Part shown: piece after piece, positions 1 to 24,534 of the stretch | How the letters are laid out: each line of letters starts with the position of its first letter | How positions within the stretch are numbered: the first letter of the stretch is position 1 | IMG/VR virus record: IMGVR_UViG_2698536676_000006 | Source of the DNA: a virus | Taxonomy: Duplodnaviria; Heunggongvirae; Uroviricota; Caudoviricetes | Length of the DNA: 24,534 nt | Strand: one strand, 5' to 3' | Position numbers and translations under genes: made by a program | Notes under the pieces: generated by a model | The model's input: only the letters and a program-made list of their open reading frames with translations | The model's database searches: none | What the model was told of the DNA's origin: nothing

Positions 1-149
1 GGTTGAGAAGCGGTGTAAGTGAACTGCAGTTGCCATGTTTTACGGCAGTGAGAGCAGAGATAGCGCTGATGTCCGGCGGTGCTTTTGCCGTTACGCACCA
101 CCCCGTCAGTAGCTGAACAGGAGGGACAGCTGATAGAAACAGAAGCCAC
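1..149 (-). CDS. insA: IS1 InsA, 5' partial (GTG start at 149, runs off the window)
   Basis: Reverse complement reads GTGGCTTCTGTTTCTATCAGCTGTCCC..., i.e. [48 protein letters not shown], the InsA N-terminus with its zinc-finger cysteines. Confidence 0.75.
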
Positions 150-204
150 TGGAGCACCTCAAAAACACCATCATACACTAAATCAGTAAGTTGGCAGCAT
201 CACC
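1..204 (-). mobile_element. IS1 left-end fragment (terminal inverted repeat plus insA 5' region); element continues left of the window
   Basis: Bases 1-204 are the exact reverse complement of 24331-24534 and match my recollection of the first 204 bp of IS1 (GGTGATGCTGCCAACTTACTGAT...CACCGCTTCTCAACC). Confidence 0.9.
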
Positions 205-557
205 TCATTCTTGATAAATATAATGTAACAGTCCCTTTAACTGTAAATATAGGGAAAGGCTTTGATATTTCTTATCTCAACAGTGTTGTTATCGGTCACA
301 AAGTAACAATCGGTGAAAATTGTTCAATAAAACCGGGGGTAACTATTGGGCTACGTGGTGATTTTAATGATATGGATATTGTTATAGGACATAATGTGAC
401 CATTGGTTGTAATGCCACCATTCTTGGTGGCAAAGTGCGTATAGGAAACAATGTCACAATAGGTGCTCATGCATTGGTATTGCATGATATTCCTGATGAT
501 TCAACATTCATCACTAAATTTCAGTCTGAAGTTATCTGCTCGTCCTCCCGCACATAA
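205..557 (+). pseudogene. Hexapeptide-repeat (left-handed beta-helix) acetyltransferase, N-terminally truncated by IS1
   Basis: The reading frame is open from the IS1 boundary; translation ...VVIGHKVTIGENCSIKPGVTIGLRGDFNDMDIVIGHNVTIGCNATILGGKVRIGNNVTIGAHALVLHDIP shows repeated [LIV]-G-x-x-x-x hexapeptides. The tool ORF 372..557 is only the part after an internal Met. It sits where P2 carries Z/fun, after the tail fibre assembly gene. Confidence 0.6.
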
Positions 558-1138
558 CCCTGATTCATCAGCTCTGGCCATACGATATCCGGAGCTGTAC
601 TGGTGTCAATTCTACTCACTAATACTCTGTATTTTCTCCAGGAATCCAGTTGTGAATTTTCCTCGTTTGTTGCTATTTCAAGATTAACTGCATCCTGCAG
701 AATTGCGATGTTATCTGTTGCCTCCTGGATCAACCTTGCCTTTTTCTCTTCCGCTTCCCGTATCCGAAACAGCTTTTCTGCTTCCTCATCCTTCACCCAG
801 GATACGCCGTCCCACTTCTGATATTCCCCTGCTGGCGACAACCAGGTGACATTCTCTGGTAGCGGTCCGGGTTCAGAAATAAACAACGCGTCCCCCGATG
901 CCACGTCATAGACCGTTTTACCACGATGGTCTTCAACAATATTCCACGATTCATTTTCACTGTTAAAAATTGCCACAAAGCCAGCAGGAATTTCCGGTGG
1001 GGCGATATCTGTAGAATTAGCTGGCAGCCCTGTATGAGGTGGAATATATGCGTCACCTTCACCAATAAACTCATTAGTTCCGGCCAGCAGGTTATAAATT
1101 TTTACAGTACGTGATTGTTCACTCATTCTGAATGCCAT
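521..1138 (-). CDS. Tail fibre assembly protein (P2 gpG / lambda Tfa-like chaperone)
   Basis: 205 aa; C-terminal ...[23 protein letters not shown] is typical of Tfa chaperones; start codon overlaps the tail fibre stop (TAATG) directly downstream of the fibre gene. Confidence 0.85.
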
Positions 1139-3795
1139 TATGCAAGCCTCACAATATAATTAAATGCGATGTTTTTAACGGTGTTTTCCGCGTTACCAGC
1201 AGCGTTAACGGTGATGGTATGTCCATGTGAACCAATCGCAACAGAGTGCGTATGAGCGCCAATACCAACAGTGTGTGCATGTGCCCCAGCACTTGTAGCG
1301 GTACCTGATACTGAGTGGGTATGTGCGCCAGAAGAAGGCACAGTTCCATTCCCCACCACCGTGCCACTTGATGCACCATCCAGCCAGTCGAAATTCATAC
1401 CGCCACTGTTTGGTCTCCTTAATGGAACGGTATGAGTATGTGCGCCAGCACTATTTGCAGTACCAGATACATTGTGGGTATGTGCACCTGTGTTATTCGT
1501 TGATTTAGTACCGTAATCAAACGAAGATGTGGTTTTCGTACCCAAATCCGTATTGGATGCGCTGGCGCTGTGGGTGTGCGATTTAATGCCATCCTGTTCC
1601 AGAGACAATACGTCCCGACCACTGGCGGGTTTGCCCTTGATTGTCCAGCCACGCATATCCGGGATCACGCCTGACGGATAAGCGGCTGCAAGTTTCGGGT
1701 ATGCAGATTTGTCAAAAGTCTGTCCCTGCATCAGGGCGTAACCAGACGGCACAGTATCTGATGGCCACGGCAGCGGAACACCTGGCGGAAACGCTTCAAT
1801 ATTTGCCGAGCCGTCAAATTTTACGCCGTTAATTGTCCTTGCCGTTTTCAGCTTTGTTGCTGTAGCAGCATTGCCGGATAGTTCGCCTGAAAGACCACCG
1901 CTGAATGTCTGTTTCGCCGCCCATGTCTGAGCTTCGTCGATAATTGGCACACGTCTTGTCGTAATCGTGCGGCTTCCCGGATTTCCTGAAATGCGAACCA
2001 TAAAAAAGCGGTAATTCGCTTTACTTACAGTGCTGCGCCATACATGCATTGAGCGCCCCGTACCAGAATCATCACTCGGACCAACTGCGATGTTTATCAG
2101 GTTGCCATCAATGACGCCCCAGTCCATACCGTCGGGAATATTGGTCATGTTATCAAGCCGAACGGTTATCAGACTGCCCGGCACAAAATCGTAGGTCTGC
2201 CAGTCCAGGCTGGTGAGTTTTGCCACTGCGCCACCGATACCCAGATTCAGGGGAAGTGAATAAGATGTGTAAACTTCCCGCCATTCGCTCCACGAGCTGC
2301 CGGTATAAACGCGCTCAAACGTGCGACCTTTAAGGGTTGCACCTGTTCCGGCGGTTGTATAACGTTGCCATACGTTAACGCCATCAAAGCGCCTCAGCAC
2401 TTCCAGAATACCGAGTACAGTCACGCCGTTTCCGTCCAGTATTGGACCATTGGTCGCTTTACCTGTAACGCTGTAAATACCTGGTGAGGTTACATCATTC
2501 AAATCACCGTCGTAATAACGGCTTTCTGACTGGTAGCCCACTCTTGACCACGGCTCCCATTGTGGGTTCTCTGCATCCCACGAGGCCGAAAGACAGCGAA
2601 CATAAACATTTCCACGGCGGGTCGTGTAACGCTGCGTTCGCGAGTAACCACCACCTTCAAGAACTTCAAGGAGTCCCTGACCATAACTTCCTTCTTCCGG
2701 ATAGTTGCGGTCAAATGAAGCGATTGAGCCACTACTGTTTCGCCATAAACCAAGATGCTCTGCGCCTCCGAGCGTGTTCAGGTCAATGGTTGTGCTCAGG
2801 GGGCGTGTTGCAGACTGAACCTGACGCCAGTAACTCCACGGACCGTCTGAACCATTCCATGTGCCAGAAAGGTTGCGCATATAAACATTGCCTGTTCTGG
2901 TGGTGTAACGCTGCATTCCTGCAAAATTACCGCCATTGAATACCTCCAGTACACCGACTGCACCGTCTTCAGGGAAATTTTTAGCAGCCGTCGCGTTAGT
3001 GGATGTAGCTTTAGACCAGACGCCAAGATAAGCCTTAACGGGACCAAATGTATTCAAGTCAGCATCAAGCGGCATTTCGCCATTGTTTTTCATAAACGTC
3101 AGGCTGGTAACGCCAACATTGTCCAGAAAAGCGCCCTTATCTGGAATATCGTCACCGTTCTGGTCTTTCTGCATACGTTTTTCAGCATTGTCATAGGCTG
3201 CTTTTACTGCCTTTGGCGTTGCCGCCAGCTCTTCACTGGTGCTGTTTGTTGCGCTACTTAACTGAGTAAAACCTTTTTCTGTCAGCGTGGCGTCAGGATG
3301 GCGGCGGGATTGCTCATGCTCTGCGATTTTGTCATCGACGTAATCCTGCGTCGCCATCACTGTGCTGGCATCAATACTCAGCTCAACGGACGCTACGTTG
3401 CTGACAGTAATAACCATGCGGCAGGTCTGCGCGCGCCCGGAGCCTTCAGCGAGTTCAGGCTTATAGCTTTCCGCCATGTTAGCGACCGCAATCAGTGTTC
3501 CGGCATCGTCATACAGACCCAGCTCACGCATCCAGAAGCCGCCCACTTCTGGCGGTACAACCAGTTCAGCCACGATATAGTTTTTATTCTTGTTATCCAC
3601 GCTGACTTTATTCAGAGCGTGACGCCAGACCTCATGCACCAGTTTCGTCTGACCGGCATCCGGCACCGGCAATTTGCCATTACCGTCACCCACGGCCATT
3701 GCAGACAGAGTTACTTTTTTCCCGCCGGGGACAGTGGCGGCTGCCAGCTTCGCGGCTCCGGCAGTAGTGATAGCGGTTTTAAATTTCGTGCTCAT
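1138..3795 (-). CDS. Tail fibre protein (P2 gpH-like N-terminus, mosaic His-rich C-terminal tip)
   Basis: 885 aa; N-terminus [20 protein letters not shown]...[10 protein letters not shown]...[29 protein letters not shown] matches the conserved P2 gpH N-terminal domain; three internal repeats of LEV-x-GG...QRYTTR-x-GNVY-x-R; C-terminal GAHTH-x-VSG repeats. Confidence 0.9.
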
Positions 3796-3805
3796 TGTTT
3801 CTCAC

Positions 3806-4333
3806 TTATCCGGGATAAACAGTAATAACATCACCATCACAGACCACACCGCCTGTATACAGATAGCCGGGAATGTCCTGGATAATGTTCAGGCCGATAA
3901 GGTGGCGACTTGCGGGTTTGGCATCGGCAATCAGCCGTTCCATTTCCAGATACATTTCCTCGGTCACACCACTGTCCAGCGTGCCAACATCAACCTTGAA
4001 TGTTCCGGGTTCGCCGTCGAACTCCCACCACTCAGACACGCGAATGAGGTATCCCAGCGGCTCAATGGCCCGGCGCAGTGCGCTGATGGTCCCTTTGTGT
4101 CGGTGTATCAGCCATGCATCACGAATAACCTGTCGCTTTGTCTCTTCCGGCCAGTTGCGATCCCAGCGGTCAACGGAAAATGCCCAGGCGAGATAAGGCA
4201 GCAGATGCACCGGGCAGGTGTCCGGTGACCACAGCGTGTTGAGGTCTACCGGGATGTTTGTAATGCGCGCTCCGACAGCTTCGGCGCAACGCATGAAATT
4301 GCTGGCTGATGGTGGTAACAGTGAATTACTCAT
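3806..4333 (-). CDS. Baseplate assembly protein I (P2 gpI-like)
   Basis: Follows gpJ in P2 order. I prefer the ATG at 4331-4333, preceded by AAGGTGG and lying 2 nt after the gpJ stop, over the tool's GTG start at 4366. Confidence 0.8.
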   Translation of the reverse strand: MSNSLLPPSASNFMRCAEAVGARITNIPVDLNTLWSPDTCPVHLLPYLAWAFSVDRWDRNWPEETKRQVIRDAWLIHRHKGTISALRRAIEPLGYLIRVSEWWEFDGEPGTFKVDVGTLDSGVTEEMYLEMERLIADAKPASRHLIGLNIIQDIPGYLYTGGVVCDGDVITVYPG

Positions 4334-5222
4334 TACGCCCACCTTCGCTGATGGTGAATGACTCACAGCGCGCCGCCTGTATGTCGCTGATGGCCATATT
4401 CTGTGTGGGTTCGATTATCTCCACGCGTTGCACACCGTGCACATGCAGTGCGGCAGCAATGGCGGACAACGCCACGTCCTGACCGATAAGCCCCTGCTCA
4501 GCCAGCCACTTCCTGAACGACGATTCAGCCGCAGCCAGAATAGGTTCGGATTCCGGGCCGGGATAAAAGTACAGTTTTGCATTCAGCCGCCATGTCACGA
4601 TTCTGGCGCTCTGTACGGTCAGGCGGTCGGCCACCGGGCGGGTATCCTCTGCATTCAGAACGGCACGAACGGTATTAAGCAACGCCTCCGTTGCTGTGCC
4701 GTCGCCTTCAGTGGACAGGATGGAAACCGTCACACAGGCCGGAGACGGGCTGATGGCCCGCGCATCACGCACCAGACCGCTGGCGCTGCGTGCAAAATAC
4801 TCGTATGCACCTGACGGGCCAGCAACACTCAGGCCGTCGTACGCCCGCTGCGCCCGCAGTCTCAGCGAGGTGTCGCTCTCCATCACCGCGTCGGTGGTAT
4901 CCGTTGCCGGAGTGATAACCAGGCGCTTTGTGTTCATATTGCCCGCGAGGTTGTCCAGGTCTGTCCCGGCGCTGTGGCTTAACATGCAGGCGCGTGCACC
5001 CTCATTGACCCGCTGGCGTAACAGCATTTCACGAAACGCTGTTGTCTGGGCGATAACGTTCAGGGGTTCCGATTCCAGCTCCAGCGCAGCGGAAACGGCT
5101 TCACGCTGTTCGGCGGGATAAGCTGCAATCATCATGGCCTTTGTGTCAGCCAGAATTGCTTCAAAGTCAGGCTCCGCGATGATGGCGGGTTCTGGTAACT
5201 GGGAAAGGTCAACGGCGGGCAT
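4326..5222 (-). CDS. Baseplate assembly protein J (P2 gpJ-like)
   Basis: 298 aa; MPAVDLSQLPEP...LESEPL...RQRVNE...RPVADRLTVQSA...LHVHGVQRVEI is collinear with P2 gpJ as I recall it. Confidence 0.9.
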   Translation of the reverse strand: MPAVDLSQLPEPAIIAEPDFEAILADTKAMMIAAYPAEQREAVSAALELESEPLNVIAQTTAFREMLLRQRVNEGARACMLSHSAGTDLDNLAGNMNTKRLVITPATDTTDAVMESDTSLRLRAQRAYDGLSVAGPSGAYEYFARSASGLVRDARAISPSPACVTVSILSTEGDGTATEALLNTVRAVLNAEDTRPVADRLTVQSARIVTWRLNAKLYFYPGPESEPILAAAESSFRKWLAEQGLIGQDVALSAIAAALHVHGVQRVEIIEPTQNMAISDIQAARCESFTISEGGRNE

Positions 5223-5225
5223 GAT

Positions 5226-5576
5226 TTACTCCCTCAGCGTGATGGTTAACTCAACATTCTGCATGGTCTGCATGACAGTGCCCGACAGCGTCACCCCGGC
5301 GCGGCCTCCCGCTTTCCAGACAACGTCAATGGCATCCAGGGCAATGCGGGGTTCCCATCGTGTCAGCGCAATCACGGCAGCACTCATGCATTGCAGACGC
5401 GTGGTGTTATTCATGGGTTCGTCAATCAAATCAGGCACAAGGCTGCCATATTCCCGTCGCATAACCCGGCTTGCCAGCGGGGTGGTCAGGATGTCCCTGA
5501 CTGACTGTTTCAGGTGCTCCATATCGTTCAGGTTTCCCGTTCCGTCCGGGTTCATTCCTGTGTAGCGGGTTGTCAC
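5226..5576 (-). CDS. Baseplate wedge protein W (P2 gpW / gp25 family)
   Basis: 116 aa, MTTRYTGMNPDG...SRVMRREYGSL...; GTG start overlaps the upstream stop (GTGA). Confidence 0.85.
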   Translation of the reverse strand: MTTRYTGMNPDGTGNLNDMEHLKQSVRDILTTPLASRVMRREYGSLVPDLIDEPMNNTTRLQCMSAAVIALTRWEPRIALDAIDVVWKAGGRAGVTLSGTVMQTMQNVELTITLRE

Positions 5577-5980
5577 TGTGGGCCTCCTGTCGAATCGCTG
5601 CCGCCTTTCACGCCACCGTGTTTATGCGTATGCACTGTAATGCCGTTTGAGGTGAAGTTGCCGCCGCTGTGCGTGATATTGCCGCTCATCTTTCCTCCTT
5701 TTGTGACGTCAAGCGTCGCCGTTCTCAGAAGGTTTGTGCATTCCACGACGGGCGTATCCAGTTTCACGCTGACGGATGCCTGTAAAGTGGCCGTTTTCAT
5801 GCCGCTGGCGCTCAGTGCGCCAGCGTCCGCGTCGTAGCGGAACACCGCGCCGTCCGGCGCGCTGATCACGATTTCTTTCAGGCTTTTGCCGGGGGCCGGA
5901 CTGGCATCACTCCACAGGCTGCCAATTATCATGGCGGTTACGGCGATCTGTGCCGTCATAACTGGTATTCGTGCGCGCAA
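5573..5980 (-). pseudogene. Baseplate spike gpV, C-terminal fragment, fused out of frame to the capsid remnant
   Basis: ISAPDGAVFRYDADAGALSASGMKTATLQ...KLDTPVVECTN...GGKMSGNITHSGGNFTSNGITVHTHKHGG resembles the C-terminal half of P2 gpV; the N-terminal half is missing. Confidence 0.7.
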
Positions 5981-6218
5981 TCGGCCCGGTGGTGTCCAGG
6001 AGAACTTTTTCGCCTTTCTGGTCAGTTACACCGATTACATTAATTCTTTTCGTAAATTCGGTACTTTCCTTTGAAGCGTTTTCAAAACGCTGTTGTACCG
6101 ATGGATTGACGGTAAATCGCGATACCAGCGCAGAAACCGGGATATTGTTAAGCGACGCCTGCTGCGTCATGTAGCAGCCCAGCTTGTTACGGGCATTATC
6201 TGACATCACCAGATTCAT
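5907..6218 (-). pseudogene. Major capsid protein gpN, N-terminal fragment (about 90 codons), junction with gpV at roughly 5930-5980
   Basis: RFTVNPSVQQRFENASKESTEFTKRINVIGVTDQKGEKVLLDTTGPIARTNTSYDGTDRR parallels the P2 gpN N-terminus; homology stops and the frame overlaps the gpV fragment, implying loss of N(3')-M-L-X-Y-K-R-S-V(5'). Confidence 0.7.
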
Positions 6219-6241
6219 AAAAAATTTGCTCCTTTGTCTTA

Positions 6242-7078
6242 TCAGAAGTCAGCCAGCTGATCGGAGGCTGCGCCCGTTGCGGTGAACCGGTTCTGTGGAT
6301 CGCCGTCCTGCGTGCGCAGTTTTTCCTTCAGTGCTGTCAGCTCTGTGGTCAGTGACGTGATTTTCTGACGGTCCTGCTTATGGCGGGCTTCCAGCACATT
6401 AAAACGGTCGATAATGTCGGCCTGTGACGTTGCGACGCCTTCCACCGCTTCCTGAATACGGGAAAAACTGGCGTCATCCGCTTTGCGGCCACGGCCAATA
6501 ATCCCCATTACGCGGTTAAACCACTGGGTGCCTTCTTCCTGGCGTTGTTCTGCCATTTCGATGATTTCAGACTCAATGGCTTCGGAGATAAGCGGCGCTT
6601 CACCCTGGATACTGTTGAACGTCATCACCGCCTGACGTTGCTGTGCCGTGAATTTCAGGCGCTCAGTGCCCAGGCTTGCCGGGGTGTCGGTCATCGCCAG
6701 CCCGACCAGATAGGCGCGCCCGTTAACGGAGAACTGCGGGTGCAGTTCGATACTGGAATAGATTTTCTTGCCGTCAGCGACAAGCTGCTTCATGCGCTCG
6801 GTCGGTTCGATTTCTGCATACAGCGCAGTACGTCCGGCCAGCGGGCCTTCCGTAATATCTTCCGTACTCAGCGCGGTGACATCGCCCATTGCGGAAAATT
6901 CGCTTGACGGGCATGGCGAGAGATAGTGCTCAACGTTCACGCGGGCAGCGTAAACATCCGGGTTGAAGTTCTCGGCGGCTTCACGCAGATGTACCGGGCT
7001 GATTTCGCGGCCATCAACAGTTGATCCGGAGACAGCCACGCGAAACTTTTTGCGGGATGTCTTTTTTTCATTAGCCAT
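6242..7078 (-). CDS. Capsid scaffolding protein (P2 gpO-like)
   Basis: MANEKKTSRKKFRVAVSGSTVDGREISP...YLVGLAMTDTPASLGTE resembles P2 gpO; ATG at 7076-7078 with GAGGGG upstream is preferred over the tool start at 7111. Confidence 0.85.
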   Translation of the reverse strand: MANEKKTSRKKFRVAVSGSTVDGREISPVHLREAAENFNPDVYAARVNVEHYLSPCPSSEFSAMGDVTALSTEDITEGPLAGRTALYAEIEPTERMKQLVADGKKIYSSIELHPQFSVNGRAYLVGLAMTDTPASLGTERLKFTAQQRQAVMTFNSIQGEAPLISEAIESEIIEMAEQRQEEGTQWFNRVMGIIGRGRKADDASFSRIQEAVEGVATSQADIIDRFNVLEARHKQDRQKITSLTTELTALKEKLRTQDGDPQNRFTATGAASDQLADF

Positions 7079-7232
7079 AGTTTTTGCCCCTCTGACTGGT
7101 TCTTCAGTCATGATGGCAAAGCGTAACAGGCTGATACAAAGGGCTTTTGTTGTAAGAAAACGGCCAGAACAGGGGGTTAAGGAGAACGGTTTCGCGCGCG
7201 GGTAATCTTCCTGTAATTACTCAGGGGGAGCA

Positions 7233-8495
7233 ATGATTCAGGACGCTTTTGTGCGCCAGCGTGCGCGGCAACTTTACTGGCAGGGTTATCCGCCCGCAGA
7301 AATATCACGTCTGATGGGAATAAACCCGAACACGATTTATGCGTGGAAAAAACGCGACCAGTGGGATGAAACGCCCCCCGTGCAGCGTGTCACGCAGTCC
7401 ATCGATGCGCGCCTCATCCAGCTTACTGAAAAACAGAATAAAACAGGCGGTGACTTTAAGGAAATAGACCTGCTGACCCGGCAGCTTAAAAAGCTGCATG
7501 ATGGCCAGCCGGATGTGATGGCCGCAGGAAAGAAAGGCCGGGCGAAAAAACTTAAAAATCATTTCACGCCGGAACAGATTGCCGCACTGCGGGAAAAAAT
7601 CATCAGCAGGCTGGAGTGGCATCAGCGGGGCTGGTTTGACTCCCTGACACTTTGCAGGGAAGCCGGGATACGTAACAGGATGATCCTGAAATCCCGACAG
7701 ATTGGGGCGACCTGGTATTTTGCACAGGAAGCTCTGCTGATGGCGCTGCGTGACGATGTGGCGCAACCTTACCAGCGTAACCAGATTTTTTTGTCTGCGT
7801 CGCGTCGTCAGGCGTTCCAGTTTAAAAGCATTATTCAGAAGGTCGCGGCTGAAGTTGATGTGGAGCTGAAAGGGGGCGATAAAATCATCCTCTCCAACGG
7901 CGCAGAGCTGCATTTTCTCGGCACTTCTGCTGCGTCGGCACAGTCCTATACGGGCAATTTTTATTTTGATGAATTTTTCTGGGTCAGTCGCTTTGCTGAA
8001 CTGCGCAAGGTGGCTGGCGCTATGGCAACCCTCAGCGGACTGCGGCGCACCTACTTCTCCACGCCATCCACCGAAACGCACGAGGCGTACGCCTACTGGA
8101 ACGGCGACCGCTGGAACGAGAAAAAGGCCTCGCATAAACGCCAGCGTTTTTCTGTGGACTGGAAAACGCTGCATAACGGGCTTATCTGCCCTGACCGGAC
8201 TTGGCGGCAAATTGTCACGCTGGAAGATGTGGTTAATCACGGCTGGAAACACACCGATATCGACGAAATTCGTGATGAAAACACCGAAGACGAGTTCCTC
8301 AATCTCTATATGTGTGAGTTTGTCCGCGAAGGGGAATCGGCATTTAACCTGAATATCCTGATTGGCTGCGGTGTTGACGGATACGACGACTGGAAAGACT
8401 GGAAACCTTTTGCTCCCCGCCCGATGGGGAATCGTCCGGTATGGATTGGGTATGACGCAAACGGCAGCAGTGGCAACGGCGACATGCCAGCTTGA
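7233..8495 (+). pseudogene. Terminase ATPase subunit (P2 gpP-like), C-terminally truncated
   Basis: 420 aa with N-terminal ...LYWQGYPPAEISRLMGINPNTIYAWKKRDQWDE; P2 gpP is about 590 aa as I recall. The ORF ends shortly after VWIGYDA, and portal Q, cos and the tin/old region expected between P and A are absent. Confidence 0.75.
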
Positions 8496-8560
8496 TGTTG
8501 GTGGAGCCGTCGTCGATACAAATTTTCATGTCGCTTTTCCTTATGTTGATTAATTAATCG

Positions 8561-8670
8561 TTTACGGGATTCTGAAATCCCGTTTTTGCCTGTTTTATGC
8601 GCGCTTCATATATCGCGGCGCGTTTTTTGCTCATTTACGGGATTTGTGAATCCCGTTTCTGTCTGTTTTT
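8561..8670 (+). repeat. Two diverged direct repeats (8561-8596, 8634-8670), each an 8-bp-stem hairpin ACGGGATT-N4-AATCCCGT followed by a T-run
   Basis: Read directly: tttacgggattctgaaatcccgtttttgcctgtttt and tttacgggatttgtgaatcccgtttctgtctgttttt. Confidence 0.6.
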
Positions 8671-11428
8671 TGTTTCCACTGGTCAGGCCACCCCGCAGCA
8701 GGTCTGCTTTGCGGTGGGCGCGTTCAGTTGTTTCACTGATTCTCTGTGCGTGCTCTGCGTCGCGGATGGCGCGCAGCATGTCAGAAAGTACGGTAACGGG
8801 TGTTTTCATGGTGTTCTGGTCTTGCTGAAGTGTGGATGCCAGGCGTGCGGCGGCTTCATGGTCTGATGCCCTTAGTTGTTCCAGATAGCCGGCGACCGGG
8901 TTATGGCGGATCTCCGTGCTGCTTACGCCGTGATTACGGCTCAGGCGCTGCCAGAGCTGCGTGATTCGGCTGTCCGGGCGGGTATCCGGTTTGCGTACAA
9001 TTTCAAATCCCTGCGGTGCAATGATGCTGCCGTCAACGTACAGGCTGCCGCCCCGTAACAGGTGCTGCATCTGCTGTTCACCGATATGCAGGCCGAGAGA
9101 TTCGGCAGATTCCCGCCATTCTTTAGCGAGTAATTCGTGGTTATCAGGCAAAGGCCGCTGCTGTTTGCGGCTCTGTGTCCAGCTCTGCATTTCATCACTG
9201 CTGTTTTTTGCCTGTTTGTCACGCAGCGAACGCATCAGCGCCCGGCGTTCGTGCCGTTTCAGTGAGCGCATCCAGTCATCCACATCAACGCCGTCAGGAA
9301 GCTGCGGCCACAGTGCTGGCCGTTCTTCCGGCTGTTCTGTCCCGTTGTTGTCCGTTTCCTGTACACGGGGACAGTTATTGCCACGAGTCCAAGGGGCGGC
9401 AGGGCCGCCCTGAAGGTCAAAACCATTTTCGTGGGCGTTGTCTTCCGGTTCTGGTTTACGTCTTACCAGCTTCCAGTTATCCGGATGCGTGCACACACGG
9501 GAGGATTCCCCGATGAGTGGTGACCAGATCCCGTAAATCTGTACGCTCTGTTCGCCGTAATCGTTCAGCTCATCTGCGAGGTCGTAGGCGGTGCGAATCA
9601 GGTAGTCCTTGCGTGGAACAAGCACGCCACCCTGTTTTTCAATGTAGGTGGCAAAACACCCGGCATCGGCGGCAGCGAGTACCGCATCCATTGCATCATC
9701 TTTCAGCCGTTGCGGGCCTTCCGGATTGCGTGCCATCTGGCTGGCAAGGCGGCGCAGTTCACGCCACACCTGACGGGAGGGGATGCCAAAGAACTGGAAC
9801 TGACGGACCCGGTGAAGGCGCGCCCAGCCGATGGCGCGCTCCACGCTCTCGGCCATTGATTTTCCGGTTTCGTGGTCAACGCGTGGCTTGCCCGTTTTCG
9901 GGTCGATGCCATCCACGGCGCGGCTGTCCAGGTTCTTTCCGATGTAGGTGGCGATGTAGCTGGTTGGTGTGCCTTTTGAGCCGTCGACATACTCCGCCTT
10001 AAAACGCGGAGTTATGTCATCGCCCAGCTCGTGGCGGTCCTCCTGAATGGCAATATCGCAGACGTGGGACACGATGGTTTCAATCTCGTCCGGATGTGCA
10101 AAGACCATCATATGCCAGTGCACAGTGCCGTCATGGTGAGGCTCCACCGTGCGGATGCCATACCAGCGCAGGCCGTCGCGGTTCAGTTTTTTGCGGACCG
10201 CCGCAAAAAACGTGTTAACCAGGTAATCGCTGGAGTCGCGCATGGTGGCCCCGTTCCATTTGGGGTTCGGATGACCGTTCTCCGTTGTTGCGTGGTATTT
10301 TGACGGGCAGGTGACGGTCAGAAACACCGCTCTGTCGCCACGGGCTTCGGCCAGAAGTTCCAGTCCCTTCATGGTGGCCATCATTTCTGCCTTACGGTGA
10401 ACCGGGTTACTTACTCCCGCGTAATACACCGTCTCGAGATCAATCGTGAACCCGTCTTCATTTTCCAGCATGAAACTTTTCAGGAAATCGCGTGTTTTCT
10501 CGCGCTGTGCGCGAAACTCGCTTAACGCGTCCTGGCTCAGATAGGGGGATGTTTTTCTGGAAACCAGACAGGCGGCGCGGAGTTGTTCTTCCCGCCACTC
10601 ACAACGTAACAGCCACAGTTTGCGTTTCCACCATTCCGCACAGGTCAGGCGAAGGATTGCGCCCGGCAGCAGCTCCGTGTCCGGTTCGTTCCTCCGGTCT
10701 TTGTCTGTTGTCAGTGCGTCATAATGTGGAGGCATGGCGTGCAGGTGTAACGCCATGCGGGCCAGCATCTGATAAGCCTTCAGCGTTACATCCATGGTCA
10801 GCTCGCCATCAGTCGCGCCAAAGCCATCGCAGAGTTTTTCGAAGGTGCTGCTGAACATCGCCGCCGTCATGGTGGCCAGCGTCTGTATCTGGTGTTTGTT
10901 GAGCTGCGGCAGGTAAAGCAAATCATCCAGGCGTTCGCGTCCGGCAAGGGAGCGATAACCCGGTGTCAGCCAGCGGTGGTCGGTGCGGTCCAGACGTTCG
11001 AATATTTTGCGCAGGGTTCCGCACGCGTAGCGTTCAGCCTGCCAGCTCTTGTTGCCTTTCCGGCGATCGGCTTCCTGTTTTTTGCGCAGGAAGGAGAGGT
11101 GGCGAATAAGCGGATCGCGCAGATAGGACGGCAGCAGGCGCAGCGAGGCCATGGCTTCATCCACCGCGCCACGTGCCTGTTTTCTGGCGTCTCCTGCCAG
11201 TGTGATGGTTTTGTCCTGTTTTTCCTGTGCGTCCAGGCTTTTATTAATCAGGTTGCCCAGCGGCGTGGCGGAGAACGCCGCATCAGCCATTTCCTGGCGG
11301 CGCTCGTTCTCTGCCCGGTAGGCATCCAGCCAGGAGGAAAGCGCGGATTCAGGAGCGGGGATCCCCGTTCCTTCACGCCCCACTGCGTGGCGCGGTTGTT
11401 GCCAGTCCCTGATGTACTCTGCCGTCAT
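8606..11428 (-). CDS. Replication initiation endonuclease (P2 gpA-like, HUH rolling-circle nickase) with a C-terminal extension
   Basis: 940 aa; ...TVTCPSKYHATTENG...GIRTVEPHHDGTVHWHMMVFAHPDE... matches the P2 gpA catalytic core (HUH motif HWH). About 180 aa longer than P2 gpA (761 aa as I recall); the last codons run through the 8634-8670 hairpin. Confidence 0.85.
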   Translation of the reverse strand: MTAEYIRDWQQPRHAVGREGTGIPAPESALSSWLDAYRAENERRQEMADAAFSATPLGNLINKSLDAQEKQDKTITLAGDARKQARGAVDEAMASLRLLPSYLRDPLIRHLSFLRKKQEADRRKGNKSWQAERYACGTLRKIFERLDRTDHRWLTPGYRSLAGRERLDDLLYLPQLNKHQIQTLATMTAAMFSSTFEKLCDGFGATDGELTMDVTLKAYQMLARMALHLHAMPPHYDALTTDKDRRNEPDTELLPGAILRLTCAEWWKRKLWLLRCEWREEQLRAACLVSRKTSPYLSQDALSEFRAQREKTRDFLKSFMLENEDGFTIDLETVYYAGVSNPVHRKAEMMATMKGLELLAEARGDRAVFLTVTCPSKYHATTENGHPNPKWNGATMRDSSDYLVNTFFAAVRKKLNRDGLRWYGIRTVEPHHDGTVHWHMMVFAHPDEIETIVSHVCDIAIQEDRHELGDDITPRFKAEYVDGSKGTPTSYIATYIGKNLDSRAVDGIDPKTGKPRVDHETGKSMAESVERAIGWARLHRVRQFQFFGIPSRQVWRELRRLASQMARNPEGPQRLKDDAMDAVLAAADAGCFATYIEKQGGVLVPRKDYLIRTAYDLADELNDYGEQSVQIYGIWSPLIGESSRVCTHPDNWKLVRRKPEPEDNAHENGFDLQGGPAAPWTRGNNCPRVQETDNNGTEQPEERPALWPQLPDGVDVDDWMRSLKRHERRALMRSLRDKQAKNSSDEMQSWTQSRKQQRPLPDNHELLAKEWRESAESLGLHIGEQQMQHLLRGGSLYVDGSIIAPQGFEIVRKPDTRPDSRITQLWQRLSRNHGVSSTEIRHNPVAGYLEQLRASDHEAAARLASTLQQDQNTMKTPVTVLSDMLRAIRDAEHAQRISETTERAHRKADLLRGGLTSGNKKQTETGFTNPVNEQKTRRDI

Positions 11429-11434
11429 AGTGAT

Positions 11435-11800
11435 TTACTTCGTCATGCCATTCAGGGTGTCGCGGCAGACTGTAGCCAGCCGCTGAATTTCCAGCACGGT
11501 GTCTTCTGTGTCGGCATGGCGATGTGTGATGCGGATGCTGTCGGCAATCACATCGACGATTGCAGAGGATGGGCGCTGGTAAATGCCAATAACGGACGGG
11601 GTGCCACCTTCAATGCGGTAAAGCCTGTAATTTCCCTCGTGGCTGTCAATCATGTAGCGACCATCAATAACAATCTTTCCGTCAGCGAGCTGCGGTACAG
11701 GCAGGGATTTCAGGTACATGTCATAACGATCACGCACGCGAGCGGCAAGATCTCGTTCTGTGTTGAGCAGGTATTCAAGAAAGTCGTTGGCGAGAATCAT
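11435..11800 (-). CDS. Hypothetical early-operon protein (121 aa) directly upstream of gpA
   Basis: ATG with AGAGGA Shine-Dalgarno; 6-bp gap to the gpA start. Confidence 0.6.
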   Translation of the reverse strand: MILANDFLEYLLNTERDLAARVRDRYDMYLKSLPVPQLADGKIVIDGRYMIDSHEGNYRLYRIEGGTPSVIGIYQRPSSAIVDVIADSIRITHRHADTEDTVLEIQRLATVCRDTLNGMTK

Positions 11801-11872
11801 TGCGGCAATCCTCTTGTTACAGATGTGCGAAGGCCTCCCGCCGCAAGGTGCAGGAAAGGCCCGGAACAGGAA

Positions 11873-12103
11873 TTAATGGAGTTTGTTTTGCTGCTGGATG
11901 AGCTGTTGAAGCTCGTGCAGATCATCCGCCAGATAGCTGAAAACAGAGGCGGAATAAATGTTTGATAGTGCGTGGCTGCGCTCATGCAGCATATTGATGT
12001 GCATGATTTGCGCGACGCGTGATGCGCGGGAAAGTCTGTGGTTGATTTCAGTCTGGATGTGACGACGCTCCGCGATAGTGCGGTGCTGTTTGCGGTCTGC
12101 CAT
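11873..12103 (-). CDS. Hypothetical early-operon protein (76 aa, basic, no Cys)
   Basis: ATG at 12101-12103 with AGAGG upstream; no recognisable domain. Confidence 0.5.
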   Translation of the reverse strand: MADRKQHRTIAERRHIQTEINHRLSRASRVAQIMHINMLHERSHALSNIYSASVFSYLADDLHELQQLIQQQNKLH

Positions 12104-12425
12104 GGTGTGGCCTCTTTGCTCGGTGATAGAAATAACTCACCATCCAGAGTTGAGAATCTCGGGGTGGCGAGACGTACAGGGTTCTCAACACCGGAGAGCA
12201 AAGAATCCGGCCCGACCGAAGTCGGCCCCGTACGCCCCGCCATAATTCTGACGCGAAAAAGACGTGGCAATACAGTGCGCACAAAAAAACCGCTTGCGCG
12301 GTTATGCGCTTTGCTCTGTATCGGGTTGAGAATCCCGGCACCCGTTTTATGAGCTGCAGCGGAAATGTAACCTGACCGATTGAGGCATGGCAAGCGGTTT
12401 TTTTGTGTGTGCATGTTCTGGTTTC
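12104..12425. other. Structured non-coding gap inside the early operon: nested direct and inverted repeats; candidate ncRNA or regulatory/origin-like element
   Basis: GTTGAGAATC[T/C]CGG at about 12150 and 12325, inverted partner GTTCTCAAC at about 12175; CTTTGCTCT / AGAGCAAAG copies; 18-bp inverted repeat cacaaaaaaaccgcttgc at 12281-12298 and 12391-12408; hairpins TCTCG-N6-CGAGA, CCGGA-N9-TCCGG, GGCCCGAC-cgaa-GTCGGCC. Confidence 0.4.
12283..12310 (-). terminator. Candidate rho-independent terminator (AACCGC-gcaa-GCGGTT then TTTTTTTG on the minus strand)
   Basis: Plus strand reads caaaaaaaccgcttgcgcggtt; on the minus strand the hairpin is followed by a 7-T run. Confidence 0.5.
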
Positions 12426-12725
12426 TTACTGGTTCAGAAAAAAATCAAAAACGTTATCGATGCGTTGCAGCAGCTCTTGCTGCATTGCTTCCGGCGTTTC
12501 CGGTTCGCCAGGTGCCCCCAGCGTTGCGCAGAAATCAGCGATTTCATGATGGAGCGTGAGGCGAATGGCAGGAGCCGTGGTTCTGGCGTGCTCCAGCTGA
12601 TCCAGCAGTGCCAGCACAGCAGACGGCGAGAGCATTGCGCGAAATGCCAGTAATTTTTGAGGCGTTGCCATTCGTTGCAGGGCAAATGCCAGTTCGTGTA
12701 GCTTCTGGTGGTTGATGGTGCTCAT
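12426..12725 (-). CDS. Hypothetical protein (99 aa)
   Basis: ATG with GAAGGAAG Shine-Dalgarno; start overlaps the upstream stop (ATGA). Confidence 0.55.
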   Translation of the reverse strand: MSTINHQKLHELAFALQRMATPQKLLAFRAMLSPSAVLALLDQLEHARTTAPAIRLTLHHEIADFCATLGAPGEPETPEAMQQELLQRIDNVFDFFLNQ

Positions 12726-12988
12726 GCTCTGGCTTCCTTCAGTAGCTGGTTAAACATGTGAGTAAGTGGATTGCTACACCCGAACAGCATCGGGTTTACG
12801 TGGTAAGAAGCCTGGCCTCCTGTTTTGCGAGCGCGACCACCTGTGCTGCGGTTTGTTCTGATGACTAAGCCGCCGCGCCAAAGTCGGCGTAACTCAGCAT
12901 TAATGGCTGTGGTTGGGGTATTCAGTGCTGCGGCGATCTCTCCGCCGCTACACCCCGGATGAGTAGCGATGTAGTCCAGAATGGTCAT
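12722..12988 (-). CDS. Putative winged-helix DNA-binding protein (88 aa)
   Basis: MTILDYIATHPGCSGGEIAAALNTPTTAINAELRRLWRGGLVIR looks like an HTH / winged-helix; AGGAG Shine-Dalgarno; ATGA overlap with the upstream gene. Confidence 0.6.
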   Translation of the reverse strand: MTILDYIATHPGCSGGEIAAALNTPTTAINAELRRLWRGGLVIRTNRSTGGRARKTGGQASYHVNPMLFGCSNPLTHMFNQLLKEARA

Positions 12989-13188
12989 CTGCGTGGCTCC
13001 TGTACCTGTCGGATAAGATTCACCCGCGCCACGTTGGTGGCGCAGAAGTAAGTGCCGTCAGTGAGGTAGATGTGGTGTGCATCCTTTTCCGAACGATGTT
13101 TGTCGATAGTGGTAATCAGGCGTTCGTCGACCTCGTATTCGCGCCCTCTGGAGGTAAAGCGAACGACGGGAAAATGCTTAATTGCCAT
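12985..13188 (-). CDS. Hypothetical protein (67 aa)
   Basis: ATG with AAGGGGG Shine-Dalgarno. Confidence 0.5.
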   Translation of the reverse strand: MAIKHFPVVRFTSRGREYEVDERLITTIDKHRSEKDAHHIYLTDGTYFCATNVARVNLIRQVQEPRR

Positions 13189-13242
13189 TGCGCCCCCTTT
13201 GTCCAGTAACCCTATGCGTTAAATACGGCACATTGCGCGTCA

Positions 13243-13629
13243 TCAATGAATACAGCTTGAGAGCGTTCTATCAGGCGGAGATTTGTCAGAAGCTCTGACT
13301 CTTTTGTGTGGTAAGGCGTTATCAGGTATTTGCCGTGCAGTTCGGCAATAATGGTGTATTGCAGCATCATTGCTGAACCAAGAATATAAAATGCAGCGTC
13401 CAATGCTGGACGGATTCATGGCTGCAACTGTTGACTGTGTTTTAAGAGTGTCGATTTCTTTGCTCTGTTCCTCAATAACTTTGGCTGCTTCAGAGGCGGC
13501 TATTGCGATGGTCAGTGCGTAAAGCGCTGCCATATGTTGATTATCTTTCTGGGCTGCCCTGGACAGCTTGTCTTGCTCTGCTGACACTATTTTTAATGTA
13601 TTGATAATATTTTTTTCTTTTGCGTTCAT
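13243..13629 (-). CDS. Hypothetical protein (128 aa); N-terminal half coiled-coil-like, C-terminal half possibly frameshifted
   Basis: Strong start (GGAG then ATG at 13627-13629); a 63-aa ORF in another frame (13212-13403, TTG start) overlaps the 3' half. Confidence 0.45.
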   Translation of the reverse strand: MNAKEKNIINTLKIVSAEQDKLSRAAQKDNQHMAALYALTIAIAASEAAKVIEEQSKEIDTLKTQSTVAAMNPSSIGRCILYSWFSNDAAIHHYCRTARQIPDNALPHKRVRASDKSPPDRTLSSCIH

Positions 13630-13721
13630 TTTATATCTCCGTTATTTACGTGTGCGAATACCTCCGCGAATGCGGATAGTTTTCAGGTTTTCGGGTTTAA
13701 TCTGGTGTTTTGTTTAAGCTG

Positions 13722-13835
13722 TTATTTGTCAGTAAAAAAGCGTTCAATCTTTTTTACTGAATGAATAATTCGCATAATCCCAATGGCGCAGGCCACCGAA
13801 ATAATCAGAACAAGCCATGAGATAAATATACTCAT
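13722..13835 (-). CDS. Small hydrophobic peptide (37 aa, MSIFISWLVLIISVACAIGIMRIIHSVKKIERFFTDK), predicted single transmembrane helix
   Basis: Not in the ORF track (under 60 aa). Hand-translated: ATG at 13833-13835 overlaps the stop of the 80-aa gene upstream (ATGA coupling); a 20-residue hydrophobic stretch is followed by a basic tail. Confidence 0.4.
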   Translation of the reverse strand: MSIFISWLVLIISVACAIGIMRIIHSVKKIERFFTDK

Positions 13836-14074
13836 GCGATATTCCCCAGCTTATACGGTTCAATGTGTTCCCCGCATTCTGCGGCACAGATCAGCTCGGA
13901 AAGTTCGTTAAGTGCATCCAGATCATCAGCGTAAAAAGCAACGTCATACAAACTCCGGATTGCCCTGGTCAATGAGTCACGGGCTGCATGTTCAGCATGA
14001 GCGCCTGATGCACTTAAGCGAAAATAAAATCGTTCAAGTGCTTTGTTAATGAGAGTTTTATATTCTTTGCCCAT
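13832..14074 (-). CDS. Hypothetical protein (80 aa)
   Basis: ATG with AAGGG Shine-Dalgarno. Confidence 0.55.
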   Translation of the reverse strand: MGKEYKTLINKALERFYFRLSASGAHAEHAARDSLTRAIRSLYDVAFYADDLDALNELSELICAAECGEHIEPYKLGNIA

Positions 14075-14085
14075 CGCAACGCCCT

Positions 14086-14364
14086 TTAATCTGCTTTCTG
14101 AATTTCAGCTTCTGAATCCATACAAATAATTTCGATATAGGGTTCATCGCCATTAACCTGACGTGCCTTTTCAGCTTCGCTAATGATTTCTCGTACGGTC
14201 TGGTACGGAAGCTCCACAGTCAGGCGCGTACCGTTCAGATAAACGTAAGTAGTTGCGTTTTTTTCGGATGGAACAACTCCGTCAATGGCTGATGCGCGTA
14301 ATAACAGTTCACCGCGAAAATCAATAAAACGGATAAATACACCTTGTGCATGCTCTTTGGTCAT
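14086..14364 (-). CDS. Hypothetical protein (92 aa from the ATG at 14362-14364)
   Basis: AGGTG Shine-Dalgarno 5 nt upstream of that ATG; the tool's 14424 start is TTG and overlaps the upstream gene. Confidence 0.55.
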   Translation of the reverse strand: MTKEHAQGVFIRFIDFRGELLLRASAIDGVVPSEKNATTYVYLNGTRLTVELPYQTVREIISEAEKARQVNGDEPYIEIICMDSEAEIQKAD

Positions 14365-14374
14365 AAAGCACCTG

Positions 14375-14725
14375 TTATAAATCAGCCTGTTTAATAAAAC
14401 TTTGCCCGCGAAGCAGACGATCAACCGTGCGAAGTGCTTCGTATAATGTGAAATCCTGCCCGAAGTGATTGTCGCCGCAGTTCAATGCAAAAATGCGGTT
14501 TCCGGTAAACGGATTGCGTGGGCATTTGTGGATCACGATTCCAGCTTTCTCAATCAGCCAGGCATGCTCGCCGATTTGTTTTACAGCGTGGCCATCCGGT
14601 GTTGCGTGCGTCTCGTTCAGGTTATAGCGACTGTTACTACGTGATGCACTGGTAGCGACGTGGTGTACATGGCGTTCTACGCTATTACGAAATTTGGAGT
14701 ATGGATTATTAGCGTTTTTTTTCAT
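14375..14725 (-). CDS. Hypothetical protein (116 aa, His/Cys-containing)
   Basis: ORF with ATG start in operon context. Confidence 0.55.
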   Translation of the reverse strand: MKKNANNPYSKFRNSVERHVHHVATSASRSNSRYNLNETHATPDGHAVKQIGEHAWLIEKAGIVIHKCPRNPFTGNRIFALNCGDNHFGQDFTLYEALRTVDRLLRGQSFIKQADL

Positions 14726-14746
14726 GATGGTGCTCTGTTCATTGTT

Positions 14747-14950
14747 TTAGCTGTTAGCCAAAGCGTCTTTTAACATCGCCACAAGGTTTACTTCAGGCTT
14801 TTCCATTTTGGCGCGTTTGGGGCGGATAATAATTCGACCGTCAGCCAACATCTTTTTGCATGTATTAAGAGGGATACCTGTTATCTCTGCATATTTCTGC
14901 AGGGATACATAGGGGGCATTCACATTGATATTGATGGTTATACCTGACAT
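14747..14950 (-). CDS. Cox/Apl-like excisionase-type HTH regulator
   Basis: 67 aa; ...APYVSLQKYAEITGIPLNTCKKMLADGRI... resembles the P2 Cox HTH region as I recall it; correct position in the early operon. Confidence 0.6.
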   Translation of the reverse strand: MSGITININVNAPYVSLQKYAEITGIPLNTCKKMLADGRIIIRPKRAKMEKPEVNLVAMLKDALANS

Positions 14951-14966
14951 CCCACTAGCCTCCTGA

Positions 14967-15173
14967 TCAGGAAGATTTGTTTTGTTCTTTCTGGGTTAGC
15001 TCTAGGCCGCGAAGGAAGATCATGCGCGCCATGTTAGAGGATGAGCGTTGTTCTTTAGCTGCCATTTCATCAATGACGGCTCGCTCCTCGAGGGACAGCC
15101 GAAGTGCCAGTCTTGGACCTGTGGCGGTGTTACGCGGAATGCGTGATCTGGTATCGTGAAGAACTTGTTTCAT
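14967..15173 (-). CDS. Putative ribbon-helix-helix regulator, first gene of the early leftward operon
   Basis: 68 aa; LALRLSLEERAVIDEMAAKEQRSSSNMARMIFLRGL fits the RHH beta-strand/helix pattern; no clear Shine-Dalgarno. Confidence 0.5.
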   Translation of the reverse strand: MKQVLHDTRSRIPRNTATGPRLALRLSLEERAVIDEMAAKEQRSSSNMARMIFLRGLELTQKEQNKSS

Positions 15174-15248
15174 AGTGGTATATTGTGATCATCTAATAGC
15201 TCGTGAAATCATTTGGTATCAAAAAAGATACCTGTCAAGGTTTTTTGT
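15174..15248. promoter_or_regulatory. Immunity-switch intergenic region between divergent early operon and repressor; 18-bp palindrome GGTATC-aaaaaa-GATACC (15215-15232) as candidate operator
   Basis: Perfect palindrome read directly; a TTGACA hexamer on the minus strand (15233-15238) abuts it. Confidence 0.5.
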
Positions 15249-15653
15249 ATGAAAAATGATATTGGTCAGCGGTTGCGTGAGGAAAGGGAAAGATTGGGAC
15301 TTAGTCAAGTTGCCATGAGCGACATTGGTGGAGTCAAAAAGCTAACTCAGCTTAGATATGAGAAAGGAGATAGCTTTCCTGATGCTGCGTATTTGGCAGC
15401 GCTGTCTCGTTTTGGCCTTGATGTTCAGTATGTTGTGTTGGGAATTCACTCACCTGAAACTTATAACGATGATGAGCAGGAGTTGATTACTCGCTTTCGA
15501 GCAGCTTCGTTAGATGTGAAAAACGCGGTGATTGGGGCTTTAAAAGGTGCGATCAGTGAAAAGGAAACTCAGCCATCAGGACGTGAGTTAAATATTTCTG
15601 GTGGTAATAACCGTATCGCTGGTCGTGACTATAACGAAACTAAGGGTAGGTGA
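15249..15653 (+). CDS. CI/C-type immunity repressor (XRE-family HTH)
   Basis: MKNDIGQRLREERERLGLSQVAMSDIGGVKKLTQLRYEKGDSFPDAAYLAALSRFGLDV is a canonical XRE HTH; ATG at 15249 preferred over the tool's TTG at 15213; integrase-proximal, divergent from the early operon. Confidence 0.75.
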   Translation: MKNDIGQRLREERERLGLSQVAMSDIGGVKKLTQLRYEKGDSFPDAAYLAALSRFGLDVQYVVLGIHSPETYNDDEQELITRFRAASLDVKNAVIGALKGAISEKETQPSGRELNISGGNNRIAGRDYNETKGR

Positions 15654-15668
15654 TAGTAGGGAGGTGAC

Positions 15669-16319
15669 ATGGCCGTCAACTCAAACGGTTCAAACAATCG
15701 CGTTGCTGGGCGTGATTTTCACGAAAAGAATATTCAGATAGAGCGATATGATGGTTCTCATACCGTCAATATCGCAATCCCTTCGAATAATGATGATGAC
15801 GATCGCCCTTTGCTTAAGGCTCAGCGTAAGGAGCTAAATAGCTTGGTTGCTGCTATTGCAGAAGCTAGCAATACTGAAGCGTTTATTATTTGGCAAAAAG
15901 TACATGCGGAGATTGGTGTAGCTGGTATTGATGATATGACAGTAAATCAATATAAAACAGCGGAGAGTTTTCTGCATGCAATGCTTGAGCGATGTAAAGA
16001 TCATGATGCCTGTAAGGCTCTTGTAAGTTTATTACTACGTAACAGTGAAGACTGTGGACTTCGACAAAAACTTCTGCGGTATTGCCATATCAATTTCGGT
16101 ACAGGACGTTTAAACGATCTTACTCGTTCTCAGTTACAGTCTGCATTGTCGTGGTTAGAGCAACAATCGGCATCAAGCCACACAGAGAGTTCGACCTTAC
16201 CAGAAGTCCGACTTCGTGCTTCAGAATTAATCCGACTTTATCCAAAAGAAATAATATTCTTTATCTGCGTAGGGGTTTTGGTAGGCGGTGTCATTTCTAG
16301 GGCGTTTTTTAATTTGTAA
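15669..16319 (+). CDS. Cargo gene: 216-aa protein with C-terminal transmembrane anchor (candidate superinfection-exclusion / abortive-infection protein)
   Basis: GGGAGG Shine-Dalgarno; C-terminal IIFFICVGVLVGGVISRAFF hydrophobic helix; N-terminal SNGSNNRVAGRDFHE echoes the repressor C-terminus ISGGNNRIAGRDYNE; lies where P2 has repressor and integrase adjacent. Confidence 0.65.
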   Translation: MAVNSNGSNNRVAGRDFHEKNIQIERYDGSHTVNIAIPSNNDDDDRPLLKAQRKELNSLVAAIAEASNTEAFIIWQKVHAEIGVAGIDDMTVNQYKTAESFLHAMLERCKDHDACKALVSLLLRNSEDCGLRQKLLRYCHINFGTGRLNDLTRSQLQSALSWLEQQSASSHTESSTLPEVRLRASELIRLYPKEIIFFICVGVLVGGVISRAFFNL

Positions 16320-16348
16320 TCTTACTTGAGCTAAATTGAGGTAATGAT

Positions 16349-16696
16349 ATGAAAGTAAAAAAGGTTCAACTATTAGTTACTTTTTTATCTATGTTTTCTT
16401 TTTCCGCCGTCGCAATGCCTTTTAAAACTATTGAACGTGAGAGTTTCAATGGGGTATGGCCATTTAATACTGATGAGGTTCAATTACAGTGTCTTGATGG
16501 TAATCCTTATGTGATGAATTTTGACGATAATAAGTTATATGCACTTACAGGTTTGGCTCGAATAAAAGGTAAAACATTTGGTGCGTTACCGTTAGATAAC
16601 AATAATCCATTTTGGCTAGATAATGATGCCGCCCCAGGGTTAAAAAAGAGCCTGGGGGATGTCACTAAGGCTGCATTTGATTTATGTGATAAGTAA
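16349..16696 (+). CDS. Cargo gene: small secreted protein with signal peptide and two Cys
   Basis: MKVKKVQLLVTFLSMFSFSAVA-MP signal-peptide-like N-terminus; GAGG Shine-Dalgarno; Cys in QCLDG and DLCDK. Possibly DUF2511-like; unverified. Confidence 0.65.
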   Translation: MKVKKVQLLVTFLSMFSFSAVAMPFKTIERESFNGVWPFNTDEVQLQCLDGNPYVMNFDDNKLYALTGLARIKGKTFGALPLDNNNPFWLDNDAAPGLKKSLGDVTKAAFDLCDK

Positions 16697-16701
16697 CTAA
16701 A

Positions 16702-17703
16702 ATGTCGGTTCGTAAGATTCCATCAGGTAAATGGCTTTGCGAATGTTATCCCTACGGGGCATCGGGAAAACGCATTCGTAAACAGTTTGCGACAAAAAGT
16801 GAGGCGCTCTCTTATGAGCGCCGTTTAATGAATAGTAGAGTTGGAGACGAGTTTCAAGATGGTTCTGGTCCTCGTCTTTCTGAGTTGATTGCTCGTTGGT
16901 TTGAGATGTACGGTAAAACCTTGTCCTCTGGTGCAGAGCGCAAAGTCAAACTTGAGGCGATTTGTTCCAGGCTGGGAGATCCATTTGCTTCTCAGTTTGA
17001 CAAAAATATGTTTGCCACTTATCGGGAAAGAAGGTTATCAGGAGAGTGGAATCCCAAGGGGAAGAAAAAACTTAGTGAAGCAACCGTTAATCGCGAGCAG
17101 TCATATCTACATGCTGTTTTTGCCGAACTGAAGCGCCTTGGGGAGTGGTCTGGTGAAAACCCCCTGACTGGTATTCGCAAGTTTCGTGAGGAAGAAAAGG
17201 AACTGGCGTTTCTGTATGTAGATGAGATTGAACGCCTTCTGATTGCGTGTGATGAGTCACGGAATAAAGATTTGGGGGTTGTTGTCCGTATTGGGCTTGC
17301 GACTGGTGCTCGGTGGAGTGAAGCAGAAGGGTTAAAGCAATCTCAAGTACTGCCCGGTCGAATCACATTTGTTAAAACTAAAGGAAAGAAGAACCGCACT
17401 GTACCGATTTCACCTCAATTGCAGGCTATGCTTCCCAAAAAACGAGGAGCGCTATTTTCACCATGTTATGAGGCTTTTGACGCTGCAATTAAGAGAGCGA
17501 AGATCGAGCTTCCTGATGGGCAATTAACTCATGTGCTACGTCACACGTTTGCCAGTCATTTTATGATGCGGGGCGGAAATATTCTTGTGTTGCAAAAAAT
17601 ACTGGGGCATAGCGATATAAAAATGACTATGCGTTATGCGCATTTTGCTCCAGGTCATTTAGAGGCTGCTGTTGAATTGAACCCTTTTGACAATAGAGGG
17701 TAA
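16702..17703 (+). CDS. int: P2-type tyrosine integrase
   Basis: 333 aa; TGARWSEAEGLK, ITFVKTKGKKNRTVPIS, HVLRHTFASHFMMRGGNILVLQKILGH, YAHFAPGHL align with P2 Int as I recall it. Confidence 0.9.
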   Translation: MSVRKIPSGKWLCECYPYGASGKRIRKQFATKSEALSYERRLMNSRVGDEFQDGSGPRLSELIARWFEMYGKTLSSGAERKVKLEAICSRLGDPFASQFDKNMFATYRERRLSGEWNPKGKKKLSEATVNREQSYLHAVFAELKRLGEWSGENPLTGIRKFREEEKELAFLYVDEIERLLIACDESRNKDLGVVVRIGLATGARWSEAEGLKQSQVLPGRITFVKTKGKKNRTVPISPQLQAMLPKKRGALFSPCYEAFDAAIKRAKIELPDGQLTHVLRHTFASHFMMRGGNILVLQKILGHSDIKMTMRYAHFAPGHLEAAVELNPFDNRG

Positions 17704-17809
17704 AAAGTGGCGATAAAAAGTGACAATAGATTCAAATGGCGTTGTATAGAGCCATTTTCAAAGTTAATAAAATCATAAGGTTATGATTTATAAATGGTGG
17801 TTGATAGTT

Positions 17810-17864
17810 TTTAAAATCCCTCGGCGTTCGCGCTGTGCGGGTTCAAGTCCCGCTCCGGGTACCA
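17810..17864 (+). tRNA. 3' fragment (about 55 nt, from the anticodon loop to CCA) of tRNA-Leu(UAA), leuZ-like; integration-site core, not a complete tRNA
   Basis: TTTAAAATCCCTCGGCGTTCGCGCTGTGCGGGTTCAAGTCCCGCTCCGGGTACCA: T-arm GCGGG-TTCAAGT-CCCGC, long variable arm, acceptor 3' strand plus ACCA; no 5' half upstream. Confidence 0.65.
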
Positions 17865-17905
17865 TGGGAAAGACAAGAATAATCAAAGCAATAAGCAGTG
17901 TCGTG

Positions 17906-17930
17906 AAACCACCTACGGGTGGTTTTTTTG
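17906..17930 (+). terminator. Rho-independent terminator (AAACCACC-tacg-GGTGGTTT plus T-run)
   Basis: Read directly from sequence. Confidence 0.6.
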
Positions 17931-17964
17931 TGCCTGAAATTCACGCCCTGTGCATATCCTGTGC

Positions 17965-18846
17965 TCACGGGGTGCAATGAGCCGCAATCTCCAGCCTGGC
18001 AATGCCGAATCGAACGTGTCGCCTCCAGCATAGAGAACCAGGCCGCTTTGCCTGTTTTCCGGTACTCTTCCGGGAAGGGTGGCCTGCTGAGCAAGTTGTA
18101 ATGCTCTGGCCGCCCTTAGTACAAAGTTGCTTAATTCGTGCAATCACCTCATCTCTGTACTTCTGGTGTCCGCGCATAGCCCTTGGATGGGCAATTCTGA
18201 AACAGATTGTATTACCTGTTTTGAACTCCCACAGCTTCCCCGGAATGACTGAAGAAGTCTCATAACCGCCCAGCTCAGTAAGCACCTGTTTAATGATGTA
18301 GTCTGTTCTCCGGGCTCCGGATGCAAAGATCATGAAATCAGGCTCAAGGTGTTTAATTTGTACCGCCAGCAGCTTCAGCGAGGCTAATATGACTTCCTGC
18401 ACTTCATTTTGAGGGCGATTGAGAGGGGTCAGTCCGTCGTAATCCCACGCCAGTAGATTGGCATACACGATAGCCTGAGGAGGAATATTAAGCTCCCGGG
18501 CCAGCCTGAAATGATATTGCGTGAAGCGGCTACGTGATTTGAGGTTGGTGGTGCCATCATTTTGTACCGGAAGATGTTTCCTGTAACGATCTACAGCTTC
18601 TTCAACCACCTGCCCGATGGTGACGTCAGGCATAAGTCCCAACACCCGTGATATCGTATTCTTACCATTCAGCGTATTCCAGCCTGCGGTTTCACGTCTA
18701 ACCAGCATGATTTTTACCGGTGAATGCCAGTATTCTTCAAACGGCACGGGTAAAAAGACGCCTGAGTATTTATCTTCATTCAGGTTAAATGACTGGGCGT
18801 CAACTTCCTGTAATATCCGTTTGTACGCGTCTAATAGCCTTTCCAT
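17965..18846 (-). CDS. Hypothetical protein (293 aa) between the tRNA fragment and the P4-type integrase; C-terminal 50 aa low-complexity, possibly non-native
   Basis: Long ORF, no family recognised; Cys/Arg/Ser-rich tail. Confidence 0.55.
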   Translation of the reverse strand: MERLLDAYKRILQEVDAQSFNLNEDKYSGVFLPVPFEEYWHSPVKIMLVRRETAGWNTLNGKNTISRVLGLMPDVTIGQVVEEAVDRYRKHLPVQNDGTTNLKSRSRFTQYHFRLARELNIPPQAIVYANLLAWDYDGLTPLNRPQNEVQEVILASLKLLAVQIKHLEPDFMIFASGARRTDYIIKQVLTELGGYETSSVIPGKLWEFKTGNTICFRIAHPRAMRGHQKYRDEVIARIKQLCTKGGQSITTCSAGHPSRKSTGKQAKRPGSLCWRRHVRFGIARLEIAAHCTP

Positions 18847-18926
18847 TCTTCAATCCTGCCCCGTAATAAAAACACCTTCAGATATATATTATTTTCATGA
18901 TATCAATCAGATATATGAGGATAAAT

Positions 18927-20126
18927 ATGCAAAAATCCTTCCGATTCACCAATTCATCCATCAAAGCCCTTCCGGCAAACACAGATACCCGATCTACAGA
19001 GCTTGAGGTATCCGATACTGAGGTCATTGGCCTCAAATGCCTCTCAGGTCGAACGGGTAACAAACGTTTCCTCCTGCGCTACACATTCCACGGTACCAAA
19101 AAAAGTATCAGTATTGGCAGATTCCCTGAAATTGATGTGGGGACAGCCCGTCAGATAGCTCGTCGTCACAAGGAGGCGATTGCACTGGGAAATGACCCTA
19201 AGGCAGAACGCGATAATTATCGTGCTATGCCAACGCTTAGTGAGTTTTTTCACCAGACCTATGTTCCGTTCATCAAACGCCATAAAAAGTCCTGGGATAA
19301 GGATGTTCAGCGTTTCACGCAATACATTGAACCTTGTCTGGGGAAGATACGTTACTGTGACCTTCGGGCCCGGGAAATCCAGCAGGTGCTTTTCGACATG
19401 CTTGAGGGTCGTATTCACGGGCAGCAATATGCGCCGTCTACCTGTAACAGAGCCCTTGCTATTCTGAAAACGATGGGGCGTTATGCGTTGCGACAGGATG
19501 TGCTGGAAAAGAATGAAGCCGATAAGATCCCTTTACTGAAAGAGAATAATCAGCGGACGCGCTTTTTTGATGCTGATGAGATCAGGCGCATTCTTGACGC
19601 TGCTACCCAATATCCCAACAAAGCTGCCGGGGGATTGATAGCCATGTTGTTGTTAACCGGTACACGCAAAACAGAAATGCTTAATGTCAGGCATGAACAT
19701 ATCGACCGGGCCAATCGTACTCTGTTCATTCCTTATACAAAAAATGGTCGCAGTCGGACGGTATATCTAAGCGATGCCGCATTATCGATTATTGATGCTA
19801 TCCCACGAGTTGGCAGTAATCCGTATCTGTTCGCCATTAAGGATAATGGCAAACCGATATCGGAACCCCGATGGGCATATGAAAAAATACTGGCACAGTG
19901 CGGTATAGACAAGAATGAAGTCTGTTTTCACACCACACGTCATTCTGTTGCCTCTTTACTGGTTTCGAGTGGTCAATTCAGCCTGTATGACGTTAAAGCC
20001 CAACTGGCGCATGCCAGTATTCAGAGTACAGAACGTTACGCGAAATTAACACCGGAACGTATGCGTCAGACAGGGCAGGGAGTGACTGACCTGCTTCTGA
20101 ATACTGCGGCTACGAAGCAGATGTGA
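18927..20126 (+). CDS. int: P4-family tyrosine integrase (genomic-island type)
   Basis: N-terminal arm-binding domain (...GLKCLSGRTGNKRFLLRYTFHGTKKSISIGRFPEIDVGTARQIARRHKEAIALGNDPKA) and catalytic region (...TRHSVASLL...ERYAKL); ATG at 18927 with GAGG Shine-Dalgarno preferred over tool start 18897. Confidence 0.85.
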   Translation: MQKSFRFTNSSIKALPANTDTRSTELEVSDTEVIGLKCLSGRTGNKRFLLRYTFHGTKKSISIGRFPEIDVGTARQIARRHKEAIALGNDPKAERDNYRAMPTLSEFFHQTYVPFIKRHKKSWDKDVQRFTQYIEPCLGKIRYCDLRAREIQQVLFDMLEGRIHGQQYAPSTCNRALAILKTMGRYALRQDVLEKNEADKIPLLKENNQRTRFFDADEIRRILDAATQYPNKAAGGLIAMLLLTGTRKTEMLNVRHEHIDRANRTLFIPYTKNGRSRTVYLSDAALSIIDAIPRVGSNPYLFAIKDNGKPISEPRWAYEKILAQCGIDKNEVCFHTTRHSVASLLVSSGQFSLYDVKAQLAHASIQSTERYAKLTPERMRQTGQGVTDLLLNTAATKQM

Positions 20127-20162
20127 CTACTTTTTAGCAAACTATAAATATGGAGAATGAGG

Positions 20163-20399
20163 ATGCATTTAAAATGCCCACAGTGTGGCAGTTGTAATAC
20201 ATTGATAAGTTCAGCAGGAAAACTGCCATCGATAACCGATAATAAACACTCTGGGTATATTAGCCTGGAGTTTTTACCTGAAATACTGAAAGAAATTATT
20301 AAGGCTATTAAAAAACTATTTGGATTCCTTGAACAGTGTGAAAGGAATAATGCTCCAGTGCTTATCTGTATGGACTGTGGATATTATGAAAGAATTTAA
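20163..20399 (+). CDS. Small zinc-ribbon protein (CPQCGSC ... CMDCGYYE)
   Basis: Two CxxC pairs about 60 residues apart; GGAG Shine-Dalgarno; has its own terminator. Confidence 0.6.
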   Translation: MHLKCPQCGSCNTLISSAGKLPSITDNKHSGYISLEFLPEILKEIIKAIKKLFGFLEQCERNNAPVLICMDCGYYERI

Positions 20400-20446
20400 A
20401 TAGAAAACCAATAACTGTAAATAATAGTTATGCGGATGTATAAAAA

Positions 20447-20476
20447 CCTCGATACGTTAATCGTATCGGGTTTTTT
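20447..20476 (+). terminator. Rho-independent terminator (CGATACG-ttaat-CGTATCG plus TTTTTT)
   Basis: Read directly from sequence. Confidence 0.6.
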
Positions 20477-20494
20477 GTTTATGAGGATTATTCA

Positions 20495-20866
20495 ATGAAA
20501 TTTGTCTCGAACTGGCAAGACCTGCCGTCGCTCCTTCTTCCGGAGTCAGTAATGAGTCTGTTGAAAACAGAGCTGGTACTCCCATTTGAAGATGAATACT
20601 CTGCAATGAGTTTCTGGGATGAAGTCGGGGTGACATTAATATATGTCGAGCCCGATGATGTACCTGAAGATATTAAAGCGCAGGTATTAAATGTGATTCA
20701 TCAGTTAATTGCAAATCCAGAATTTGTAGTCCGTCTGACAGATGACTATTACCTGATGCTTTCTGTTACGGAAGATAACGGGAACGGTATTTATCTGTTA
20801 TTTCACCCCGATTGCCCTCTGAAGGGTATTGATTTATTAATTTCTATGGCCGAATCACGCTATTAA
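20495..20866 (+). CDS. Operon gene 1: acidic 123-aa hypothetical protein
   Basis: GAGGA Shine-Dalgarno; Asp/Glu-rich; AT-rich codon usage. Confidence 0.65.
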   Translation: MKFVSNWQDLPSLLLPESVMSLLKTELVLPFEDEYSAMSFWDEVGVTLIYVEPDDVPEDIKAQVLNVIHQLIANPEFVVRLTDDYYLMLSVTEDNGNGIYLLFHPDCPLKGIDLLISMAESRY

Positions 20867-20891
20867 ACACAAGCAAAACCAGGAACGCAAA

Positions 20892-21425
20892 ATGAGTAAA
20901 TCAAAATTAGTTAAAAATAATGTTGAGTCAGTTTCGAAGGAGATTAAAAATGAGGCAGAGGTTATTCATGAAAATCTCAGTGCAGATGAACAAACATTAT
21001 CTGATGTAAAAGACTATCAGTTGCTCATTGAAACAGGCCAGGCAGAAAAAATCAGTCCTAAGGCAAGTGGTATGCTGACATGGCAACTGGCGATATCAGA
21101 GGTGGATAATGAACTTTATCTTCGTCTGGTGGCAAATGGCTGTGGAGGGTTGTTCTCTAAGGACTGGATCTCACTTTCAAAGATTGCAACTGTTCTGGAA
21201 ACACAACCTGCTACCGGCTTCTCATCCGGAGTATTCAGGCCGCTATTCAAAGGGGCAAGCGCCAACAATGCAGGTTTTCTGGCTGCTGTTTTACGCTCCC
21301 CGGATATATGTCTGCTGGAGGCACATCCAGAGAAGTTATTTACTCATGTATTATACCCGGACTGGAGGGAGCGGTTGAATAAACTTAATACGATCAGTAG
21401 CCAGGAAAAGATTACAGAGGATTAA
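20892..21425 (+). CDS. Operon gene 2: 177-aa hypothetical protein
   Basis: AGGAA Shine-Dalgarno; 25-bp gap from gene 1. Confidence 0.65.
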   Translation: MSKSKLVKNNVESVSKEIKNEAEVIHENLSADEQTLSDVKDYQLLIETGQAEKISPKASGMLTWQLAISEVDNELYLRLVANGCGGLFSKDWISLSKIATVLETQPATGFSSGVFRPLFKGASANNAGFLAAVLRSPDICLLEAHPEKLFTHVLYPDWRERLNKLNTISSQEKITED

Positions 21426-21497
21426 TTTATTTCCTGCACTGTTATACAACCAGAAATCACCACACACCACTATTTACTTTCTAAAGGAAAATTTATT

Positions 21498-21932
21498 ATG
21501 CAAACCCAATATGCCTTAAAACAGGCAGGATTAACTCTGCCTGTTACTAAAGAATTTCAGCAGCATATTACTACTCTTCTGGCAAATCAGGTTTTACAAA
21601 AAATAACTGAGGCAGTGGTTATTAATTTCCGTGATCCGGACTACAGTGCAGAATCCGGGGGCTTTCATCCCGTTGAAATACGGTTTATCCGTAAGAATAA
21701 TGAATGGTATTTTGATTATGTCACAGATTTTAGTTATATGGGGCGTGTCTACCCTGAGCTGGAAAAAGAAATTGATTTTTGCTGGTCGGGGAATTATGTC
21801 TTCCATTATCTGATTGGGGATATTTCACTGGCAGCAGAGAGGAATGAACTCTGGTCCCTGTGGGAGCGTAATTTTATGGAGTATCTCTCTATGGGGATTT
21901 ACCGGGTAACGGTAACTGTGGAAAGTTGTTGA
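21498..21932 (+). CDS. Operon gene 3: 144-aa hypothetical protein (Trp/Tyr/Phe-rich)
   Basis: AAAGGA Shine-Dalgarno; 72-bp gap with no terminator before it. Confidence 0.65.
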   Translation: MQTQYALKQAGLTLPVTKEFQQHITTLLANQVLQKITEAVVINFRDPDYSAESGGFHPVEIRFIRKNNEWYFDYVTDFSYMGRVYPELEKEIDFCWSGNYVFHYLIGDISLAAERNELWSLWERNFMEYLSMGIYRVTVTVESC

Positions 21933-22045
21933 CCCGTTATGAACAGGAAGAAAGCGGGCGGCTTTGTAATCTACTGCATGTGGCGTGCATCACAGCATGG
22001 AGATGATGTCTCTTTTTCCTAGCTGTTCGCATAAACAAGTGCAGA

Positions 22046-22076
22046 CACGGGGGATCTCAGATCCCTCGTGGTTTTT
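22046..22076 (+). terminator. Rho-independent terminator closing the three-gene operon (CACGGGGGATCT / AGATCCCTCGTG then GTTTTTG)
   Basis: Read directly from sequence. Confidence 0.55.
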
Positions 22077-22233
22077 GCCCCCTATGGAGCATTCTCCTGT
22101 AGCAGGGTGATAACGGTTAATCCATTACCCCAACTACAGTATTACACCGGTAATAAATGTTCATGAATACAGTTAGTTATGTGGGTTTTGAGGTGGGCTA
22201 TGTCATCGTTGACGATAACTGAAGGTTTTACAG

Positions 22234-22461
22234 ATGTATAAAACTCGCGGTGAAAGGATCGCAGAAAGGCTGTGCTGGATATTACTTCAACTGTATACCG
22301 GTAATACGGTATCGGTTAATGATATATGTCAGCGTTTCGCGGTCAGTCGCCGAACCGGACAGCGTGATTTGTTGAGAGTTGAAACTGTAACGGAAACTAT
22401 TTCACCTGGAAGGGTAAGGCTGGCAAGTTTGATAAGGGAACGAGTTAGACGAAATTTTTAA
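22234..22461 (+). CDS. Small HTH protein (75 aa) resembling the N-terminal DNA-binding domain of a WYL/DeoR-type regulator
   Basis: ERIAERLCWILLQLYTGNTVSVNDICQRFAVSRRTGQRDLLRVE parallels [40 protein letters not shown] of the WYL protein at 23423-24325. Confidence 0.5.
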   Translation: MYKTRGERIAERLCWILLQLYTGNTVSVNDICQRFAVSRRTGQRDLLRVETVTETISPGRVRLASLIRERVRRNF

Positions 22462-22496
22462 TCGAATCCATATCAATACTATAAAATATGAAAATT

Positions 22497-22522
22497 AACG
22501 GGAGTAAATATATACTCCCGTT
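22497..22522. terminator. Hairpin between convergent genes (AACGGGAGTA-N6-TACTCCCGTT), T-rich on both sides
   Basis: 10-bp perfect stem read directly. Confidence 0.5.
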
Positions 22523-22542
22523 ATAATGCAACCTTTTTTTAA

Positions 22543-23361
22543 CTACTCAAATGATATTAATTTAGGTGCGACAGTGTTTTTATGATGTGTTGAATTTGCA
22601 AGATTAATAATATCATGAAATGATTTCATGTCGTCGTCAGTGATTTCTAGGGCTGGATCAGCTAAATCGGCACAGGTAACATTTAACCAGTGTGTTAATG
22701 AATCAATCCTGTTTGAAGTAATATATTCAGTGTGACCAATATTCCACTTCCAGTTGATTATCCGAGCAGGTCTGAATCTCACCTCCCGAACCCCAATTGG
22801 CGTTACTGACTCTACGAGAGGGTATATCGTGTTAAGTACTTTATCATGTTCACTGTAGATATTTAAATGCCCCATTTTTGAACCGTAAGCCATTTTCATT
22901 ATGTTCTCTGTATAACTTGTTATTGGGGTGGCTCCGGCCATAGAGATTGTTAAGAGAATATTATCATTTTTAATATAGGGTAATGTATTGTTTATTAATC
23001 GAGTCCCTAAAGAATGACCCATTATGATCACATTACGCTTTTCTTTAACGTATATCTCGTTTATTACGTGTGCTAATTTTTCTCTGTTATTAACTGCTGC
23101 TTTCGTTGCATTATACCAGGCCTGACGCGCTTTAAATGGAATGGAGATTGATGACAATAAAGGAGATGTTCTCAGGGGGAAGAGAGTATATAACCCCCAC
23201 TTGTTCGCTATGTCAGAACTTAATATGGATAGTAGATTTGCCGATTCCCATTTATAGTATCTGACATCAAGGCCACACCCTGCTTTAATTCGGTTAAACC
23301 ATGATATATCATTTTCGGTCAGAAACCCTGATACAACAAGAAGAACCGGGCATTTTTTCAT
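22543..23361 (-). CDS. Alpha/beta-hydrolase-fold serine hydrolase (esterase/lipase-like), candidate effector
   Basis: 272 aa; IIMGHSLGTRL carries a G-x-S-x-G nucleophile elbow; GGAG Shine-Dalgarno; AT-rich. Confidence 0.7.
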   Translation of the reverse strand: MKKCPVLLVVSGFLTENDISWFNRIKAGCGLDVRYYKWESANLLSILSSDIANKWGLYTLFPLRTSPLLSSISIPFKARQAWYNATKAAVNNREKLAHVINEIYVKEKRNVIIMGHSLGTRLINNTLPYIKNDNILLTISMAGATPITSYTENIMKMAYGSKMGHLNIYSEHDKVLNTIYPLVESVTPIGVREVRFRPARIINWKWNIGHTEYITSNRIDSLTHWLNVTCADLADPALEITDDDMKSFHDIINLANSTHHKNTVAPKLISFE

Positions 23362-23422
23362 GGTAACTCCATTTTTTAGCTTACAAAAATAGCACTCAAT
23401 GAAAATTATATTATCCGTGTCA

Positions 23423-24325
23423 TTACGGGGCGTTACTTGGCTGGGTGTAACGTTTCAGTGCGGATTGTATATCTTCAGCAAGTTGTTGACGGATTGAGGC
23501 CGGTTGTATTACTTCGACATCCGGTATCCAGTATTTCATTAAAGGCATTATCTGATCTGTGTGTGTTACACGTGATATCACCAGTAAATCGCCAGACCGG
23601 GAAGTATGAATTATTTCCTGTCCTGGCAATAGATGACGGTGGGTAAACCACGGAGCAACATGTGCGGAAACTGAAATAAGAGCTTCGATAAGGTCTTCGC
23701 TATACCAGATACCATCTGTCTTTTCTATTTTTTCATTAATTTCGGGGATTATCCTGAAAGAGATATTACTCATGCAAACGTCTTTGACAGATGAGATAAC
23801 AAAGCTTTTTAATGTACTGTCATGGGCGGCAGCGAGATACCACAATCCGTTGTCATTAACCAGTCTGTATGGCTCAACAGCCCGAAACTCTTTATCTTTG
23901 TAATTAAAATTTACTTTCTTCTGTGACAGGATGGCATCGGATAATACATTCAGAATTGACATGAATGATCCGCAGTTTTCGTATGGACGTTGTTTTATCA
24001 GAAACGGGTTGTTTTTCGTGTTACCTAACAAAATACTCAGTAGTCTGTCATCCCAGCGAGGGAACAGCCCTTCAATACCCAGGATGCGCGTGAAATGACG
24101 TAAATCAGCATTGCTGCGTTGACCGAGAACACCGTCAGACAGGCGATAGCGACCATTTTGTCGAATCAGATTAAGATAGGACAGGCGCTGAGTAAGATCA
24201 CGACGGATAGTTTTTTCGCAAACGTTAAATTCCTCAGATAACTCCCGGACGGCTAGTGACTCACCATTGTTCAGGCGAGTTAATATCAATCCGAGTCGAT
24301 ATCCAAGTTTATCGTGCTTACCCAT
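23423..24325 (-). CDS. WYL-domain transcriptional regulator (HTH-WYL architecture, BrxR/CapW-like)
   Basis: 300 aa; N-terminal HTH ([35 protein letters not shown]), central LWYL motif ([12 protein letters not shown]); ATG lies 5 bp from the IS1 end. Confidence 0.75.
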
Positions 24326-24330
24326 TCATT

Positions 24331-24534
24331 GGTGATGCTGCCAACTTACTGATTTAGTGTATGATGGTGTTTTTGAGGTGCTCCAGTGGCTTCTGTTTCT
24401 ATCAGCTGTCCCTCCTGTTCAGCTACTGACGGGGTGGTGCGTAACGGCAAAAGCACCGCCGGACATCAGCGCTATCTCTGCTCTCACTGCCGTAAAACAT
24501 GGCAACTGCAGTTCACTTACACCGCTTCTCAACC
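24331..24534 (+). mobile_element. IS1 left-end fragment; element continues right of the window
   Basis: GGTGATGCTGCCAACTTACTGATTTAGTGTATGATGGTG...CACCGCTTCTCAACC matches the IS1 5' end. Confidence 0.9.
24386..24534 (+). CDS. insA: IS1 InsA, 5' partial
   Basis: GTG GCT TCT GTT TCT ATC AGC TGT CCC..., the InsA N-terminus. Confidence 0.75.

Follow-up and report, generated by a model that had tools for sequence, protein, structure and literature searches.

Two inverted IS1 copies around a decayed prophage and a pipolin left arm in ETEC strain E925 are very probably separate insertions

The window, i.e., the whole stretch of 24,534 bp analysed here, very probably originates from the chromosome of ETEC strain E925 (lineage 1) or of a clone nearly identical to it, with two separate IS1 insertions bracketing a decayed prophage plus a pipolin left arm in an ordinary arrangement. 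The 24.1-kb interior never moved or inverted in E925. By similarity search and exact string comparison, the whole window equals positions 1990232-2014765 of NZ_LR883050.1 (100% over 24,534 bp). This record is the PacBio-finished E925 chromosome, assembled from PacBio RSII plus Illumina data (PMC8085198), and the window is neighboured there by the glyW-cysT-leuZ tRNA cluster. The content consists of a P88-like prophage and the pipolin left arm, and both window ends lie inside IS1. The edges are symmetric, falling 204 bp inside each copy. E925 is a diarrhoeal E. coli rich in IS1. The features of the window are as follows:

1-204, minus strand: left IS1, IRL-proximal 204 bp; remaining 564 bp beyond the left window edge
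182-204, minus strand: IRL GGTGATGCTGCCAACTTACTGAT of the left IS1
205-213, unstranded: target-site duplication TCATTCTTG (9 bp) of the left IS1, inner copy; outer copy just past the left IS1, outside the window
205-1153, unstranded: 949-bp stretch with the acetyltransferase 3' fragment and a tail-fibre assembly gene
205-17809, unstranded: decayed P88-like (Xuanwuvirus, P2-type) prophage, from annotation and collinear phage matches
207-557, plus strand: acetyltransferase 3' fragment covering codons ~68-181; partial gene by annotation, Hexapep Pfam match; prophage cargo
16702-17703: prophage integrase
17810-17931, plus strand: 124-bp att repeat at the prophage/pipolin boundary, 96.8% identical to the tRNA-Leu 3' part and downstream bases
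17932-24330, unstranded: pipolin left arm, including small ORFs, DUF2787 and the WYL regulator
18927-20126, plus strand: pipolin integrase
22543-23361, minus strand: DUF726 gene
23423-24325, minus strand: HTH_DeoR-WYL-WCX regulator, intact, 300 aa; upstream sequence replaced by IS1 from position -6
24331-24353, plus strand: IRL GGTGATGCTGCCAACTTACTGAT of the right IS1
24331-24534, plus strand: right IS1, IRL-proximal 204 bp; remaining 564 bp beyond the right window edge

Pair search and direct reading bore out the original prediction that positions 1-204 and 24331-24534 are exact reverse complements (204 nt, 100% complementary) and that both arms are insA-proximal and face inward, as each stops internally with the IS1 left inverted repeat. 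The IS1 bodies extend outward past both window edges. The full copies in E925 lie at L001 7437-8204 (left) and 32331-33098 (right), measure 768 bp each and are identical at 768/768 positions in inverted orientation. In both, IRL GGTGATGCTGCCAACTTACTGAT and IRR GGTAGTGACTCCAACTTACTGAT form imperfect 23-bp terminal repeats which match at 18/23 positions, and the outer IRR ends are intact. RefSeq labels both copies 'IS1 family transposase, programmed frameshift' (WP_223419586.1, annotation only), and the closest named variant is IS1X2 (~99% identical). The copies share with known IS1 the length of 768 bp, insA/insB' with programmed frameshift and the 9-bp duplication at a simple insertion. Moreover, classical IS1 behaviour is matched, with no duplication beside a deletion, nested deletions from a fixed IS end and inversion between inverted copies. 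Nothing of substance sets them apart from the known element, the copy being a sequence variant without a specific IS1 name in RefSeq. One variant IS1 copy shows differences at positions 86, 127, 197 and 262, and none at 205. On the E925 chromosome, at least 40 pieces are matched by a mostly-IS1 query, the median being 11 places per genome. According to our own calculation, ~7 pairs of neighbours no more than 25 kb apart would be expected for 40 IS1 copies placed at random in 4.86 Mb, with inverted orientation in half the cases. The 204-nt repeat itself is obviously not due to chance; the configuration as an IS1 pair is unremarkable.

The left IS1 was expected to truncate an acetyltransferase, and it does: a hexapeptide acetyltransferase of 181 aa is split after codon 67, and its 5' fragment lies outside the window, beyond the IS1. 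The gene is uninterrupted (181 aa) in FORC_031 and B2C; its similarity to EpsC, CysE and WcaB is weak and under the respective cut-offs in all cases. Reading of the flanks in E925 revealed TCATTCTTG on both sides of this IS1, and alignment with the empty site of B2C yields two blocks that overlap by exactly 9 bp (L005 14001-14009). Thus, the left IS1 is a simple insertion. One IS1 evidently transposed in the ordinary way into the prophage acetyltransferase and thereby duplicated 9 bp, and the function of this enzyme would have been lost.

At the right boundary, the predicted distance of 5 bp between IS1 and the start of the WYL regulator was confirmed (IS1 end at 24331, ATG at 24325). The additional claim that a gene is disrupted at each inner boundary holds for the acetyltransferase on the left but not on the right, where the WYL coding sequence is intact and the protein accession (WP_000515817.1) is identical in E925 and the IS-free B2C. 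Only the upstream region of the WYL gene is displaced by the right IS1, and the gene which this copy truncates is found on its outer side, outside the window. The flanks CCATTCATT and CAGCGTGTT are unlike, i.e., there is no target duplication. Between the two junction points, B2C features 6.36 kb (L005 40568 to ~46930) that are missing from E925; this deletion abuts the outer (IRR) side of the right IS1. The lost segment carries a 108-aa ORF, piPolB, a 212-aa ORF, an excisionase-like HTH gene and a tyrosine recombinase, and also takes the 5' part of a 376-aa ORF (~60% of the gene). The WYL gene was probably deprived of its native promoter and ribosome-binding site as well. The sole promoter-like site found in the IS1 end faces inward and lies within the IRL; an outward-facing promoter was not predicted there, and the scans were uninformative on IS-free and IS-bearing sequence alike.

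Accordingly, another IS1 evidently settled 5 bp upstream of the WYL gene, with 6.36 kb gone on its IRR side. The loss may best be attributed to intramolecular (replicative) transposition of IS1 resulting in an adjacent deletion. Such transposition is known to generate deletions and inversions and to leave an IS without direct repeats (PMC9330008, section 5.2.1). The inner junction of the right IS1 is common to E925, FORC_031 and 254D-1. In FORC_031, the outer junction is located 4,057 bp further out and abuts hsdS; same inner but different outer junctions indicate nested deletions anchored on one IS end. Since a genome carrying the right IS1 exactly here together with an intact duplication did not turn up, we infer how the 6.36 kb were lost and in which order the events took place.

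The distribution of the two copies among related strains speaks for independent insertions. Both IS1 sites are empty in the isogenic strain B2C, FORC_031 carries only the right copy, and E54 and E1739 carry the left copy together with a different right-hand structure. Furthermore, the interior of B2C is collinear with that of E925; hence the block neither arrived as a composite transposon nor was inverted here. The left junction is complete in 6 genomes and the right junction is common to 3, and the distribution of left and right copies among sister strains fits no simple linear order. Regarding the predicted invertibility of the segment, the outcome is divided. The predicted inverted junction of the 24-kb block was found in 0/5,426 complete E. 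coli genomes, in which the 24.1-kb block occurs in ancestral orientation only, whereas a 949-bp remnant of it is inverted in E1433 compared with E1620. In E1620, the order is left outer flank, IS1, window positions 205-1153, IS1 and right outer flank; window positions 1154-24330 are gone, which corresponds to 23,177 bp lost beside the right copy. E1433 contains the identical 949 bp with identical end points between the same two IS1 copies, flipped relative to E1620, and the left duplication is now split between both IS1 copies (TCATTCTTG and CAAGAATGA). In E1739, ~16 kb are deleted, starting at the left IS1 on its IRL side. Consequently, the IS1 pair is active in sister strains. An inverted pair may serve as substrate for RecA-dependent recombination that flips the intervening DNA, and either end of IS1 may give rise to outward deletions; both flip and deletion are on record in sister strains.

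The interior is made up of resident DNA. The prophage is collinear with the phages P88, PhiR44_2 and 520873 at 94-97% identity and shares with them the ogr-D / FI-U arrangement, whereas P2 is arranged differently. Tail-fibre and baseplate genes, a fused V'/N' remnant, scaffold, a truncated large terminase, a replication endonuclease and the cox/C switch region are present, while the arm from tail sheath to ogr lies left of the window. According to the annotation and comparison with relatives, no genes for portal, small terminase, head completion, tail completion or lysis are present, and most of the capsid gene is gone. The prophage features large internal deletions in E925; it has no complete virion and lysis gene set and is decayed. 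The tRNA-Leu gene lies upstream of the prophage, outside the window, in which no intact tRNA was found. For E. coli pipolins, a tandem myovirus prophage together with three att repeats has been described (PMC7385651). This study, together with the piPolB gene that B2C and H10407 carry at this locus, supports the assignment as pipolin. The B2C protein shows K613, H614, K623 and R625 as published (motif KH-X8-KTRG). In E925, piPolB is absent since it falls inside the 6.36-kb deletion, and the window therefore holds a pipolin remnant, whose genes for self-replication and excision appear to be lost. The pipolins of H10407, 2014EL-1346-6 and 99-3165 (Flament-Simon et al., 2020; PMC7385651) occupy the same tRNA-Leu locus in the same three-att layout, and these tandem pipolins share the P88-like prophage, the integrase, the WYL regulator and a type I restriction-modification system with the E925 locus. 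In contrast to them, E925 has lost piPolB, the excisionase-like gene and one tyrosine recombinase via the IS1-associated deletion.

Pairs of IS1 in either orientation can make composite transposons, e.g., Tn9 and Tn1681, the latter being the ETEC transposon for the heat-stable toxin, whose IS1 arms are inverted. As in these elements, two complete IS1 bracket a segment in E925, and the inverted orientation equals that of Tn1681. That a Tn1681-like transposon moved in as a 25.7-kb unit would agree with two complete, identical and inverted IS1 with intact outer IRR ends, but the probability of this reading is practically negligible. Of the target-site duplications looked for at the outer IS1 ends, the left copy has one of its own and the right copy has none, and the outer flanks TCATTCTTG and CAGCGTGTT share no duplication. 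In isogenic genomes with a single IS1 or none, the chromosomal surroundings of the interior are unchanged, and the empty sites lack nothing but IS1. Past the left IS1 the interior continues into the prophage, past the right one into the pipolin, and the block was found on no plasmid (PLSDB) and at no other chromosomal locus. In contrast to Tn9 and Tn1681, the arms were thus acquired separately around resident prophage and pipolin DNA, and the bracketed unit is very large and seen nowhere else. Hence, of the original notion of an IS1-bounded mobilisable or invertible segment, mobility as a unit is unsupported and invertibility persists as a potential only. The occurrence of a tail-fibre-region segment between inverted repeats in both orientations in sisters (E1620 vs. 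E1433) also resembles the Gin/Cin/Hin systems. However, the E925 repeats are whole 768-bp IS1 instead of short recombination sites, and flipping by the IS1 pair swaps no tail-fibre C-termini. A serine invertase ('recombinase family') is not annotated in or beside the window; the H10407 relative carries one where the E925 prophage has the acetyltransferase. Besides, an assembly artefact had been considered, in which a single or collapsed IS1 was put at both contig ends. The symmetric stop inside each IS1, as in repeat-broken contigs, and the many IS1 copies of the genome would suit this explanation. Still, it is extremely improbable, as the finished chromosomes of E925 and, independently, E8 resolve two full copies with differing unique outer flanks, and both junctions recur in further genomes. 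The E8 copies differ by 29 SNPs and can therefore not be one collapsed copy.

For the right insertion, the missing duplication might alternatively result from RecA-dependent recombination between two directly repeated IS1 which had inserted independently upstream of the WYL gene and within the 376-aa ORF. This route appears possible but less likely than adjacent deletion. Its end product would be the same, and repeated IS1 hits at the locus in other lineages, along with a patch in E8 that looks like conversion between its IS1 copies, make recombination among copies plausible. Nevertheless, genomes in which IS1 occupies a single one of the two positions, with an intact duplication, were looked for without success. 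The fixed inner junction in FORC_031 with another outer end corresponds to classic nested IS1 deletions (PMC9330008), and its end point would demand yet another IS1 insertion if recombination were responsible. The close position of IS1, with just 5 bp separating it from the ATG of an intact HTH-WYL-WCX gene, further raises the idea that it was selected for rewiring a BrxR/CapW-like regulator and its genes, with recurrence being adaptive and not a matter of target preference. This idea would fit the finding that unrelated strains have other IS1 variants within ~0.4-1 kb of this gene. However, position and orientation of these copies change from each lineage to the next, and several insertions go along with the deletion of adjacent genes, which looks like decay and not like tuning. 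As, in addition, the IS1 end lacks a predicted outward-facing promoter and no defence-system model matched the genes neighbouring the WYL gene, selection is improbable. It is very improbable that the repeated IS1 near WYL represents a selected on/off switch for this regulator or the pipolin genes under its control and the inverted pair a crude reversible switch for prophage and pipolin genes.

Two separate insertions, the right one with an adjacent deletion, thus remain the preferred explanation. Nothing here alters what is known of IS1, and the biology is already known. The locus nonetheless offers a clean example of how independent IS insertions can be told from a composite transposon, an inversion or an artefact via target-site duplications and isogenic empty sites. 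For pipolin specialists, it demonstrates the removal of the hallmark piPolB by IS1 in E925. Regarding ETEC lineage 1, IS1 actively erodes the prophage-pipolin island at tRNA-Leu, and in sister strains in circulation, a deletion of 23 kb as well as an inversion go back to the same two IS1 copies.

Both ends of the window are formed by IS1. Positions 1-204 and 24331-24534 are reverse complements over 204 nt at 100% identity, as revealed by an inverted-repeat search and by direct reading of the sequences, which bears out the original prediction of identical, inverted and inward-facing insA-proximal IS1 ends. The inner terminus of both arms is the IS1 left inverted repeat, GGTGATGCTGCCAACTTACTGAT; thus, both arms are insA-proximal and the IS1 bodies extend out of the window. 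The window agrees base for base with NZ_LR883050.1 1990232-2014765, the chromosome of ETEC E925, a strain of lineage L1 with O6 antigen and CS1+CS3+CS21 (Guatemala, 2003) whose genome was completed from PacBio RSII and Illumina reads (PMC8085198). In the E925 region comprising the window plus 8 kb on either side (L001), both copies are complete:

L001 7437-8204, complete left IS1, 768 bp
L001 32331-33098, complete right IS1, 768 bp

The copies are identical at 768 of 768 positions, and the outer flank of each is unique and different. The same arrangement recurs in the independently assembled chromosome of strain E8. Since both chromosomes resolve two full copies with distinct, unique outer flanks, the reading as an assembly artefact is refuted. 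A graph-assembler effect, by which the window edge at 204 bp would mark the first divergence between IS1 variants, was unsupported, as the single comparable variant differs at positions 86, 127, 197, and 262. The E925 chromosome holds at least 40 pieces matching a mostly-IS1 query; across E. coli genomes, the median is 11 places. With about 40 randomly placed copies, chance alone would give several pairs of neighbors less than 25 kb apart, half of these pairs in inverted orientation.

Between the two arms, the window features a prophage, an att repeat and part of a pipolin, an integrated element marked by the primer-independent polymerase piPolB:

205-17809, decayed P88 / Xuanwuvirus-like prophage of the P2 type, with collinear matches to isolated phages at 94-97% identity
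17810-17931, att repeat, a 124-bp copy of the tRNA-Leu 3' region, 96.8% identical
17932-24330, left arm of the pipolin, whose locus in the IS-free sister strain B2C continues with piPolB

A myovirus prophage plus pipolin in tandem at tRNA-Leu, with three att repeats, was described for H10407, 2014EL-1346-6, and 99-3165 (PMC7385651). According to the annotation of the E925 locus, the tail-sheath-to-ogr arm of the prophage lies left of the window. The FI-FII-E-T-U tail operon of the P88-like prophage, just outside the left window edge, lies on the opposite strand to ogr and D (L001 1-7100, window 521-3795); unlike in P2, FI-FII-E-T-U in the P88-like family faces away from both D and the tail-fiber genes (H/G). 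An inversion of this tail block was rejected, as isolated P88-like phages show the same order within a single collinear 7.2-kb match; the strand layout is native. Internal prophage deletions differ among lineage-1 sister genomes that are otherwise 100% identical (window about 5900-8600; L003 12122-12581 in FORC_031; L005 17602-19508 in B2C). In the E925 prophage, V' and N' are fused, the large terminase is truncated and the stretch from portal to ParM is gone, while the FORC_031 prophage shows a J'/O' fusion and the B2C prophage an I'/M' fusion; no IS was found at the deletion break points of these three. The related prophage of H10407 differs in having a serine invertase and an alternative tail-fiber cassette (L002 2950-5571) where the lineage-1 prophage has an acetyltransferase. 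In the tail-fiber gene, window 1267-1488 contains imperfect direct repeats of 63 nt, 78% identical and 159 nt apart, which are probably collar or fiber motifs usual in such proteins.

A target-site duplication was looked for at both IS1 copies. The left IS1 has one, the 9-bp TCATTCTTG on either side, and the alignment blocks against the empty left site of B2C overlap by exactly those 9 bp (L005 14001-14009). The 3' part of the hexapeptide acetyltransferase gene adjoins the left arm in the window, and the protein is intact with 181 aa in FORC_031 and B2C. The left copy is an ordinary simple insertion of IS1. The right IS1 lacks a duplication, its inner flank CCATTCATT and outer flank CAGCGTGTT being different. 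In B2C, the corresponding junction points (L005 40567 and about 46930) are separated by 6.36 kb, and the following features of this stretch are lost from E925:

108-aa ORF
piPolB, L005 41317-43917 (-) in B2C, deleted in E925 just right of window 24534
212-aa ORF
excisionase-like HTH gene
tyrosine recombinase
376-aa ORF, 5' part only (about 60% of the gene)

The 866-aa polymerase at this locus of B2C carries KH-X8-KTRG at K613, H614, K623, and R625, the residues published for E. coli primer-independent PolB (PMC5695915), and was recognized by these positions only; no model in Pfam, NCBIfam or PADLOC matched it. RefSeq labels piPolB mostly as 'hypothetical protein' and in one record as 'DNA polymerase'.

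FORC_031, which has the right IS1 only, shows the same inner junction as E925 and an outer junction 4,057 bp further out, where IS1 abuts hsdS. A right IS1 present as a simple insertion with intact duplication was not found, the matches being other lineages, other IS1 variants and other positions. A fixed IS end, nested deletions and a missing duplication are the classical sign of an adjacent deletion promoted by IS1 through intramolecular transposition (PMC9330008 section 5.2.1). Intramolecular transposition of the right IS1, with its inner end fixed, probably deleted the adjacent 6.36 kb. Less probably, this stretch was removed when two IS1 copies in direct repeat recombined, which leads to the same end product as an adjacent deletion.

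The segment had further been proposed to be IS1-bounded and invertible or mobilizable. An IS1 composite transposon was rejected, as the outer flanks have no duplication in common, the left IS1 has its own, and empty sites keep the interior. B2C carries neither IS1, and E54 and E1739 have the left copy with a different right-hand structure; B2C, FORC_031, and E54 retain the window interior at its locus, as does E1739 apart from about 16 kb lost beside the left IS1. A plasmid search found none with at least 80% of the interior. A query for the inverted junction, in which the outer-left flank and IS1 are followed by the inner-right flank in reverse complement, was complete in none of 5,426 complete genomes, while the native left junction was complete in six of them and the E925-type right junction in three. 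From these searches, the duplications and the empty sites, a net inversion of the 24-kb block was rejected; it is not realized in the E925 genome. An invertase-driven switch failed its defining tests. What stands of the proposal is invertibility as a potential of the IS1 pair, as seen in strain E1433, but in E925 the 24-kb block is neither inverted nor a composite transposon.

The activity of the pair is recorded in sister strains. In E1620, the junctions read outer-left flank, IS1, window 205-1153, IS1, outer-right flank, window 1154-24330 (23,177 bp) being deleted beside the IRL end of the right IS1. E1433 holds the identical 949 bp, flanked by two exact copies of IS1 but in reversed orientation relative to both outer flanks, with the left-insertion duplication divided between the copies (TCATTCTTG and CAAGAATGA). 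Because E1620 and E1433 have the end point at 1153 in common, the most economical history for E1433 would be a deletion followed by an inversion through recombination between the two inverted IS1 copies. E1739 features a deletion of about 16 kb starting at the IRL end of the left IS1. The right IS1 of E8 (L006 32332-33099) differs from that of E925 by 29 SNPs, all within positions 127-573, with its junctions unchanged and with its ends and the left IS1 identical to E925. This patch resembles a conversion tract copied from a different IS1 variant, or is possibly a polishing artefact. E54 (L009 30509-31206) and E1739 (L014 15029-15726) carry an opposite-orientation IS1 at the equivalent of window position 21492 approximately, directly after a 177-aa ORF (window 20892-21425); DUF2787, DUF726 and the WYL gene are gone, and the partners past this IS1 differ between both strains.

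As predicted, the right arm lies 5 nt upstream of the WYL regulator's ATG (24325). The assumption that IS1 disrupts a gene at each inner boundary holds for the left, where the acetyltransferase is split, but at the right only the upstream region is displaced, and the coding sequence for the 300-aa HTH_DeoR-WYL-WCX protein is intact. The regulator would be deprived of everything upstream of position -6. A promoter scan showed no outward-facing promoter-like site in the IS1 end, and scans for promoters and terminators in the upstream region of the gene, with and without IS1, were uninformative. PADLOC gave generic WYL matches only and nothing for the neighboring genes. In four unrelated E. coli strains (1218KP, PD4, G5, and CUPF06), compared over the homologue of window 22500-24330 and beyond (L010-L013), IS1X2, IS1A and IS1B occupy four further sites in the surroundings of this WYL gene, and two of these insertions lie immediately against hsdR or hsdM. 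This part of the pipolin is thus a repeated IS1 target across unrelated strains. Selection for insertions beside the regulator is considered very improbable.

For E925, the prophage cargo acetyltransferase would be inactivated, and the loss of the polymerase, the excisionase-like gene and one recombinase presumably renders the pipolin immobile. The whole arrangement is textbook IS1 behavior in an IS1-rich genome, on an already described prophage-pipolin island.

Follow-up and report, generated by a model that had tools for sequence, protein, structure and literature searches.

A cryptic P88-like prophage with two internal deletions at leuZ of ETEC strain L1_E925

The 24,534-nt stretch of DNA analysed here (the window) carries P2-type phage genes of which some break off part-way, raising the question of whether it belongs to an active phage or to a defective prophage and, if the latter, which genes were lost and by what route. 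The initial annotation proposed a defective P2-like prophage with two internal deletions, one joining N to V and the other joining P to A with loss of Q and the neighbouring hotspot. Alignments with phage P88 and with sister prophages bear this out, and none of the results speaks against it. The region is almost certainly the middle of a cryptic P88-like prophage (P2 family, Peduoviridae, probably genus Xuanwuvirus), integrated at leuZ in an ETEC strain and carrying two illegitimate-recombination deletions.

Setting and relatives of the prophage

The window matches positions 1990232-2014765 of NZ_LR883050.1, the chromosome of E. coli ETEC L1_E925 (E925), with 100% identity, and its 5400-8900 portion has a single matching locus per genome. 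In the E925 record, PGAP already marks V, N and P as incomplete pseudogenes. Since the E925 genome paper listed only intact prophages (PMC8085198), the P88-like remnant was not described there.

Pfam matches above gathering score were obtained for Phage_GPO, Phage_cap_P2, Terminase_5/6N, Phage_GPA, Phage_spike/Apex, GPW_gp25, Baseplate_J and Tail_P2_I, all of them families of P2 hallmark proteins. The late genes follow the order of the family (divergent P and O-N, then V-W-J-I-H-G) and, two gaps aside, the ORF map is collinear with those of P88 and three other prophages. Homologues in P2 and 186 comprise the head genes Q, P, O, N, M and L, the baseplate and fibre genes V, W, J, I, H and G, gpA, ogr, a Cox-type switch and a tyrosine integrase, with equal late-gene order, in keeping with the Pfam families above. 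Neither P2 nor 186 gave a megablast-level DNA match among the phage hits; the junctions, which the initial annotation had meant to place on these two genomes, were mapped on P88 and E. coli prophages instead. The prophage differs from P2 and 186 in the cargo downstream of A (parM-type versus tin/old), in the presence of an anti-repressor with C4 and isrK RNAs (Rfam scores of 78.5 and 59.5 bits, respectively) and in the opposite orientation of the FI-U module.

The closest phage is Escherichia phage P88 (NC_026014 / KP063541; Xuanwuvirus P88, Peduoviridae), which has the same gene order and is functional and mitomycin-inducible (PMC5285337). Nucleotide identity to P88 is 96.5-97.3% over J-W-V', N'-O-P' and parM'-A-early genes (approximately 7.5 kb of late genes and A), to the left and right of each junction alike; part of the early genes reaches 85-91%. 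Neither the tail fibre nor the immunity/integrase module aligns with P88, and to a remnant that is both deleted and mosaic the whole-genome genus threshold is inapplicable. In both elements the FI-U tail module (outside the window) lies on the strand opposite to V-G; an inversion of FI-FII-E-T-U was considered and discarded, this layout being normal in P88. P88 is complete, whereas segments of 4,975 and 3,997 bp are missing from the window. The two elements further differ in their tail fibre (H/G), their repressor/Cox/integrase module and their attachment site, and where P88 has the invertase and alternative fibre segment the window has an acetyltransferase cargo gene.

An apparently intact prophage of E. 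coli 99-3165 (NZ_CP029981) likewise occupies leuZ. Its integrase, repressor and DUF2511 accessions are identical to those in the window, its Cox-position protein has equal length and another accession, and the immunity-to-island region is 98.9% identical. Unlike in the window, V, S, R, the lysis genes, X, L, M, N, P, Q and parM are all complete there; the late region is just 89-94% identical and includes a different tail fibre, with an invertase.

Integration is evident from the integrase gene and, next to it, a direct repeat of 122-124 nt that copies the 3' end of leuZ and whose left copy lies beside leuZ, outside the window; the repeat has matches at the tRNA-Leu loci of essentially every E. 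coli genome. The match of 17810-17931 to 5745-5868 was also considered as a displaced piece of N and rejected: of the two records compared, the one matched is the locus L002, at its leuZ attachment repeat. At the other end, the IS1 (annotated at L002 14669-15436) has the 9-bp target duplication TCATTCTTG, and a second, inverted IS1 copy is found at 24331-24534. The intact acetyltransferase, present in another compared locus (L007), is a 181-aa protein with Hexapep domains.

Table 1. Features of the prophage region. Coordinates are those of the window. Genes H, G, W, J and I, the repressor and the integrase were scored as full length from an accession shared with a PGAP-complete counterpart in another prophage.
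Feature	Coordinates	Strand	Remarks
IS1 end, inserted in cargo acetyltransferase gene	1..204		Context only, outside both deletions
Hexapeptide-repeat acetyltransferase, 3' fragment	207..557	+	Z/fun-type cargo position; IS1-disrupted; PGAP pseudogene
Tail fibre assembly gene (gpG-like), intact	521..1138	-	Pfam Caudo_TAP; same accession in E143 and FDAARGOS_1077
Tail fibre gene (gpH-like, 885 aa), intact	1138..3795	-	Pfam Phage_tail_fib, Phage_fiber_2, Collar; WP_001397297.1 in sister prophages
Baseplate gene I, intact	3806..4333	-	Pfam Tail_P2_I; accession shared with E143
Baseplate gene J, intact	4326..5222	-	Pfam Baseplate_J; accession shared with E143
Baseplate gene W (gp25-like), intact	5226..5576	-	Pfam GPW_gp25; accession shared with E143
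V', last 122 of 188 codons of baseplate spike gene V	5573..5939	-	No start codon; E143 100% identical to 5939
Deletion junction 1	5938..5939		Microhomology TT (GGTT versus P88); three-way alignments
N', first 93 of 350 codons of major capsid gene	5940..6218	-	Out-of-frame reading onward to stop at 5907
Capsid scaffold/protease gene O, intact	6242..7078	-	Pfam Phage_GPO; WP_001262650.1 also in E143 and FDAARGOS_1077
P', first 417 of 583 codons of large terminase gene	7233..8484	+	ATPase domain retained, nuclease lost; E143 100% identical to 8484
Deletion junction 2	8483..8484		Microhomology CA; alignments to P88, E143 and sister allele C
parM', first 15 codons of partition ATPase gene	8485..8529	-	Translation MKICIDDGSTNIKLA matches intact ParM of compared locus L008
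Replication initiator gene A (940 aa), intact	8606..11428	-	Pfam Phage_GPA; length same as P88 gp16
Anti-repressor module	11873..12357	-	Derepression protein gene 11873-12103 (Pfam Derepression), C4 antisense RNA 12160-12247, isrK RNA 12283-12357
Frameshifted early ORF	13212..13629	-	PGAP 'frameshifted' in each of seven sister prophages examined for annotation
Cox/Apl-position DNA-binding gene, full length	14747-14950	-	Part of lysis-lysogeny switch 14747..15653
HTH repressor gene, full length	15249-15653	+	HTH match below Pfam gathering score
Tyrosine integrase, intact	16702..17703	+	Pfam Int_N, Phage_integrase; WP_001300279.1 as in 99-3165
Right attachment repeat, copy of tRNA-Leu (leuZ) 3' part and downstream sequence	17810..17931	+	96.8% identical to L002 5745-5868

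The two deletion junctions

At junction 1, the ORF spanning 5907-6218(-) specifies 93 residues identical to the N-terminus of the intact 350-aa P2-family capsid protein, followed by ten out-of-frame residues and a stop. The V' segment retains the Phage_spike and Apex domains and is devoid of the N-terminal OB domain PF04717 (Pfam). Because the late region of E143 is 100% identical over 205-5939 and, on the other side, over 5938-8484, this junction is fixed to the nucleotide. The proposal that some 90 codons of N run out of frame into the C-terminal half of V is thus made exact. The deletion measures 4,973 bp relative to FDAARGOS_1077 and 4,975 bp relative to P88, and removed the 5' part of V, S, R, the LysC/LysB-type spanins, an M15 endolysin, the holin, X, L, M and the 3' part of N. 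In gene list and position, the loss had been anticipated essentially correctly, as N(3')-M-L-X-Y-lysis-R-S-V(5').

At junction 2, the ORF at 7233-8495(+) contains 417 native terminase codons, close to the 420 or so first estimated, then three foreign codons (MPA) and a stop; the Terminase_6C nuclease domain (aa 405-566 of the intact 583-aa protein) is lost. Contrary to the initial annotation, P is not directly followed by gpA: between the two lie 47 nt from the start of parM plus the parM-A spacer, with 76 nt of spacer separating the parM' fragment from the stop codon of the intact gpA at 8606. Measured against sister strain 2014EL-1346-6, the deletion amounts to 4,061 bp; against P88, to 3,997 bp. 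It comprises the 3' part of P, portal gene Q, the presumed cos region and the hotspot content, namely hypothetical genes, a ClpX-zinc-finger gene, a parR-like gene and nearly all of parM. Hence Q is missing as first proposed, but the lost cargo is of the parM type and not tin/old. The loss of cos is presumed from synteny and from the start points of two related phage records, which lie about 0.4 kb past the portal gene, i.e. within the deleted segment. With up to 3 mismatches allowed, a search with a P2 cos 19-mer came up empty in the window and in P88, and none of the other loci matched it.

Compared with a functional relative, N, V and P are therefore all truncated (to 93 of 350, 122 of 188 and 417 of 583 codons), and M, L, X, the holin, endolysin and spanin genes, R, S and Q are absent. 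It is exceedingly improbable that the two junctions are assembly artefacts from collapsed or mis-joined contigs in one genome: of 5,426 complete E. coli genomes, 5 have junction 1 and 9 have junction 2, identical in each set, these genomes having been sequenced separately and coming from different countries. Moreover, the junction sequences are unique, with no repeats able to cause collapse.

Identity with E143 falls from 100% to 96.4% exactly at position 8484, a pattern that would fit a hybrid crossover between two P88-like prophages at junction 2. Against this, same-lineage sister strains 2014EL-1346-6 and B2C still carry the 4,061 bp absent from the window, a segment that sister allele C keeps; their left flank is 100% identical and their right flank shows 2-5 mismatches in 11-16 kb (99.95-99.98%). 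With the intervening segment held between near-identical flanks, simple deletion explains junction 2. The boundary of the E143-type/E925 mosaic falls inside the deleted cargo region, and junction 2 offers just 2 nt of homology. A later insertion of the segment into the sisters is implausible, because with it P, Q and parM are complete and in frame. On the sister-strain sequence we reject a crossover, to which we assign practically no probability.

The two deletions are almost certainly independent illegitimate recombination events: microhomology is limited to 2-4 nt, and neither site bears an IS scar. Together they removed approximately 9 kb from an ancestor estimated at 35.4 kb.

Sister alleles and the order of events

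Sister ETEC genomes differ by 0-5 mismatches over approximately 30 kb of shared prophage, flanks and island, yet carry other deletions; at least three further deletion patterns of the same prophage occur in these near-identical strains. Strain E2386 has junction 2, yet retains 738 nt of gene M that junction 1 removed in E925, which identifies junction 2 as the older event. The first step was deletion 2 (P-3' to parM-5'), which cost the prophage its terminase nuclease domain, its portal gene and the usual site of cos in the family. In the second step, deletion 1 (V-5' to N-3') took the lysis cassette, the head completion and small terminase genes and most of the capsid gene, as well as X, R and S of the tail and the domain by which spike V binds the hub.

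Alleles B and C have additionally lost J, W and I, and E2386 the 3' end of the tube gene, E, T, U, G, H, the immunity genes and the integrase. Three separate alleles have lost the lysis and head region and retained H and G. In approximately eleven near-clonal ETEC genomes (0-5 point changes over about 30 kb), at least seven junctions are found. The stop codon of gene M served as breakpoint twice, to the nucleotide; a candidate hairpin at this shared breakpoint folds no better than shuffled sequence (z = 0.10). The E925 remnant represents one stage of a continuing deletional decay.

Gene content and significance of the remnant

Full-length genes left in E925 include the integrase, repressor, Cox-position, anti-repressor and gpA genes, the tail sheath, tube and tape-measure genes, U, D, ogr and the tail fibre genes. 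An 801-nt annotation made D appear truncated, a reading we rejected: the DNA is identical to the 1,110-nt full-length D of another strain and the start-codon call alone differs. The initial annotation had taken the tail fibre, baseplate, replication, immunity and integrase genes to be intact; this is correct for H, G, W, J, I, A, the repressor and the integrase and fails for the baseplate spike, V being truncated. Tail genes X, R and S are absent besides. Judged from its genes, the remnant would have no means of forming heads, packaging DNA, finishing tails or lysing the cell; immunity, excision and replication are the most that could be expected of it. Neither the O-P spacer nor the sequence upstream of V contains an Ogr-type TGT-N12-ACA box, a sigma-70 and terminator scan was uninformative, and PADLOC, run on the neighbouring island and the prophage morons, returned a WYL-domain regulator only.

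Like R-type tailocins, the remnant has a P2-type tail and fibre set and no working head module. We considered that it might be a domesticated headless derivative (an R-type tailocin or a tail-fibre reservoir under selection) and not neutral debris. In its favour, E925 has full-length genes for sheath, tube and tape measure and full-length U, D, ogr, W, J, I, H and G, and the repeated loss of lysis and head genes with H and G kept points the same way. However, V has lost its OB domain, nothing is left of X, R, S or any lysis gene (holin and endolysin included), and head-gene debris persists: the useless fragments N' and P', like parM', remain next to an intact O, together with phage integration and replication genes. 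The losses of J, W and I in alleles B and C, and those of E2386, are also at odds with such a role: losses so varied leave no module consistently protected. The retained genes are approximately 100% identical between strains, too recent to reveal purifying selection. Overall, domestication seems very unlikely. The element is also unlike a phage satellite (P4-like/PICI-like), being a collinear subset of a P88-type phage that includes gene fragments and from which the expected cos segment is deleted.

The prophage is an ordinary, apparently dead remnant, its head, DNA-packaging and lysis genes gone through two clean deletions. In cryptic ('grounded') prophages, packaging, head and lysis genes are lost by deletion, the integrase and tail fibre are kept and IS elements insert; nothing essential differs here. 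Loss of packaging and lysis genes with retention of tail fibre and integrase is typical of incomplete prophages (PMC7744054), and the decay pattern of cryptic prophages has likewise been described (PMC6379469). The P2-type region of E925 is a routine cryptic prophage of a kind already known.

There is little import beyond correct annotation: in ETEC lineage strains such as E925, the P2-type region is best regarded as a non-inducible remnant and not as an active phage. The modest extra over the usual cryptic prophages lies in having the ancestor and several alternative decay states at approximately 100% identity. Recurrent microhomology deletions might conceivably be non-neutral, reflecting host selection against a prophage that, after junction 2, would have been SOS-inducible and lethal though non-productive, so that its lysis and morphogenesis region was quickly and repeatedly eliminated; we regard this as a rather unlikely reading. 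If it were true, the lineage would offer a natural series with dates, from which to measure how fast prophages are 'grounded' and what drives the process. In any event, the sister alleles, on a nearly unchanged sequence background, are a tidy example of stepwise prophage decay, and the allele set could serve as a lineage marker or to calibrate deletion against substitution rates.

Two deletion junctions in the leuZ prophage

All 24,534 bases of the window match enterotoxigenic E. coli L1_E925 (chromosome NZ_LR883050.1, 1990232-2014765) at 100% identity. As predicted in the initial annotation, the P2-like prophage found there is defective and carries two internal deletions, N'-V' (junction 1) and P'-parM' (junction 2; primes denote truncated genes). 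When 160-nt junction-spanning probes were compared with 5,426 complete E. coli genomes, junction 1 was found in five genomes and junction 2 in nine, every match being 100% identical; in the remaining genomes each probe matched over one half only. Thus, both junctions are real.

Features of the window. Coordinates are window positions.
Feature	Position	Strand	Remarks
IS1 end, left	1-204		inverted relative to right copy
Most of P2-family prophage	205-17931
Tail fibre assembly gene G	521-1138	-	Pfam
Tail fibre gene H	1138-3795	-	Pfam
Baseplate genes I, J, W	3806-5576	-	Pfam
V fragment	5573-5939	-	Pfam
N fragment	5940-6218	-	Pfam
Scaffold gene O	6242-7078	-	Pfam
Terminase P fragment	7233-8484	+	Pfam
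Replication gene A	8606-11428	-	Pfam
Early genes, then repressor and Cox-position switch	14747-15653 (switch)
Integrase	16702-17703	+
Right attachment repeat	17810-17931		partner copy adjoins leuZ, outside window
Separate, unrelated integrase island	about 17932-24330
Island integrase, 409-aa	18897-20126
Island DUF2787 protein	within 17932-24330
Island DUF726/LCAT-like hydrolase	22543-23361
Island WYL/WCX-domain HTH regulator	23423-24325
IS1 end, right	24331-24534		inverted relative to left copy

At junction 1, the start of capsid gene N runs out of frame into the 3' part of V, as first read. The first 93 residues of the ORF at 5907-6218 match the N terminus of the intact 350-aa capsid protein exactly; ten out-of-frame residues and a stop follow. 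Positions 5573-5939 are in frame with the final 122 of the 188 V codons. V' keeps the spike-trimer and apex motifs and lacks the OB domain PF04717, which occupies residues 9-76 near the N terminus of full-length V. Because the late region of a related prophage in strain E143 is 100% identical to both 205-5939 and 5938-8484, the join was placed at the dinucleotide TT (5938-5939). The loss amounts to 4,975 bp relative to phage P88 and 4,973 bp relative to the related prophage of strain FDAARGOS_1077. It removes V-5', S, R, LysC, a DUF2570 gene at the LysB position, an M15 endolysin gene, the holin gene, X, L, M and N-3', largely in agreement with the N(3')-M-L-X-Y-lysis-R-S-V(5') loss originally proposed.

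At junction 2 (join CA, 8483-8484), the P frame comprises 417 native codons followed by Met-Pro-Ala and a stop. Compared with the intact 583-residue protein, P' has lost the RNaseH-like nuclease domain (405-566). The truncation of P had been recognized, but the 3' end of gpA does not follow directly: 45 bases corresponding to the first 15 parM codons (minus strand) and a 76-nt spacer precede the gpA stop codon. Two near-identical hairpins with 8-bp stems, ACGGGATT-N4-AATCCCGT, lie at 8564-8583 and 8637-8656 on either side of this codon, one within the A-parM spacer and the other in the 3'-terminal part of A; possibly they form a terminator or represent a repeat.

Identity to E143 falls from 100% to 96.4% at junction 2, which raised the possibility of a hybrid crossover. 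This was ruled out, since sister strains 2014EL-1346-6 and B2C retain the missing 4,061 bp between near-identical flanks (left flank 100% identical; right flank with 2-5 mismatches in 11-16 kb). The segment contains P-3', portal Q, a hypothetical gene, a ClpX-zinc-finger gene, a parR-like gene and parM. Portal Q is thus gone, as anticipated, but the lost cargo consists of the latter four genes and not of a tin/old hotspot. Both junctions show microhomology of 2-4 nt, and no IS remnant is present at either; short microhomology without an IS remnant is a signature of illegitimate recombination.

Relatives and residual gene content

The best phage match is P88 (Xuanwuvirus), 96.5-97.3% identical on either side of both junctions and described as mitomycin-inducible and plaque-forming (PMC5285337). 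P2 and 186, initially proposed as references for alignment, were absent among the megablast phage matches. The sheath-to-U block runs in the opposite direction, as in the usual P88 layout. Strain 99-3165 harbors an apparently complete 36-kb prophage at the same tRNA-Leu (leuZ) site, with integrase and repressor proteins of identical accession. With both deleted segments restored and IS1 taken out, the ancestor is estimated at about 35.4 kb. Between repressor and integrase, two moron-like genes (15669-16696, +), both conserved in the 99-3165 prophage, encode a DUF2511 protein and a 216-aa protein annotated there as a membrane protein, to which neither Pfam nor PADLOC assigned a function.

The G, H, I, J, W and O proteins have accessions identical to those of E143 and FDAARGOS_1077, where they are complete according to PGAP; gpA equals P88 gpA in length, and the 99-3165 prophage has matching repressor, DUF2511 and integrase proteins. 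Beyond the window, the same prophage has ogr, D, sheath, tube, E, tape measure and U. For gene D (7444-8553 in L002, the E925 locus record), RefSeq gives a CDS of 801 nt, labelled "VgrG/Pvc8 family", both in E925 and in several sister genomes. Truncation or mutation was rejected: the DNA is identical to the 1,110-nt full-length D of strain 254D-1, and the discrepancy is one of start-site annotation. Damaged genes are V, a frameshifted early ORF (13212-13629) and an acetyltransferase cargo gene split by IS1. The claim that the retained genes are intact therefore holds for tail fibre, gpA, repressor, integrase and W/J/I but not for the baseplate, since V is truncated.

Judging from gene content, the remnant should form no heads and package no DNA, as capsid, portal, small terminase and terminase nuclease are lacking; the region of the expected cos, predicted to lie in the 4.06-kb segment lost at junction 2, is also missing. 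Loss of X, R, S and the V hub domain would preclude functional tails, and loss of holin, endolysin and spanins, cell lysis. The remnant could still confer immunity and might excise or replicate. On the minus strand (11873-12357), a "derepression protein" gene (11873-12103) has a C4 antisense RNA (12160-12247) and the isrK Hfq-binding RNA (12283-12357) directly upstream; this set, inside a P2-family prophage, resembles the antisense-controlled anti-repressor module of P1/P7.

IS1 copies and the adjoining island

The left IS1 is a simple insertion in the acetyltransferase gene, flanked by a 9-bp target duplication (TCATTCTTG), and is absent from strains 2014EL-1346-6, B2C, FORC_031, 254D-1 and 360D-1; the related E143 and FDAARGOS_1077 prophages lack it as well. 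Past the right IS1, E925 diverges from FORC_031 and 254D-1; in those two strains, a type I restriction-modification S subunit comes next. The difference suggests an IS1-associated rearrangement. The island abuts the duplicated leuZ end and occurs directly at tRNA-Leu in other strains; apart from the WYL regulator, it matched no PADLOC defence model.

Deletion alleles in sister strains

Comparison of sister genomes (L008-L013) with 205-17931 revealed at least four deletion alleles of the leuZ prophage among near-identical ETEC genomes, those with other alleles differing from E925 by 0-5 mismatches across the approximately 30 kb of prophage, flanking and island sequence that they share. Allele B (FORC_031, 254D-1, 360D-1) combines junction 2 with a J'-O' junction. 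Strains 2014EL-1346-6 and B2C (allele C) lack junction 2 and carry I'-M' and N'-P' junctions. In allele D (E2386), junction 2 is accompanied by FII'-M' and M'-O' junctions, and immunity genes, integrase and attR have been lost next to IS1. Since E2386 has junction 2 yet keeps 738 nt of M that junction 1 removes, junction 2 is the older. More distant relatives carry deletions of their own (N-M in E143, S-M in strain 300709). Altogether, at least seven independent microhomology junctions occur across the leuZ alleles, with short microhomology at every junction inspected.

The I'-M' and FII'-M' junctions have different left partners and a right breakpoint identical to the nucleotide, TA|ACCGCGC at the stop codon of the small-terminase gene M (14310-14318 in the allele C genome, L008; 11805-11806 in E2386, L013; both corresponding to 15388-15390 in the related-prophage locus, L007). 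This could reflect a hotspot, coincidence or recombination between lineages; DNA folding at the breakpoint was no better than that of shuffled sequence.

The initial observation is correct, as is the main reading of it, with four points amended: which phage is closest, which cargo was lost, the presence of a parM remnant and the state of the baseplate. The E925 genome paper listed intact prophages only (PMC8085198). This is a routine cryptic prophage, whose pseudogenes RefSeq already flags, and its pattern of loss agrees with the one that incomplete prophages are reported to show typically (PMC7744054). No module is retained across all alleles, which speaks against the element having been domesticated as a tailocin or fibre reservoir.

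Follow-up and report, generated by a model that had tools for sequence, protein, structure and literature searches.

The DNA analyzed here (the window) is a 24,534-nt stretch from a virus (IMGVR_UViG_2698536676_000006) that represents a P88-like (Xuanwuvirus, P2-family) prophage of E. coli. Its early switch lies at ~15.2 kb, where a 68-aa ORF heads a minus-strand operon that diverges from a 146-aa repressor-like gene. Because this ORF heads the minus-strand operon, the gap between the 99-aa ORF and the 76-aa gene falls within the early operon, as the initial annotation had placed it, and the minus strand is the coding strand of every gene surrounding the gap (Table 1). Together with its flanks, the gap is 86–87% identical to P88-type phages. 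The gap alone (≥80% coverage) is found in 1,102 of 5,426 complete E. coli genomes (~20%). Among the RefSeq E. coli matches listed, no annotated feature lies under it, though both RNAs described below pass the Rfam gathering scores. Other records carry this stretch either as an "ash family protein" or as a pseudogene "similar to ash family protein."

Table 1. Features of the gap and its surroundings, in window coordinates
Feature	Position	Strand	Description
88-aa winged-helix protein	12988..12722	-	Upstream neighbor in the early operon
99-aa ORF	12725..12426	-	Its stop borders the gap upstream
Gap	12425..12104	-	Exact interval from the stop of the 99-aa ORF to the start of the 76-aa ORF
205-codon ORF	11797..12414	-	"Ash family," P4 eta-like; runs across both RNAs and, in another frame, the 76-aa gene
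Upstream arm of the 18-nt repeat, CACAAAAAAACCGCUUGC	12390..12407	-	A-tract in UP-element position; overlaps the -35 hexamer TTGCCA
Candidate sigma-70-like promoter	12364..12393	-	TTGCCA-18-TACATT, from a consensus scan; predicted IsrK start ~12357
IsrK-type small RNA (P4 seqA counterpart)	12283..12357	-	Two hairpins and intrinsic terminator; holds a1 and b1
a1 target, UUCUCAAC	12325..12332	-	Loop of IsrK hairpin 2; complementary to C4 a'
b1 target, AGAGCAAAG	12309..12317	-	Single-stranded IsrK linker; complementary to C4 b'
IsrK intrinsic terminator	12281..12303	-	AACCGC-GCAA-GCGGUU then U7; detected by scan
C4-type antisense RNA (P1/P7 c4, P4 CI counterpart)	12160..12247	-	Two hairpins within a 17-bp closing stem
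b' recognition loop of C4, UUCUUUGCUCU	12195..12205	-	Complementary to b1 and b2
a' recognition segment of C4, GUUGAGAA	12182..12189	-	Complementary to a1 and a2
a2 target, UUCUCAAC	12149..12156	-	Directly 3' of C4
b2 target, GAGCAAAGAG	12112..12121	-	Overlaps the Shine-Dalgarno AAGAGG (12116..12111) of the 76-aa gene
76-aa gene	11873..12103	-	P4 epsilon homologue; AUG at 12103
121-aa protein	11800..11435	-	phrog_3237, no assigned function; same operon, downstream
940-aa P2-type replication protein A	11428..8606	-	Same operon; with the 121-aa gene it makes up the downstream stretch 8606..11800

The 76-aa protein matches the Pfam family of the P4 epsilon "derepression protein" (PF25738, 34.2 bits against a cut-off of 27, E = 2e-8) and is 30% identical to P4 epsilon by BLASTP (E = 2e-10). 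By sequence, the gene is thus a homologue of the P4 epsilon helper-derepression gene, and its family membership predicts an anti-repressor role. Relatives with a nearly identical epsilon-like gene carry differing repressors (a 146-aa protein of the phrog_8 type here, a 113-aa HTH protein in locus L001), so that the phage's own repressor may not be its target. The product of the 121-aa ORF that follows has no significant similarity to P4 ORF151.

Elsewhere in the window, the prophage shows signs of being defective. The gene for the large terminase (7233..8495, plus strand) breaks off after 420 aa, adjoining the end of gene A, and of the major capsid gene only a 103-aa stub is left (5907..6218, covering Pfam positions 4–82 of 327), directly followed by the C-terminal spike/apex part only of gpV (5573..5980); since the capsid stub joins a partial gpV, the genes usually found between capsid and baseplate are missing (window 5573–8495). 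A further tyrosine integrase, whose arm-DNA-binding domain is of the P4 type (18897–20126), lies 1.2 kb past the prophage's own integrase (16702–17703), which suggests that another element integrated in tandem; no second C4 or isrK match was found for this putative element. At the right end of the window, a DeoR-type regulator with a WYL/WCX domain (23423..24325) sits beside a DUF726/lipase-like protein (22543..23361), and the two could form a defense-island-type pair unrelated to the gap.

Two structured RNAs and their recognition segments

The initial annotation described the gap as rich in nested repeats and hairpins with an exact 18-nt inverted repeat, and all of these are present, far above chance. 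The motif GTTGAGAAYC occurs three times in the 24.5-kb window, every time within the gap, where 0.14 copies are expected, and CTTTGCTC is likewise found in three copies in the gap. The minus-strand RNA of the gap folds far better than its shuffles (z = -4.6). A search of the whole window with Rfam models at curated thresholds, which the initial annotation had recommended together with RNA folding, returned exactly two matches, both full length and both on the minus strand of the gap; no tRNA or tmRNA was found. The suspicion that the gap is more than spacer DNA and contains a small RNA is therefore borne out twice over: two RNA genes lie there, each matching a curated Rfam family from end to end.

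The upstream element is an isrK RNA (RF01394, 59.5 bits against a gathering score of 50, model positions 1–77 of 77). A match to c4-a1b1 (RF03163) was considered for the same element and rejected, as it scores only 11.6 bits against a gathering score of 46.7 and isrK fits instead; on P4, the c4-a1b1 model scores 44.1 bits. A minus-strand terminator had been proposed in one copy of the 18-nt repeat, and positions 12303..12288 with the following U-tract do score as an intrinsic terminator, found by a terminator scan independently of the Rfam model. Its stem is invariant in 35 relatives. The candidate promoter ahead of the element matches the consensus at 9 of 12 positions, with both hexamers invariant in the same relatives, and on sequence grounds is the putative counterpart of P4 PLE. 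A second promoter-like site (TTGCCA-17-AATTAT, 12270..12242) was discarded: its -35 reads TCGCCA in many relatives and its start would fall inside the C4 stem.

The downstream element is a C4 RNA (RF01695, 78.5 bits against a gathering score of 45, model positions 1–87 of 87). Its minimum free energy (MFE) fold is the Rfam consensus (-47.6 kcal/mol, z = -4.9), with a long closing stem that encloses two hairpins and leaves the b' loop and the a' segment unpaired. In 35 relatives its helices are 100% paired, with four compensatory pairs.

The motifs repeated in the gap are the C4 recognition segments a' and b' together with their targets. Segments a' and b' show exact complementarity of 8–10 nt to a1/b1 and to a2/b2, at all four sites, and every motif copy sits in a loop or single-stranded part of the two RNA families. 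Citron and Schuster reportedly described such an arrangement for P1/P7 in 1990, with a'/b' of c4 complementary to a1/b1 upstream and a2/b2 downstream. Here, b2 covers the Shine-Dalgarno of the epsilon-like gene, which lies 7 nt ahead of its AUG, and in the predicted fold of the read-through transcript this Shine-Dalgarno is sequestered by the b'/a' region of C4. Judged on sequence, the cassette has the features expected of C4 and of isrK, with a candidate promoter ahead of the latter. Read along the minus strand, it thus comprises a promoter-like site, a predicted IsrK RNA with a1, b1 and terminator, a predicted C4 RNA with b' and a', then a2, and b2 on the Shine-Dalgarno of the epsilon-like gene, followed by the 121-aa gene and gene A.

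Covariation of the recognition segments among related phages

Retrieval with the 76-aa protein gave 82 related loci, whose upstream regions comprise 45 distinct sequences, and we aligned 35 of these; a search of genome contigs with the same protein gave only two loci. One of the retrieved loci (L003, NZ_JBQPOM010000071.1) is labeled Vagococcus sp. and carries this enterobacterial P88-like module at 86% identity, probably through contamination or a mislabeled assembly.

The backbone of the alignment is almost invariant, and variation is concentrated in six patches, which are a1, b1, b', a', a2 and b2. Between C4 and a2/b2, 94.8% of cells are paired and nine pairs have changed on both sides, giving a covariation score of 0.600 against at most 0.155 for slid controls, with none of 500 shuffles as high. 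C4 and a1/b1 behave alike, with 96.1% paired, ten pairs altered on both sides and a score of 0.655, where controls reach at most 0.167. Taken singly, b1 is 100% paired across the 35 sequences with six of nine pairs changed on both sides, while b2 is 97% paired with five such pairs and a duplex energy of -14.3 kcal/mol. For the helices inside C4 and IsrK, pairing is 96%, and four pairs are compensatory. The initial annotation would have been undermined by a structure that is not conserved in related prophages; instead, the structure is conserved and its recognition sites co-vary.

In total, five a-types and nine b-types make up 13 combinations; within each, the three copies always match, and a given a-type can be found with different b-types. 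Summed duplex energies average -24.7 kcal/mol for cognate C4-target combinations and -12.0 kcal/mol for non-cognate ones. As these relatives are close (83–100% identity) and a/b types are inherited in blocks, the cell counts exaggerate how many events were independent, although reassortment into 13 combinations argues for several. In the P1/P7 system, heteroimmune relatives show matched changes in their a/b segments, and the c4 RNA represses an antirepressor-type function. The co-variation found here is the signature of heteroimmunity known from P1/P7, and argues that the pairings are functional and that diversifying pressure acts on their specificity. The exact C4 loop sequence of the window (its a'/b' type) is present in 39 IMG/VR contigs, all of them P88-like, and thus gives no sign of a satellite sharing this specificity.

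The initial annotation had also raised iteron-like binding sites. Short motifs that recur in direct and inverted orientation beside a replication gene do recall iterons, or sites bound by some other protein such as replication protein A or a repressor. Yet the motif sequences change freely among relatives while the complementarity of the three copies is always kept, whereas a protein site would keep its sequence, and all copies lie in loops or single-stranded parts of two recognized RNA families. What the repeats preserve is RNA-RNA complementarity, and we consider the binding-site reading extremely improbable.

We propose, with a probability of roughly 85%, that the gap constitutes an antisense-RNA immunity cassette of the P1 c4/P4 CI type, carried on the minus strand in a P88-like early operon. 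Given that this prophage is defective, the cassette may be idle in this window, and one could see in it an inactive relic of a decaying element, as the truncated terminase and the capsid stub fused to a partial spike gene would suggest. We hold this to be unlikely: every element of the cassette is intact, the surrounding early-region ORFs are uninterrupted, and copies are identical in several genomes and 95–100% identical in hundreds. Immunity functions are, moreover, typically the last to disappear from defective prophages.

Proposed circuit and passage through the terminator

Beyond sequence, structure and covariation, the behavior of the antisense cassette is drawn by analogy with its known counterparts. 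The internal promoter would fire constitutively, and most transcripts would end at the IsrK terminator to yield a short IsrK RNA. Transcripts that read through would be processed into a stable C4 RNA, whose a'/b' segments would pair with a2/b2, in trans or in cis before processing, and mask the ribosome-binding site of the epsilon-like gene. Left untranslated, this message would probably terminate ahead of gene A. Pairing of C4 with a1/b1 in IsrK may feed back on termination, as with P4 seqA, and free IsrK could titrate C4, as shown for Gifsy-1. The initial annotation had suggested a conditional terminator; the terminator is there, as the counterpart of the conditional terminator of P4 (PMC10111431), and its conditionality in this operon would follow by analogy.

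In P4, use of the terminator depends on the immunity RNA and on translation from the upstream promoter, within a logic that links eta, an internal promoter and translational read-through: eta is translated only when transcription begins at an upstream promoter, in coupling with the gene before it, and translating it keeps transcription from terminating (PMC10111431). A frame of this kind is also found here. The gap was initially described as having no convincing ORF, which is correct in that no amino-acid constraint is apparent, but a 205-codon ORF runs through its whole length. Its ATG (12414) comes 11 nt past the 99-aa stop codon and precedes the -35 hexamer (12393), and its end forms an ATGA overlap with the start of the 121-aa gene. 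It therefore has the arrangement of P4 eta, with a start upstream of the internal promoter and near the preceding stop and a frame that passes through both RNAs.

The frame is open in 78 of 83 loci, and an in-frame ATG is provided in all five of the different upstream contexts. Indels within it are compensated (+1/-1, +1/+2, +3), and it is stop-free in 38 of 42 distinct sequences, whereas the other two frames gain and lose stops. Its C-terminal 100 codons (11797–12103) are open in all 44 distinct relatives. No significant similarity was found between this ORF and the P4 "cI" ORF.

These properties could mean that the region is simply a protein-coding gene for a 205-aa "Ash family protein" and that its RNA-like features are incidental. 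The ORF is long, its length is conserved down to ~72% identity, proteins of 205–206 aa are widely annotated at NCBI as "ash family protein," and PHROG families 995/6928/821 match it with E ~1e-14. However, the Pfam model Phage_ASH stays below threshold (19.2 against 26 bits), and pN/pS is 1.02 in the gap, which rules out a constrained protein. In the overlap with the 76-aa gene, pN/pS rises to 1.42, against 0.42 for the 76-aa frame itself, so that any function there would lie in translation or coupling and not in the peptide. Coding would also leave the two Rfam matches and the three-way compensatory changes unexplained, while similarity to a protein family is what one would expect from the translation of any conserved RNA gene. 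We therefore regard a conventional protein gene as a highly improbable account of the region. Regulatory translation of the ORF would be compatible with the antisense cassette: the frame is kept open without protein constraint, which matches the description of P4 eta, and a pN/pS of ~1 is compatible with translation of the ORF mattering more than its product.

By analogy with eta, lytic growth would bypass the cassette as follows. Transcripts from the early promoter would include the AUG at 12414, and ribosomes that translate the ORF across the two RNAs would suppress termination and C4 pairing alike. With such a bypass, the early operon could be transcribed into gene A despite the strong terminator midway along it.

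The 18-nt inverted repeat, which the initial annotation had singled out, could provide a further route. It is exact in the window (12280–12297 and 12390–12407, with 92 nt between the arms), and no such match arose in 100 shuffles. It is also peculiar to this clade: it is absent from the P4 and Stx-phage modules, and in 32 of 35 relatives one pair is mismatched. On the downstream side, the repeat takes in the IsrK terminator's loop and 3' stem together with its U-tract. Only transcripts from upstream contain the upstream arm, which precedes the predicted IsrK start; a scan for a plus-strand terminator at this arm found no hairpin. The arm is invariant in relatives, even when the upstream genes differ, and it is the exact junction of differing upstream cargo, which points to a hotspot for cargo exchange. 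Many relatives (L002, L007, L032, L039, L049, L050 and others) have one or more extra genes between the 99-aa homologue and the module, ~0.7–1.1 kb upstream; in Citrobacter phage Shae_phiSM, the extra gene is annotated as "DNA binding protein."

As an addition to the cassette and not a replacement for it, the repeat may act as an antiterminator: the upstream arm would pair with the 3' half of the terminator and its U-tract, and only transcripts from the internal promoter would terminate. The complementarity is exact and non-random, and the MFE fold of a long upstream transcript forms the 18-bp helix and loses the terminator, which makes such a role plausible. The position of the arm, its invariance amid differing upstream genes, and the need of an operon that reaches gene A to pass a strong terminator all fit as well. 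On the other side, no covariation of the helix was seen in the 35 relatives, as 16 of its 18 pairs never vary, and its absence from P4 and Stx-phage modules speaks against a conserved core feature. Conservation of the arm could be explained by the UP-element-like A-tract and -35 hexamer alone, a ribosome on the 205-codon ORF would unwind the helix, and co-transcriptional folding favors the local hairpin. We thus regard an antiterminator helix as a doubtful, lineage-specific addition to the cassette.

Relation to known immunity systems

Barquist et al. (PMC3632133) equated IsrK and C4 with P4 seqA and CI. The immunity region of P4 reads PLE, seqA/t1, CI RNA, seqC, kil/eta, epsilon and, further on, alpha, and the locus described here is reminiscent of it. 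Both Rfam families occur in the same order in P4, where the C4 model matches CI and the isrK model matches seqA (60.8 bits). In both loci, a promoter-like site directly precedes the IsrK/seqA element, an intrinsic terminator separates the a1/b1 sites from the antisense RNA, and the downstream b site lies on the Shine-Dalgarno of the first translated gene (UUCACAGGAGG before kil in P4). Both also share an ORF that begins before the internal promoter and runs through the RNAs, and an epsilon-family gene followed by a replication gene. The two differ in that the host element here is a P2-family phage with gpA, tail and capsid genes and not a satellite, in that the first controlled gene is the epsilon homologue here and kil in P4, and in that the spanning ORF here shares DNA with the epsilon homologue in a different frame and meets the next gene in an ATGA. 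The spacing from IsrK to C4 is ~35 nt here and ~107 nt in P4, and the 18-nt repeat is found here but not in P4.

In sequence, the RNAs are closer to those of Stx lambdoid phages (~70% blastn match) than to those of P4. A Stx phage likewise carries an isrK and C4 pair upstream of a Rha-family regulator gene, with CAAUCAAGGAGG before that gene. The pair also occurs in other P88-like loci. The immI region of P1/P7 (c4, icd, ant), where the control of ant by c4 has been summarized (PMC7313666), shares with the cassette the same Rfam family and the layout of a'/b' against a1/b1 and a2/b2. It differs in its downstream genes, which are Icd/Ant there and epsilon-like here, and in its upstream element, which here is isrK and not c4-a1b1; the setting here is a P2-type early operon that precedes a replication gene.

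The cassette also resembles the isrK-orf45/STnc1160-anrP locus of Gifsy-1 in Salmonella, where IsrK relieves the translational silence of an antirepressor operon and, as free RNA, activates in trans (PMC4825925). IsrK of Gifsy-1 ends at its own terminator, as predicted here; the read-through message is silent because its ribosome-binding site is sequestered by an IsrK-complementary region, and the predicted fold here is alike, resembling the silent "structure A" of the Gifsy-1 message (PMC4825925). A processed, stable RNA lies downstream of IsrK in Gifsy-1, and the controlled gene is antirepressor-like, comparable to C4 and the epsilon-like gene here. Unlike the present element, the Gifsy-1 prophage is lambdoid; its locus yields AnrP, followed by the antiterminator AntQ (PMC4825925).

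The system, its logic and its detection by both Rfam models are already published. The cassette is a new copy and leaves the understanding of how c4/CI systems operate unchanged; our search of the literature on C4/IsrK in P88-like or Xuanwuvirus phages found nothing specific. What it does provide is an identity for an unannotated 320-bp gap in about one fifth of complete E. coli genomes, now resolved into two named regulatory RNAs with defined targets, and for the "Ash family protein" annotation at this gap, which is largely the translation of an RNA locus. The 13 matched a/b combinations in near-identical phages also amount to a natural experiment on RNA-based heteroimmunity and offer a source of orthogonal antisense/target pairs.

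As the a and b sequences set specificity, the cassette would confer a second, RNA-based superinfection immunity that differs among near-identical phages. We tentatively suggest that P88-like phages, which belong to the P2 family and are of the P4 helper type, have a two-tier immunity in which a protein repressor at the early switch is combined with an interchangeable RNA cassette. The a/b segments of this cassette would reassort independently, with at least 13 combinations, and it would gate an epsilon-type anti-repressor together with the replication gene. Bypass would occur through the "meaningless" open 205-codon ORF, aided in this lineage by the long-range antiterminator helix of 18 nt. 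RNA control of an epsilon-type anti-repressor and of replication in P88-like phages, as suggested here, bears on prophage induction and on helper-satellite interplay. If this is true, helpers and satellites share one immunity logic, and cross-regulation between them may be possible through matching a/b types.

Follow-up and report, generated by a model that had tools for sequence, protein, structure and literature searches.

A selected small gene for a predicted single-pass membrane peptide overlaps the DUF4754 gene in the early lytic operon of P88-type prophages

The 24,534-nucleotide stretch of DNA analyzed here (the window) contains a 37-codon ORF that, judged by its pattern of conservation, is a genuine and selected gene. 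The ORF is physically coupled to the gene for an 80-aa DUF4754 protein within the early lytic operon of an E. coli prophage that is P2-like and of the P88 type (Peduoviridae, Xuanwuvirus), and its predicted product belongs to a familiar class, the small early membrane proteins of phages. Our best guess for the role of this peptide is that of a host-physiology modulator, a reading favored by its operon position, by the lack of a nearby antitoxin RNA, and by a constraint on the peptide that exceeds that on DUF4754.

Read from 13835 to 13722 on the minus strand, the ORF translates to MSIFISWLVLIISVACAIGIMRIIHSVKKIERFFTDK (37 aa), exactly the peptide given in a preliminary description of this DNA, which did not state the strand. 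There is no earlier in-frame start upstream of its ATG, and the ATG shares the sequence ATGA with the stop codon of the DUF4754 gene, an overlap that the preliminary description had already pointed out and that would allow translational coupling (Table 1). A Shine-Dalgarno-like GGGG precedes the start codon, and in divergent clades the same position is taken by GAGG, AGGAG or GGAGG. Since 86 ATG ORFs of 30-60 aa occur in the window, the length of the small ORF by itself says little. A programmed -1 frameshift that would join DUF4754 to the peptide was considered as well and is unlikely, because no slippery heptamer was found ahead of the overlap by inspection.

Table 1. Features of the small ORF and its surroundings, in window coordinates.
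Feature	Position	Strand	Description
37-aa small ORF (predicted single-pass membrane protein)	13722..13835, stop codon included	-	ATG-initiated ORF, read 13835 -> 13722
ATGA overlap	13832..13835	-	small-ORF ATG (13833-13835) and TGA of the 80-aa DUF4754 gene; arrangement allowing translational coupling
Shine-Dalgarno-like GGGG	13844..13847	-	8 nt before the small-ORF ATG, within the 3' end of the DUF4754 gene
DUF4754 gene, 80 aa	13832-14074	-	upstream partner of the small ORF; Pfam PF15946, E 9e-54
phrog_3800 protein	14086-14364	-	early lytic operon
DUF4761	14375-14725	-	early lytic operon
Cox-like excisionase/repressor	14747-14950	-	early lytic operon
Arc-like repressor, 68 aa	14967-15173	-	phrog_3431, E 1e-28; heads the early operon
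Hairpin/palindrome TCCGC-N4-GCGGA	13663..13676		in the 92-nt gap (13630-13721) after the small ORF
isrK Hfq-binding RNA	12283-12357	-	Rfam, 59.5 bits; adjoins C4
C4 antisense RNA	12160-12247	-	Rfam, 78.5 bits; within the early operon
'Derepression' protein gene	11873-12103		C4 and isrK just upstream

The surroundings of the small ORF agree with the prophage early region proposed in the preliminary description. A conserved block of genes runs in the order Arc-like, Cox-like, DUF4761, phrog_3800 and DUF4754, with the peptide as the last cistron, and a repressor-type HTH gene and the integrase gene lie to the right on the opposite strand. The small ORF is followed by a 92-nt gap, a frameshifted gene, and genes for a phrog_3459 protein, a MarR-type winged-helix protein and an Ead/Ea22-like protein, beyond which are found the isrK and C4 RNAs, the 'derepression' protein gene and the replication endonuclease gene gpA (8606-11428). 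A consensus promoter scan of 12900-15400 found one promoter-like site upstream of the small ORF on its own strand (14049-14021, inside DUF4754, 9/12 matches), in a region where the total of such sites was no greater than in shuffled sequence. Two features of the annotation in this region stood out. The Arc-like ORF is unlisted in the identical RefSeq record, where an opposite-strand 45-aa hypothetical protein is given instead (~15022-15159, plus strand), a likely mis-annotation; and a mechanically called 205-aa ORF (11797-12414) that overlaps C4 and isrK is probably spurious.

Compared with P88, the prophage in the window is defective. It is without ~5 kb (P88 15447-20423; junction ~5936-5939) that holds part of the capsid gene, the small terminase, head completion, holin and endolysin genes and some tail genes, and a second deletion of ~4 kb (P88 8902-12900; junction ~8483-8484) removes parM together with a partition gene, the portal gene and the C-terminal portion of the large terminase, and gpP is shortened to 420 aa. 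The next gene downstream of the peptide (phrog_9338, 13213-13630, minus strand) is frameshifted by one extra T in a T-run (13388-13391, plus strand). It encodes 138 aa when intact, as in O157:H7 strain H2495, and RefSeq flags the window copy as a pseudogene. The peptide and DUF4754 genes are intact despite this decay, and, the prophage being defective, this strain may leave the peptide gene unexpressed.

The description of the ORF as unannotated held for the ORF track used in the preliminary description and failed for RefSeq, GenBank and UniRef, all of which list it. The peptide is identical to RefSeq WP_000021655.1, a 'hypothetical protein' whose accession is shared by ETEC and O157:H7 genomes, and exact matches to it lie on at least 1000 contigs. 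It is 94.6% identical to the 'membrane protein' gp07 of phage P88 (YP_009113050.1), which occupies the same place after DUF4754; the same ORF is labeled 'putative membrane protein' in vB_EcoM-569R5 and 'Prophage membrane protein' in UniRef (A0A0C2F1Q7), and full-length copies in sequenced P88-like phages are 84-95% identical by tblastn. By identity and position alike, the peptide belongs to the DUF4754-linked small membrane protein cluster represented by WP_000021655.1 and P88 gp07. These two entries and A0A0C2F1Q7 are the same gene as ours, with no differences that set it apart, and are name-only entries. A literature search on the function of the peptide sequence, DUF4754, WP_000021655 and P88 found nothing. 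Together, DUF4754 and the peptide occur in 1361 of 5426 complete E. coli genomes (~25%), including O157:H7. One copy of this E. coli-type module was seen on a 226-kb contig titled Vagococcus sp. WN89Y (L084, NZ_JBQPOM010000071.1), with a DUF4754 99% identical to that of the window and a peptide that differs in its last two residues only (...FFTGE); that assembly is probably contaminated or mislabeled.

Family models added little to these names. The peptide has no match among Pfam, PHROG, NCBIfam or PADLOC models, and no solved structure was found for it by sequence. When the peptide and 22 family members were searched against Pfam, only sub-threshold chance matches were returned (PET117, DUF6007, DUF2975 and DUF6095). 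The match to PET117 (E 0.19, 12 bits against a cut-off of 27) and one to phrog_5620 (E 0.36) were set aside as hydrophobic-segment noise.

Conservation in related prophages, a check proposed in the preliminary description, was run here with the DUF4754 gene as anchor. The close set comprised 80 IMG/VR loci and three annotated records (83 loci, 28 peptide variants), and in 83/83 the 80-aa DUF4754 gene is followed by an intact small ORF in the ATGA overlap. Repeating the viral scan with a broader DUF4754 alignment returned the same 80 close loci, and a genome-contig scan with the DUF4754 alignment returned two loci. A phmmer search of the whole library with the peptide itself retrieved nine cluster representatives only, three of them divergent (41, 41 and 59 aa at 64%, 57% and 47% identity), each of which belongs to a P2-like early operon and overlaps, by the same 4 nt, the 80-aa DUF4754-type gene directly before it. 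Divergent loci were then collected clade by clade, with 14 further IMG/VR loci bringing their total to 21, and all 21 keep the intact small ORF and the ATGA overlap after an 80-aa DUF4754-type gene. ORF and overlap are thus kept in 104/104 loci, which refutes non-conservation. The range of the family is narrow, limited to prophages of Escherichia, Salmonella and Citrobacter.

Substitutions within these loci point to selection on the encoded peptide. Among the 32 DNA haplotypes of the close set, variable sites fall 9/4/17 on the three codon positions, and pN/pS is 0.26 in the small-ORF frame and 1.5 and 0.9 in the remaining two. Between clades, dN/dS is 0.08-0.34 at dS values that run from 0.3 to above 2, where synonymous sites are saturated. 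Of the six frames, the small-ORF frame alone stays open throughout the clades, the other five each being closed in at least one, and a purine-rich Shine-Dalgarno-like motif is kept before the ATG in each clade with a sequence that differs by clade. Across clades the peptide is 48-64% identical, compared to 27-41% for DUF4754, even though the DUF4754 gene is itself strongly selected. Selection on the frame, taken with its ribosome-binding context, makes it very probable that the small ORF is a real, translated membrane-protein gene.

The last residues of the peptide are variable or dispensable, and the tail past residue 33 is replaceable. Divergent clades end in FTG[DE]xRxK, and some close loci (L039, L040, L065, L080, L081 and L083; proteins P0061 and P0062) carry a 45-aa form in which a T6 to T5 change at codons 33-34, by slippage in a T-run, creates a polar C-terminus (SL[VMA]N[ND][DR][TA]NK...). 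Because several distinct haplotypes of this form exist, it looks like a stable allele and not a sequencing error.

The single hydrophobic helix with a basic tail that the preliminary description had proposed fits the structure predictions. Residues 3-21 have a 19-residue Kyte-Doolittle mean of 2.68, which ranks first among the 86 ORFs of 30-60 aa, and AlphaFold with a 22-sequence alignment predicted one continuous helix over residues 2-35 (pLDDT 88). The N-terminus is short and uncharged, every charged residue is C-terminal to the hydrophobic stretch, and the tail (residues 22-37; basic residues R22, K28, K29 and R32) has a pI of 10.3. Under the positive-inside rule, this placement of charges gives a predicted topology in the inner membrane with the N-terminus out and the C-terminus in.

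Sixteen positions are invariant or nearly so (M1, S6, W7, L10, I11, A17, G19, I20, M21, R22, I23, I24, K28, I30, E31 and F34), and they persist across the clades with saturated synonymous sites. Conservation along the sequence shows a periodicity that is strongest at 103-105 degrees per residue, a signal of modest significance after correction (permutation p 0.006-0.014, nine angles tried). The pattern suggests one conserved face, formed by S6, W7, L10, I11, A17, G19, M21, I24, K28, E31 and F34, that would extend beyond the membrane segment to the tail, as expected of helix-helix packing.

The DUF4754 protein is acidic (pI 5.2), the opposite of the peptide tail, and was modeled by AlphaFold as all-helical, with helices at 4-48 and 52-66 (pLDDT 90.6). 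Fold searches of PDB and BFVD gave no match below E = 0.2, and a PDB sequence search returned designed helical repeats only, so the partner gives no functional clue. In every case, even where DUF4754 identity falls to 27%, the peptide gene stays next to the DUF4754 gene with the ATGA coupling intact. In one mosaic locus (L087), a DUF4754 of the window type stands before a peptide of the divergent type, which indicates that a tightly co-evolved heterodimer is not required and that the two are exchangeable modules. Database 'DUF4754' proteins of 103-128 aa were considered as natural fusions to the peptide and rejected: they are frameshifted reads, mostly from Logan assemblies, that enter the wrong frame, and therefore not Rosetta-stone fusions. 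Candidates of 109-116 aa (P0002, P0004, P0016, P0022, P0034, P0038 and P0052) are wrong-frame read-through entries of this kind, with no natural in-frame fusion among them.

The gap after the small ORF contains a hairpin whose 5-bp stem never changes and whose loop takes several forms, found in 61 of the 83 close loci and 12 of the 21 divergent loci though the downstream genes differ by clade. The hairpin is A-rich upstream in the operon sense, so the plus strand reads as a hairpin followed by a T-run and is terminator-like. As a terminator for an antisense small RNA, in the geometry of a type I toxin-antitoxin pair, it was rejected since the opposite-strand promoter-like site that would be needed is not conserved: the closest relative (L085) and two divergent clades (L086 and L184) lack the site, and L185 has only a weaker one at another distance. 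In one divergent clade the hairpin is missing from all eight loci (L176-L183). Two loci of that clade (L176 and L178) have a second small hydrophobic ORF 13 nt past the small-ORF stop, MKNVKAILTIATVWLIFQVCALIWLALKIWG (31 aa), which has no PHROG match.

Several temperate phages carry small host-directed genes in a comparable position. The fil and dhr genes of 186 and kil and cIII of lambda are non-essential early host-modulating genes that lie between the switch and the replication genes, their operon being shut off by repression in lysogens; their products, to our knowledge, are not transmembrane peptides. In phage P2 the equivalent interval (orf78, B, orf80-83) holds unrelated genes, and Orf78 is hydrophilic. 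Small membrane proteins that inhibit division include SPO1 Gp56 and Caulobacter SidA. The closest documented functional analogue is Gp11 of the S. aureus temperate phage PhiNM1, a small early membrane protein that blocks division by binding the host membrane proteins MurG and DivIC, and not through pore formation (PMC11237401). The peptide is like Gp11 in its operon position among early temperate-phage genes and in its predicted helix; the hosts differ, no coupling of Gp11 to a partner gene is described, and the likeness is a functional one for which no sequence relationship is expected. A division or peptidoglycan phenotype for the peptide is, by this analogy, a conjecture.

From these observations we propose, tentatively, that the peptide is a partner-binding modulator. 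When the repressor is relieved or a cell is infected, the early transcript would be made, and ribosomes ending DUF4754 would reinitiate at the overlapping ATG, so that DUF4754 and the peptide would be made together. The peptide is predicted to insert into the inner membrane as one helix, with its N-terminus periplasmic and its basic tail cytoplasmic, and would act by sequence-specific helix-to-helix packing along the conserved face. Its partner may be DUF4754, a host inner-membrane protein, or both, and through it the peptide would change the physiology of the envelope or of division at an early stage of lytic growth. Helix, insertion and topology are predictions; expression timing, partner and physiological effect we infer.

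Small membrane peptides of prophages also include membrane-damaging toxins, and a peptide of this kind, whether type I toxin or holin-like, would oligomerize within the inner membrane, dissipate the proton-motive force and cause host shutdown or death on prophage derepression. Type I toxins (Hok/Gef, Ldr, TisB, DinQ, Ibs, ShoB and ZorO) comprise fewer than 60 aa and combine a single hydrophobic helix with an end that is polar or charged, and several are prophage-borne. The peptide resembles those of the Hok, Ldr, TisB and DinQ type in size, single helix and charged C-terminal tail, its conserved small residues (S/A13, A17 and G19) could support self-association, and its coupling to an upstream frame recalls hok, which is translationally coupled to the overlapping mok frame. 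Beyond these likenesses the comparison breaks down: the upstream frame here is instead a strongly selected 80-aa protein gene, and the peptide has no transcription unit of its own, its start codon being inside the preceding gene of a polycistronic operon. No toxin family was found in Pfam, NCBIfam or PADLOC for the peptide, nor in Pfam for any of the 22 family members, and the only Rfam matches in the window, C4 and isrK, are 1.4 kb off, which leaves no antisense antitoxin RNA near the gene. Lacking an antisense RNA, an own promoter and a toxin-family match, the classical type I form is disfavored. Collapse of the membrane potential by an early gene upstream of the replication genes would moreover harm the phage, and P88 (L190) has a separate hok/gef-family gene, the 'MokW-like host killing' gp52 (34928-35068), near the other end of its prophage map, so that a classical type I toxin is already encoded elsewhere in P88-type phages; nothing equivalent to gp52 was detected in the window. 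The predicted transmembrane helix and charged C-terminal tail are shared with holins, pinholins and antiholins as well, features too generic for membership, and the peptide gene is not in a late lysis cassette: in P88 the holin/antiholin gp30 adjoins the endolysin gp31 in the late region, ~15 kb from gp07 of the early operon. A peptide more conserved than its neighbor, and conserved on one helix face, fits specific binding better, though a specific homo-oligomeric pore is still compatible with it. Overall we regard a membrane-damaging toxin as unlikely.

The invariable adjacency and coupling of the two genes, the opposite charges of DUF4754 and the peptide tail, and a conserved stripe that extends into the cytoplasmic tail would suit a peptide that is a mere membrane anchor, holding a complex at the inner membrane with all activity in DUF4754. 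Against this doubtful account, the peptide is the more conserved of the two, including deep-membrane residues that an anchor would not need, the partners are exchangeable as in the mosaic locus, and the supposed fusions are artifacts. Superinfection exclusion or lysogenic conversion, in which the peptide would be made in the lysogen and block the entry of incoming phage DNA or alter the cell surface, has precedent in the small inner-membrane proteins of temperate and other phages that commonly exclude (T4 Imm, P22 SieA and HK97 gp15), and retention of the gene in a defective prophage whose next gene is frameshifted would suit it. It is nonetheless quite improbable: the gene follows the Arc-like and Cox-like genes in the early lytic operon, whose strand is not that of the repressor and integrase genes, so it should be repressed in the lysogen, and the sole same-strand promoter-like site upstream is of a kind no more frequent than in shuffled sequence. 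Far less probable still, and strongly disfavored by the sequence comparisons, is a non-functional frame kept by chance, by hitch-hiking or through some other DNA or RNA role. The narrow range of the family, and a translation that is read from sequence, would be compatible with such a frame; its intactness in every locus, the third-position excess, a dN/dS well below 1 in this frame only, the closure of each other frame in at least one clade, and the Shine-Dalgarno-like motif kept via different sequences all argue against it.

For the partner-binding modulator, residue persistence across clades, helical periodicity and a conservation above that of DUF4754 suggest specific packing over generic hydrophobicity. 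The obligate pairing with DUF4754, the opposite charges, the early-operon position opposite repressor and integrase, and the precedent of Gp11 fit this reading as well. Weighing against it are the mosaic locus, the replaceable C-terminal tail and the modest significance of the periodicity. Over-produced small hydrophobic peptides often damage membranes non-specifically, and damage of this kind may be compatible with the data as well. A bolder form, which we consider unlikely, is that DUF4754 and the 37-41-aa peptide make up an unrecognized two-protein early-lytic module, whose membrane subunit would dock a heptad-like conserved face on a conserved inner-membrane protein of E. coli, for instance one of the divisome, of envelope synthesis, of transport or of membrane-bound defense.

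The existence of the peptide gene is not surprising, and the gene is worth simple experimental follow-up. It indicates that a gene of fewer than 50 codons can be the most constrained of its neighborhood, here exceeding a neighbor that is listed in Pfam. Should the two-protein module prove real, about one E. coli genome in four would encode a natural peptide inhibitor of a new kind, and a new host target would come with it. Should the peptide recognize one particular membrane protein of the host, evolution would have supplied a compact inhibitor, and with it a means of probing an as yet unstudied early step in the development of P2-like phages.

What the first reader, a model, noticed from the sequence alone, without database searches (positions are those of the whole stretch)
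15598..15730. Shared peptide motif between the repressor C-terminus and the next protein's N-terminus
The repressor ends ...ISGGNNRIAGRDYNETKGR and the following protein begins MAVNSNGSNNRVAGRDFHEKN. About 10 of 15 residues are identical, while the DNA differs at many synonymous positions. That pattern suggests selection on the peptide rather than a recent duplication, for example a shared interaction, processing or degradation motif.
Basis: seen in the sequence. Interest (0 to 1): 0.45.

Follow-up and report, generated by a model that had tools for sequence, protein, structure and literature searches.

The report
Matched terminal motif links repressor to membrane partner
A prophage repressor and the membrane-anchored protein encoded just after it carry matching copies of a short glycine/asparagine-rich end-piece that co-varies in many unrelated prophages and resembles bacterial amyloid signalling motifs, which suggests an undescribed way of controlling phage dormancy.

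Summary
The repressor ends LNISGGNNRIAGRDYNE-TKGR and the next protein begins MA-VNSNGSNNRVAGRDFHE, with 10 of 17 residues identical. No shuffle out of 20,000 reaches that score, and only 4 of the 10 identical residues use the same codon.

It is one instance of a widespread arrangement. In P2-like, Mu-like and other prophages, HTH repressors of several families end in a 17-25 residue G/N/Q/V/I-rich tail. The collinear gene 4 nt overlapping to 35 nt downstream starts with a matching head, usually on a membrane protein. Here that protein is a 216-aa tail-anchored Flk_N-type protein.

Tails match their own partner better than other partners (z = 11.4). Synonymous sites are saturated: 108 same codons against 109 expected. 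Both copies are predicted disordered in the monomers. Placement, length, composition and within-pair matching are those of amyloid signalling motif pairs (BASS). The window's motif resembles BASS7 and BASS1.

My reading is a cognate, self-associating motif that couples the repressor to a membrane partner, probably a RecA-independent switch on repressor availability. Binding, amyloid formation and the direction of signalling are untested. I found no prior description.

The parts
15249..15653 (+). Prophage repressor gene (134 aa, XRE-type HTH). It sits where P2 C sits: divergent from the Arc-like and Cox-like genes and upstream of int.
   Evidence: ORF and homologue starts. Pfam HTH_31/HTH_19/HTH_3 hits are all below their gathering scores. 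PHROG phrog_8 transcriptional regulator, E = 2.5e-14. The same gene is annotated as a transcriptional regulator in NC_049344.
15249..15443 (+). HTH DNA-binding domain, residues 1-65.
   Evidence: AlphaFold2 gives five short helices with pLDDT around 90. Pfam HTH hits cover residues 5-55.
15468..15563 (+). Conserved helical region, residues 74-105 (DEQELITRFRAASLDVKNAVIGAL...). I infer it is a dimerisation helix.
   Evidence: AF2 helices 74-85 and 88-105, pLDDT about 80-86. Conserved as DE.EL...R.AP.AVKAA.LAAL in alignments A3 and A4.
15588..15638 (+). Repressor tail copy of the motif, L114-E130: LNISGGNNRIAGRDYNE.
   Evidence: Alignment and shuffle test. Conserved as INVSGxGNR[IV]AGRD[YF][NH]E in homologues. 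pLDDT about 40, so disordered in the monomer model.
15639..15650 (+). Basic C-terminal end, TKGR. Homologues end in KK, KKNK or RRRKTK.
   Evidence: Tails listed.
15651..15668 (+). Junction: three in-frame stops (TGA TAG TAG), Shine-Dalgarno GGAGG at 15660-15664, and a 15-nt intergenic gap. No promoter or terminator lies between the genes.
   Evidence: Sequence. Promoter/terminator scan finds none here. Gaps in related loci range from -4 to 35 nt.
15669..16319 (+). Partner gene: a 216-aa tail-anchored Flk_N-type protein (PHROG 5825, function unknown).
   Evidence: Precomputed Pfam PF27202 Flk_N on the homologues and on the downstream genes of related loci. phrog_5825, E = 4e-103. RefSeq calls it hypothetical or membrane protein.
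15675..15725 (+). Partner head copy of the motif, V3-E19: VNSNGSNNRVAGRDFHE.
   Evidence: Conserved as xVNSxGxxNRxAGRDFxEN in all 120 listed homologues. pLDDT 36-45.
15726..15785 (+). Conserved continuation of the head, K20-S39 (KNIQIERYDGSHTVNIAIPS). It is followed by an acidic linker.
   Evidence: Alignment A1. pLDDT below 50.
15804..16184 (+). Helical Flk_N domain, residues 46-172.
   Evidence: AF2 pLDDT about 85-94, all helical. A profile search retrieves true Flk-type proteins through this region. No significant PDB fold match.
16242..16313 (+). C-terminal transmembrane anchor, residues 192-215. It places the N-terminal head in the cytoplasm.
   Evidence: AF2 helix 192-215. Hydrophobic IIFFICVGVLVGGVISRAFF. 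[quoted passage not shown]
16349..16696 (+). Variable cargo slot between partner and integrase. Here it holds a DUF2511 secreted protein. It is context, not part of the pair.
   Evidence: Pfam DUF2511. Other genes occupy this slot in related loci.
16702..17703 (+). P2-type tyrosine integrase, the end of the lysogeny operon (context).
   Evidence: Pfam Int_N and Phage_integrase.
14747..15173 (-). Divergent early genes: Arc-like RHH (14967-15173) and Cox-like excisionase/repressor (14747-14950). I presume these are the targets of the repressor (context).
   Evidence: PHROG 3431 and 575. Annotation of NC_049344.

Best explanation
The two peptides are cognate copies of a portable, self-associating terminal motif of 17-25 residues, rich in G, N, Q, V and I. 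The motif physically couples the prophage repressor to the protein translated next from the same lysogenic mRNA.

**Anatomy.** The repressor is an HTH domain, a helical region, a flexible linker, the motif, and a basic end. The partner is the motif at its extreme N-terminus, a Flk_N helical domain, and a C-terminal membrane anchor. The partner's head therefore faces the cytoplasm, where the repressor is.

**Proposed mechanism.** The head and tail are disordered on their own. They associate by beta-strand stacking of the kind used by bacterial and fungal amyloid signalling motifs. In those systems the motif sits at the C-terminus of one protein and the N-terminus of the protein from the adjacent gene. 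When partner molecules cluster in the membrane (the signal is unknown), their heads nucleate an assembly that recruits repressor tails. This lowers free repressor, de-represses the divergent Arc/Cox early operon, and gives a RecA-independent route out of lysogeny. That route would suit repressors like this one, where I saw no LexA-type cleavage domain.

**What is shown.**
- The motif and its terminal placement.
- Conservation in both families.
- Matching of each tail to its own partner across lineages.
- Selection at protein level.
- BASS-like composition.
- Modularity on both sides.
- The operon arrangement.
- Predicted disorder of both copies and the predicted membrane anchor.

**What is inferred, with my probabilities.**
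- Direct tail-head binding: about 0.75.
- Cross-beta or amyloid-type assembly: about 0.4.
- Outcome is sequestration of the repressor and induction: about 0.3.

The confidence value given for this explanation (0.55) refers to the core claim: a direct, cognate tail-head interaction that regulates repressor activity.
For: **The pair is conserved.**
- All 9 genome loci and 45 non-redundant loci found through the partner have a repressor with the tail directly upstream.
- Loci fetched through the repressor alone, without selecting on the partner, show the same arrangement. There, repressor relatives with plain tails have unrelated downstream genes.

**Tails match their own partners.** Three examples:
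- Pectobacterium, Mu-like: QIFNGDISGQFAGNQIIN | QEFNGTAQGQFSSRDIIN.
- L250: KQTFHGSVGQAVAGNVTN | SQDFHGGVGQAAAGDINN.
- L230: VTQHINSSGGQVAGRNIIN | VTQEINRNDGQVAGRDINN.

Over 37 non-redundant motif-bearing clusters, the cognate score sum is 1413 against 894 +/- 45 for permuted partners (z = 11.4; 0 of 100,000 permutations reach it). The cognate head ranks first in 13 clusters and in the top three in 22.

**The same host genus carries two orthogonal pairs.** Pectobacterium has an NRVAGRDY-type and a GQFAGNQII-type tail. This argues against a shared host factor.

**No recent gene conversion.** Same codons are 108 observed against 109.1 expected. There is no DNA repeat between the two segments.

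**The motif is terminal and modular.** Of 107 distinct viral-contig proteins containing N-R-[IV]-A-G-R-D-[YF]-x-E:
- 40 are repressor C-termini;
- 44 are Flk_N N-termini;
- about 18 are small zinc-ribbon/2-TM membrane proteins with the motif at residue 8-10, most checked ones lying downstream of HTH proteins of other families that end ..VSGSGHRVAGRDYNETKE;
- only 2 are internal.

**Composition matches BASS.** N is 3.8x, G 2.3x, V 1.65x, Q 1.6x and I 1.4x enriched. L is 0.16x, P 0.38x and K 0.43x. That is the bias reported for BASS.

**Similarity to named BASS families.** The window tail resembles BASS7 (8 of 15 identical by my reading of the sequences; z = 7 against shuffles). I also see a resemblance to the BASS1 core in those sequences. 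Repressor tails and partner heads make up 29 of the top 40 BASS7 hits and 32 of the top 40 BASS2 hits among 3,175 protein termini, of which they are about 10%.

**Both copies are disordered in monomer models**.

**True Flk lacks the head**.

**Precedent exists.** Amyloid signalling between adjacent prophage genes occurs in E. coli (Bab/Agp, bioRxiv 10.1101/2024.11.07.622273).
Against: - No binding, fibril or phenotype data exist for any member.
- Matches to BASS profiles are individually weak (E = 0.01-0.4 in a set of 3,175) and could reflect convergence on a beta-arch 'grammar'.
- Neither protein belongs to the classes that define known amyloid signalling pairs. There is no NLR/STAND sensor and no Bell/HeLo effector.
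- The motif contains charged R, D and E residues. BASS logos also conserve charged residues, and I see them in the BASS1 sequences.
- Some repressors with such tails have no matching head within 2.5 kb (L172, L204, L220, L156, L155). The tail may therefore have a role of its own.
- The partner gene is broken in Escherichia phage 520873 and in Symbiopectobacterium, so it is dispensable at least for maintenance.
- Constitutive co-expression with the repressor means a simple anti-repressor role needs an extra, unknown signal.
- The AlphaFold2 monomer models give no positive structural support for a beta fold.
Confidence: 0.55

Rival explanations
1. Closed, non-amyloid mimicry of the SinI/SinR type. 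The repressor tail is its own oligomerisation element. The partner head is a mimic that forms a stoichiometric hetero-complex. That complex caps or tethers the repressor at the membrane, without open-ended templating.
For: - Homotypic matching and co-variation fit this equally well.
- Orphan tails suggest the tail has an intrinsic, self-association role.
- SinR is an XRE repressor whose C-terminal multimerisation region is homologous to its antagonist SinI (my knowledge of the family).
Against: - The motif shows no helical-hook prediction. It is predicted unstructured, and no Sin-type Pfam domain was hit.
- The composition bias and terminal C-term/N-term geometry are those of BASS motifs.
Confidence: 0.25
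2. The signal runs the other way. The partner is a membrane-acting effector (abortive infection, exclusion, or an addiction-type toxin). Its activity is held or released by the repressor tail, so loss or titration of repressor activates the membrane protein.
For: - Partners are mostly small membrane proteins of several unrelated types.
- XRE-antitoxin-then-toxin gene order is common (my knowledge).
- The pair sits next to a variable cargo slot.
- The Bab/Agp precedent is a defence system.
Against: - No PADLOC hit for the partner, only weak sub-threshold HTH hits for the repressor.
- In known amyloid pairs the N-terminal-motif protein is the sensor and the C-terminal-motif protein is the effector. 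That casts the repressor as the output.
- Some partners have no transmembrane segment (L191, L195, L121, L211).
- The Flk_N domain is regulatory in Flk.
Confidence: 0.12
3. Both motifs are docking sites or degrons for one third factor (a protease, adaptor, chaperone or anti-repressor), and they do not bind each other.
For:
- C-terminal tails control ClpXP sensitivity of the Mu repressor (my knowledge).
- The motif contains an Ala-Gly dipeptide like the one at LexA/CI cleavage sites.
Against: - Several orthogonal motif variants exist within one host genus, each matched by its own partner. A host factor would have to recognise all of them.
- No third gene is shared between the P2-like and Mu-like contexts; the divergent cro-like genes differ.
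- I saw no S24 peptidase domain in the repressor.
- A degron need not be N-terminal on one protein and C-terminal on the other.
Confidence: 0.08
4. The similarity is a historical residue. Ancient duplications or a gene fission left two copies, each now conserved for unrelated reasons. Alternatively, the signal lies in the nucleic acid (an operator or RNA element).
For: - The two ORFs are in the same frame and only 15 nt apart.
- P2-type repressors bind direct repeats (my knowledge).
Against: - Under independent evolution after one duplication, cognate pairs would be no more similar than non-cognate pairs. The observed excess is z = 11.4.
- Synonymous sites are saturated and there is no DNA repeat.
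- No Rfam match, promoter or terminator.
- No fused HTH-Flk_N ORFs were found.
- The motif is attached to unrelated domains on both sides.
Confidence: 0.03

Closest known systems
Bacterial amyloid signalling sequence (BASS) pairs: Bell-domain effector plus NLR (Dyrka et al., bioRxiv 10.1101/2020.01.06.895854; datasets in PMC8086366)
   Same: - A motif of about 20-25 residues at the C-terminus of gene 1 and the N-terminus of the adjacent collinear gene 2, with very short intergenic distances.
- The two copies within a pair are similar to each other.
- G/N/Q/V/I enrichment and K/P/L depletion.
- Modular attachment to different domains.
- The window motif resembles BASS7 (GINIKGGTNTI[SA]GNTFNF) and BASS1 (SGxGRVYQAGRDQHITE).
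   Different: - The carriers are a phage HTH repressor and a tail-anchored Flk_N or other small membrane protein, not an NLR and a pore-forming effector.
- The hosts are unicellular Proteobacteria, not filamentous Actinobacteria or Cyanobacteria.
- The context is the prophage immunity operon.
- Amyloid formation is untested.
- Profile matches are weak.
Bab/Agp abortive-infection system of E. coli, BASS11 motif (bioRxiv 10.1101/2024.11.07.622273)
   Same: Adjacent genes in an E. coli prophage region share a terminal amyloid motif, C-terminal on the small protein and N-terminal on the next. The paper shows it forms fibrils and transmissible foci in E. coli.
   Different: [quoted passage not shown]
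- That system is a defence cargo, not the repressor itself.
- I did not compare the motif sequences.
SinR/SinI (and SlrR/SlrA) of Bacillus subtilis
   Same: An XRE-family repressor has a C-terminal self-association region that is homologous to a protein from the neighbouring gene. Hetero-association through the shared element controls repressor activity. This rests on my knowledge of the family and was not tested here.
   Different: - The Sin element is a helical hook that forms closed dimers or tetramers.
- The antagonist is a small soluble protein.
- Here the element is a G/N-rich, non-helical terminal peptide and the partner is usually membrane-anchored.
[quoted passage not shown]
   Same: It has a Flk_N helical domain and a C-terminal membrane anchor, with the bulk of the protein in the cytoplasm.
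   Different: - True Flk is about 330-400 aa and chromosomal.
- It starts with a P/G-rich MQPxSGPG segment and lacks the motif.
- The phage-type proteins are 185-270 aa, prophage-encoded and carry the head.
- There is no evidence of a flagellar role here.
Repressor sequestration by small phage proteins (for example Qtip and cI of vibriophage VP882) and membrane-anchored anti-sigma factors
   Same: A transcription regulator is inactivated by capture into aggregates or at the membrane rather than by cleavage. I cite this as a functional analogy from my own knowledge.
   Different: There is no shared sequence motif between regulator and captor in those systems.

Membership tests
Amyloid signalling motif pairs (BASS/FASS) | A short motif shared by the C-terminus of one protein and the N-terminus of the product of an adjacent collinear gene | tested here: met
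   In the window there are 4 residues after the tail copy and 2 before the head copy, and the gap is 15 nt. In 27 clusters, most tails end 1-20 residues after the motif, most heads start 0-7 residues before it, and gaps range from -4 to 35 nt.
Amyloid signalling motif pairs (BASS/FASS) | The two copies of a pair are more alike than copies from different pairs | tested here: met
   Mean within-pair identity is 53% over 18 residues. The permutation test gives z = 11.4, with 0 of 100,000 permutations reaching the observed sum.
Amyloid signalling motif pairs (BASS/FASS) | Composition: enriched in Q, N, G, V, I and depleted in K, P, L; about 25 residues long | tested here: met
   against the description.
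Amyloid signalling motif pairs (BASS/FASS) | Significant match to a named BASS family profile | tested here: inconclusive
   E. coli-type tails are the top 9 hits of a BASS7 HMM among 3,175 termini, but with E = 0.1-0.4. The Smith-Waterman z score is 7 against shuffles.
Amyloid signalling motif pairs (BASS/FASS) | The carriers are an NLR/STAND or other immune sensor and a cell-death effector | tested here: not met
   The carriers are an HTH repressor and an Flk_N tail-anchored protein. The partner has no PADLOC hit.
Amyloid signalling motif pairs (BASS/FASS) | Forms cross-beta fibrils, and the N-terminal copy templates the C-terminal copy (prion-like) | not testable with these tools
   Only monomer AlphaFold2 was available, and both motifs are disordered in those models.
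Flk_N (PF27202) proteins / Flk | Flk_N domain | tested here: met
   Precomputed PF27202 on nearly all listed homologues and on the downstream genes of L011 and L013. The A1 profile retrieves MQPxSGPG-type Flk proteins. The local Pfam copy gave no Flk_N hit for this protein, so it may lack the model.
Flk_N (PF27202) proteins / Flk | C-terminal membrane anchor with a cytoplasmic bulk | tested here: met
   AF2 helix 192-215 and a hydrophobic C-terminus.
Flk_N (PF27202) proteins / Flk | Chromosomal protein of about 333 aa with a P/G-rich N-terminus that acts on the flagellar export switch | tested here: not met
   This protein is 216 aa, lies in a prophage lysogeny operon, and has the motif in place of the P/G-rich N-terminus. 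Function was not testable.
XRE-type temperate-phage immunity repressor | HTH DNA-binding domain | tested here: met
   PHROG phrog_8, E = 2.5e-14. AF2 shows a five-helix HTH domain at pLDDT about 90. Pfam HTH hits are below their gathering scores, 23.2 against 27 bits.
XRE-type temperate-phage immunity repressor | Position divergent from the early/excision genes and co-directional with int | tested here: met
XRE-type temperate-phage immunity repressor | Demonstrated repression of the early promoter and superinfection immunity | not testable with these tools
   No experiment is available. No studied phage carries the pair.
SinR/SinI-type repressor-antagonist pair | Shared helical-hook multimerisation domain | tested here: not met
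   No Sin-type Pfam hit. The shared segment is G/N-rich and non-helical in AF2.

The most novel reading that the evidence does not exclude
Many temperate phages (P2-like, Mu-like and others) control lysogeny with a prion-like amyloid switch. A membrane-anchored sensor protein nucleates a cross-beta assembly through its N-terminal motif. That assembly templates the matching C-terminal tail of the phage's own repressor and converts the repressor into an inactive, possibly self-propagating, aggregated state. This would extend amyloid signalling from cell-death immunity to transcriptional control of a virus-host decision.
Probability: 0.3. Interest if true: 0.95.

Novelty: new variant of a known kind. 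Interest (0 to 1): 0.8.

Why it matters
P2-like and Mu-like repressors are, to my knowledge, not cleaved by the RecA/LexA route, and how such prophages decide to leave lysogeny is largely open. A conserved, specificity-matched coupling between the repressor and a co-transcribed membrane protein gives a concrete, testable candidate for that switch.

If the motif behaves like the BASS motifs it resembles, three things would follow:
- It would be the first amyloid-type signalling module whose output is a transcription factor rather than a cell-death effector.
- It would be, as far as I found, the first such module linked to a phage repressor.
- It would show that these motifs are common in unicellular Proteobacteria.

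The orthogonal motif variants would also be natural, portable protein-protein 'addresses' for synthetic biology. The region is present in 521 of 5,426 complete E. coli genomes, including O157:H7 strains, so experiments are easy to set up.

Tried and rejected
**Explanations rejected**
- *Chance or low complexity.* Rejected by shuffles and by the background of 1,043 other adjacent ORF pairs.
- *Recent duplication or gene conversion.* Rejected by the codon test and the absence of a DNA repeat.
- *RNA or DNA element.* There is no Rfam match above noise and no promoter or terminator between the genes.
- *Read-through or fusion protein.* There are three in-frame stops, and no ORF in about 270 loci hits both profiles.
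- *Known defence system.* The partner has no PADLOC hit.
- *Three-gene cassette with the divergent cro-like gene.* That gene is Arc/RHH in P2-like contexts and Ner-like in Mu-like contexts.

**Searches that led nowhere**
- Fold of the partner: Foldseek against the PDB gave nothing significant; the best hit had E = 0.48 over 63 residues.
- The third homologue search, with the diverse alignment A2, listed only close relatives.
- A viral-contig scan and a phage-collection search with the Pseudomonas partner found nothing.
- The phage collection holds only one E. coli phage with the locus, and the gene is broken there.
- ARAGORN found no tRNA next to the integrase.
- A regex for residue-level association within the P2-like group matched nothing, so that analysis was not completed.

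**Literature.** Full-text searches for the motif strings and for amyloid signalling combined with repressor, prophage or HTH terms found no description of this pair.
Full report
**1. Context.** The window is the lysogeny end of a P2-like prophage (Peduoviridae, Xuanwuvirus-type) in E. coli. The segment 14700-16750 is 97.9% identical to Escherichia phage 520873. The segment 15200-16750 occurs in 521 of 5,426 complete E. coli genomes.

The gene order is as follows:

| Coordinates | Strand | Gene |
|---|---|---|
| 14747-14950 | - | Cox-like |
| 14967-15173 | - | Arc-like RHH |
| 15249-15653 | + | XRE-type HTH repressor, 134 aa |
| 15669-16319 | + | 216-aa ORF (the partner) |
| 16349-16696 | + | DUF2511 |
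| 16702-17703 | + | integrase |

The 216-aa ORF is unannotated in the phage record, where it is broken. RefSeq calls it 'hypothetical' or 'membrane protein' in E. coli genomes.

The repressor ends ...LNISGGNNRIAGRDYNE-TKGR, and the next protein begins MA-VNSNGSNNRVAGRDFHE-KN.
- The alignment has 10 of 17 identical residues and a score of 62.
- None of 20,000 shuffles reaches that score.
- None of 1,043 other adjacent collinear ORF pairs in the related loci exceeds 43.
- The motif occurs nowhere else in the six frames of the window.
- At DNA level, 30 of 51 nucleotides are identical. Only 4 of the 10 identical residues share a codon.
- There is no detectable DNA repeat, Rfam match, promoter or terminator.
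- The genes are 15 nt apart, with three stops and a GGAGG Shine-Dalgarno sequence.

**3. Both copies are conserved, and always together.**
- All 120 listed homologues of the 216-aa protein start xVNSxGxxNRxAGRD[FY]xEN. They come from E. coli, Klebsiella, Serratia, Erwinia, Raoultella, Enterobacter and others.
- About 60 enterobacterial repressor homologues end INVSGxGNR[IV]AGRD[YF][NH]ExKK.
- In 9 of 9 genome loci and in 45 non-redundant loci, the two genes are adjacent. A variable cargo gene and then a P2-type integrase follow where the downstream genes were inspected.

**4. The pair is much wider than this phage, and each tail matches its own partner.** Distant repressor homologues in Mu-like transposable prophages also have an Flk_N-type tail-anchored gene directly downstream. 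These prophages carry an rve transposase, DUF3102 or a counterpart, a holin and SLT, and were found in Pectobacterium, Gilliamella and Pseudomonas aeruginosa. Each tail resembles its own partner's head with a lineage-specific sequence.

I then fetched about 160 further loci through the repressor alone, without selecting on the partner. They gave dozens of further matched pairs. Some have RHIM/PP-like cores, for example NTGQGAVQIGTMG | NTGNGALQIGNIHG. Repressor relatives with plain tails had unrelated downstream genes, such as a response regulator.

The statistics over 37 non-redundant motif-bearing clusters are:
- The cognate score sum is 1413 against 894 +/- 45 for permuted partners (z = 11.4; 0 of 100,000 permutations reach it).
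- The cognate head ranks first in 13 clusters and in the top three in 22.

If the two copies had evolved independently after one ancient duplication, cognate and non-cognate pairs would be equally similar. They are not.

**5. The similarity is held at protein level.** In 26 independent pairs, the 243 identical degenerate positions use the same codon 108 times. Codon usage alone predicts 109.1. Synonymous sites are therefore saturated, and recent duplication or gene conversion is excluded.

**6. The motif is terminal and modular on both sides.** An exact back-translated pattern for N-R-[IV]-A-G-R-D-[YF]-x-E found 107 distinct proteins in viral contigs:

| Class | Count |
|---|---|
| Repressor C-termini | 40 |
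| Flk_N N-termini | 44 |
| Small zinc-ribbon/2-TM membrane proteins, motif at residue 8-10 | about 18 |
| Truncated tails | 3 |
| Internal occurrences | 2 |

Most of the small membrane proteins I checked lie 4-97 nt downstream of HTH proteins of other families that end ..VSGSGHRVAGRDYNETKE.

Partners in the wider set fall into four groups:
- Flk_N tail-anchored proteins;
- longer proteins with a coiled coil, a TM segment and a periplasmic region;
- small 2-TM proteins;
- a few soluble proteins.

Only the repressor and its partner are shared between the P2-like and Mu-like contexts; the divergent cro-like genes differ. A full HMMER scan of 1.84 billion representatives found only 133 Flk_N-type clusters. 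True Flk (about 330-400 aa, starting with a MQPxSGPG segment) lacks the head, whereas the shorter phage-type proteins carry it in many variants.

**7. Structure.**
- *Partner.* AlphaFold2 gives a confident helical Flk_N domain (residues 46-172) and a C-terminal TM helix (192-215). Residues 1-38 have pLDDT below 50.
- *Repressor.* AlphaFold2 gives a confident HTH domain (1-65) and helices 74-105. The tail, residues 107-134, has pLDDT of about 40.

Both motif copies are therefore flexible terminal extensions in the monomer. Both are cytoplasmic, because Flk-type proteins are cytoplasmic with a C-terminal anchor. Foldseek found no significant PDB relative of the helical domain. PHROGs lists the partner as of unknown function, and PADLOC has no hit for it.

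**8. Comparison with amyloid signalling motifs.** This architecture defines fungal and bacterial amyloid signalling pairs: a motif of about 20-25 residues at the C-terminus of one protein and the N-terminus of the next, collinear genes with tiny gaps, within-pair similarity, and attachment to varied domains. An E. coli prophage example, Bab/Agp, has been shown experimentally.

The composition of the 27 aligned motif pairs is N 3.8x, G 2.3x, V 1.65x, Q 1.6x and I 1.4x enriched. L is 0.16x, P 0.38x and K 0.43x. This is the bias reported for BASS.

I compared the motifs with published BASS sequences:
- The window tail aligns with BASS7: GINIKGGTNTI[SA]GNTFNF against LNISGGNNRIAGRDYNE. By my reading, 8 of 15 residues are identical; z = 7 against shuffles.
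- It also appears to share the core of BASS1 (SGxGRVYQAGRDQHITE).
- With BASS HMMs, repressor tails and partner heads fill 29 of the top 40 places for BASS7 and 32 of the top 40 for BASS2. The search set was 3,175 protein termini, of which they are about 10%. Individual E-values are weak, at 0.01-0.4.

Membership of the known class fails on one defining point. The carriers are not an NLR and a cell-death effector. Amyloid formation could not be tested.

**9. Interpretation.** The best-supported reading is a cognate, homotypic interaction motif that couples the repressor to a co-transcribed, usually membrane-anchored partner. The C-terminus of the first product and the N-terminus of the second are made next to each other on one mRNA. 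That would favour assembly as the proteins are made; this step is inference.

I commit to a BASS-like beta assembly in which clustered partner heads capture repressor tails and lower free repressor. This would be a RecA-independent induction route for repressors like this one, where I saw no cleavage domain. My probabilities are:
- about 0.75 for direct binding;
- about 0.4 for amyloid-type assembly;
- about 0.3 for sequestration and induction as the outcome.

Four rivals remain, each with stated refutations:
- a closed SinI/SinR-like mimic complex;
- the reverse direction, in which the repressor controls a membrane effector;
- a shared third-party docking site or degron;
- a historical residue.

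The caveats are:
- some tails are orphans;
- the partner gene is broken in some genomes;
- constitutive co-expression requires an unknown signal.

**10. Novelty.** Full-text searches for the motif strings returned nothing. Searches for amyloid signalling combined with repressor, prophage or HTH terms, including a 2025 detection paper and a 2026 review, found no description of this pair. No studied phage in the phage collection carries an intact copy. I rate it a new variant of a known kind: amyloid-signalling-like motif pairs in a new functional setting.

Noticed in passing
window 521-12000: The prophage looks defective. GpA replication protein (8606-11428), a 420-aa terminase (7233-8495), GpO scaffold (6242-7111), baseplate J (4326-5222) and tail fibre (1138-3795) lie close together. 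There is no room for a portal or for the capsid and other head genes between them. Even so, the lysogeny module is at least 99% identical in 479 E. coli genomes.
   Followed up: partly
window 17783-20126: A second, P4-type integrase (18897-20126; Arm-DNA-bind_3 plus Phage_integrase) and a 293-aa ORF with no Pfam hit (17965-18846, minus strand) lie just beyond the P2-type integrase. I noted tRNA-like ORF translations at 17783-17886, but ARAGORN finds no tRNA. This suggests tandem elements at a partial tRNA att site.
   Followed up: no
window 16349-16696 and L002-L009 at about 4640-5540: The slot between the partner gene and the integrase holds different genes in different hosts: DUF2511 here, and unrelated ORFs of 102, 244, 291 or 292 aa elsewhere. 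It looks like a cargo or moron hotspot.
   Followed up: partly
L172, L204, L220, L156, L155 (repressor tails): Some repressors carry a clear motif-type tail (for example MVFHGKVGQQIHGDITAPQTINVGRKKK) but have no matching head within 2.5 kb on either side. The tail may have a function of its own, or the partner may be encoded elsewhere.
   Followed up: partly
L191, L195, L189 (tail/head pairs): Several pairs have a [IV]Q[IV]G core (GAVQIGTMG | GALQIGNIHG; GGVQIGTVAGG | AGVQIGKVDG; GDGNVQVGQ | GKGNVQIGQ). From my knowledge, this recalls RHIM and BASS3 motifs. Their partners are short proteins; those of L191 and L195 are His-rich and have no TM segment.
   Followed up: no
L048 and L201: Two repressor paralogues lie in tandem. 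In L201 a second protein of 239 aa carries the same C-terminal tail as the upstream repressor (score 144). In L048 a motif-bearing repressor is followed by another repressor gene.
   Followed up: no
L001 (NC_049344, Escherichia phage 520873) and L010 (Symbiopectobacterium): The partner gene is interrupted by frameshifts (three tblastn pieces; a 55-aa truncated ORF), while the repressor keeps its tail. The deposited phage record does not annotate the gene at all.
   Followed up: partly
window 15651-15671: The repressor and partner ORFs are in the same reading frame. They are separated by three consecutive stop codons (TGA TAG TAG) and a GGAGG Shine-Dalgarno sequence.
   Followed up: yes
repressor C-termini: Most motif-bearing repressors end in a short basic cluster (KK, KGR, KKNK, RRRKTK) just after the motif. 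The partner side has none. These could be charged 'gatekeeper' residues or a DNA- or lipid-binding end.
   Followed up: no

Follow-up and report, generated by a model that had tools for sequence, protein, structure and literature searches.

The genes that encode the immunity repressor and the integrase are neighbors in P2 (C and int, 115 bp apart) and in 186, where cI abuts int (reference genomes compared), as the preliminary description of this DNA had assumed for P2. In the P2-like prophage on the 24,534-nucleotide stretch of DNA analyzed here (the window), a degraded remnant from E. coli, two further genes, orf216 and orf115, interrupt this adjacency, which raises the question of whether they are accessory cargo or belong to the immunity module itself. 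The answer appears to differ between the two: orf216 would be a partner of the repressor, coupled to it through a shared motif, and orf115 would be variable cargo. For this joint picture, the balance tips narrowly in favor.

Both open reading frames were confirmed at the positions first reported, each with an ATG start (Table 1), and both share the orientation of the repressor. The four plus-strand genes are tightly packed in the order repressor, orf216, orf115, int, with gaps of 15, 29, and 5 nt, and Shine-Dalgarno sequences precede the start codons of orf216 (GGGAGGTGAC) and orf115 (GAGGTAATGAT). A terminator scan found no plus-strand terminator-like site from the repressor to the end of int. 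Given the shared orientation and the absence of an intervening terminator-like site, the two genes are probably members of the lysogenic operon, as P2 Pc and 186 pL would suggest by analogy, and all four genes probably form a single operon of this kind. Between this operon and the divergent early operon, the switch region contains a perfect inverted repeat, GGTATC-N6-GATACC (15215-15232), that is a candidate operator. A consensus promoter scan of the switch region returned no promoter, so the promoter assignment is putative. An alternative TTG start for the repressor is possible at 15213.

Table 1. Features of the repressor-integrase region and the adjoining early operon (positions in the window).
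Feature	Position	Strand	Evidence
Cox-like excisionase/repressor, second gene of divergent early operon	14747..14950	-	phrog_575 E 1.2e-27; RefSeq 'DNA-binding protein'
Arc-like (ribbon-helix-helix) early repressor, first gene of divergent early operon	14967..15173	-	phrog_3431 E 9.8e-29, full length; annotated in phage 520873
Switch region between divergent operons	15174..15248	.	read from sequence
Xre-type HTH immunity repressor, 134 aa	15249..15653 (PGAP start)	+	HTH_31/HTH_3, phrog_8; WP_000786769.1
Repressor C-terminal tail motif LNISGGNNRIAGRDYNE (aa 114-130)	15588..15638	+	resembles orf216 head
orf216, tail-anchored Flk_N-family protein, 216 aa	15669..16319	+	precomputed Pfam PF27202 Flk_N, phrog_5825 E 4e-103; WP_000290349.1
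orf216 N-terminal head motif VNSNGSNNRVAGRDFHE (aa 3-19)	15675..15725	+	pLDDT <50 in monomer model
Flk_N helical domain (aa 39-168)	15783..16172	+	hhalign to true Flk; AF2 pLDDT 78-90
C-terminal transmembrane tail anchor (aa 192-214)	16242..16310	+	hydropathy, AF2 helix
orf115, periplasmic YebY/DUF2511 paralog, 115 aa, signal peptide aa 1-22	16349..16696	+	PF10709, phrog_2950 E 8.7e-40
P2-type tyrosine integrase, last operon gene	16702..17703	+	Int_N 5.2e-32, Phage_integrase 2.5e-22, phrog_1 1.4e-76

The region is common in E. coli, with matches in 599 of 5426 complete genomes; of these, 516 extend over 80% or more of the 3.1 kb, and identity reaches at least 99% in 480. In the GenBank phage collection, the sole record with either gene is the prophage-derived phage 520873. 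With carriers in GenBank limited to this phage, isolated phages of the P2, 186, and P88 types offer no functional lead.

The second of the two genes, orf115, encodes a secreted protein of a recognizable family. The signal peptide noted in the preliminary description is of the classical type, with an MKVKK start, a cleavage-type AVA before M (VQLLVTFLSMFSFSAVA followed by MP), and no lipobox Cys. The remainder matches PF10709 with 28.4 bits, above the gathering threshold of 21 (aa 28-113 against profile positions 2-87 of 87), and aligns over aa 34-113 with YebY of known structure (PDB 7n0j; phmmer E 0.003). Similar to YebY of the E. coli AZY operon and to MlbQ, a lantibiotic self-resistance protein (both DUF2511), it has a signal peptide, Trp37, and the Cys48-Cys113 pair, the three residues standing at positions described for YebY as a conserved Trp and two strictly conserved Cys that form a disulfide (PMC8689200). 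Unlike YebY, orf115 is part of a prophage operon, where its neighbors are the Flk_N gene and the integrase rather than yobA and yebZ or other homologs of CopC/CopD, and nothing links it to copper. Its GC content (0.356) is the lowest in the operon.

The slot that orf115 occupies is variable. Depending on the prophage, the gene upstream of int encodes a YebY/DUF2511 protein, a 288-aa protein, DUF8087, a ∼292-aa protein, a 242-aa membrane protein, a Zn-ribbon protein paired with a tail-anchored one, or a 137-aa secreted protein, or the slot is empty. Among 80 IMG/VR loci, it holds YebY in 43, the 288-aa protein in 11, DUF8087 in nine, the 242-aa protein in one, and other genes in 12; in one there is no ORF of at least 50 aa, and in three int lies outside the locus. 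At least seven alternatives thus alternate between conserved flanks, as in a moron hotspot, and by this turnover orf115 is an ordinary swap-in moron, that is, cargo of the lysogenic-conversion or exclusion type. By analogy, its likeliest role is to benefit the lysogen at the level of the envelope; exclusion of incoming phages and binding of an envelope-active compound, as in the lantibiotic-immunity homolog MlbQ, are candidates. The same logic is seen in the cI-int hotspot described in K139-like, P2-related Vibrio phages (PMC9122126), where variable genes are expressed in the lysogen; K139 glo is described as a gene for a periplasmic protein and as the immunity gene of the K139 family (PMC4870250). 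That hotspot belongs to another host clade (Vibrionaceae) and has no sequence relation to the genes here, and here variation is limited to the slot that follows the Flk_N gene. The hotspots that the same study describes for E. coli P2 lie elsewhere in the genome (PMC9122126). YebY homologs beside a recombinase and a CI repressor were already noted in Enterobacteriaceae (PMC8689200). This part of the result is an ordinary one, and adds a YebY-family periplasmic protein to the cargo of repressor-integrase hotspots.

The case of orf216 turns on the repressor. In its AF2 model, an HTH domain (aa 5-64) is followed by two helices (74-103) and a disordered tail (104-134), and the tail motif is present in 50 of 120 repressor homologs. 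The tail is 65-85% identical between immunity types whose HTH parts share only 31%. The window's repressor is also weakly similar to the RstR family (E 4e-6, below cut-off).

The same G/N-rich motif, 17-25 aa long across its variants, recurs at the N-terminus of orf216 (here termed the head), where S5, G7, N10, R11, G14, D16, and E19 are invariant in 19 homologs. Both segments have pLDDT below 50 in AF2 monomer models of the two proteins, and the motif contains 15-17% G and 12% N, with 9.6% K in the tails. Local BLOSUM62 alignments were compared with composition-preserving shuffles of the heads: cognate tail/head scores of 35-79, against ∼20 ± 4 for shuffled heads, are significant in all 36 unique pairs (z 3.7-15, with at most 7 of 1000 shuffles reaching the cognate score). 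The window's pair scores 62, against 21.4 ± 4.2 for shuffles, none of which reaches 62 in 1000. Tails also discriminate among heads: P2-type tails reach 62 against P2-type heads but 16-24 against others; for FHGxVGQ tails the scores are 62 (own heads) and 18 (P2 heads), and for the tail of locus L030 they are 50 (own head) and 16-38 (other heads). At least six pair-matched variants are distinguished (NRVAGRD, FHGxVGQxxAGxIxN, GQFxxxxIIN, PxGDxxGRD, GNVxxGxVT, and QIAGxxIY), and the motif is kept and co-varies across Enterobacterales, Gilliamella, and marine and other Mu-like phages. We read this pairing from sequence, and it suggests that head and tail bind each other physically.

Likeness and co-variation would, however, be predicted just as well by mimicry, with the head standing in for the tail toward a third party, or by binding of both head and tail to the Flk_N domain. 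In the former case, orf216 would be a membrane-bound decoy, its head titrating a factor directed against the repressor tail, and would stabilize lysogeny or set the threshold for induction; candidates for this factor are a protease, an adaptor, or an anti-repressor made by the prophage itself, by a superinfecting phage, or by a P4-like satellite. Co-expression from one operon at a fixed ratio would suit such a titration buffer, and a gene for a 'Derepression' protein (PF25738) occurs elsewhere in the prophages of relatives. Anti-repressors of this sort have precedents in P4 epsilon and 186 Tum, both of which work by binding repressors of the P2 family, although none directed at the tail is known for the repressor class of the window. 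Heads are also found where the neighboring repressor is tail-less or an HTH neighbor is absent, a distribution that fits a self-assembling head better, and we consider a decoy unlikely.

Gene order bears on whether orf216 is cargo at all. A Flk_N gene lies directly 3' of an HTH repressor in 13 of 13 individually inspected P2-like prophage loci from at least 10 enterobacterial genera; P2-like prophages with this order occur in Klebsiella, Serratia, E. coli, Rosenbergiella, Mixta, and Izhakiella, and further ones in Enterobacter, Erwinia, Hafnia, Arsenophonus, and S. microhaemolytica. The order recurs among Mu-like phages, in 30 viral contigs and in additional loci. Conversely, a P2-like prophage with a tail-less repressor lacks the Flk_N gene, and when two tailed repressors were taken as starting points, each proved to be followed by a gene with a matching head. 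In related loci, the position of orf216 is never swapped while the following slot varies, and the alternation of unrelated genes between conserved flanks that characterizes a cargo hotspot is not seen for it. Some loci depart from this pattern: L059-type repressors carry a helical C-domain in place of a beta tail, while their partners keep a head-like segment; P0201 is without an HTH neighbor; and the partner in L071 is without a TM segment.

On this comparative evidence, orf216 is a conserved companion of the tailed-repressor class in nearly every P2-like or Mu-like locus examined, and is core to one immunity-module subtype, though missing from P2 and 186. The preliminary description, which took both genes for cargo and allowed that matches to conserved core genes of P2-like phages would overturn this, therefore stands for orf115 and fails for orf216, whose core status is itself partial given its absence from P2 and 186. 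The broader version of that claim, in which the two genes are independent cargo and orf216 is a stand-alone membrane protein for superinfection exclusion or lysogenic conversion with no tie to the repressor, draws on its membrane anchor and place inside the lysogenic operon, on a weak match to phrog_6521 'moron... membrane protein' (E 8.7e-10, aa 5-110), on the frequency of envelope proteins among the genes of this interval, and on the hotspot known from the same interval in K139-like phages (PMC9122126). It is nonetheless improbable: orf216 stays constant while the next gene swaps, follows repressors in two unrelated phage types, and is missing where the repressor has no tail, and an independent exclusion protein would have no reason to copy the C-terminus of a repressor with which its head co-varies.

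The remainder of orf216 relates it to Flk (Fluke/RflH), the regulator of the flagellar secretion switch in Salmonella and E. coli, which lies in the cytoplasm and is attached to the membrane by one C-terminal anchor (PMC13344023). The same design is predicted for orf216, which has no N-terminal signal sequence and a single strongly hydrophobic stretch. As the preliminary description had it, this stretch is C-terminal (Kyte-Doolittle 19-mer 2.36 at 195-213); two residues follow the AF2 helix, and G202 and G206 are invariant in the homolog alignment. The phage group aligns with the N-domain of true Flk (hhalign 98.8%, E 8.7e-17, 129 columns; orf216 aa 39-168 against Flk aa 20-148). The PF27202 assignment was precomputed on P0001, a cluster representative 98% identical to orf216, and on nearly all homologs as well. 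Against the NCBIfam Flk equivalog NF007987, orf216 scores 58.1 bits (E 8.6e-16), short of the cut-off of 353, and matches with aa 37-166 only (profile positions 20-149 of 339). There is also a marginal, partial match to phrog_245 'anti-repressor Ant' (E 0.0042, aa 49-108). Weak Pfam matches to zf-P11 and ELYS fell under the cut-offs and were dismissed. A Foldseek search of the PDB with the orf216 model gave nothing significant (best E 0.66), a PDB sequence search gave no match, and neither orf216 nor orf115 had a match in PADLOC-DB 2.0 at E up to 0.1.

This homology could be taken to mean that orf216 is a mimic of Flk that targets the flagellar type III export gate (FlhA) and alters the motility or flagellin export of the lysogen, with the head motif incidental. 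The alignment and the shared plan of cytoplasmic domain and tail anchor are what such a role would predict, and some databases name the homologs 'flagella biosynthesis regulator'. The two proteins differ in most other respects: identity is only 22%, the NCBIfam score is far from the cut-off, and Flk is a chromosomal protein of ∼333 aa with a long linker, a second Flk_N-like stretch (two matching stretches in many true Flk, against one unit here), and no N-terminal G/N-rich head, while orf216 is phage-borne and repressor-adjacent. A flagellar role would also leave the strict repressor linkage and co-variation unexplained, and is very unlikely. Lastly, that the head/tail likeness is a chance product of low-complexity ends or a functionless relic of local duplication or an ancient gene split is barely credible and largely refuted by the shuffle scores, the variant cross-scores, and the frame comparison: both segments are indeed G/N-rich, and in the window the repressor and orf216 ORFs share a frame with only TGA TAG TAG GGA GGT GAC between them, but shuffles of the same composition almost never match the observed scores, the motif copies differ at synonymous DNA positions, the motif is maintained and co-varies across diverse hosts and phages, and the frame relation differs in seven of 14 loci, so that the shared frame, and with it fission or read-through of the two genes, is put down to chance.

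We thus favor orf216 as a partner of the repressor. It would be a cytoplasm-facing, tail-anchored protein of the inner membrane within the immunity switch; its head would pair directly with the repressor tail by homotypic beta-strand co-assembly, and capture of repressor by membrane-held orf216 would set the level of free repressor. Because orf216 belongs to the repressor's own, constitutive lysogenic operon, in which a constitutive anti-repressor would be self-defeating, the model needs an extra signal. Its likeliest form would be a conditional, signal-dependent anti-repressor or a sensor feeding the lysis-lysogeny switch; the anti-repressor direction is offered tentatively, as a possibility we rate short of even. 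The window's own module may no longer control anything, its prophage being degraded. The pairing of orf216 with the repressor, as far as sequence comparison can indicate, points to an undescribed mode of phage repressor control, and a literature search for orf216 proteins, Flk_N, and PF27202 found no description of repressor pairing.

Two known systems are close to this proposal. RstC of the CTX-phi element RS1 aggregates RstR. In VP882, Qtip sequesters the cI repressor at the cell poles (10.1101/2019.12.16.877910). As proposed here for orf216, a small phage protein binds a cognate repressor, relocalizes or aggregates it, and lifts repression. Qtip and RstC, however, are expressed only upon a signal, from separate promoters, and contact the DNA-binding domain, whereas orf216 is encoded within the repressor operon, is membrane-anchored, and would make a tail-to-head contact.

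The arrangement of the motif also resembles that of amyloid signaling pairs (the fungal HET-S/NWD2, BASS, and Bab/Agp), in which a C-terminal motif matches the N-terminus of the adjacent gene product and co-varies with it (10.1101/2024.11.07.622273; 10.1101/2020.01.06.895854); in Bab/Agp, the BASS11 motif occupies the C- and N-termini of the products of adjacent genes in E. coli prophage hotspots (10.1101/2024.11.07.622273). Similar to amyloid signaling motifs, the segments here are disordered in monomer models, and they may in part share the enrichment in G, N, Q, V, and I. The partners differ: in the amyloid pairs, the protein with the N-terminal motif is an NLR/STAND or TPR sensor and that with the C-terminal motif a membrane-disrupting cell-death effector, whereas here these places are taken by a small tail-anchored helical protein and a DNA-binding repressor. 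BASS motifs are ∼25 aa long, rich in G/N/Q/V/I, and depleted in K/P/L; the Mu-like variant of ∼25 aa (FHGAVGQAVAGNITNKSGVTFNVG) fits this description, whereas the P2-type motif, as in the window, spans just 17-19 aa and is charged, with many R, D, E, and K residues. That the shared motif is a true amyloid-like templating signaling motif is rated as rather unlikely. If it were, an envelope or membrane cue would cluster the tail-anchored Flk_N protein, its heads would nucleate a beta assembly, and this assembly would recruit and convert repressor tails, so that the repressor would leave the DNA and the prophage would be induced.

Most known prophage induction proceeds via DNA damage. If the head-tail pairing is true, a membrane-tethered partner from the repressor's own operon would represent a different control logic, and a large class of temperate phages, including P2-like prophages of E. 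coli, Klebsiella, Serratia, Yersinia, and Salmonella and Mu-like phages of several other hosts, would have an unstudied membrane-anchored input to the immunity repressor. Matched-motif signaling between adjacent genes, hitherto a matter of cell-death effectors, would be extended to a transcription factor. Were the amyloid reading also true, this would be the first prion-like signaling to control a transcription factor and a phage lysis-lysogeny switch, would give about one-tenth of E. coli genomes, as well as many prophages of Klebsiella and Serratia and many Mu-like ones, an SOS-independent route to induction, and would suggest that chromosomal Flk is either the descendant or the ancestor of a phage regulatory protein. 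The pairing would also place the Flk_N domain, itself poorly understood, in a second biological context, which may help to explain how Flk acts. One relative of orf216, P0214, has an internal TM segment and a Cys-containing periplasmic domain, which give it a sensor-like appearance.

Between the HTH repressor and the P2-type integrase lie two open reading frames, encoding proteins of 216 aa (orf216) and 115 aa (orf115), exactly as in the preliminary description. Hydropathy, the AF2 model, and homology back both the C-terminal membrane anchor assigned there to orf216 and orf115's signal peptide. The intergenic gaps from repressor through orf216 and orf115 to int are 15, 29, and 5 nt, the ORFs are preceded by good Shine-Dalgarno sequences, and a plus-strand scan from the repressor to the end of int revealed no terminator-like site. 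Arc-like and Cox-like early genes are divergent from this operon. Repressor and int make up the lysogenic operon in both P2 and 186, with 115 bp between C and int in P2 and cI abutting int in 186; orf216 and orf115 thus interrupt an ancestral adjacency. Judging from the gene organisation, lysogens probably transcribe both ORFs together with the repressor.

Features of the lysogeny region and the adjoining island (window coordinates)
Feature	Coordinates	Strand	Remark
Arc-like repressor	14967-15173	-	68 aa
PGAP hypothetical ORF	15022-15159	+	45 aa
Inverted repeat	15215-15232		GGTATC-AAAAAA-GATACC
HTH repressor	15249-15653	+	
In-frame stops and spacer to orf216	15651-15668		stops TGA TAG TAG
orf216	15669-16319	+	216 aa
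orf115	16349-16696	+	115 aa
Integrase, P2-type	16702-17703	+	
Island with second integrase	17965-24325		
Second integrase	18897-20126		409 aa; directly downstream of P2-type int

The inverted repeat is perfect and falls within the 75-bp gap separating the repressor gene from the divergent Arc-like gene; TGGTAT recurs at ~15176 and ~15214, and these elements are candidate operators. No sigma-70 site was returned by a consensus promoter scan of the same gap. The Arc-like protein has a full-length PHROG match (E 1e-28); RefSeq/PGAP instead annotates a hypothetical ORF on the opposite strand, likely an annotation mistake that hundreds of genomes share. The repressor gene ends in three consecutive in-frame stops, and orf216 starts 15 nt on in the same frame. 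Because this frame relation is not kept in related loci, it is probably coincidental, and an origin of the two genes by same-frame fission is ruled out.

The preliminary description had proposed both ORFs as cargo genes, which holds for orf115, since the content of its slot (between the Flk_N-family gene and int) varies among related prophages, but not for orf216, which is constant after the repressor. In every P2-like locus inspected (at least 10 enterobacterial genera), an orf216 homologue directly follows the repressor, and the next gene varies; orf216 is not cargo. Distant Flk_N members also follow the repressor in Mu-like transposable phages, and the gene is absent from a P2-like prophage with a tail-less repressor. 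The orf216 family (phrog_5825, E 4e-103; precomputed Pfam PF27202, "Flk_N") is small and well conserved: a search of 1.84 billion proteins gave only 134 cluster representatives at E <= 1e-3. A helical domain modelled with confidence at residues 39-168 (AF2 pLDDT 78-90) shares homology with the N-domain of Flk, a flagellar regulator (hhalign 98.8%, E 8.7e-17), but orf216 is not itself Flk, scoring 58 bits against an equivalog cut-off of 353. The phage-type profile often aligns to two separate stretches of a true Flk protein, which suggests that the Flk_N unit is tandemly duplicated in Flk.

The link between orf216 and the repressor extends to a shared G/N-rich motif, carried by the C-terminal tail of the repressor (...LNISGGNNRIAGRDYNETKGR) and the N-terminal head of orf216 (MAVNSNGSNNRVAGRDFHEKN), both low-confidence and unstructured in monomer models. 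When the last 40 aa of the repressor were aligned locally with the first 40 aa of the partner, all 36 unique pairs scored 35-79, compared with ~20 +/- 4 for shuffled heads (z 3.7-15; observed score reached by <=7/1000 shuffles). The motif differs between phage groups and changes on both partners together; in the class matrix, a P2-type tail scores 62 with a P2-type head but 16-24 with the other heads. The shuffle scores and this class matrix rule out a chance origin of the likeness. Within the P2-like group, tails are 65-85% identical even where the HTH parts, of different immunities, are only 31% identical. Two tailed repressors were picked by their tails alone, and the downstream gene has a matching head in both.

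Tail and head motifs by phage group or locus
Group or locus	Tail	Head
P2-like	INVSGQGNRVAGRDYNENKK	VNSTGEQNRVAGRDFNEN
Mu-like viral contigs	TFHGAVGQAVAGNITNKSGVTFNVG	DFHGEVGQAAGGDINNYGVNISLV
L030	QIFNGDISGQFAGNQIINN	QEFNGTAQGQFSSRDIINI
L061	APIGDIFGRDLV	GPVGDVAGRDII
L062	HGDVLGNVIKGNVTMG	NGEVGNVVSGDVTIH
L069 (Gilliamella)	GEGQIAGGNIYTT	AEQIAGRDIYNIT

At the genomic level, amyloid signalling pairs are defined by just such matching, co-varying motifs at the C-terminus of one gene product and the N-terminus of the next; they were found first in fungi and then in the bacterial BASS families (10.1101/2020.01.06.895854); one such pair, the E. coli prophage-borne Bab/Agp, was recently shown to work (10.1101/2024.11.07.622273). 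The partners here are new, a DNA-binding repressor bearing the C-terminal motif and a small, membrane-anchored relative of Flk bearing the N-terminal one. On the most economical reading, direct head-tail pairing would tie repressor molecules to the membrane protein orf216. A decoy, with the head imitating the tail so as to titrate a factor directed at the tail, would account for the similarity equally well, but we consider it unlikely. That orf216 is an independent exclusion protein agrees with its gene location but leaves the head/tail co-variation unexplained, and is improbable. That orf216 acts as Flk does, on the flagellar export gate, agrees with the Flk_N homology but does not account for the repressor linkage, and is very improbable.

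If head and tail do pair, a constitutive inhibitor makes little sense, because repressor and orf216 come from one operon; conditional capture is therefore favoured, with orf216 possibly acting as a sensor or anti-repressor in response to some signal. The conditional anti-repressor direction is put forward tentatively. Repressor capture has a precedent in RstC, which induces aggregation of RstR. Qtip, which relocalises cI of VP882, provides another (10.1101/2019.12.16.877910). The repressor-orf216 part is best seen as a fresh form of two known kinds, anti-repressor modules and matched-motif gene pairs, with a modest chance that it is something more unusual; the cargo part, orf115, is already familiar in kind. 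A literature search of incomplete coverage found no mention of the orf216 or orf115 proteins, PF27202, or a repressor/Flk-like pairing, and neither protein matched PADLOC defence models.

The pairing rule is strong but not universal, because several loci deviate. In one Mu-like subgroup (L059-type; 1884-3043), the 155-aa repressor ends in a helical domain, not a G/N-rich beta tail, and the Flk_N protein carries an additional amphipathic helix at its N-terminus, ahead of the head-like segment; a different pairing mode may operate there. The homologue P0201 has no HTH neighbour, and the partner in locus L071 is short, without a TM segment. P0214, from a Mu-like prophage (L061 3001-3858), combines the head motif and a Flk_N-like start with a long coiled coil and an internal TM segment; its C-terminal extracytoplasmic domain spans ~60 aa and contains two Cys. 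It fits a bitopic, sensor-like version of the partner, with the periplasmic domain after the TM segment fitting a signalling role.

orf115 passes the Pfam threshold for DUF2511/YebY (28.4 vs 21 bits), matches phrog_2950 end to end, aligns over residues 34-113 to the crystal-structure protein YebY (7n0j), and carries Trp37, Cys48, and Cys113; it is a DUF2511 member, yet not the YebY of the AZY operon. yebY homologues beside a recombinase and CI repressor have already been noticed in Enterobacteriaceae (PMC8689200). Elsewhere the slot holds a 288-292 aa protein (Klebsiella, Enterobacter), DUF8087 (other E. coli, Izhakiella), a 242-aa membrane protein (Mixta, Hafnia), a ~292-aa protein, a Zn-ribbon and tail-anchored pair, a 137-aa secreted protein, or nothing at all. 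Across 80 IMG/VR loci it contained YebY (43), the 288-aa protein (11), DUF8087 (9), the 242-aa protein (1), other proteins (12), or none (1), with int outside the locus in 3, counts that are not population frequencies because near-identical E. coli copies dominate the sample. A cI-int hotspot is described in K139-like P2-related Vibrio phages (PMC9122126), and the K139 gene glo is described both as encoding a periplasmic protein and as the immunity gene of the K139 family (PMC4870250). By analogy, our guess is that orf115 could act in exclusion or bind an envelope-active molecule.

The Zn-ribbon protein (117 aa) and tail-anchored coiled-coil protein (140-163 aa) lie between repressor and int in L063 (4357-5132) and L133 (4147-4919); the pair accompanies tail-less repressors in some prophages and is cargo behind an Flk_N gene in others, and is another uncharacterised two-gene module. 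In Mu-like phages (L017, L030, L069), a lipoprotein-like ORF (signal peptide then Cys) is usually next after the Flk_N gene, and in L028 a TIR_2-domain protein follows it (3990-4862), which suggests that this position is a cargo or defence slot too.

Several E. coli chromosomes match the 3.1 kb around orf216 and orf115 at 100% identity. Of 5426 complete E. coli genomes, 599 contain this stretch (516 over at least 80% of its length), and it is 97.9% identical to prophage-derived Escherichia phage 520873 (Peduoviridae, Xuanwuvirus). By RefSeq annotation (L001) it lies in a decayed P2-like prophage with an IS1 insertion, and truncated pseudogenes in the remnant (window 1-12800) include baseplate V, major capsid, and large terminase. 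IS1 adjoins the tail-fibre genes, and one early-region gene is frameshifted. Despite this decay, the repressor-orf216-orf115-int operon is intact and near-identical in ~480 genomes. The GC content of the lysogeny module (0.36-0.45) is far below that of replication gene A (0.58), and there is a sharp step between the lysogeny and early genes (13500-17700; 0.36-0.45) and the replication and structural genes (4000-12500; 0.51-0.62), with the lowest value in orf115 (0.356); this step fits an immunity module that is mosaic and exchangeable. The island with the second integrase also holds three small ORFs, including a DUF2787 protein, as well as a DUF726 protein and an HTH regulator; beyond it, the matching genome has IS1, a type I R-M system, and yecA. 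The P2-type int is followed immediately by yecA in other strains (L012), and the arrangement resembles islands inserted in tandem at a single attachment site.

Follow-up and report, generated by a model that had tools for sequence, protein, structure and literature searches.

A probable hybrid attachment site between a P2-like prophage and a defence island in a tandem array at the Escherichia coli leuZ gene

The Islander database contains 125 arrays of at least two tandem islands at tRNA/tmRNA genes (PMC4383910). In such arrays an intact tRNA gene lies at one end and is followed by displaced 3' fragments that share its orientation; every member has one integrase and one fragment, and attachment (att) sites centred on the anticodon are designated class A. 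The leuZ gene is known as a site of prophages and integrative elements (PMC7067040, PMC8767318, PMC4313913). The reports on STEC O145:H28 (PMC7067040), the APEC O78 island (PMC4313913) and the STEC O121:H19 prophages (PMC8767318) share the chromosomal site treated here, but list it and leave the hybrid att junction undissected. Escherichia phage 520873 (Peduoviridae, Xuanwuvirus; NC_049344) is also found at leuZ, and the lambdoid phage mEp390 (NC_019721; virion-derived), Fostie and ZF40 have an attP that carries the 3' half of leuZ together with its 3' external transcribed spacer (3'ETS). Phage P2 has an annotated attP core of 27-28 bp and is not known to integrate in a tRNA gene. P4 is found at leuX, and its core, annotated as 20 bp, sits at the 3' end of that gene. 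Here we present the organization of the leuZ locus in the genome NZ_LR883050.1, which is the source of the stretch of 24,534 nt under study (hereafter the window).

Positions 17810-17864 (+ strand) of the window correspond with 0 mismatches to the 55 nt at the 3' end of leuZ, the E. coli gene for tRNA-Leu(UAA); the identity (55/55) was checked directly against leuZ as annotated in K-12 and against the intact tRNA-Leu(taa) gene of the source genome, and 100 shuffles gave no match of the 55-nt segment. The displaced segment begins with base 1 of the anticodon loop (TTTAAAA) and ends with CCA. No tRNA was found in the window by ARAGORN, nor by Rfam at the gathering score. At a permissive E-value, Rfam missed the half tRNA and yielded in positions 17650-18000 only a 17-nt match to the tmRNA T-arm and terminator look-alikes, so that the identification of the fragment rests on direct alignment. 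An earlier note on the window had described just such a 55-nt fragment starting in the anticodon loop, with no intact tRNA in the window, within about 100 bp of a P2-type integrase and followed by a terminator, a minus-strand gene and a second integrase. All of these features are present; 106 bp separate the end of the first integrase ORF (17703) from the fragment downstream of it.

The stretch homologous to the leuZ locus is longer than these 55 nt. It measures 127 nt (17810-17936) and takes in, beyond the tRNA part, a variant form of 3'ETS-leuZ as well as the terminator and GTGCCTG. The 3'ETS-leuZ small RNA is a sponge of RyhB and RybB. Aligned with K-12 across the 129-nt block, the window copy shows four differences, every one within the 3'ETS. 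The copy of this small RNA, an island-type variant that includes the terminator hairpin, was located at 17865-17929 (+) by alignment to the annotated K-12 ncRNA; it measures 65 nt versus 67 nt in K-12, owing to a 2-nt AA deletion, and carries the substitutions T>C at 17874 and T>A at 17915. The hairpin AAACCACC-UACG-GGUGGUUU followed by U7 (17906-17929) folds like the native leuZ operon terminator; a simple consensus terminator scan did not list it, and it is supported by the fold and the K-12 annotation. The RyhB-pairing core AGCAAUAAGCAGUGUCGUG is unchanged, and pairing with RyhB is predicted. By its sequence the window 3'ETS has the features of a sponge, as it lies directly 3' of the leuZ segment, ends in the operon terminator and contains the core. 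The identity blocks end within 17930-17936 (+), as determined from a four-way alignment (K-12 and the three copies described below) and the blastn limits: phage homology stops at 17931 (…TTTTTTTGT) and island homology at 17936 (GTGCCTG), which places the island junction at 17936/17937.

In NZ_LR883050.1 the intact glyW-cysT-leuZ comes first. A P2-like prophage of ~27 kb separates it from the window copy, and an island of ~33 kb separates the window copy from a third copy, beyond which lies yecA. Intact leuZ occupies positions 12713-12799 of locus L004, and the three copies of its 3' part, all in one orientation (+), begin at L004 12745 (within intact leuZ), at 17810 of the window and at L006 4199. 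The first copy is followed downstream by phage DNA after TTTTTTTGT; the window copy has phage DNA on its left and island DNA on its right; the third has island DNA on its left and, on its right, the native K-12-type flank to yecA. From this order the window copy reads as a hybrid att site composed of the right end of the prophage and the left end of the island, and the region is very probably a hybrid attachment site within a tandem array at leuZ, serving at once as prophage right junction and defence-island left junction. Regarding the 3'ETS alleles, the first and third copies are K-12-type and the window copy has the AA deletion, as does the allele downstream of intact leuZ in L007, a locus that holds the island only. 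The copies first differ at 17874, so that both crossovers fall within 17810-17873, and, as judged from the alignments, the region in which both integrations crossed over lies in the segment 17810-17864. As in the Islander arrays, an intact tRNA gene is accompanied by displaced 3' fragments that share its orientation, every member is equipped with an integrase and a fragment of its own (P2-type integrase with the window copy, island integrase with the third copy), and the att site is centred on the anticodon (class A). Nothing essential distinguishes the locus from those arrays, but its identity block of 122-127 nt is unusually long because it continues past the tRNA through the regulatory 3'ETS RNA and the terminator.

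Within a survey set of 5,426 complete E. coli genomes, the leuZ site was empty in 3,791 and occupied in ~30%. The phage junction lay directly beside the yecA flank in 502 genomes, the island left end was detected in 434, and the exact tandem junction was found in 30, across which it is 97-100% identical. The order leuZ-island-phage, searched for with a chimeric query, was found in 0 complete E. coli genomes. The island alone resides at leuZ in L007, and the phage alone in phage 520873 and the 502 E. coli genomes. O145 genomes match the window junction with an identity of 97.3% over the full 1,301 bp query. The tandem arrangement at leuZ is ordinary, the site being already known to collect mobile elements. 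The successive integrations at one tRNA gene that the earlier note had proposed are supported by the three copies, by the separate integrase of each element and by the occurrence of each element alone elsewhere; the intact gene and the yecA-side copy, which were to be sought in the full genome, were both located, and the unoccupied locus that was to serve for comparison is the commonest state in the survey.

The integrase of the prophage is a P2-type tyrosine integrase of 333 aa (16702-17703, +; Pfam Int_N and Phage_integrase), a designation made earlier from the window and sustained by a full-length comparison with P2 Int (38% identity, E 1e-74). As in P2, the gene is transcribed toward the att site, ogr lies on the opposite side of att, and arm-type repeats occur on both arms; a difference is the 122-nt block at the leuZ anticodon loop, as opposed to the much shorter annotated core of P2. 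The Int-proximal att arm (17704-17809, +) contains three AAGTGGCGAT-like candidate arm-type Int sites (17705-17714, 17718-17727 and 17734-17743, +). A matching triplet is present on the opposite prophage arm (L004 12883-12914), and the only two perfect copies in the 48 kb of L004 are placed one per arm, flanking the prophage; the arm triplets are probably Int sites. The annotated genes follow the P2 gene order and include the P2-family capsid, GPO scaffold, ogr, gpD, tail and replication endonuclease A. Phage 520873 is 97.7% identical in int and att to positions 16304-17933 of the window, but has yecA directly after att, without an island, and the window prophage has lost ~9 kb of structural and lysis genes. 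Compared with an intact relative in strain 99-3165, two deletions of ~5.0 kb and ~3.9 kb are evident, and collinearity with that strain is broken across the prophage. The losses comprise the portal gene, pieces of the genes for capsid and large terminase, and the genes located between the baseplate gene V and the capsid gene; gpV, capsid and large terminase are annotated as pseudogenes by PGAP. With its set of virion and lysis genes thus incomplete, the prophage could not serve as a helper.

The island encodes a tyrosine integrase of 399 aa with P4-type architecture (18927-20126, +; Pfam Arm-DNA-bind_3 and Phage_integrase), the start of which is 18927, not 18928. The arm-type DNA-binding domain (PF13356) was recognized with an E-value of 3e-14 and the catalytic domain with 4e-23. 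The enzyme had been assigned to the P4 family in the earlier note; its domain architecture agrees with this, but kinship to P4 Int itself is only distant (23% identity, E 2e-8). The gene is kept beside leuZ in L007 and L008, two loci with the island only. A motif search revealed CCTGTGC-N4-YCTGTGCTCA at 17947-17967 (+), with one occurrence in the window and 0 expected by chance; among all loci compared it is confined to both island ends (second occurrence at L006 4070-4090), and the pair is a candidate arm-type site of the island integrase. The annotated cargo consists of defence genes (type I R-M, DUF262, Hhe) and IS elements and varies by strain, the island measuring 33 kb here versus 19.8 kb in strain 99-3165. 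Rfam gave zero matches over the island part of the window, and the left 4 kb of the island had no match in the phage collection.

The minus-strand gene at 17965-18846 had been regarded as an orphan. The ORF is present, but with the island junction at 17936/17937 it falls within the island, and it is island cargo. Its product is 96% identical to the 246-aa protein P0001 and belongs to an uncharacterised family of ~246 aa. The conserved portion of the gene is 18109-18846; in the DNA alignment the stop codon is lost (TAG>CAG), and read-through extends the frame by 47 codons (17968-18108). The 'missing C-terminus' annotated by PGAP was rejected, as the alignment indicates stop-codon loss and read-through and no truncation. 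The AlphaFold2 model (pLDDT 90) had as best PDB matches in Foldseek family 4 UDG, UdgX, SMUG1 and TDG (E 1.8e-5 to 1e-3, TM 0.4-0.58), and the product is modelled with the alpha/beta fold of the uracil-DNA-glycosylase (UDG) superfamily. Searches of Pfam, NCBIfam, PADLOC and PDB sequences yielded no match for this gene, and PHROGs yielded one family of unknown function only. The family has near-invariant G-R-E-T-A-G and H-P-R motifs that may be akin to motifs A and B of UDG; at the near-invariant G50 the window copy carries R. A role of the gene in the integration module was considered and rejected, since the homologues in Pectobacterium and Stutzerimonas have no adjoining integrase. The divergent intergenic region between this gene and the island integrase gene, delimited by the ORF map and PGAP, is 18847-18926; no consensus promoter was found in it.

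Regarding the history of the locus, the att of each element would carry leuZ from the anticodon loop onward, 3'ETS-leuZ and the operon terminator, and each tyrosine integrase would exchange strands at or near the anticodon loop. Such an exchange would rebuild an intact leuZ from the chromosomal 5' half and the 3' half of the element, and would shift the resident 3' part downstream. A crossover at the anticodon loop is in part general knowledge. In part it is taken from the Islander paper (PMC4383910). The island would have entered first, leaving its variant 3'ETS behind intact leuZ and moving the native copy beside yecA; integration of the phage into the rebuilt leuZ would then have brought the island-borne allele to 17810-17936. 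This order (island first, prophage second) is the most likely one; it is preferred because integration needs an intact attB and because the reverse arrangement was not found. Entry of the phage into native leuZ, followed by entry of the island into the right junction of the phage, would produce the same final arrangement and the same allele pattern, but is unlikely. At the right junction of the phage, the 5' arm of the anticodon stem, which belongs to attB, is missing (ATAGT versus AGGGA in leuZ), the island adjoins intact leuZ in island-only genomes, and the lack of any genome with the order leuZ-island-phage suggests that the island is the older and less mobile resident; the leuZ element is described as probably ancestral in O145:H28, though missing from various strains (PMC7067040).

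The earlier note had further seen in the island a satellite next to its potential helper, that is, a P4-like element that would exploit the adjoining P2-like prophage for packaging. The island does share with P4 an integrase with arm-type and catalytic domains and a tRNA-Leu target, and the neighbouring prophage is of the P2 family; but a tblastn search of the island in two strains with all 13 annotated P4 proteins (alpha, sid, psu, delta, epsilon, cI, vis and others) recovered the integrase only, and the genes of P4 for replication, capsid size and helper control are missing. At 20-33 kb, made up of defence genes and IS elements, the island is well above P4 size, the prophage has no portal gene and only partial capsid and large-terminase genes, and most of the 434 island carriers are without the phage, given that only 30 have the tandem junction. 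On these comparisons a satellite/helper pair is largely refuted and appears extremely improbable. Scarcely more credible is a single composite element, with the island as prophage cargo or vice versa and the middle fragment as an internal relic. The two parts are contiguous and their junction is well kept in the 30 genomes, but each is also found at leuZ without the other, equipped with an integrase and a repeat pair of its own, the two integrases are 25% identical in the catalytic domain alone, and distinct arm-type motifs mark distinct ends.

The leuZ 3' half and 3'ETS-leuZ now expressed in this ETEC strain are, as judged from sequence, phage-derived. That the 3' halves were borne by the elements is read only from the junctions in lysogens, and no free attP of the exact phage or island was recovered. 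Both integrases are intact and lie beside their own att copies. Homologous recombination between the 127-nt repeats could have reshuffled the alleles.

The finding matters little beyond correct annotation, in that the exact ends of two mobile elements are now fixed. It also serves as a warning that a P4-type integrase beside a P2-type prophage need not indicate a satellite/helper pair. mEp390 has the leuZ/3'ETS segment as its annotated attP, and in five other elements the identity block begins at the same base. mEp390 is another type of virus, and its integrase is unrelated (21% identity over part of the protein); the users of leuZ have unrelated or distantly related integrases and att blocks that share their start base. 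If the 3'ETS allele is borne by the element, each integration would replace the sponge allele expressed by the host with a phage- or island-type one. That every element at leuZ carries its own 3'ETS allele, and that the block (122-129 nt) is kept by selection on the RNA and terminator and not by the needs of recombination, is a speculative and rather doubtful proposal. Were it true, island-type alleles (AA deletion, 5' changes) could alter the level or processing of the sponge, and mobile elements would in this way tune the small-RNA noise in iron and envelope-stress regulation. The leuZ gene offers a convenient natural case of att-site competition and of the co-carriage of regulatory RNA in att sites.

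The window is part of an Escherichia coli chromosome, NZ_LR883050.1 (isolate L1_E925), where it occupies positions 1990232-2014765 with 100% identity over all 24,534 bases. Nucleotides 17810-17864 are the last 55 nt of leuZ without mismatch (0 of 100 shuffled sequences matched), an assignment backed by alignments to leuZ as annotated in K-12 MG1655 and to the source genome's own intact tRNA-Leu(taa). As the earlier note had read it, the fragment starts in the anticodon loop, at its first base (TTTAAAA, TAA anticodon included). The window was said to hold no intact tRNA: ARAGORN found none, and Rfam at gathering score returned only the C4 and isrK RNAs, both away from the leuZ fragment; the half tRNA also escaped a permissive Rfam search. 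The integrase ORF upstream ends at 17703, leaving a gap of 106 bp where about 100 bp had been estimated. The terminator placed after the fragment is a hairpin, AAACCACC-UACG-GGUGGUUU plus U7 (17906-17929), which was missed by a simple terminator scan but folds as the native leuZ terminator does. Homology to the leuZ locus reaches 17936 (127 nt here versus 129 in K-12, with four differences) and takes in the annotated small RNA 3'ETS-leuZ, the operon terminator and GTGCCTG; beyond 17936 the K-12 flank is left behind, and island DNA therefore begins at 17937.

The leuZ segment is present three times in the source genome, always in the same orientation. Copy 1 is contained in the intact leuZ gene of glyW-cysT-leuZ (12713-12799 of genome stretch L004) and continues into a K-12-type 3'ETS, with phage DNA directly after TTTTTTTGT. 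Copy 2, that of the window, has phage DNA before it and island DNA after it. Copy 3 (position 4199 of genome stretch L006) comes after island DNA and leads into the native flank, with yecA and tyrP. The intact tRNA and the further att copy sought in the full genome are thereby located. Measured from repeat to repeat, the prophage spans 27.3 kb and the island 33.2 kb; the layout is identical in the related ETEC strain 99-3165, with a prophage of 36 kb and an island of 19.8 kb.

Prophage and island are independent elements. Locus L007 carries the island without the phage: its intact leuZ runs into an island-type 3'ETS and then into the same left end of the island. The phage stands without the island in Escherichia phage 520873 (Peduoviridae, Xuanwuvirus), whose record has yecA directly after att and shows 97.7% identity to the window prophage in the integrase and att region. 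The three same-orientation copies and the occurrence of each element alone at leuZ bear out the proposed successive integrations at one tRNA. Across 5,426 complete E. coli genomes, searches specific for each junction found an empty leuZ site in 3,791, the window phage junction adjoining the yecA flank in 502, the island left end in 434 and the exact tandem junction in 30; a chimeric query built for leuZ-island-phage, the opposite order, had no match in any genome. Up to four copies of the att segment were counted per genome, which implies three elements in tandem at leuZ in some of them. Three of the places carrying the segment in this collection are on plasmids. Several 'complete phage genome' records (ON470604 and similar 20-27 kb 'vB_EcoM' records; NC_049344, whose integrase is annotated as two fragments) are prophage cut-outs that contain host yecA and the leuZ att junction.

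Over its full length the prophage integrase (333 aa) shares 38% identity with P2 Int, in keeping with its description as P2-type, and the prophage shares with P2 an int gene whose 3' end points toward att and an ogr gene past the other arm. For the island integrase (399 aa, 18927-20126), called P4-family, the architecture of Arm-DNA-bind_3 and catalytic domains holds, but closeness to P4 Int does not (only 23% identity). The two integrases share 25% identity, confined to the catalytic domain, and that of mEp390 is unrelated; unrelated or only distantly related integrases therefore use one site.

The minus-strand gene between fragment and island integrase (17965-18846) exists as described but is no orphan, being an island gene of a widespread family of about 246 aa (172 matches, nearest cluster of 3,071 members), labelled UDG-like in UniRef and given a family name in none of the sequence libraries searched. 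An AlphaFold2 model (pLDDT 90) matches structures of family 4 UDG, UdgX, SMUG1 and TDG (E 1.8e-5 to 1e-3, TM 0.4-0.58). Against the 246-aa form, the copy in the window shows 96% identity; TAG>CAG at 18106-18108 removes the stop and adds 47 codons running across the island att arm, so the PGAP label 'missing C-terminus' is misleading. At codon 50 (18697-18699) Arg replaces the near-invariant Gly of a G-R-E-T-A-G motif, so that, to judge from this substitution and the stop loss, the gene may be decaying. Its homologues have Mrr-type and PDDEXK nucleases as neighbors in Pectobacterium and unknown genes around them in Stutzerimonas, with no adjoining integrase in either; a role in the integration machinery was dropped on this account, and we read the gene as cargo.

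The suggestion that the island is of satellite type and the prophage its potential helper is not supported. When all 13 annotated P4 proteins were compared by tblastn with the islands of both strains, the integrase was the sole match, and the annotated island cargo in this genome consists of defense genes and IS elements: WYL-HTH regulators, DUF726, DUF2787 and two DUF262 proteins, a type I restriction-modification system accompanied by an M48 peptidase, the anti-phage helicase Hhe, interrupted by IS100, an IS1, and an IS3 with a group II intron. The prophage lacks the portal gene and parts of the large terminase and capsid genes. Two deletions show against strain 99-3165: one of about 5.0 kb, which starts within baseplate gene V, ends within the capsid gene and fuses the two, and one of about 3.9 kb, which takes the C-terminus of the large terminase, the portal gene and ParM partition genes (scars at 5936-5939 and 8483-8606). 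The prophage also carries an IS1. The prophage is defective and could not package anything, and the island is a defense island.

Within the island, the block 22234-24325 (a 75-aa HTH ORF; DUF726, 22543-23361, minus strand; a 300-aa HTH-WYL regulator, 23423-24325, minus strand) is conserved, the regulator being two ORFs in L007, and its setting looks defense-related. Both window ends fall inside IS1 copies: one (1-204) breaks an acetyltransferase-like gene in the prophage tail-fiber region, the other (24331-24534) cuts the island after the WYL-HTH regulator, past which the island of strain 99-3165 continues differently. In the prophage, C4 antisense RNA (12160-12247, 78.5 bits) and isrK (12283-12357, 59.5 bits) lie just upstream of a minus-strand 76-aa ORF (11873-12103) with 34% identity to P4 epsilon, a helper-derepression protein (tblastn E 5e-7); the minus-strand region 11873-12357, adjoining replication gene A, looks like a P4/P1-style RNA-controlled antirepressor module. 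Genes for a 216-aa membrane protein and a 115-aa DUF2511 protein (15669-16696, plus strand) separate the repressor-like HTH gene from int, whereas C and int are adjacent in P2; they are probably lysogenic-conversion cargo. A Hok/Gef toxin gene and a small hypothetical gene between the tRNA-proximal junction and ogr (L004 13340-13951; 8595-9206 of stretch L002 of strain 99-3165) are extra cargo beyond the window.

The 3'ETS is K-12-type in copies 1 and 3 and variant in copy 2 (T>C at 17874, a 2-nt deletion, T>A at 17915). The same deletion-type allele stands directly behind intact leuZ in island-only L007. An incoming element therefore brings along the allele on the right of the crossover and pushes the resident one downstream, which places both crossovers within 17810-17873. 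The 7-nt anticodon loop is presumably the overlap region. Identity blocks start at one same base in the window phage, the window island, vB_EcoM-720R5, mEp390 (virion-derived, lambdoid, attP annotated), Fostie and the Pectobacterium phage ZF40, which fits the anticodon-centered class that Islander lists among tRNA att sites (PMC4383910). Candidate arm-type sites of the prophage are three AAGTGGCGAT-like repeats at 17705-17743 and three at L004 12883-12914; across the 48 kb of L004 a perfect copy is found just twice, both times within these clusters. The island candidate, a 21-nt bipartite motif (CCTGTGC-N4-YCTGTGCTCA), occurs at the island's two ends (17947-17967 and L006 4070-4090), in every island-bearing locus fetched and in no other. 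Judged by these motifs, the integrases would bind there.

The present structure could have been reached by either integration order; we favor an order in which the island would have entered leuZ first and the phage second. Both attB anticodon-stem arms are kept in the tRNA-proximal copy only, in island-only genomes the island adjoins intact leuZ, and the opposite arrangement is seen in no genome. The leuZ 3' half, 3'ETS-leuZ RNA and terminator now transcribed in this strain would then be phage-borne, and copy 2 would be displaced, without a tRNA promoter of its own. 3'ETS-leuZ has been described as a sponge for RyhB and RybB (bioRxiv 10.1101/2021.04.25.441314). All element-borne copies from E. 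coli keep the RyhB-pairing core AGCAAUAAGCAGUGUCGUG intact, with every difference lying outside it, and the core is mostly conserved in mEp390 and Fostie. Each leuZ-using element has its own allele (17865-17929; L007 6904-6981; 2499-2619 of stretch L011), variable in the 5' part and terminator loop.

In the literature, leuZ is listed for O145:H28 as the site of an integrative element (PMC7067040), for APEC O78 as that of an island (PMC4313913) and for O121:H19 as a prophage site (PMC8767318); O145 genomes match the window junction at 97.3%. Tandem arrays whose members each bring an integrase and a fragment, as found here, are routine in Islander, which counts 125 arrays (PMC4383910). The locus is of an ordinary, already documented kind, and the fragment had been read correctly. 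The one mildly new point is that a regulatory RNA is co-carried within the att identity block.

Follow-up and report, generated by a model that had tools for sequence, protein, structure and literature searches.

The 293-codon open reading frame (ORF) at positions 17965–18846 of the DNA analyzed here, a stretch of 24,534 nucleotides referred to below as the window, belongs to an enterobacterial pipolin, of which it is the 'UDG' gene, and its native place is between the att repeat proximal to the tRNA and a P4/SXT-type integrase gene. The best overall explanation, to which we assign a probability of about 0.8, is that this UDG-like pipolin gene lost its stop codon and belongs to a family of probable DNA glycosylases. 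Pipolins are mobile elements whose hallmark, located between their att repeats, is a gene for a primer-independent family-B DNA polymerase (piPolB), and the enterobacterial ones use the 3' end of leuZ as their target. The gene and its placement are already known from the pipolin literature (Flament-Simon et al., 2020, PMC7385651; Mateo-Caceres et al., 2024, PMC11551731), and its pseudogene status is already recorded by PGAP, which marks identical copies as pseudogenes ending at the equivalent of position 18109.

An AGGA ribosome-binding site can be read from the sequence 7 nt upstream of the ATG of the ORF. The ORF is flanked on its 3' side by the 3' part of a tRNA-Leu gene (leuZ, from the anticodon loop through CCA, positions 17810–17864, plus strand), and on its 5' side, at a distance of 50–80 bp, by a divergently oriented tyrosine recombinase gene, named 'IntSXT' or 'XerC_2' in the pipolin papers (PMC11551731, PMC7385651). 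ARAGORN detected no complete tRNA in the window, and a sigma-70 promoter scan of positions 17700–19100, which covers the DNA separating the UDG-like gene from that of the integrase, gave no consensus match. The original prediction, a minus-strand gene of 293 amino acids between an attachment fragment and an integrase, is thus correct as a description of the sequence. It had also regarded the gene as an orphan wedged between an integrase and a tRNA that normally adjoin each other, and this view has to be abandoned, as we identify the gene as the pipolin 'UDG', whose product has a UDG-superfamily fold, and a position between tRNA and integrase is native to it, as described by Flament-Simon et al. 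(PMC7385651). Around intact orthologues of 246 amino acids in E. coli and five other genera, the order is pgsA, glyW, cysT, leuZ, about 240 bp, the gene and the integrase, and tRNA, gene and integrase keep this order in Escherichia, Enterobacter, Citrobacter, Franconibacter, Buttiauxella and Shimwellia. The comparison with other islands at this tRNA that had been proposed as a check finds the gene at full length (about 246 amino acids) there, ending before the tail seen in the window. The pipolin recombinase was found with 94–100% identity beside the UDG-like gene in 11 enterobacterial loci. In the E. coli pipolins surveyed by Flament-Simon et al., all at a Leu-tRNA, UDG was present in 87 of 92 (95%) and syntenic with XerC at the tRNA end (PMC7385651).

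Table 1. Features of the window that bear on the UDG-like gene and on the element carrying it.
Feature	Positions	Strand	Basis
Integrase gene of co-integrated P2-like (myovirus) prophage, left of the att fragment	16702..17703	+	Pfam Int_N + Phage_integrase; PGAP 'phage integrase' WP_001300279.1 in identical strains
att direct repeat of ~127 bp: leuZ 3' part (17810-17864), spacer, terminator hairpin (~17905-17929), end GTGCCTG	17810..17936	+	Alignment, BLAST, hairpin fold
Element-specific DNA between att repeat and native stop; non-coding in intact alleles	17937..18105	-	Alignments
UDG-like ORF, 293 aa, ATG start	17965..18846	-	ORF list
Codon 247, ancestral stop TAG -> CAG (Gln); A-to-G on the plus strand at 18108	18106..18108	-	Alignments
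Conserved 246-codon body of pipolin UDG-superfamily gene; motif A G50(R here)-R-E52-T, then N130, motif B H220-P221-R	18109..18846	-	
Codon 50, AGA (Arg) for family-wide motif-A Gly (GGA -> AGA, G50R)	18697..18699	-	Alignment
Divergent intergenic region between UDG-like gene and integrase gene	18847..18926	.	Sequence
P4/SXT-type tyrosine recombinase gene of the pipolin	18897..20126 (start 18897 by ORF list, 18927 by PGAP)	+	Pfam Arm-DNA-bind_3 + Phage_integrase
Remaining pipolin core	20495..24325	.	ORFs, Pfam, PADLOC
Two orphan genes of the pipolin core	20495-20866; 20892-21425		
DUF2787 gene	21498-21932		Pfam
DUF726 gene	22543-23361	-	Pfam
HTH-WYL regulator gene	23423-24325	-	WYL match in PADLOC
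IS1, first 204 nt; separates pipolin core from piPolB and cargo	24331..24534	+	BLAST against related loci, FORC_031 annotation

The element has att-like direct repeats, one of them over the 3' end of the tRNA gene, as expected of a pipolin. The repeat in the window could be aligned to the yecA-side copy and to intact leuZ, BLAST of positions 17810–17936 matched the attR copy and the intact leuZ of FORC_031, and a pattern search located a second copy in a related locus (L001, 39741–39765). It is the middle one of three copies and corresponds to the tRNA-proximal end of the pipolin. Three att repeats together with a myovirus prophage have been described for strains H10407, 2014EL-1346-6 and 99-3165 (PMC7385651), all of which are among the genomes matching the window, and a prophage at the same Leu-tRNA site as pipolins is likewise on record (PMC7385651). 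The pipolin inserted at the 3' end of leuZ, with the UDG-like gene native beside the tRNA-proximal att repeat, and a P2-like prophage that integrated later at the same tRNA site displaced the intact leuZ, leaving its 3' fragment next to the gene. Just beyond the repeat, the motifs CCCTGTGC (17946–17953), CTGTGCTCA (17959–17967) and CGCAATCT (17983–17990) recur, their order unchanged, in the other arm of the element (L001, about 39581–39611), and we infer from this recurrence that they may be arm-type sites of the integrase.

The genes of the window to the right of the att repeat belong to a gammaproteobacterial pipolin core, comprising an IntSXT-type recombinase, DUF2787, a WYL regulator, orphan genes and UDG at the tRNA end, and this set agrees with the list given by Mateo-Caceres et al. 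(PMC11551731). The core genes are arranged as in 99-3165 and H10407, both of which are pipolin hosts (PMC7385651). The core of 99-3165 is 99.2% identical, and its island encodes a protein of 866 amino acids with D368, K613-H614 and KTRG, which are published landmarks of piPolB (PMC5695915). The window as a whole does not derive from 99-3165, as the identity of about 99% is limited to its right part; the near-identical genome is that of FORC_031. No piPolB gene is present in the window because the element is severed by an IS1 at position 24331, and positions 1–204 are an inverted copy of the same 204 nt of IS1. In FORC_031, the annotated stretch of about 14 kb after the IS1 contains no gene annotated as a polymerase. 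Deleted pipolins beside prophages are recorded in the pipolin literature.

The claim that the protein has no recognizable family holds for the curated domain libraries, in which scans of the 293-amino acid protein (Pfam, NCBIfam and PADLOC) gave no match, the 2023 release of PADLOC having no model for the pipolin UDG-like family. It does not hold beyond them, as the homology and structure searches that had been recommended uncovered a family of homologues, a PHROG family and a UDG-superfamily fold. A word-indexed search returned 172 homologues at E ≤ 1e-3 and an exhaustive search 444 clusters at 50% identity. PHROGs contains a single family of unknown function, whose 293-position profile was seemingly built on the read-through allele discussed below. 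A profile search of PDB sequences detected no relative. In its predicted structure (pLDDT 89.9), the protein adopts the alpha/beta fold of UDGs, with the family-4 UDG of Sulfolobus tokodaii (Q96YD0/4ZBY) as the top Foldseek match, and the family of about 246 amino acids is, on this model, one of UDG-superfamily fold; in a viral fold library, matches were confined to distant phage UDGs and N-terminal domains of PolA. With the Pfam UDG model (PF03167), the window protein gave no match at E ≤ 1 and did not reach the gathering score, whereas 50 of 105 diverse relatives matched at E ≤ 1 (best E 8.3e-7), a result that gives the window protein transitive support only.

In the UDG superfamily, motif A (G-x-[D/N/E/A]-P-x) follows strand 1 and motif B (H-P-x) the last core strand. 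Across the 105 relatives, G50, E52, W56, N130, R217, H220 and P221 are each conserved in at least 97%, and both UDG motifs can be recognized in the consensus, G50-[R/K/Q]-E52-[T/P] as motif A and H220-P221 as motif B, motif A being broken in the window allele by G50R. Judged by conservation and by secondary-structure position in the model, rather than by residue-level superposition, we infer that these residues would line the active site. Fold, motif positions and precedent together suggest that intact family members are probably monofunctional DNA glycosylases of the UDG superfamily. An intact protein would flip a base into a pocket formed by motif A (G-[R/K/Q]-E52-T), N130 and motif B (H220-P), and would then cut the N-glycosidic bond, producing an abasic site.

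Family 4 UDGs are thermostable enzymes in which four cysteines ligate a [4Fe-4S] cluster and motif A reads G-E-A/G-P-G. Sequence identity to members of this family (TM0511 of Thermotoga maritima, 1L9G; S. tokodaii UDG, 4ZBY) is 12–15%, and the UDG-like protein contains an insertion of about 60 residues (helices 65–118) between motif A and the Asn strand. The pipolin family has a single conserved Cys column, with a median of two cysteines per protein in the close set and a minimum of one among relatives, so that a four-cysteine Fe-S cluster is not possible, and its motif A reads G-R-E-T-A-G. It therefore falls outside family 4 and looks like a UDG family of its own. Family 1 UNG has GQDPY as motif A, H-P-x as motif B and an Asn after strand 2. 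Its motif A (G-Q-D-P-Y) carries an acidic third residue, compared with G-[R/K/Q]-E-T here, and both families share the H-P-x motif B and the Asn after strand 2. In the literature, the pipolin 'UDG' is the same gene, at the Leu-tRNA end beside XerC/IntSXT (PMC7385651, PMC11551731), labelled 'type-4 UDG' (PMC7385651), and its best database match is the same S. tokodaii enzyme that heads our Foldseek results. The window copy differs from the gene of these papers in having no stop codon, in G50R and in belonging to an element cut by IS1 after the WYL gene. The available portions of the two papers (PMC7385651, PMC11551731) give no activity for the UDG protein and do not report the window allele.

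As to function, we prefer an attack on non-canonical bases of invading phage DNA, by analogy with Brig1, Brig2 and Brig3. Tentatively, and at somewhat less than even odds, the roughly 440 clusters (50% identity) of the pipolin UDG family may represent a distinct family of anti-phage DNA glycosylases native to E. coli and other Gammaproteobacteria, analogous to Brig1–3 and independent of them, which outside the enterics would form a two-part system with a partner of about 110 amino acids, sometimes fused; the window would hold a recently inactivated copy. Relatives outside pipolins are found near Mrr and type I restriction-modification (RM) genes in Proteus, near Mrr_cat and PDDEXK_4 in Pectobacterium, and near WYL/BrxR, Zorya and an ADP-ribosyl glycohydrolase in marine Pseudomonas, and distant relatives form a two-gene or fused module with the partner of about 110 amino acids, located in defence islands. 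In the enterobacterial and pipolin clade no such partner was detected when its HMM was run against six-frame ORFs of the window and 25 other loci (best E = 1.4, compared with 1e-37 to 1e-54 for positive controls), and a hidden partner gene in the window was rejected on these grounds. A survey of the literature on UDG-like proteins in defence systems and on leuZ islands yielded nothing informative.

Brig1, an anti-phage alpha-glucosyl-hmC DNA glycosylase, also has a UDG-superfamily fold with 4ZBY as best PDB match, and it resembles the UDG-like gene in being a single-gene system of defence islands and mobile elements (Hossain et al., 2024, PMC11078745). Some loci of both have ADP-ribosyl glycohydrolase neighbours. 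An assignment of the UDG-like family to Brig1 was nevertheless rejected, as no sequence relation could be detected: hhalign of the family alignment against a single machine-read Brig1 sequence from the supplement of that paper gave a probability of 0.6% (E 0.1), and Brig1 has G-L-N-P-G as motif A and a longer N-terminal region, unlike the UDG-like family. Brig3, a 5hmC glycosylase acting with BapA, and Brig2, a modified-thymidine glycosylase, are likewise UDG-superfamily defence glycosylases. Brig3 is encoded in an operon with a second gene and has an ADP-ribosyl glycohydrolase nearby, which recalls the pairing or fusion of non-enteric UDG-like members with their small partner; BapA has an ASCH fold and exceeds 250 amino acids, as opposed to the 110-amino acid partner of the UDG-like relatives, and the enterobacterial/pipolin clade has no partner. 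The published Brig3 residues F31, N50-P51-S52, D127, R140 and N225 are roughly collinear with F31, E52-T53, N130/D135, R144 and H220-R222 of the protein studied here, a lead based on residue numbers only. The motif strings of the family gave no match in the tables of the Brig2 paper.

Alternatively, the family might serve the element itself as a housekeeping or maintenance glycosylase that removes uracil or damaged bases, possibly coupled to replication by the translesion-capable, primer-independent piPolB. We regard this main alternative as somewhat unlikely, since close relatives (78–84% identity) are found at sites with no pipolin, integrase or tRNA, adjacent to restriction genes of the Mrr type, the distant ones constitute the module within defence islands, and the gene has been pseudogenized repeatedly, as illustrated by an independent internal stop in SCEC020022 and by a separate frameshifted allele among the homologues. 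Moreover, E. coli encodes Ung and Mug of its own. Consistent with maintenance are the presence of UDG in 95% of E. coli pipolins and its core position beside the integrase (PMC7385651, PMC11551731), the resemblance of motif A (G-[R/Q]-E-T) to GQDPY of UNG together with the H-P motif B, and the fact that the discoverers of pipolins counted UDGs among replication-associated functions (PMC5695915). According to Mateo-Caceres et al. (PMC11551731), the UDG gene belongs to the conserved core module of pipolins and not to their variable defence cargo, a location compatible with either maintenance or defence.

It is quite improbable that the UDG fold has been kept without glycosylase activity, the protein being a DNA-binding accessory or a recombination-directionality-type factor for the adjacent integrase. 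Such a function would fit the tight divergent arrangement with the integrase gene, with 50–80 bp of shared control region in all enterobacterial elements, and non-catalytic UDG folds do occur among the matches (D4, the processivity factor of vaccinia, and UDG-like domains at the N-terminus of phage PolA). However, it is the catalytic motif positions (G50, E52, N130, H220-P221) whose residues remain unchanged down to about 22% identity, and most homologues have no adjoining integrase.

The copy in the window departs from the family at its C-terminus. Full-length relatives finish with ...KQLCT(Q/K)GG* at about 246 amino acids, and the window ORF continues for 47 codons. Its last 47 residues, QSITTCSAGHPSRKSTGKQAKRPGSLCWRRHVRFGIARLEIAAHCTP, include 6 Arg, 5 Ser and 3 Cys, in agreement with the Cys/Arg/Ser-rich end of about 50 residues noticed originally, and no homologues of this tail were detected beyond the read-through allele lineage. 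In 80 nt around the stop codon, E. coli STEC346 (intact protein WP_001774914.1) and the window differ in a single base, CTA versus CTG on the plus strand, that is, TAG versus CAG. The DNA encoding the tail is 97–99% identical in four related loci, including STEC346, in which the frame is closed by TAG; in one TAG-bearing locus (L071) the tail frame contains an additional stop. In the window, positions 17965–18105 are translated as codons 248–293 and a new TGA stop (17965–17967). These alignments establish the tail as read-through, by a single transition, into the element's own non-coding att arm: with TAG changed to CAG at codon 247, ribosomes would run 47 codons into it. Read-through had been predicted correctly, and a widespread conserved homologue with the same C-terminus, which would have contradicted it, was not found, the 293-amino acid form being restricted to one E. 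coli allele lineage. The further claim that the sequence read into is foreign proved wrong, because the tail DNA is the 3' flank of the element itself, 97–99% identical where it is non-coding, with no recombination junction. Insertion of the P2-like prophage was also considered as the cause of the truncation or fusion and was rejected, since the last base of the att repeat is 17936 and the tail is encoded by element DNA, and since the gene is intact in H10407, where the prophage junction is the same and the same prophage integrase adjoins the gene.

A second change, GGA to AGA (G50R), afterwards hit the near-invariant glycine of motif A in the sub-lineage of the window. Of 105 diverse relatives, 104 have Gly in column 50, the only Arg being that of the window, and two alleles with the read-through tail retain G50, as does the 293-amino acid allele of strain 600055; the loss of the stop codon therefore preceded G50R. 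As far as can be judged from the sequence, G50R is a second lesion, probably an inactivating one, and stop loss and G50R together suggest that the window copy is a decaying allele, probably inactive.

It is very improbable that the 293-amino acid protein is instead a functional new variant, no pseudogene, in which a basic, Cys-containing tail is tolerated or even useful, for example in DNA binding. The exact protein is present on 321 contigs, the allele occurs in 29 of the 511 complete genomes bearing the gene (29 of 5426 complete genomes overall), which indicates that counter-selection is not strong, the left-hand context varies (the P2 integrase, or, in strain 600055, a SIR2-family gene), and the frame is still open behind an intact ribosome-binding site. 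On the other hand, this spread is consistent with clonal inheritance in a lineage of enterotoxigenic E. coli (ETEC), the tail has no homologue elsewhere, meets stops in the same frame of another strain's locus and overlaps the candidate arm repeats of the integrase, and G50R was acquired subsequently at a glycine otherwise conserved. That a foreign gene without family was inserted between the tRNA att site and the integrase, its C-terminus fused to unrelated DNA at the junction, is almost certainly wrong: the blank Pfam, NCBIfam and PADLOC scans, the unusual composition of the tail, and the adjoining mere tRNA fragment and abutting prophage would agree with it, but identical gene order with intact leuZ and without the prophage occurs in many genomes and genera, the tail DNA follows the TAG of intact alleles (one base apart in STEC346) and lies to the right of the att repeat, entirely within DNA specific to the element, and H10407 combines the prophage with an intact gene.

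With the gene assigned to the pipolin, the anomaly in the window disappears, as it occupies its normal place in a described element and its odd tail results from a one-base stop loss. The wider value is modest and concerns the 'type 4' label of a family that has neither the Fe-S cysteines nor the family-4 motif and whose relatives lie near restriction and defence genes, often beside or fused to a small partner. An intact allele, for instance that of ETEC H10407 (WP_000413229.1), would offer a cheap candidate for a native E. coli defence glycosylase.

A minus-strand ORF, preceded by an AGGA ribosome-binding site 7 nt upstream of its ATG, encodes a protein that had no match in Pfam, NCBIfam or PADLOC and whose last 47 residues include 6 Arg, 5 Ser and 3 Cys. 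To its right, at a distance of 50–80 bp, lies a divergent gene whose product, a tyrosine recombinase, contains the domains Arm-DNA-bind_3 and Phage_integrase, and further rightward the window contains two orphan genes, DUF2787, DUF726 and a gene for an HTH-WYL regulator. To its left, the 3' part of leuZ is followed by the terminator hairpin of the operon, no complete tRNA was detected in the window with ARAGORN, and a P2-like prophage occupies the left two thirds of the window. These ORF, tRNA and domain scans agree with the original prediction as far as the ORF, the tRNA fragment, the integrase and the odd tail are concerned. Comparison with other genomes identifies the gene as a known gene of pipolins, mobile elements encoding the primer-independent polymerase piPolB. 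The gene stands in its normal place, lost its stop through a change of one base and later acquired a substitution in motif A.

Positions of features in the window
Feature	Position	Strand	Remarks
First 204 nt of IS1	1-204, 24331-24534		inverted to each other, IS1 ends inward
Prophage segment of about 2.3 kb	4626-6900		absent from FORC_031
C4 antisense RNA	12160-12247	-	Rfam, 78.5 bits, above gathering score
isrK Hfq-binding RNA	12283-12357	-	Rfam, 59.5 bits, above gathering score
Second integrase	16702-17703		at end of P2-like prophage
tRNA-Leu 3' part (leuZ type)	17810-17864		anticodon loop to CCA; left of UDG-like ORF
att direct repeat	17810-17936		leuZ 3' part and terminator
CCCTGTGC, CTGTGCTCA, CGCAATCT	17946-17990		candidate arm-type motifs
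UDG-like ORF (uracil-DNA glycosylase-like)	17965-18846	-	293 aa
Codon 247	18106-18108		TAG -> CAG

The window was aligned to the intact locus L002 and to four complete E. coli genomes. In all aligned loci the DNA beyond the normal stop is present and 97–99% identical, and in the 80 nt around the stop the sequence of STEC346 is a single base apart from that of the window (CTA versus CTG on the plus strand). The tail had been attributed to read-through into foreign sequence; the read-through is confirmed by this one-base loss of the stop and by homologues that end at about 246 aa, and the foreign origin is refuted by the identity of the DNA downstream of the stop. As strain MB56 has an additional stop in the same downstream frame, this stretch is non-coding elsewhere, and PGAP annotates a sequence identical to that of the window as a pseudogene with 'missing C-terminus' that ends at the equivalent of 18109. 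Of two further copies of the att repeat, one adjoins yecA and the other lies within the intact leuZ, on the upstream side of the prophage. Since the repeat in the window ends at 17936, the whole tail (17965-18105) is encoded by DNA specific to the element, situated between that repeat and the gene; this DNA is neither attachment fragment nor foreign. The three short motifs listed in the table are found again, with their order unchanged, in the other arm of the element (about 39581-39611 of L001, the locus with the yecA-side att copy); the two arms flank the att core. The motifs are candidate sites for arm-type binding by the pipolin integrase, and the new TGA stop of the read-through ORF falls within one of them.

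A search among 5.8 billion proteins yielded 172 homologues, nearly all of 240–256 aa and aligned only to the first 82–84% of the 293-aa query, and an exhaustive profile search gave 444 clusters at E<=1e-3 and 203 at E<=1e-10; the gene, a known constituent of pipolins, is therefore not the family-less orphan it had been taken for. The 246-aa representative of the closest cluster (96% identity, 3071 member sequences) ends in ...KQLCTQGG*, whereas the window protein instead runs on as ...KQLCTKGGQSITT... The PHROG profile for this family, phrog_29550, spans 293 positions, of which 246-aa proteins cover 1-246; it appears to have been built on the read-through pseudogene allele, which probably came in along with the neighbouring prophage.

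Residue 50 of the window protein is Arg, within MLVGRETAGWNT. An alignment of 105 relatives, extending to those with about 22% identity, has Gly at this column in 104 sequences and Arg in the window only. Since tailed alleles with an intact G50 exist (P0126 and strain 600055), the stop was lost first and G50R arose later. This gene's 3' terminus was found in 511 of 5426 complete E. coli genomes, 29 of them identical to the window around the stop, and the exact 293-aa protein in 321 contigs. Independent lesions occur elsewhere, namely W134* in SCEC020022 and a frameshifted 284-aa form. In strain 600055 (NZ_CM129037.1, 245985-248464) the tRNA side carries a SIR2-family gene in place of the P2 integrase, so the element on that side varies among strains.

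In loci with an intact leuZ and without the prophage, the order is pgsA, glyW, cysT, leuZ, about 240 bp, the UDG-like gene and the integrase. This order was found in E. coli (L002, STEC346, MB56) and in Enterobacter, Franconibacter, Citrobacter, Buttiauxella and Shimwellia, so that the gene is native to this place and not wedged between tRNA and integrase, as had been supposed. Strain 99-3165 has a core 99.2% identical to that of the window, and in its island the core is followed by genes for an 866-aa protein and then for an excisionase-like HTH protein and a second tyrosine recombinase. The 866-aa protein has D368, K613-H614 and KTRG, published landmarks of piPolB (PMC5695915). Pipolins of E. 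coli are all located at a Leu-tRNA gene between att repeats, and 99-3165, 2014EL-1346-6 and H10407, which are also genome matches to the window (H1, H2 and H17), have three such repeats because a myovirus prophage uses the same site (PMC7385651). As an intact 246-aa gene adjoins the same prophage integrase in H10407, the prophage is ruled out as cause of the lesion. The conserved pipolin core near the integration site comprises IntSXT, DUF2787, WYL and orphan genes, and prophage co-integration and IS-linked deletions have been noted (PMC11551731).

Two further loci show other arrangements. In Shimwellia pseudoproteus (L016) the integrase is 98% identical to that of the window and the adjoining glycosylase-like gene only 78%, a pattern compatible with exchange of individual genes inside the pipolin core, as also suggested by the low congruence of UDG, XerC and piPolB trees (PMC7385651). 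In Kosakonia sp. S29 (L015, 5370-5950) a tRNA-Ser is followed by three tandem copies, each of about 180 bp, of its 3' end and terminator and directly thereafter by a 79%-identical glycosylase-like gene that abuts leuZ and lacks an integrase; the arrangement resembles a scar left by repeated rounds of integration and excision.

The window itself has the appearance of a contig with an IS1 copy at either end. At 24331 its element is interrupted by IS1, which lies 5 bp upstream of the gene for the WYL regulator and parts the pipolin core from piPolB and cargo, so that piPolB is not visible in the window. FORC_031 is 99.98% identical over 6901-24534 and has, beyond the same IS1, a type I restriction-modification (RM) system, two DUF262 genes and Hhe. 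Its baseplate and scaffold genes at the missing prophage segment are annotated as truncated, and the prophage of this lineage is degenerate and variable. The matches to C4 antisense RNA and isrK are adjacent within it.

Structural matches to the UDG-like protein were UdgX, SMUG1, BdiUNG, SMUG2, MUG, TDG, vaccinia D4 and the N-terminal domain of a phage PolA, each 9–14% identical to the query. Pfam PF03167 was touched by 50 of 105 diverse relatives (best E 8e-7) and not by the window protein itself. Residues G50, E52, W56, N130, R217, H220 and P221 are at least 97% conserved, and the model has G-x-E-T after strand 1, N after strand 2 and H-P after the last core strand. In known UDGs these positions are occupied by motif A, the base-reading Asn and motif B, to which the three elements would correspond. 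Type 4 UDGs have G-E-A-P-G as motif A, whereas the pipolin family has G-R-E-T-A-G; a [4Fe-4S] site is impossible because only one Cys column is conserved, and the label 'type 4' does not hold strictly. Within the UDG superfamily, the family is best regarded as a branch of its own. Intact members would most likely flip a base from the helix, hydrolyse the glycosidic bond and leave an abasic site.

About 20 non-enteric loci (L024-L043, L048, L053, L056, L063, L067) have a 109–113-aa gene immediately upstream of the glycosylase gene, and several proteins (among P0137, P0139, P0175, P0179 and P0194) carry this partner fused to their N-terminus (P0139 versus free partner, E 8e-15). The partner has no Pfam family, adopts an alpha-beta-beta-alpha-beta-beta fold in a confident fusion model (pLDDT 88, pTM 0.88) and is absent from the window and all enterobacterial loci. 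In L067-L069 (6376-8750) the pair has an ADP-ribosyl glycohydrolase gene as its immediate upstream neighbour, beside WYL/BrxR and Zorya.

For intact members of the family a role in defence is predicted with a probability of somewhat more than one in three. It is suggested by Pectobacterium relatives (78–84% identity) that adjoin genes for Mrr_cat and PDDEXK_4 and have neither integrase nor tRNA in their vicinity, by Proteus copies adjoining Mrr and a type I RM system, and by a marine Pseudomonas group amid WYL/BrxR, Zorya and an ADP-ribosyl glycohydrolase gene, a neighbour also reported for Brig1 and Brig3 loci. The gene is patchy in distribution and has frequently become a pseudogene, a defence function has been proven for UDG-fold enzymes in three cases (Brig1, Brig2, Brig3), and a defensive function of glycosylases in pipolins has been proposed by the pipolin authors themselves (PMC11551731). 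A relationship to Brig1 by sequence was rejected (hhalign probability 0.6%). A competing maintenance role, regarded as slightly less probable than defence, would be consistent with the location of the gene within the conserved pipolin core and not among variable cargo (PMC11551731), and with its first listing among replication-associated functions (PMC5695915).

Follow-up and report, generated by a model that had tools for sequence, protein, structure and literature searches.

A three-gene operon beside the integrase as a probable backbone module of a pipolin-type island of Escherichia coli

In this study, we believe that three small genes, called g1, g2 and g3 here, form a conserved backbone operon of the pipolin-type island at the tRNA-Leu (glyW-cysT-leuZ)/yecA site of E. 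coli, and that they have a role linked to the integrase in the life cycle of the island (probability of this reading as a whole, about 0.6). That the trio is a core module of a pipolin-type island is very likely, and that it serves the life cycle of the integrase-linked element is a plausible but tentative proposal. The operon is pipolin core that has already been catalogued, not a new module, and it is not cargo. The window, which is the whole stretch of DNA that was analysed (24,534 nucleotides), contains the following features of the island.

17805-17939, plus strand: copy of the att direct repeat, with the 3' half of tRNA-Leu(UAA) and downstream bases, at the junction of the P2-like prophage and the island
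17965-18846, minus strand: uracil-DNA-glycosylase-like gene (cluster name 'Uracil-DNA glycosylase-like domain-containing protein')
18897-20126, plus strand: att-proximal tyrosine integrase of the P4/SXT type (PF13356 Arm-DNA-bind_3, 3e-14; PF00589, 4e-23; phrog_1 integrase)
20157-20399, plus strand: zinc-ribbon ORF of 80 aa, CxxC...CxxC (weak Zn-ribbon Pfam matches; phrog_32727)
20448-20478, plus strand: bidirectional terminator-like hairpin (stem-loop 20448-20470 and T-run), 17 nt upstream of the Shine-Dalgarno sequence of g1
20495-20866, plus strand: g1, 123 aa, acidic orphan protein, pI 4.05
20892-21425, plus strand: g2, 177 aa
21498-21932, plus strand: g3, DUF2787 family, 144 aa, acidic, pI 4.9
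22046-22080, plus strand: terminator-like hairpin closing the operon (stem-loop 22046-22070 and T-run; 11-bp stem with 7 GC pairs)
22234-22461, plus strand: HTH ORF of 75 aa, resembling the N-terminus of WYL regulators (HTH_11, HTH_DeoR, phrog_13105)
22543-23361, minus strand: DUF726 alpha/beta-hydrolase-like gene (PF05277 and LCAT matches)
23423-24325, minus strand: HTH-WYL-WCX transcriptional regulator (PF08220, PF13280, PF25583; PADLOC WYL models)
24331-24534, plus strand: start of an IS1 copy, position inferred by mapping

The sequence-only reading of this DNA had placed three co-oriented plus-strand genes (123, 177 and 144 aa), each with its own Shine-Dalgarno sequence, between two terminators just downstream of an integrase. 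This arrangement was confirmed: the open reading frames, the Shine-Dalgarno sequences and the terminator-like hairpins were all found, and the gene at 18897-20126 (start in RefSeq, window 18927) is a tyrosine integrase with a P4/SXT-type arm-binding domain. A purine-rich Shine-Dalgarno sequence lies 7-10 nt 5' of each start codon (GAGGA for g1, AGGAA for g2 and AAGGAA for g3), and the intergenic gaps are 25 nt between g1 and g2 and 72 nt between g2 and g3. The GC content of the three genes is 41-42%, compared with 50-60% in the P2 structural genes, which agrees with the AT-richness noted earlier. The region contains nine terminator-like sites, against 1.7 +/- 1.4 in shuffled sequence. The hairpin between the integrase and g1 is kept in five other enterobacterial genera together with the Shine-Dalgarno sequence and the start codon, and upstream of the hairpin the sequence is divergent; conservation of the hairpin upstream of g1 was seen in Buttiauxella, Citrobacter, Scandinavium and Enterobacter. 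In Vibrio, Shewanella, Aeromonas, Thalassotalea and Amphritea, the same spacer also holds hairpins, of unrelated sequence. Between the integrase and the trio, the hairpin of the window may act as a transcriptional insulator or attenuator. An Rfam scan of 17000-24534 gave no RNA family, and a repeat search for candidate g2 sites returned only one 17-nt near-repeat of uncertain meaning. The zinc-ribbon ORF, which the sequence-only reading had missed, lies downstream of the integrase and ahead of the first terminator; it carries the IMG name 'predicted nucleic-acid-binding Zn-ribbon protein' and was found in 11 of 81 loci, in the enterobacterial lineage only.

Over window positions 17437-22552, which cover the trio and the DNA immediately around it, the sequence is base-for-base identical to strain 99-3165, which has an 866-aa piPolB gene with the published catalytic residues D59, E61, D368, K613-H614 and KTRG. 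Strains 99-3165 and 2014EL-1346-6 have been named as carriers of a pipolin and a myovirus (Flament-Simon et al. 2020, PMC7385651). In gammaproteobacterial pipolins, the core near the integration site consists of IntSXT, DUF2787, WYL and '2 orphan proteins', and the exchangeable defence cargo is at the distal end (Mateo-Caceres & Redrejo-Rodriguez, NAR 2024, PMC11551731). From position only, we take g1 and g2 to be these two orphan proteins, for which the published pipolin work (PMC11551731, PMC7385651) gives no function or fold. A type-4 UDG is frequent in E. coli pipolins (PMC7385651). The UDG-like gene of the window encodes 293 aa, compared with 246 aa in most cluster members, and RefSeq flags its C-terminus as missing; it is probably a pseudogene.

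The island has terminal att-like repeats at tRNA-Leu (pgsA/yecA site), and this site fits the published description. A 137-nt repeat was found at 17706-17840 and 37306-37442 of locus L001 (window position = L001 position + 99). The genome NZ_LR883050.1, which is 100% identical to the window and is its source, has three repeat copies: one is the intact tRNA-Leu, one lies at the junction of prophage and island, and one is next to yecA; the window contains no intact tRNA. Of the core set, the IntSXT-type integrase, DUF2787, WYL and both orphans are present in NZ_LR883050.1, and IntP2 and Xis, which the sister strains have, are absent. Between the WYL gene and yecA of this genome, tblastn found neither piPolB nor hyp212 nor Xis; for IntP2, it gave no orthologue and only weak cross-matches to the other two integrases. 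IS1 stands at the position of piPolB: its CDS in NZ_LR883050.1 starts at window 24386, and the match to related genomes ends at window 24330. Because piPolB is absent here and present in the sister strain 99-3165, the element is best filed as a piPolB-deleted pipolin derivative, not as a strict pipolin.

The order integrase, g1, g2 and DUF2787 was found in 56 of 80 loci (10 of the 80 truncated) from many gammaproteobacterial genera, and it is kept across Enterobacterales, Vibrionales, Aeromonadales, Alteromonadales and Oceanospirillales. Counted singly, g1 is adjacent in 64 loci and DUF2787 in 66, and 61 loci have an integrase no more than 1 kb away; outside Enterobacteriaceae, the spacer between the integrase and g1 measures 19-137 nt. 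The trio is thus conserved as a unit beside the integrase in other genomes, and the lack of such conservation, which the sequence-only reading had named as a refutation, was not observed. The same counts speak against the earlier idea of a slot for variable anti-phage cargo, and DUF2787 and the orphans belong to the published core (PMC11551731). The genes g1, g2 and g3 co-diverge with the integrase: their pairwise-identity matrices correlate at r = 0.85-0.90, a correlation that shared phylogeny by itself would partly produce. The conserved neighbourhood includes the 75-aa HTH ORF, which occupies an equivalent position in all enterobacterial loci. The DUF726 gene was present in only 6 of 81 loci and is a lineage-specific insert within the core region.

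The assignment to a P4-family island could not be maintained. The integrase is a P4-type tyrosine integrase with PF13356 and PF00589, of the group called IntSXT in the pipolin literature (PMC11551731), but P4 hallmarks were missing: no P4 alpha primase-helicase and no sid/psu/delta was found in the RefSeq annotation of both genomes or in the Pfam/PHROG matches of the scanned island proteins, and the sister strains' copy of the island has piPolB with all published catalytic residues. The trio had also been proposed as an undescribed three-gene anti-phage defence system. Such a system would suit a defence-rich type of island, a WYL regulator nearby and a trio that is compact, uncharacterised and lower in GC than the prophage genes. 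However, PADLOC-DB v2 gave no match to g1, g2, g3 or the zinc-ribbon ORF at E up to 0.1, and g1, g2 and g3 contain no nuclease, NTPase, protease, TIR/SIR2, other enzymatic or membrane effector domain. The trio is an invariant backbone that co-diverges with the integrase, whereas pipolin defence systems form an exchangeable distal module; here, the defence cargo (type I RM, DUF262 pair and Hhe) lies beyond the window at the distal end of the island. We therefore do not regard the trio as an undescribed defence system, an idea that is now very improbable. What holds of the sequence-only reading is that the operon is real, compact and uncharacterised, and that it is next to a P4/SXT-type integrase.

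That no family had been recognised in the three proteins holds for g1 and g2 and not for g3. The g3 protein belongs to Pfam DUF2787 (PF10980) with E 3.8e-40 and 137.5 bits against a cut-off of 27 bits, over profile positions 2-126 of 126. In the PDB, it matched 2W56 (VC0508, E 4e-26) and, over residues 14-132, 2V1L (VC1805, E 3e-24), which has been described as monomeric, Mam33-like and homologous to human p32. By sequence homology to these solved structures, the fold of g3 is predicted to be p32/Mam33-like. For g1 and g2, there was no match in Pfam, NCBIfam or PADLOC, and PHROGs gave families of unknown function only. Pfam scans of diverse relatives (31 of g1 and 35 of g2) gave chance matches only, PDB searches with single sequences and profiles returned nothing for either, and a fold search with g2 against the BFVD viral structures found nothing at E <= 0.001. 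Structure prediction, which the sequence-only reading had proposed, gave a model for g2: residues 1-41 are a disordered tail in this model, 42-94 form a beta-sheet domain and 95-157 a winged helix, and the C-terminus is helical. The protein has the invariant motif G.S.NNAGFLAAVLR. The g1 model was too poor for use (pLDDT 56.7). Comparison of the g1, g2, DUF2787, hyp108, Xis and WYL profiles by hhalign gave no relationship, and g1 as a hidden DUF2787 paralogue was ruled out because of this null result. The appearance of a motif had suggested that g1 is SUKH or SMI1-KNR4 immunity-like; no profile or fold match was found for this candidate. A few fragments or chimeric calls excepted, 136 of 136 g1 representatives and all 120 listed of 217 DUF2787 matches are single-domain proteins, so fusions offer no functional clue. 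The median pI across loci was 4.3 for g1, 5.3 for g2, 4.6 for g3 and 9.8 for the integrase; in all lineages g1 and g3 are acidic, and in most lineages g2 is as well.

Replication initiators often have winged-helix domains, and the predicted winged helix of g2 would be in keeping with a replication accessory for piPolB, in which g2 would bind either an origin or the DNA ends, with the acidic partners as chaperones or processivity factors. In Gammaproteobacteria, DUF2787 and the orphan genes are reported to have a strong statistical link with piPolB (PMC11551731), and 30 of our 80 loci have piPolB no more than 10 kb away; the flanks of this survey were capped at 10 kb, and independence from piPolB is read from the att-delimited cases only. 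For example, the att-bounded 5.5-kb element of Aeromonas media (L053) consists of Int, g1, g2, DUF2787 and two cargo genes, with no piPolB, and an 18-kb att-delimited island at tRNA-Phe in Buttiauxella (L017) has the trio without piPolB, as does NZ_LR883050.1. Moreover, the trio abuts the integrase and not the polymerase, which is 2-10 kb away in either orientation. A replication accessory is accordingly highly unlikely. In E. coli genomes, the trio was found in 350 of 5426 and piPolB in 296, and the trio persists intact in decayed elements and in the 5.5-kb minimal element.

From the linkage to the integrase, we propose a role of the trio in the life cycle of the island; g1, g2 and g3 have no homology to recombination, regulation or replication proteins. 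Together with the integrase, the trio might control excision and integration, or the establishment and maintenance of the excised form. The g2 protein, with its predicted beta-domain and winged helix, could be the component that docks on nucleic acid or protein, and the acidic g1 and the p32/Mam33-like DUF2787 may attach to a basic partner, for instance the integrase with its pI of about 9.8. The trio would most likely be transcribed from the side of the integrase, with the hairpin ahead of g1 as a gate. Intact pipolins already have an HTH_17 excisionase beside the second integrase. DUF2787 was also found without g1 and g2 in other islands, including plasmid-borne islands, beside RadC and AlpA, and therefore its role need not be specific to the integrase of the trio. 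A 173-177-aa gene beside DUF2787 in Salmonella and Providencia islands proved not to be g2.

RadC/AlpA/integrase neighbourhoods often hold anti-restriction genes, and the presence of DUF2787 in such neighbourhoods, on plasmid-borne islands among others, would also agree with an anti-defence or establishment module. By analogy with ArdA and Ocr, the acidic g1 and DUF2787 would then be mimics of DNA or protein, or decoys, that counter host restriction or immunity on entry, and g2 would be a regulator. The acidity of g1 and g3 in every lineage, and of g2 in most, fits this explanation, and it has been suggested that some pipolin genes possibly serve defence evasion (PMC11551731). However, searches of Pfam, NCBIfam, PADLOC, PHROGs and the PDB found no sequence or fold similarity to known anti-restriction or anti-defence proteins, and the structure of VC1805, monomeric and with a p32-like sheet, is not that of an elongated DNA mimic. 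As a rule, anti-defence genes are common in phages and plasmids, but g2 was found in 0 of 50,697 phage genomes and 2 of 72,556 plasmids. The strict synteny with the integrase, over sequence identities of about 30-40%, is more like a backbone than like counter-defence. We consider this explanation unlikely. An addiction module of the toxin-antitoxin type, stabilising the island against loss, would account for the small size and close linkage of these genes on a mobile element, but Pfam, NCBIfam, PADLOC and PHROGs gave no similarity to toxin or antitoxin families, and this explanation is extremely unlikely. The intact trio of decayed and 5.5-kb minimal elements speaks neither for nor against addiction.

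Pipolins have recently been recognised as carriers of defence islands. Should the trio prove to be an accessory of the integrase or a module for establishment, it would offer a natural experimental handle on pipolin mobility. That the trio persists in elements lacking piPolB is relevant to the question of what defines the element, the polymerase or the chassis of integrase and trio. A bolder and rather doubtful extension is that the integrase and the acidic trio are an autonomous minimal integrative chassis (down to 5.5 kb, at tRNA-Leu or tRNA-Phe), older and wider than piPolB, and that the trio forms a new integrase-accessory complex of a winged-helix protein and two acidic proteins, one of them p32-like, for the direction or timing of recombination. 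If so, a larger family of islands would exist, and pipolins would be no more than its members with a polymerase.

The element resembles E. coli pipolins in its tRNA-Leu site between pgsA and yecA, its att repeats and the adjacent P2-like myovirus. As in published pipolins, the UDG-like gene, the IntSXT-type integrase, DUF2787 and WYL are neighbours, and the core is att-proximal and the cargo distal; in contrast to them, NZ_LR883050.1 lacks piPolB, Xis and IntP2 and has IS1 directly after the WYL gene. P4-like satellites reportedly have defence hotspots next to the integrase, as Rousset and colleagues are said to have described in 2022. The island shares with these satellites the Arm-DNA-bind_3 integrase of the P4/SXT type, the insertion at tRNA-Leu and the P2-like prophage as a neighbour, but its integrase-proximal genes are invariant, no alpha primase-helicase or sid/psu/delta was found, and its sister elements have piPolB. 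Similarly, g3 is in the same Pfam family as Vibrio cholerae VC0508 (VSP-II, 2W56) and VC1805 (VPI-2, 2V1L), with E 1e-24 to 1e-26. We take VSP-II and VPI-2 to be integrative islands with P4/SXT-type integrases; they are not pipolins, and in the non-pipolin DUF2787 contexts that we examined, g1 and g2 were absent and RadC and AlpA were the usual neighbours. Like lambda Xis and the directionality factors of the AlpA/HTH_17 type, g2 is a small, predicted winged-helix protein encoded beside a tyrosine integrase. It has no sequence similarity to these factors, and it differs from them in its larger size, its extra beta-domain, its disordered tail and its acidic to neutral, not basic, character.

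The trio genes, g1, g2 and g3, lie in the window together with the following features.

Features of the trio region
17805-17939, copy of the 3' half of tRNA-Leu at the prophage/island junction
18897-20126, tyrosine integrase with a P4/SXT-type arm-binding domain
20157-20399, 80-aa zinc-ribbon ORF, after the integrase and before the first terminator
20495-20866, plus strand, g1 (123 aa)
20892-21425, plus strand, g2 (177 aa)
21498-21932, plus strand, g3 (144 aa, DUF2787)

A purine-rich ribosome-binding site was found 7-10 nt 5' of each trio gene, the intergenic gaps were 25 and 72 nt, and a consensus scan placed terminator-like hairpins on both sides, at 20448-20470 and 22046-22070. The region had 9 terminator-like sites, compared with 1.7 +/- 1.4 in shuffled sequence. 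The GC content of the trio was 41-42%, whereas that of the prophage structural genes was 50-60%. The sequence-only reading had described an AT-rich, three-gene plus-strand operon with its own Shine-Dalgarno sequences and bracketing terminators, downstream of a P4-type integrase, and this description was borne out. A near-repeat of 17 nt, GATGTATAAAA(A)C(C)TCG, occurs at 20435-20452, immediately 5' of the g1 hairpin, and at 22232-22248, where a 75-aa HTH ORF starts; it could be a common promoter or operator element, or due to chance.

The same reading assigned the trio to a P4-family island, but the island is of the pipolin type, pipolins being mobile elements that encode the primer-independent family-B DNA polymerase piPolB. 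The window comes from the E. coli chromosome and matches NZ_LR883050.1 (isolate L1_E925) at 100% identity along its entire length; in that genome, the order is pgsA, tRNA-Gly, tRNA-Cys, tRNA-Leu, a P2-like prophage, a repeat copy, the island, a third repeat copy and yecA; the island repeat is 137 nt long. The tRNA-Leu between pgsA and yecA is the insertion site of E. coli pipolins, exactly that of the window island (PMC11551731), and a myovirus prophage with a common att site has been reported in H10407, 2014EL-1346-6 and 99-3165 (PMC7385651). Over window 17437-22552, which takes in the trio region with its adjoining sequence, the DNA was base-for-base identical to that of strain 99-3165. Onward in the 99-3165 island there is an 866-aa gene whose PolB family matches are weak and which has all the experimentally important piPolB residues, namely D59/E61 (exonuclease), D368 (polymerase), K613-H614 and K623-T-R625-G, followed by an excisionase and then a second integrase. 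No P4 satellite hallmarks were seen in the annotation or family matches of the island proteins scanned.

The P2-like prophage (window 1-17703) is defective, and its 99-3165 version is intact. A capsid fragment and gpO (6242-7111) adjoin the tail-fibre and baseplate genes (521-5980), among which gpV is truncated. Of the terminase gpP, 420 aa remain (7233-8495), gpA comes directly after it (8606-11428), and the portal gene is absent. NZ_LR883050.1 additionally has an IS1 within the prophage, immediately to the left of the window. On the minus strand at 17965-18846, a UDG-like gene with its 3' end toward the att repeat encodes 293 aa (246 aa in most relatives) and is labelled a pseudogene in RefSeq.

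One genome per species was scanned with the g2 alignment, and all ORFs of the resulting 80 loci were analyzed by iterative profile searches. The loci come from Enterobacterales, Vibrio, Photobacterium, Aliivibrio, Aeromonas, Shewanella, Moritella, Colwellia, Thalassotalea, Oceanospirillales, Pseudomonas and a few non-gamma lineages. The trio recurred as a unit beside integrases: g1 was adjacent in 64/80 loci, DUF2787 in 66/80 and the full trio in 56/80, and 61/80 had a tyrosine recombinase at a distance of 1 kb or less; 10 more loci were truncated, so that the integrase was not visible. The usual arrangement, on a single strand, was integrase, g1, g2, DUF2787, with an integrase-g1 spacer of 19-137 nt outside Enterobacteriaceae. 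Terminator-like hairpins of unrelated sequence stood in this spacer in several lineages (Vibrio, Shewanella, Aeromonas, Thalassotalea and Amphritea), which hints that an attenuator or insulator is conserved between integrase and trio. In the enterobacterial lineage, the hairpin, Shine-Dalgarno sequence and start codon were kept and the sequence upstream diverged. In 35 complete loci, g1, g2, DUF2787 and the integrase had correlated pairwise identities (r = 0.85-0.90), and all four proteins of E. coli were approximately 33-48% identical to their Vibrio or Shewanella orthologues. Such co-divergence, although partly shared phylogeny, would be expected of backbone genes rather than exchangeable cargo. 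The trio is a backbone operon tied physically and evolutionarily to the att-proximal integrase. It had been placed in a variable cargo slot, but the exchangeable defence cargo of pipolins has been located at the distal end (PMC11551731).

A role of the trio as an accessory of piPolB replication is weakened by elements that lack the polymerase. piPolB was visible in 30/80 loci, a number that alone is not decisive, as only 10-kb flanks were covered and pipolins can exceed them. More is learned from three att-delimited elements, from which it follows that the trio goes with the integrase and not with the polymerase. In Aeromonas media DSM 4881 (locus L053, 7205-12808), the tRNA-Leu 3' end is repeated over 51 nt, with the copies 5553 nt apart at a Gly-Cys-Leu tRNA cluster as in E. 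coli; nothing lies between them but Int, g1, a YkvA-like gene, g2, DUF2787, a NERD-like gene and a Fic gene, and piPolB is absent. The C-terminus of this DUF2787 is divergent and is overlapped by the NERD-like gene, which is on the opposite strand. An 18-kb Buttiauxella island at tRNA-Phe (L017) with 54-nt repeats carries a second enterobacterial trio version and no piPolB, and Moritella has a similar small att-delimited element at tRNA-Leu(CAA) (L032). In the second enterobacterial family (L013-L026; Enterobacter, Buttiauxella, Kluyvera, Pseudocitrobacter and others), the module consists of g1, a shorter, 143-aa g2, DUF2787, two WYL genes and a hyp108 homologue, and the integrase lies upstream in divergent orientation; within 10 kb of these modules, piPolB was not found.

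In NZ_LR883050.1 (2014617-2041200), an IS1 starts approximately 5 nt 5' of the WYL start codon, at window ~24331; window 24331-24534 holds its beginning. Between this IS1 and yecA, tblastn found no piPolB, 212-aa gene or Xis and no orthologue of the second integrase IntP2, which is consistent with an IS1-associated deletion. Therefore, the window's island is derived from a pipolin whose hallmark polymerase has been lost, in line with the counts in E. coli complete genomes, where the trio region occurs in 350/5426 and piPolB in 296. The rest of the island is cargo: an M48 peptidase, a pair of DUF262 genes, full-length Hhe, IS100, IS3 with a group II intron, and a type I RM system whose S and R genes flank a YecA-family gene. 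In 99-3165, Hhe is truncated by a different IS1.

At 22543-24325 on the minus strand, an HTH-WYL-WCX regulator forms a pair with a DUF726 alpha/beta-hydrolase-like gene. The DUF726 gene was found in only 6/81 loci and is therefore, judging from its distribution, a lineage-specific insert in the "core"; it could be a WYL-controlled effector.

No family had been recognised in any trio gene. This held for g1, for which no family, fold match or fusion partner was detectable, but not for g3, which matched Pfam DUF2787 (E 3.8e-40) and, at E 1e-24 to 1e-26, the two solved structures 2W56 (VC0508, VSP-II) and 2V1L (VC1805, VPI-2). VC1805 has been described as a monomeric, Mam33-like homologue of human p32. 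Among 120 listed of 217 DUF2787 relatives, essentially all were single-domain proteins of ~140 aa; other islands have DUF2787 but neither g1 nor g2, and there its typical neighbours are RadC, AlpA and integrases. In non-pipolin islands of Salmonella and Providencia chromosomes and an E. coli plasmid, the gene after DUF2787 encodes 173-179 aa and shows a QGDLD.LCG...HW pattern resembling a cysteine-peptidase signature (RadC and integrase come next in Salmonella and E. coli); this gene is unrelated to g2. The g1 proteins are ~120 aa and very acidic (median pI 4.3), with a conserved motif.

We infer that the trio serves the element life cycle, in which it would control excision/integration or establish the excised form; g2 would provide the docking, and both acidic proteins would associate with a basic partner, for example the integrase (pI 9.8). 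The acidity of the trio proteins and the RadC/AlpA neighbourhoods of DUF2787 would also suit an anti-defence or establishment role, but the trio is absent from phages and nearly absent from plasmids and resembles no known inhibitors. The earlier proposal of a compact, undescribed defence system is weakened by the invariance of the trio, by the lack of any recognisable enzymatic or membrane domain in the three proteins, and by zero matches of PADLOC models to them. An addiction module found no support.

The element, its site, the adjacent prophage, the conserved core of DUF2787 plus orphans and even sister strains are already in the literature, and the function of the trio falls outside this published knowledge. 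What is new is modest: a predicted winged-helix model of g2, the retention of int-g1-g2-DUF2787 in at least 56/80 species-level loci, the trio in att-delimited piPolB-less elements down to 5.5 kb, and the loss of piPolB from the window's own island.
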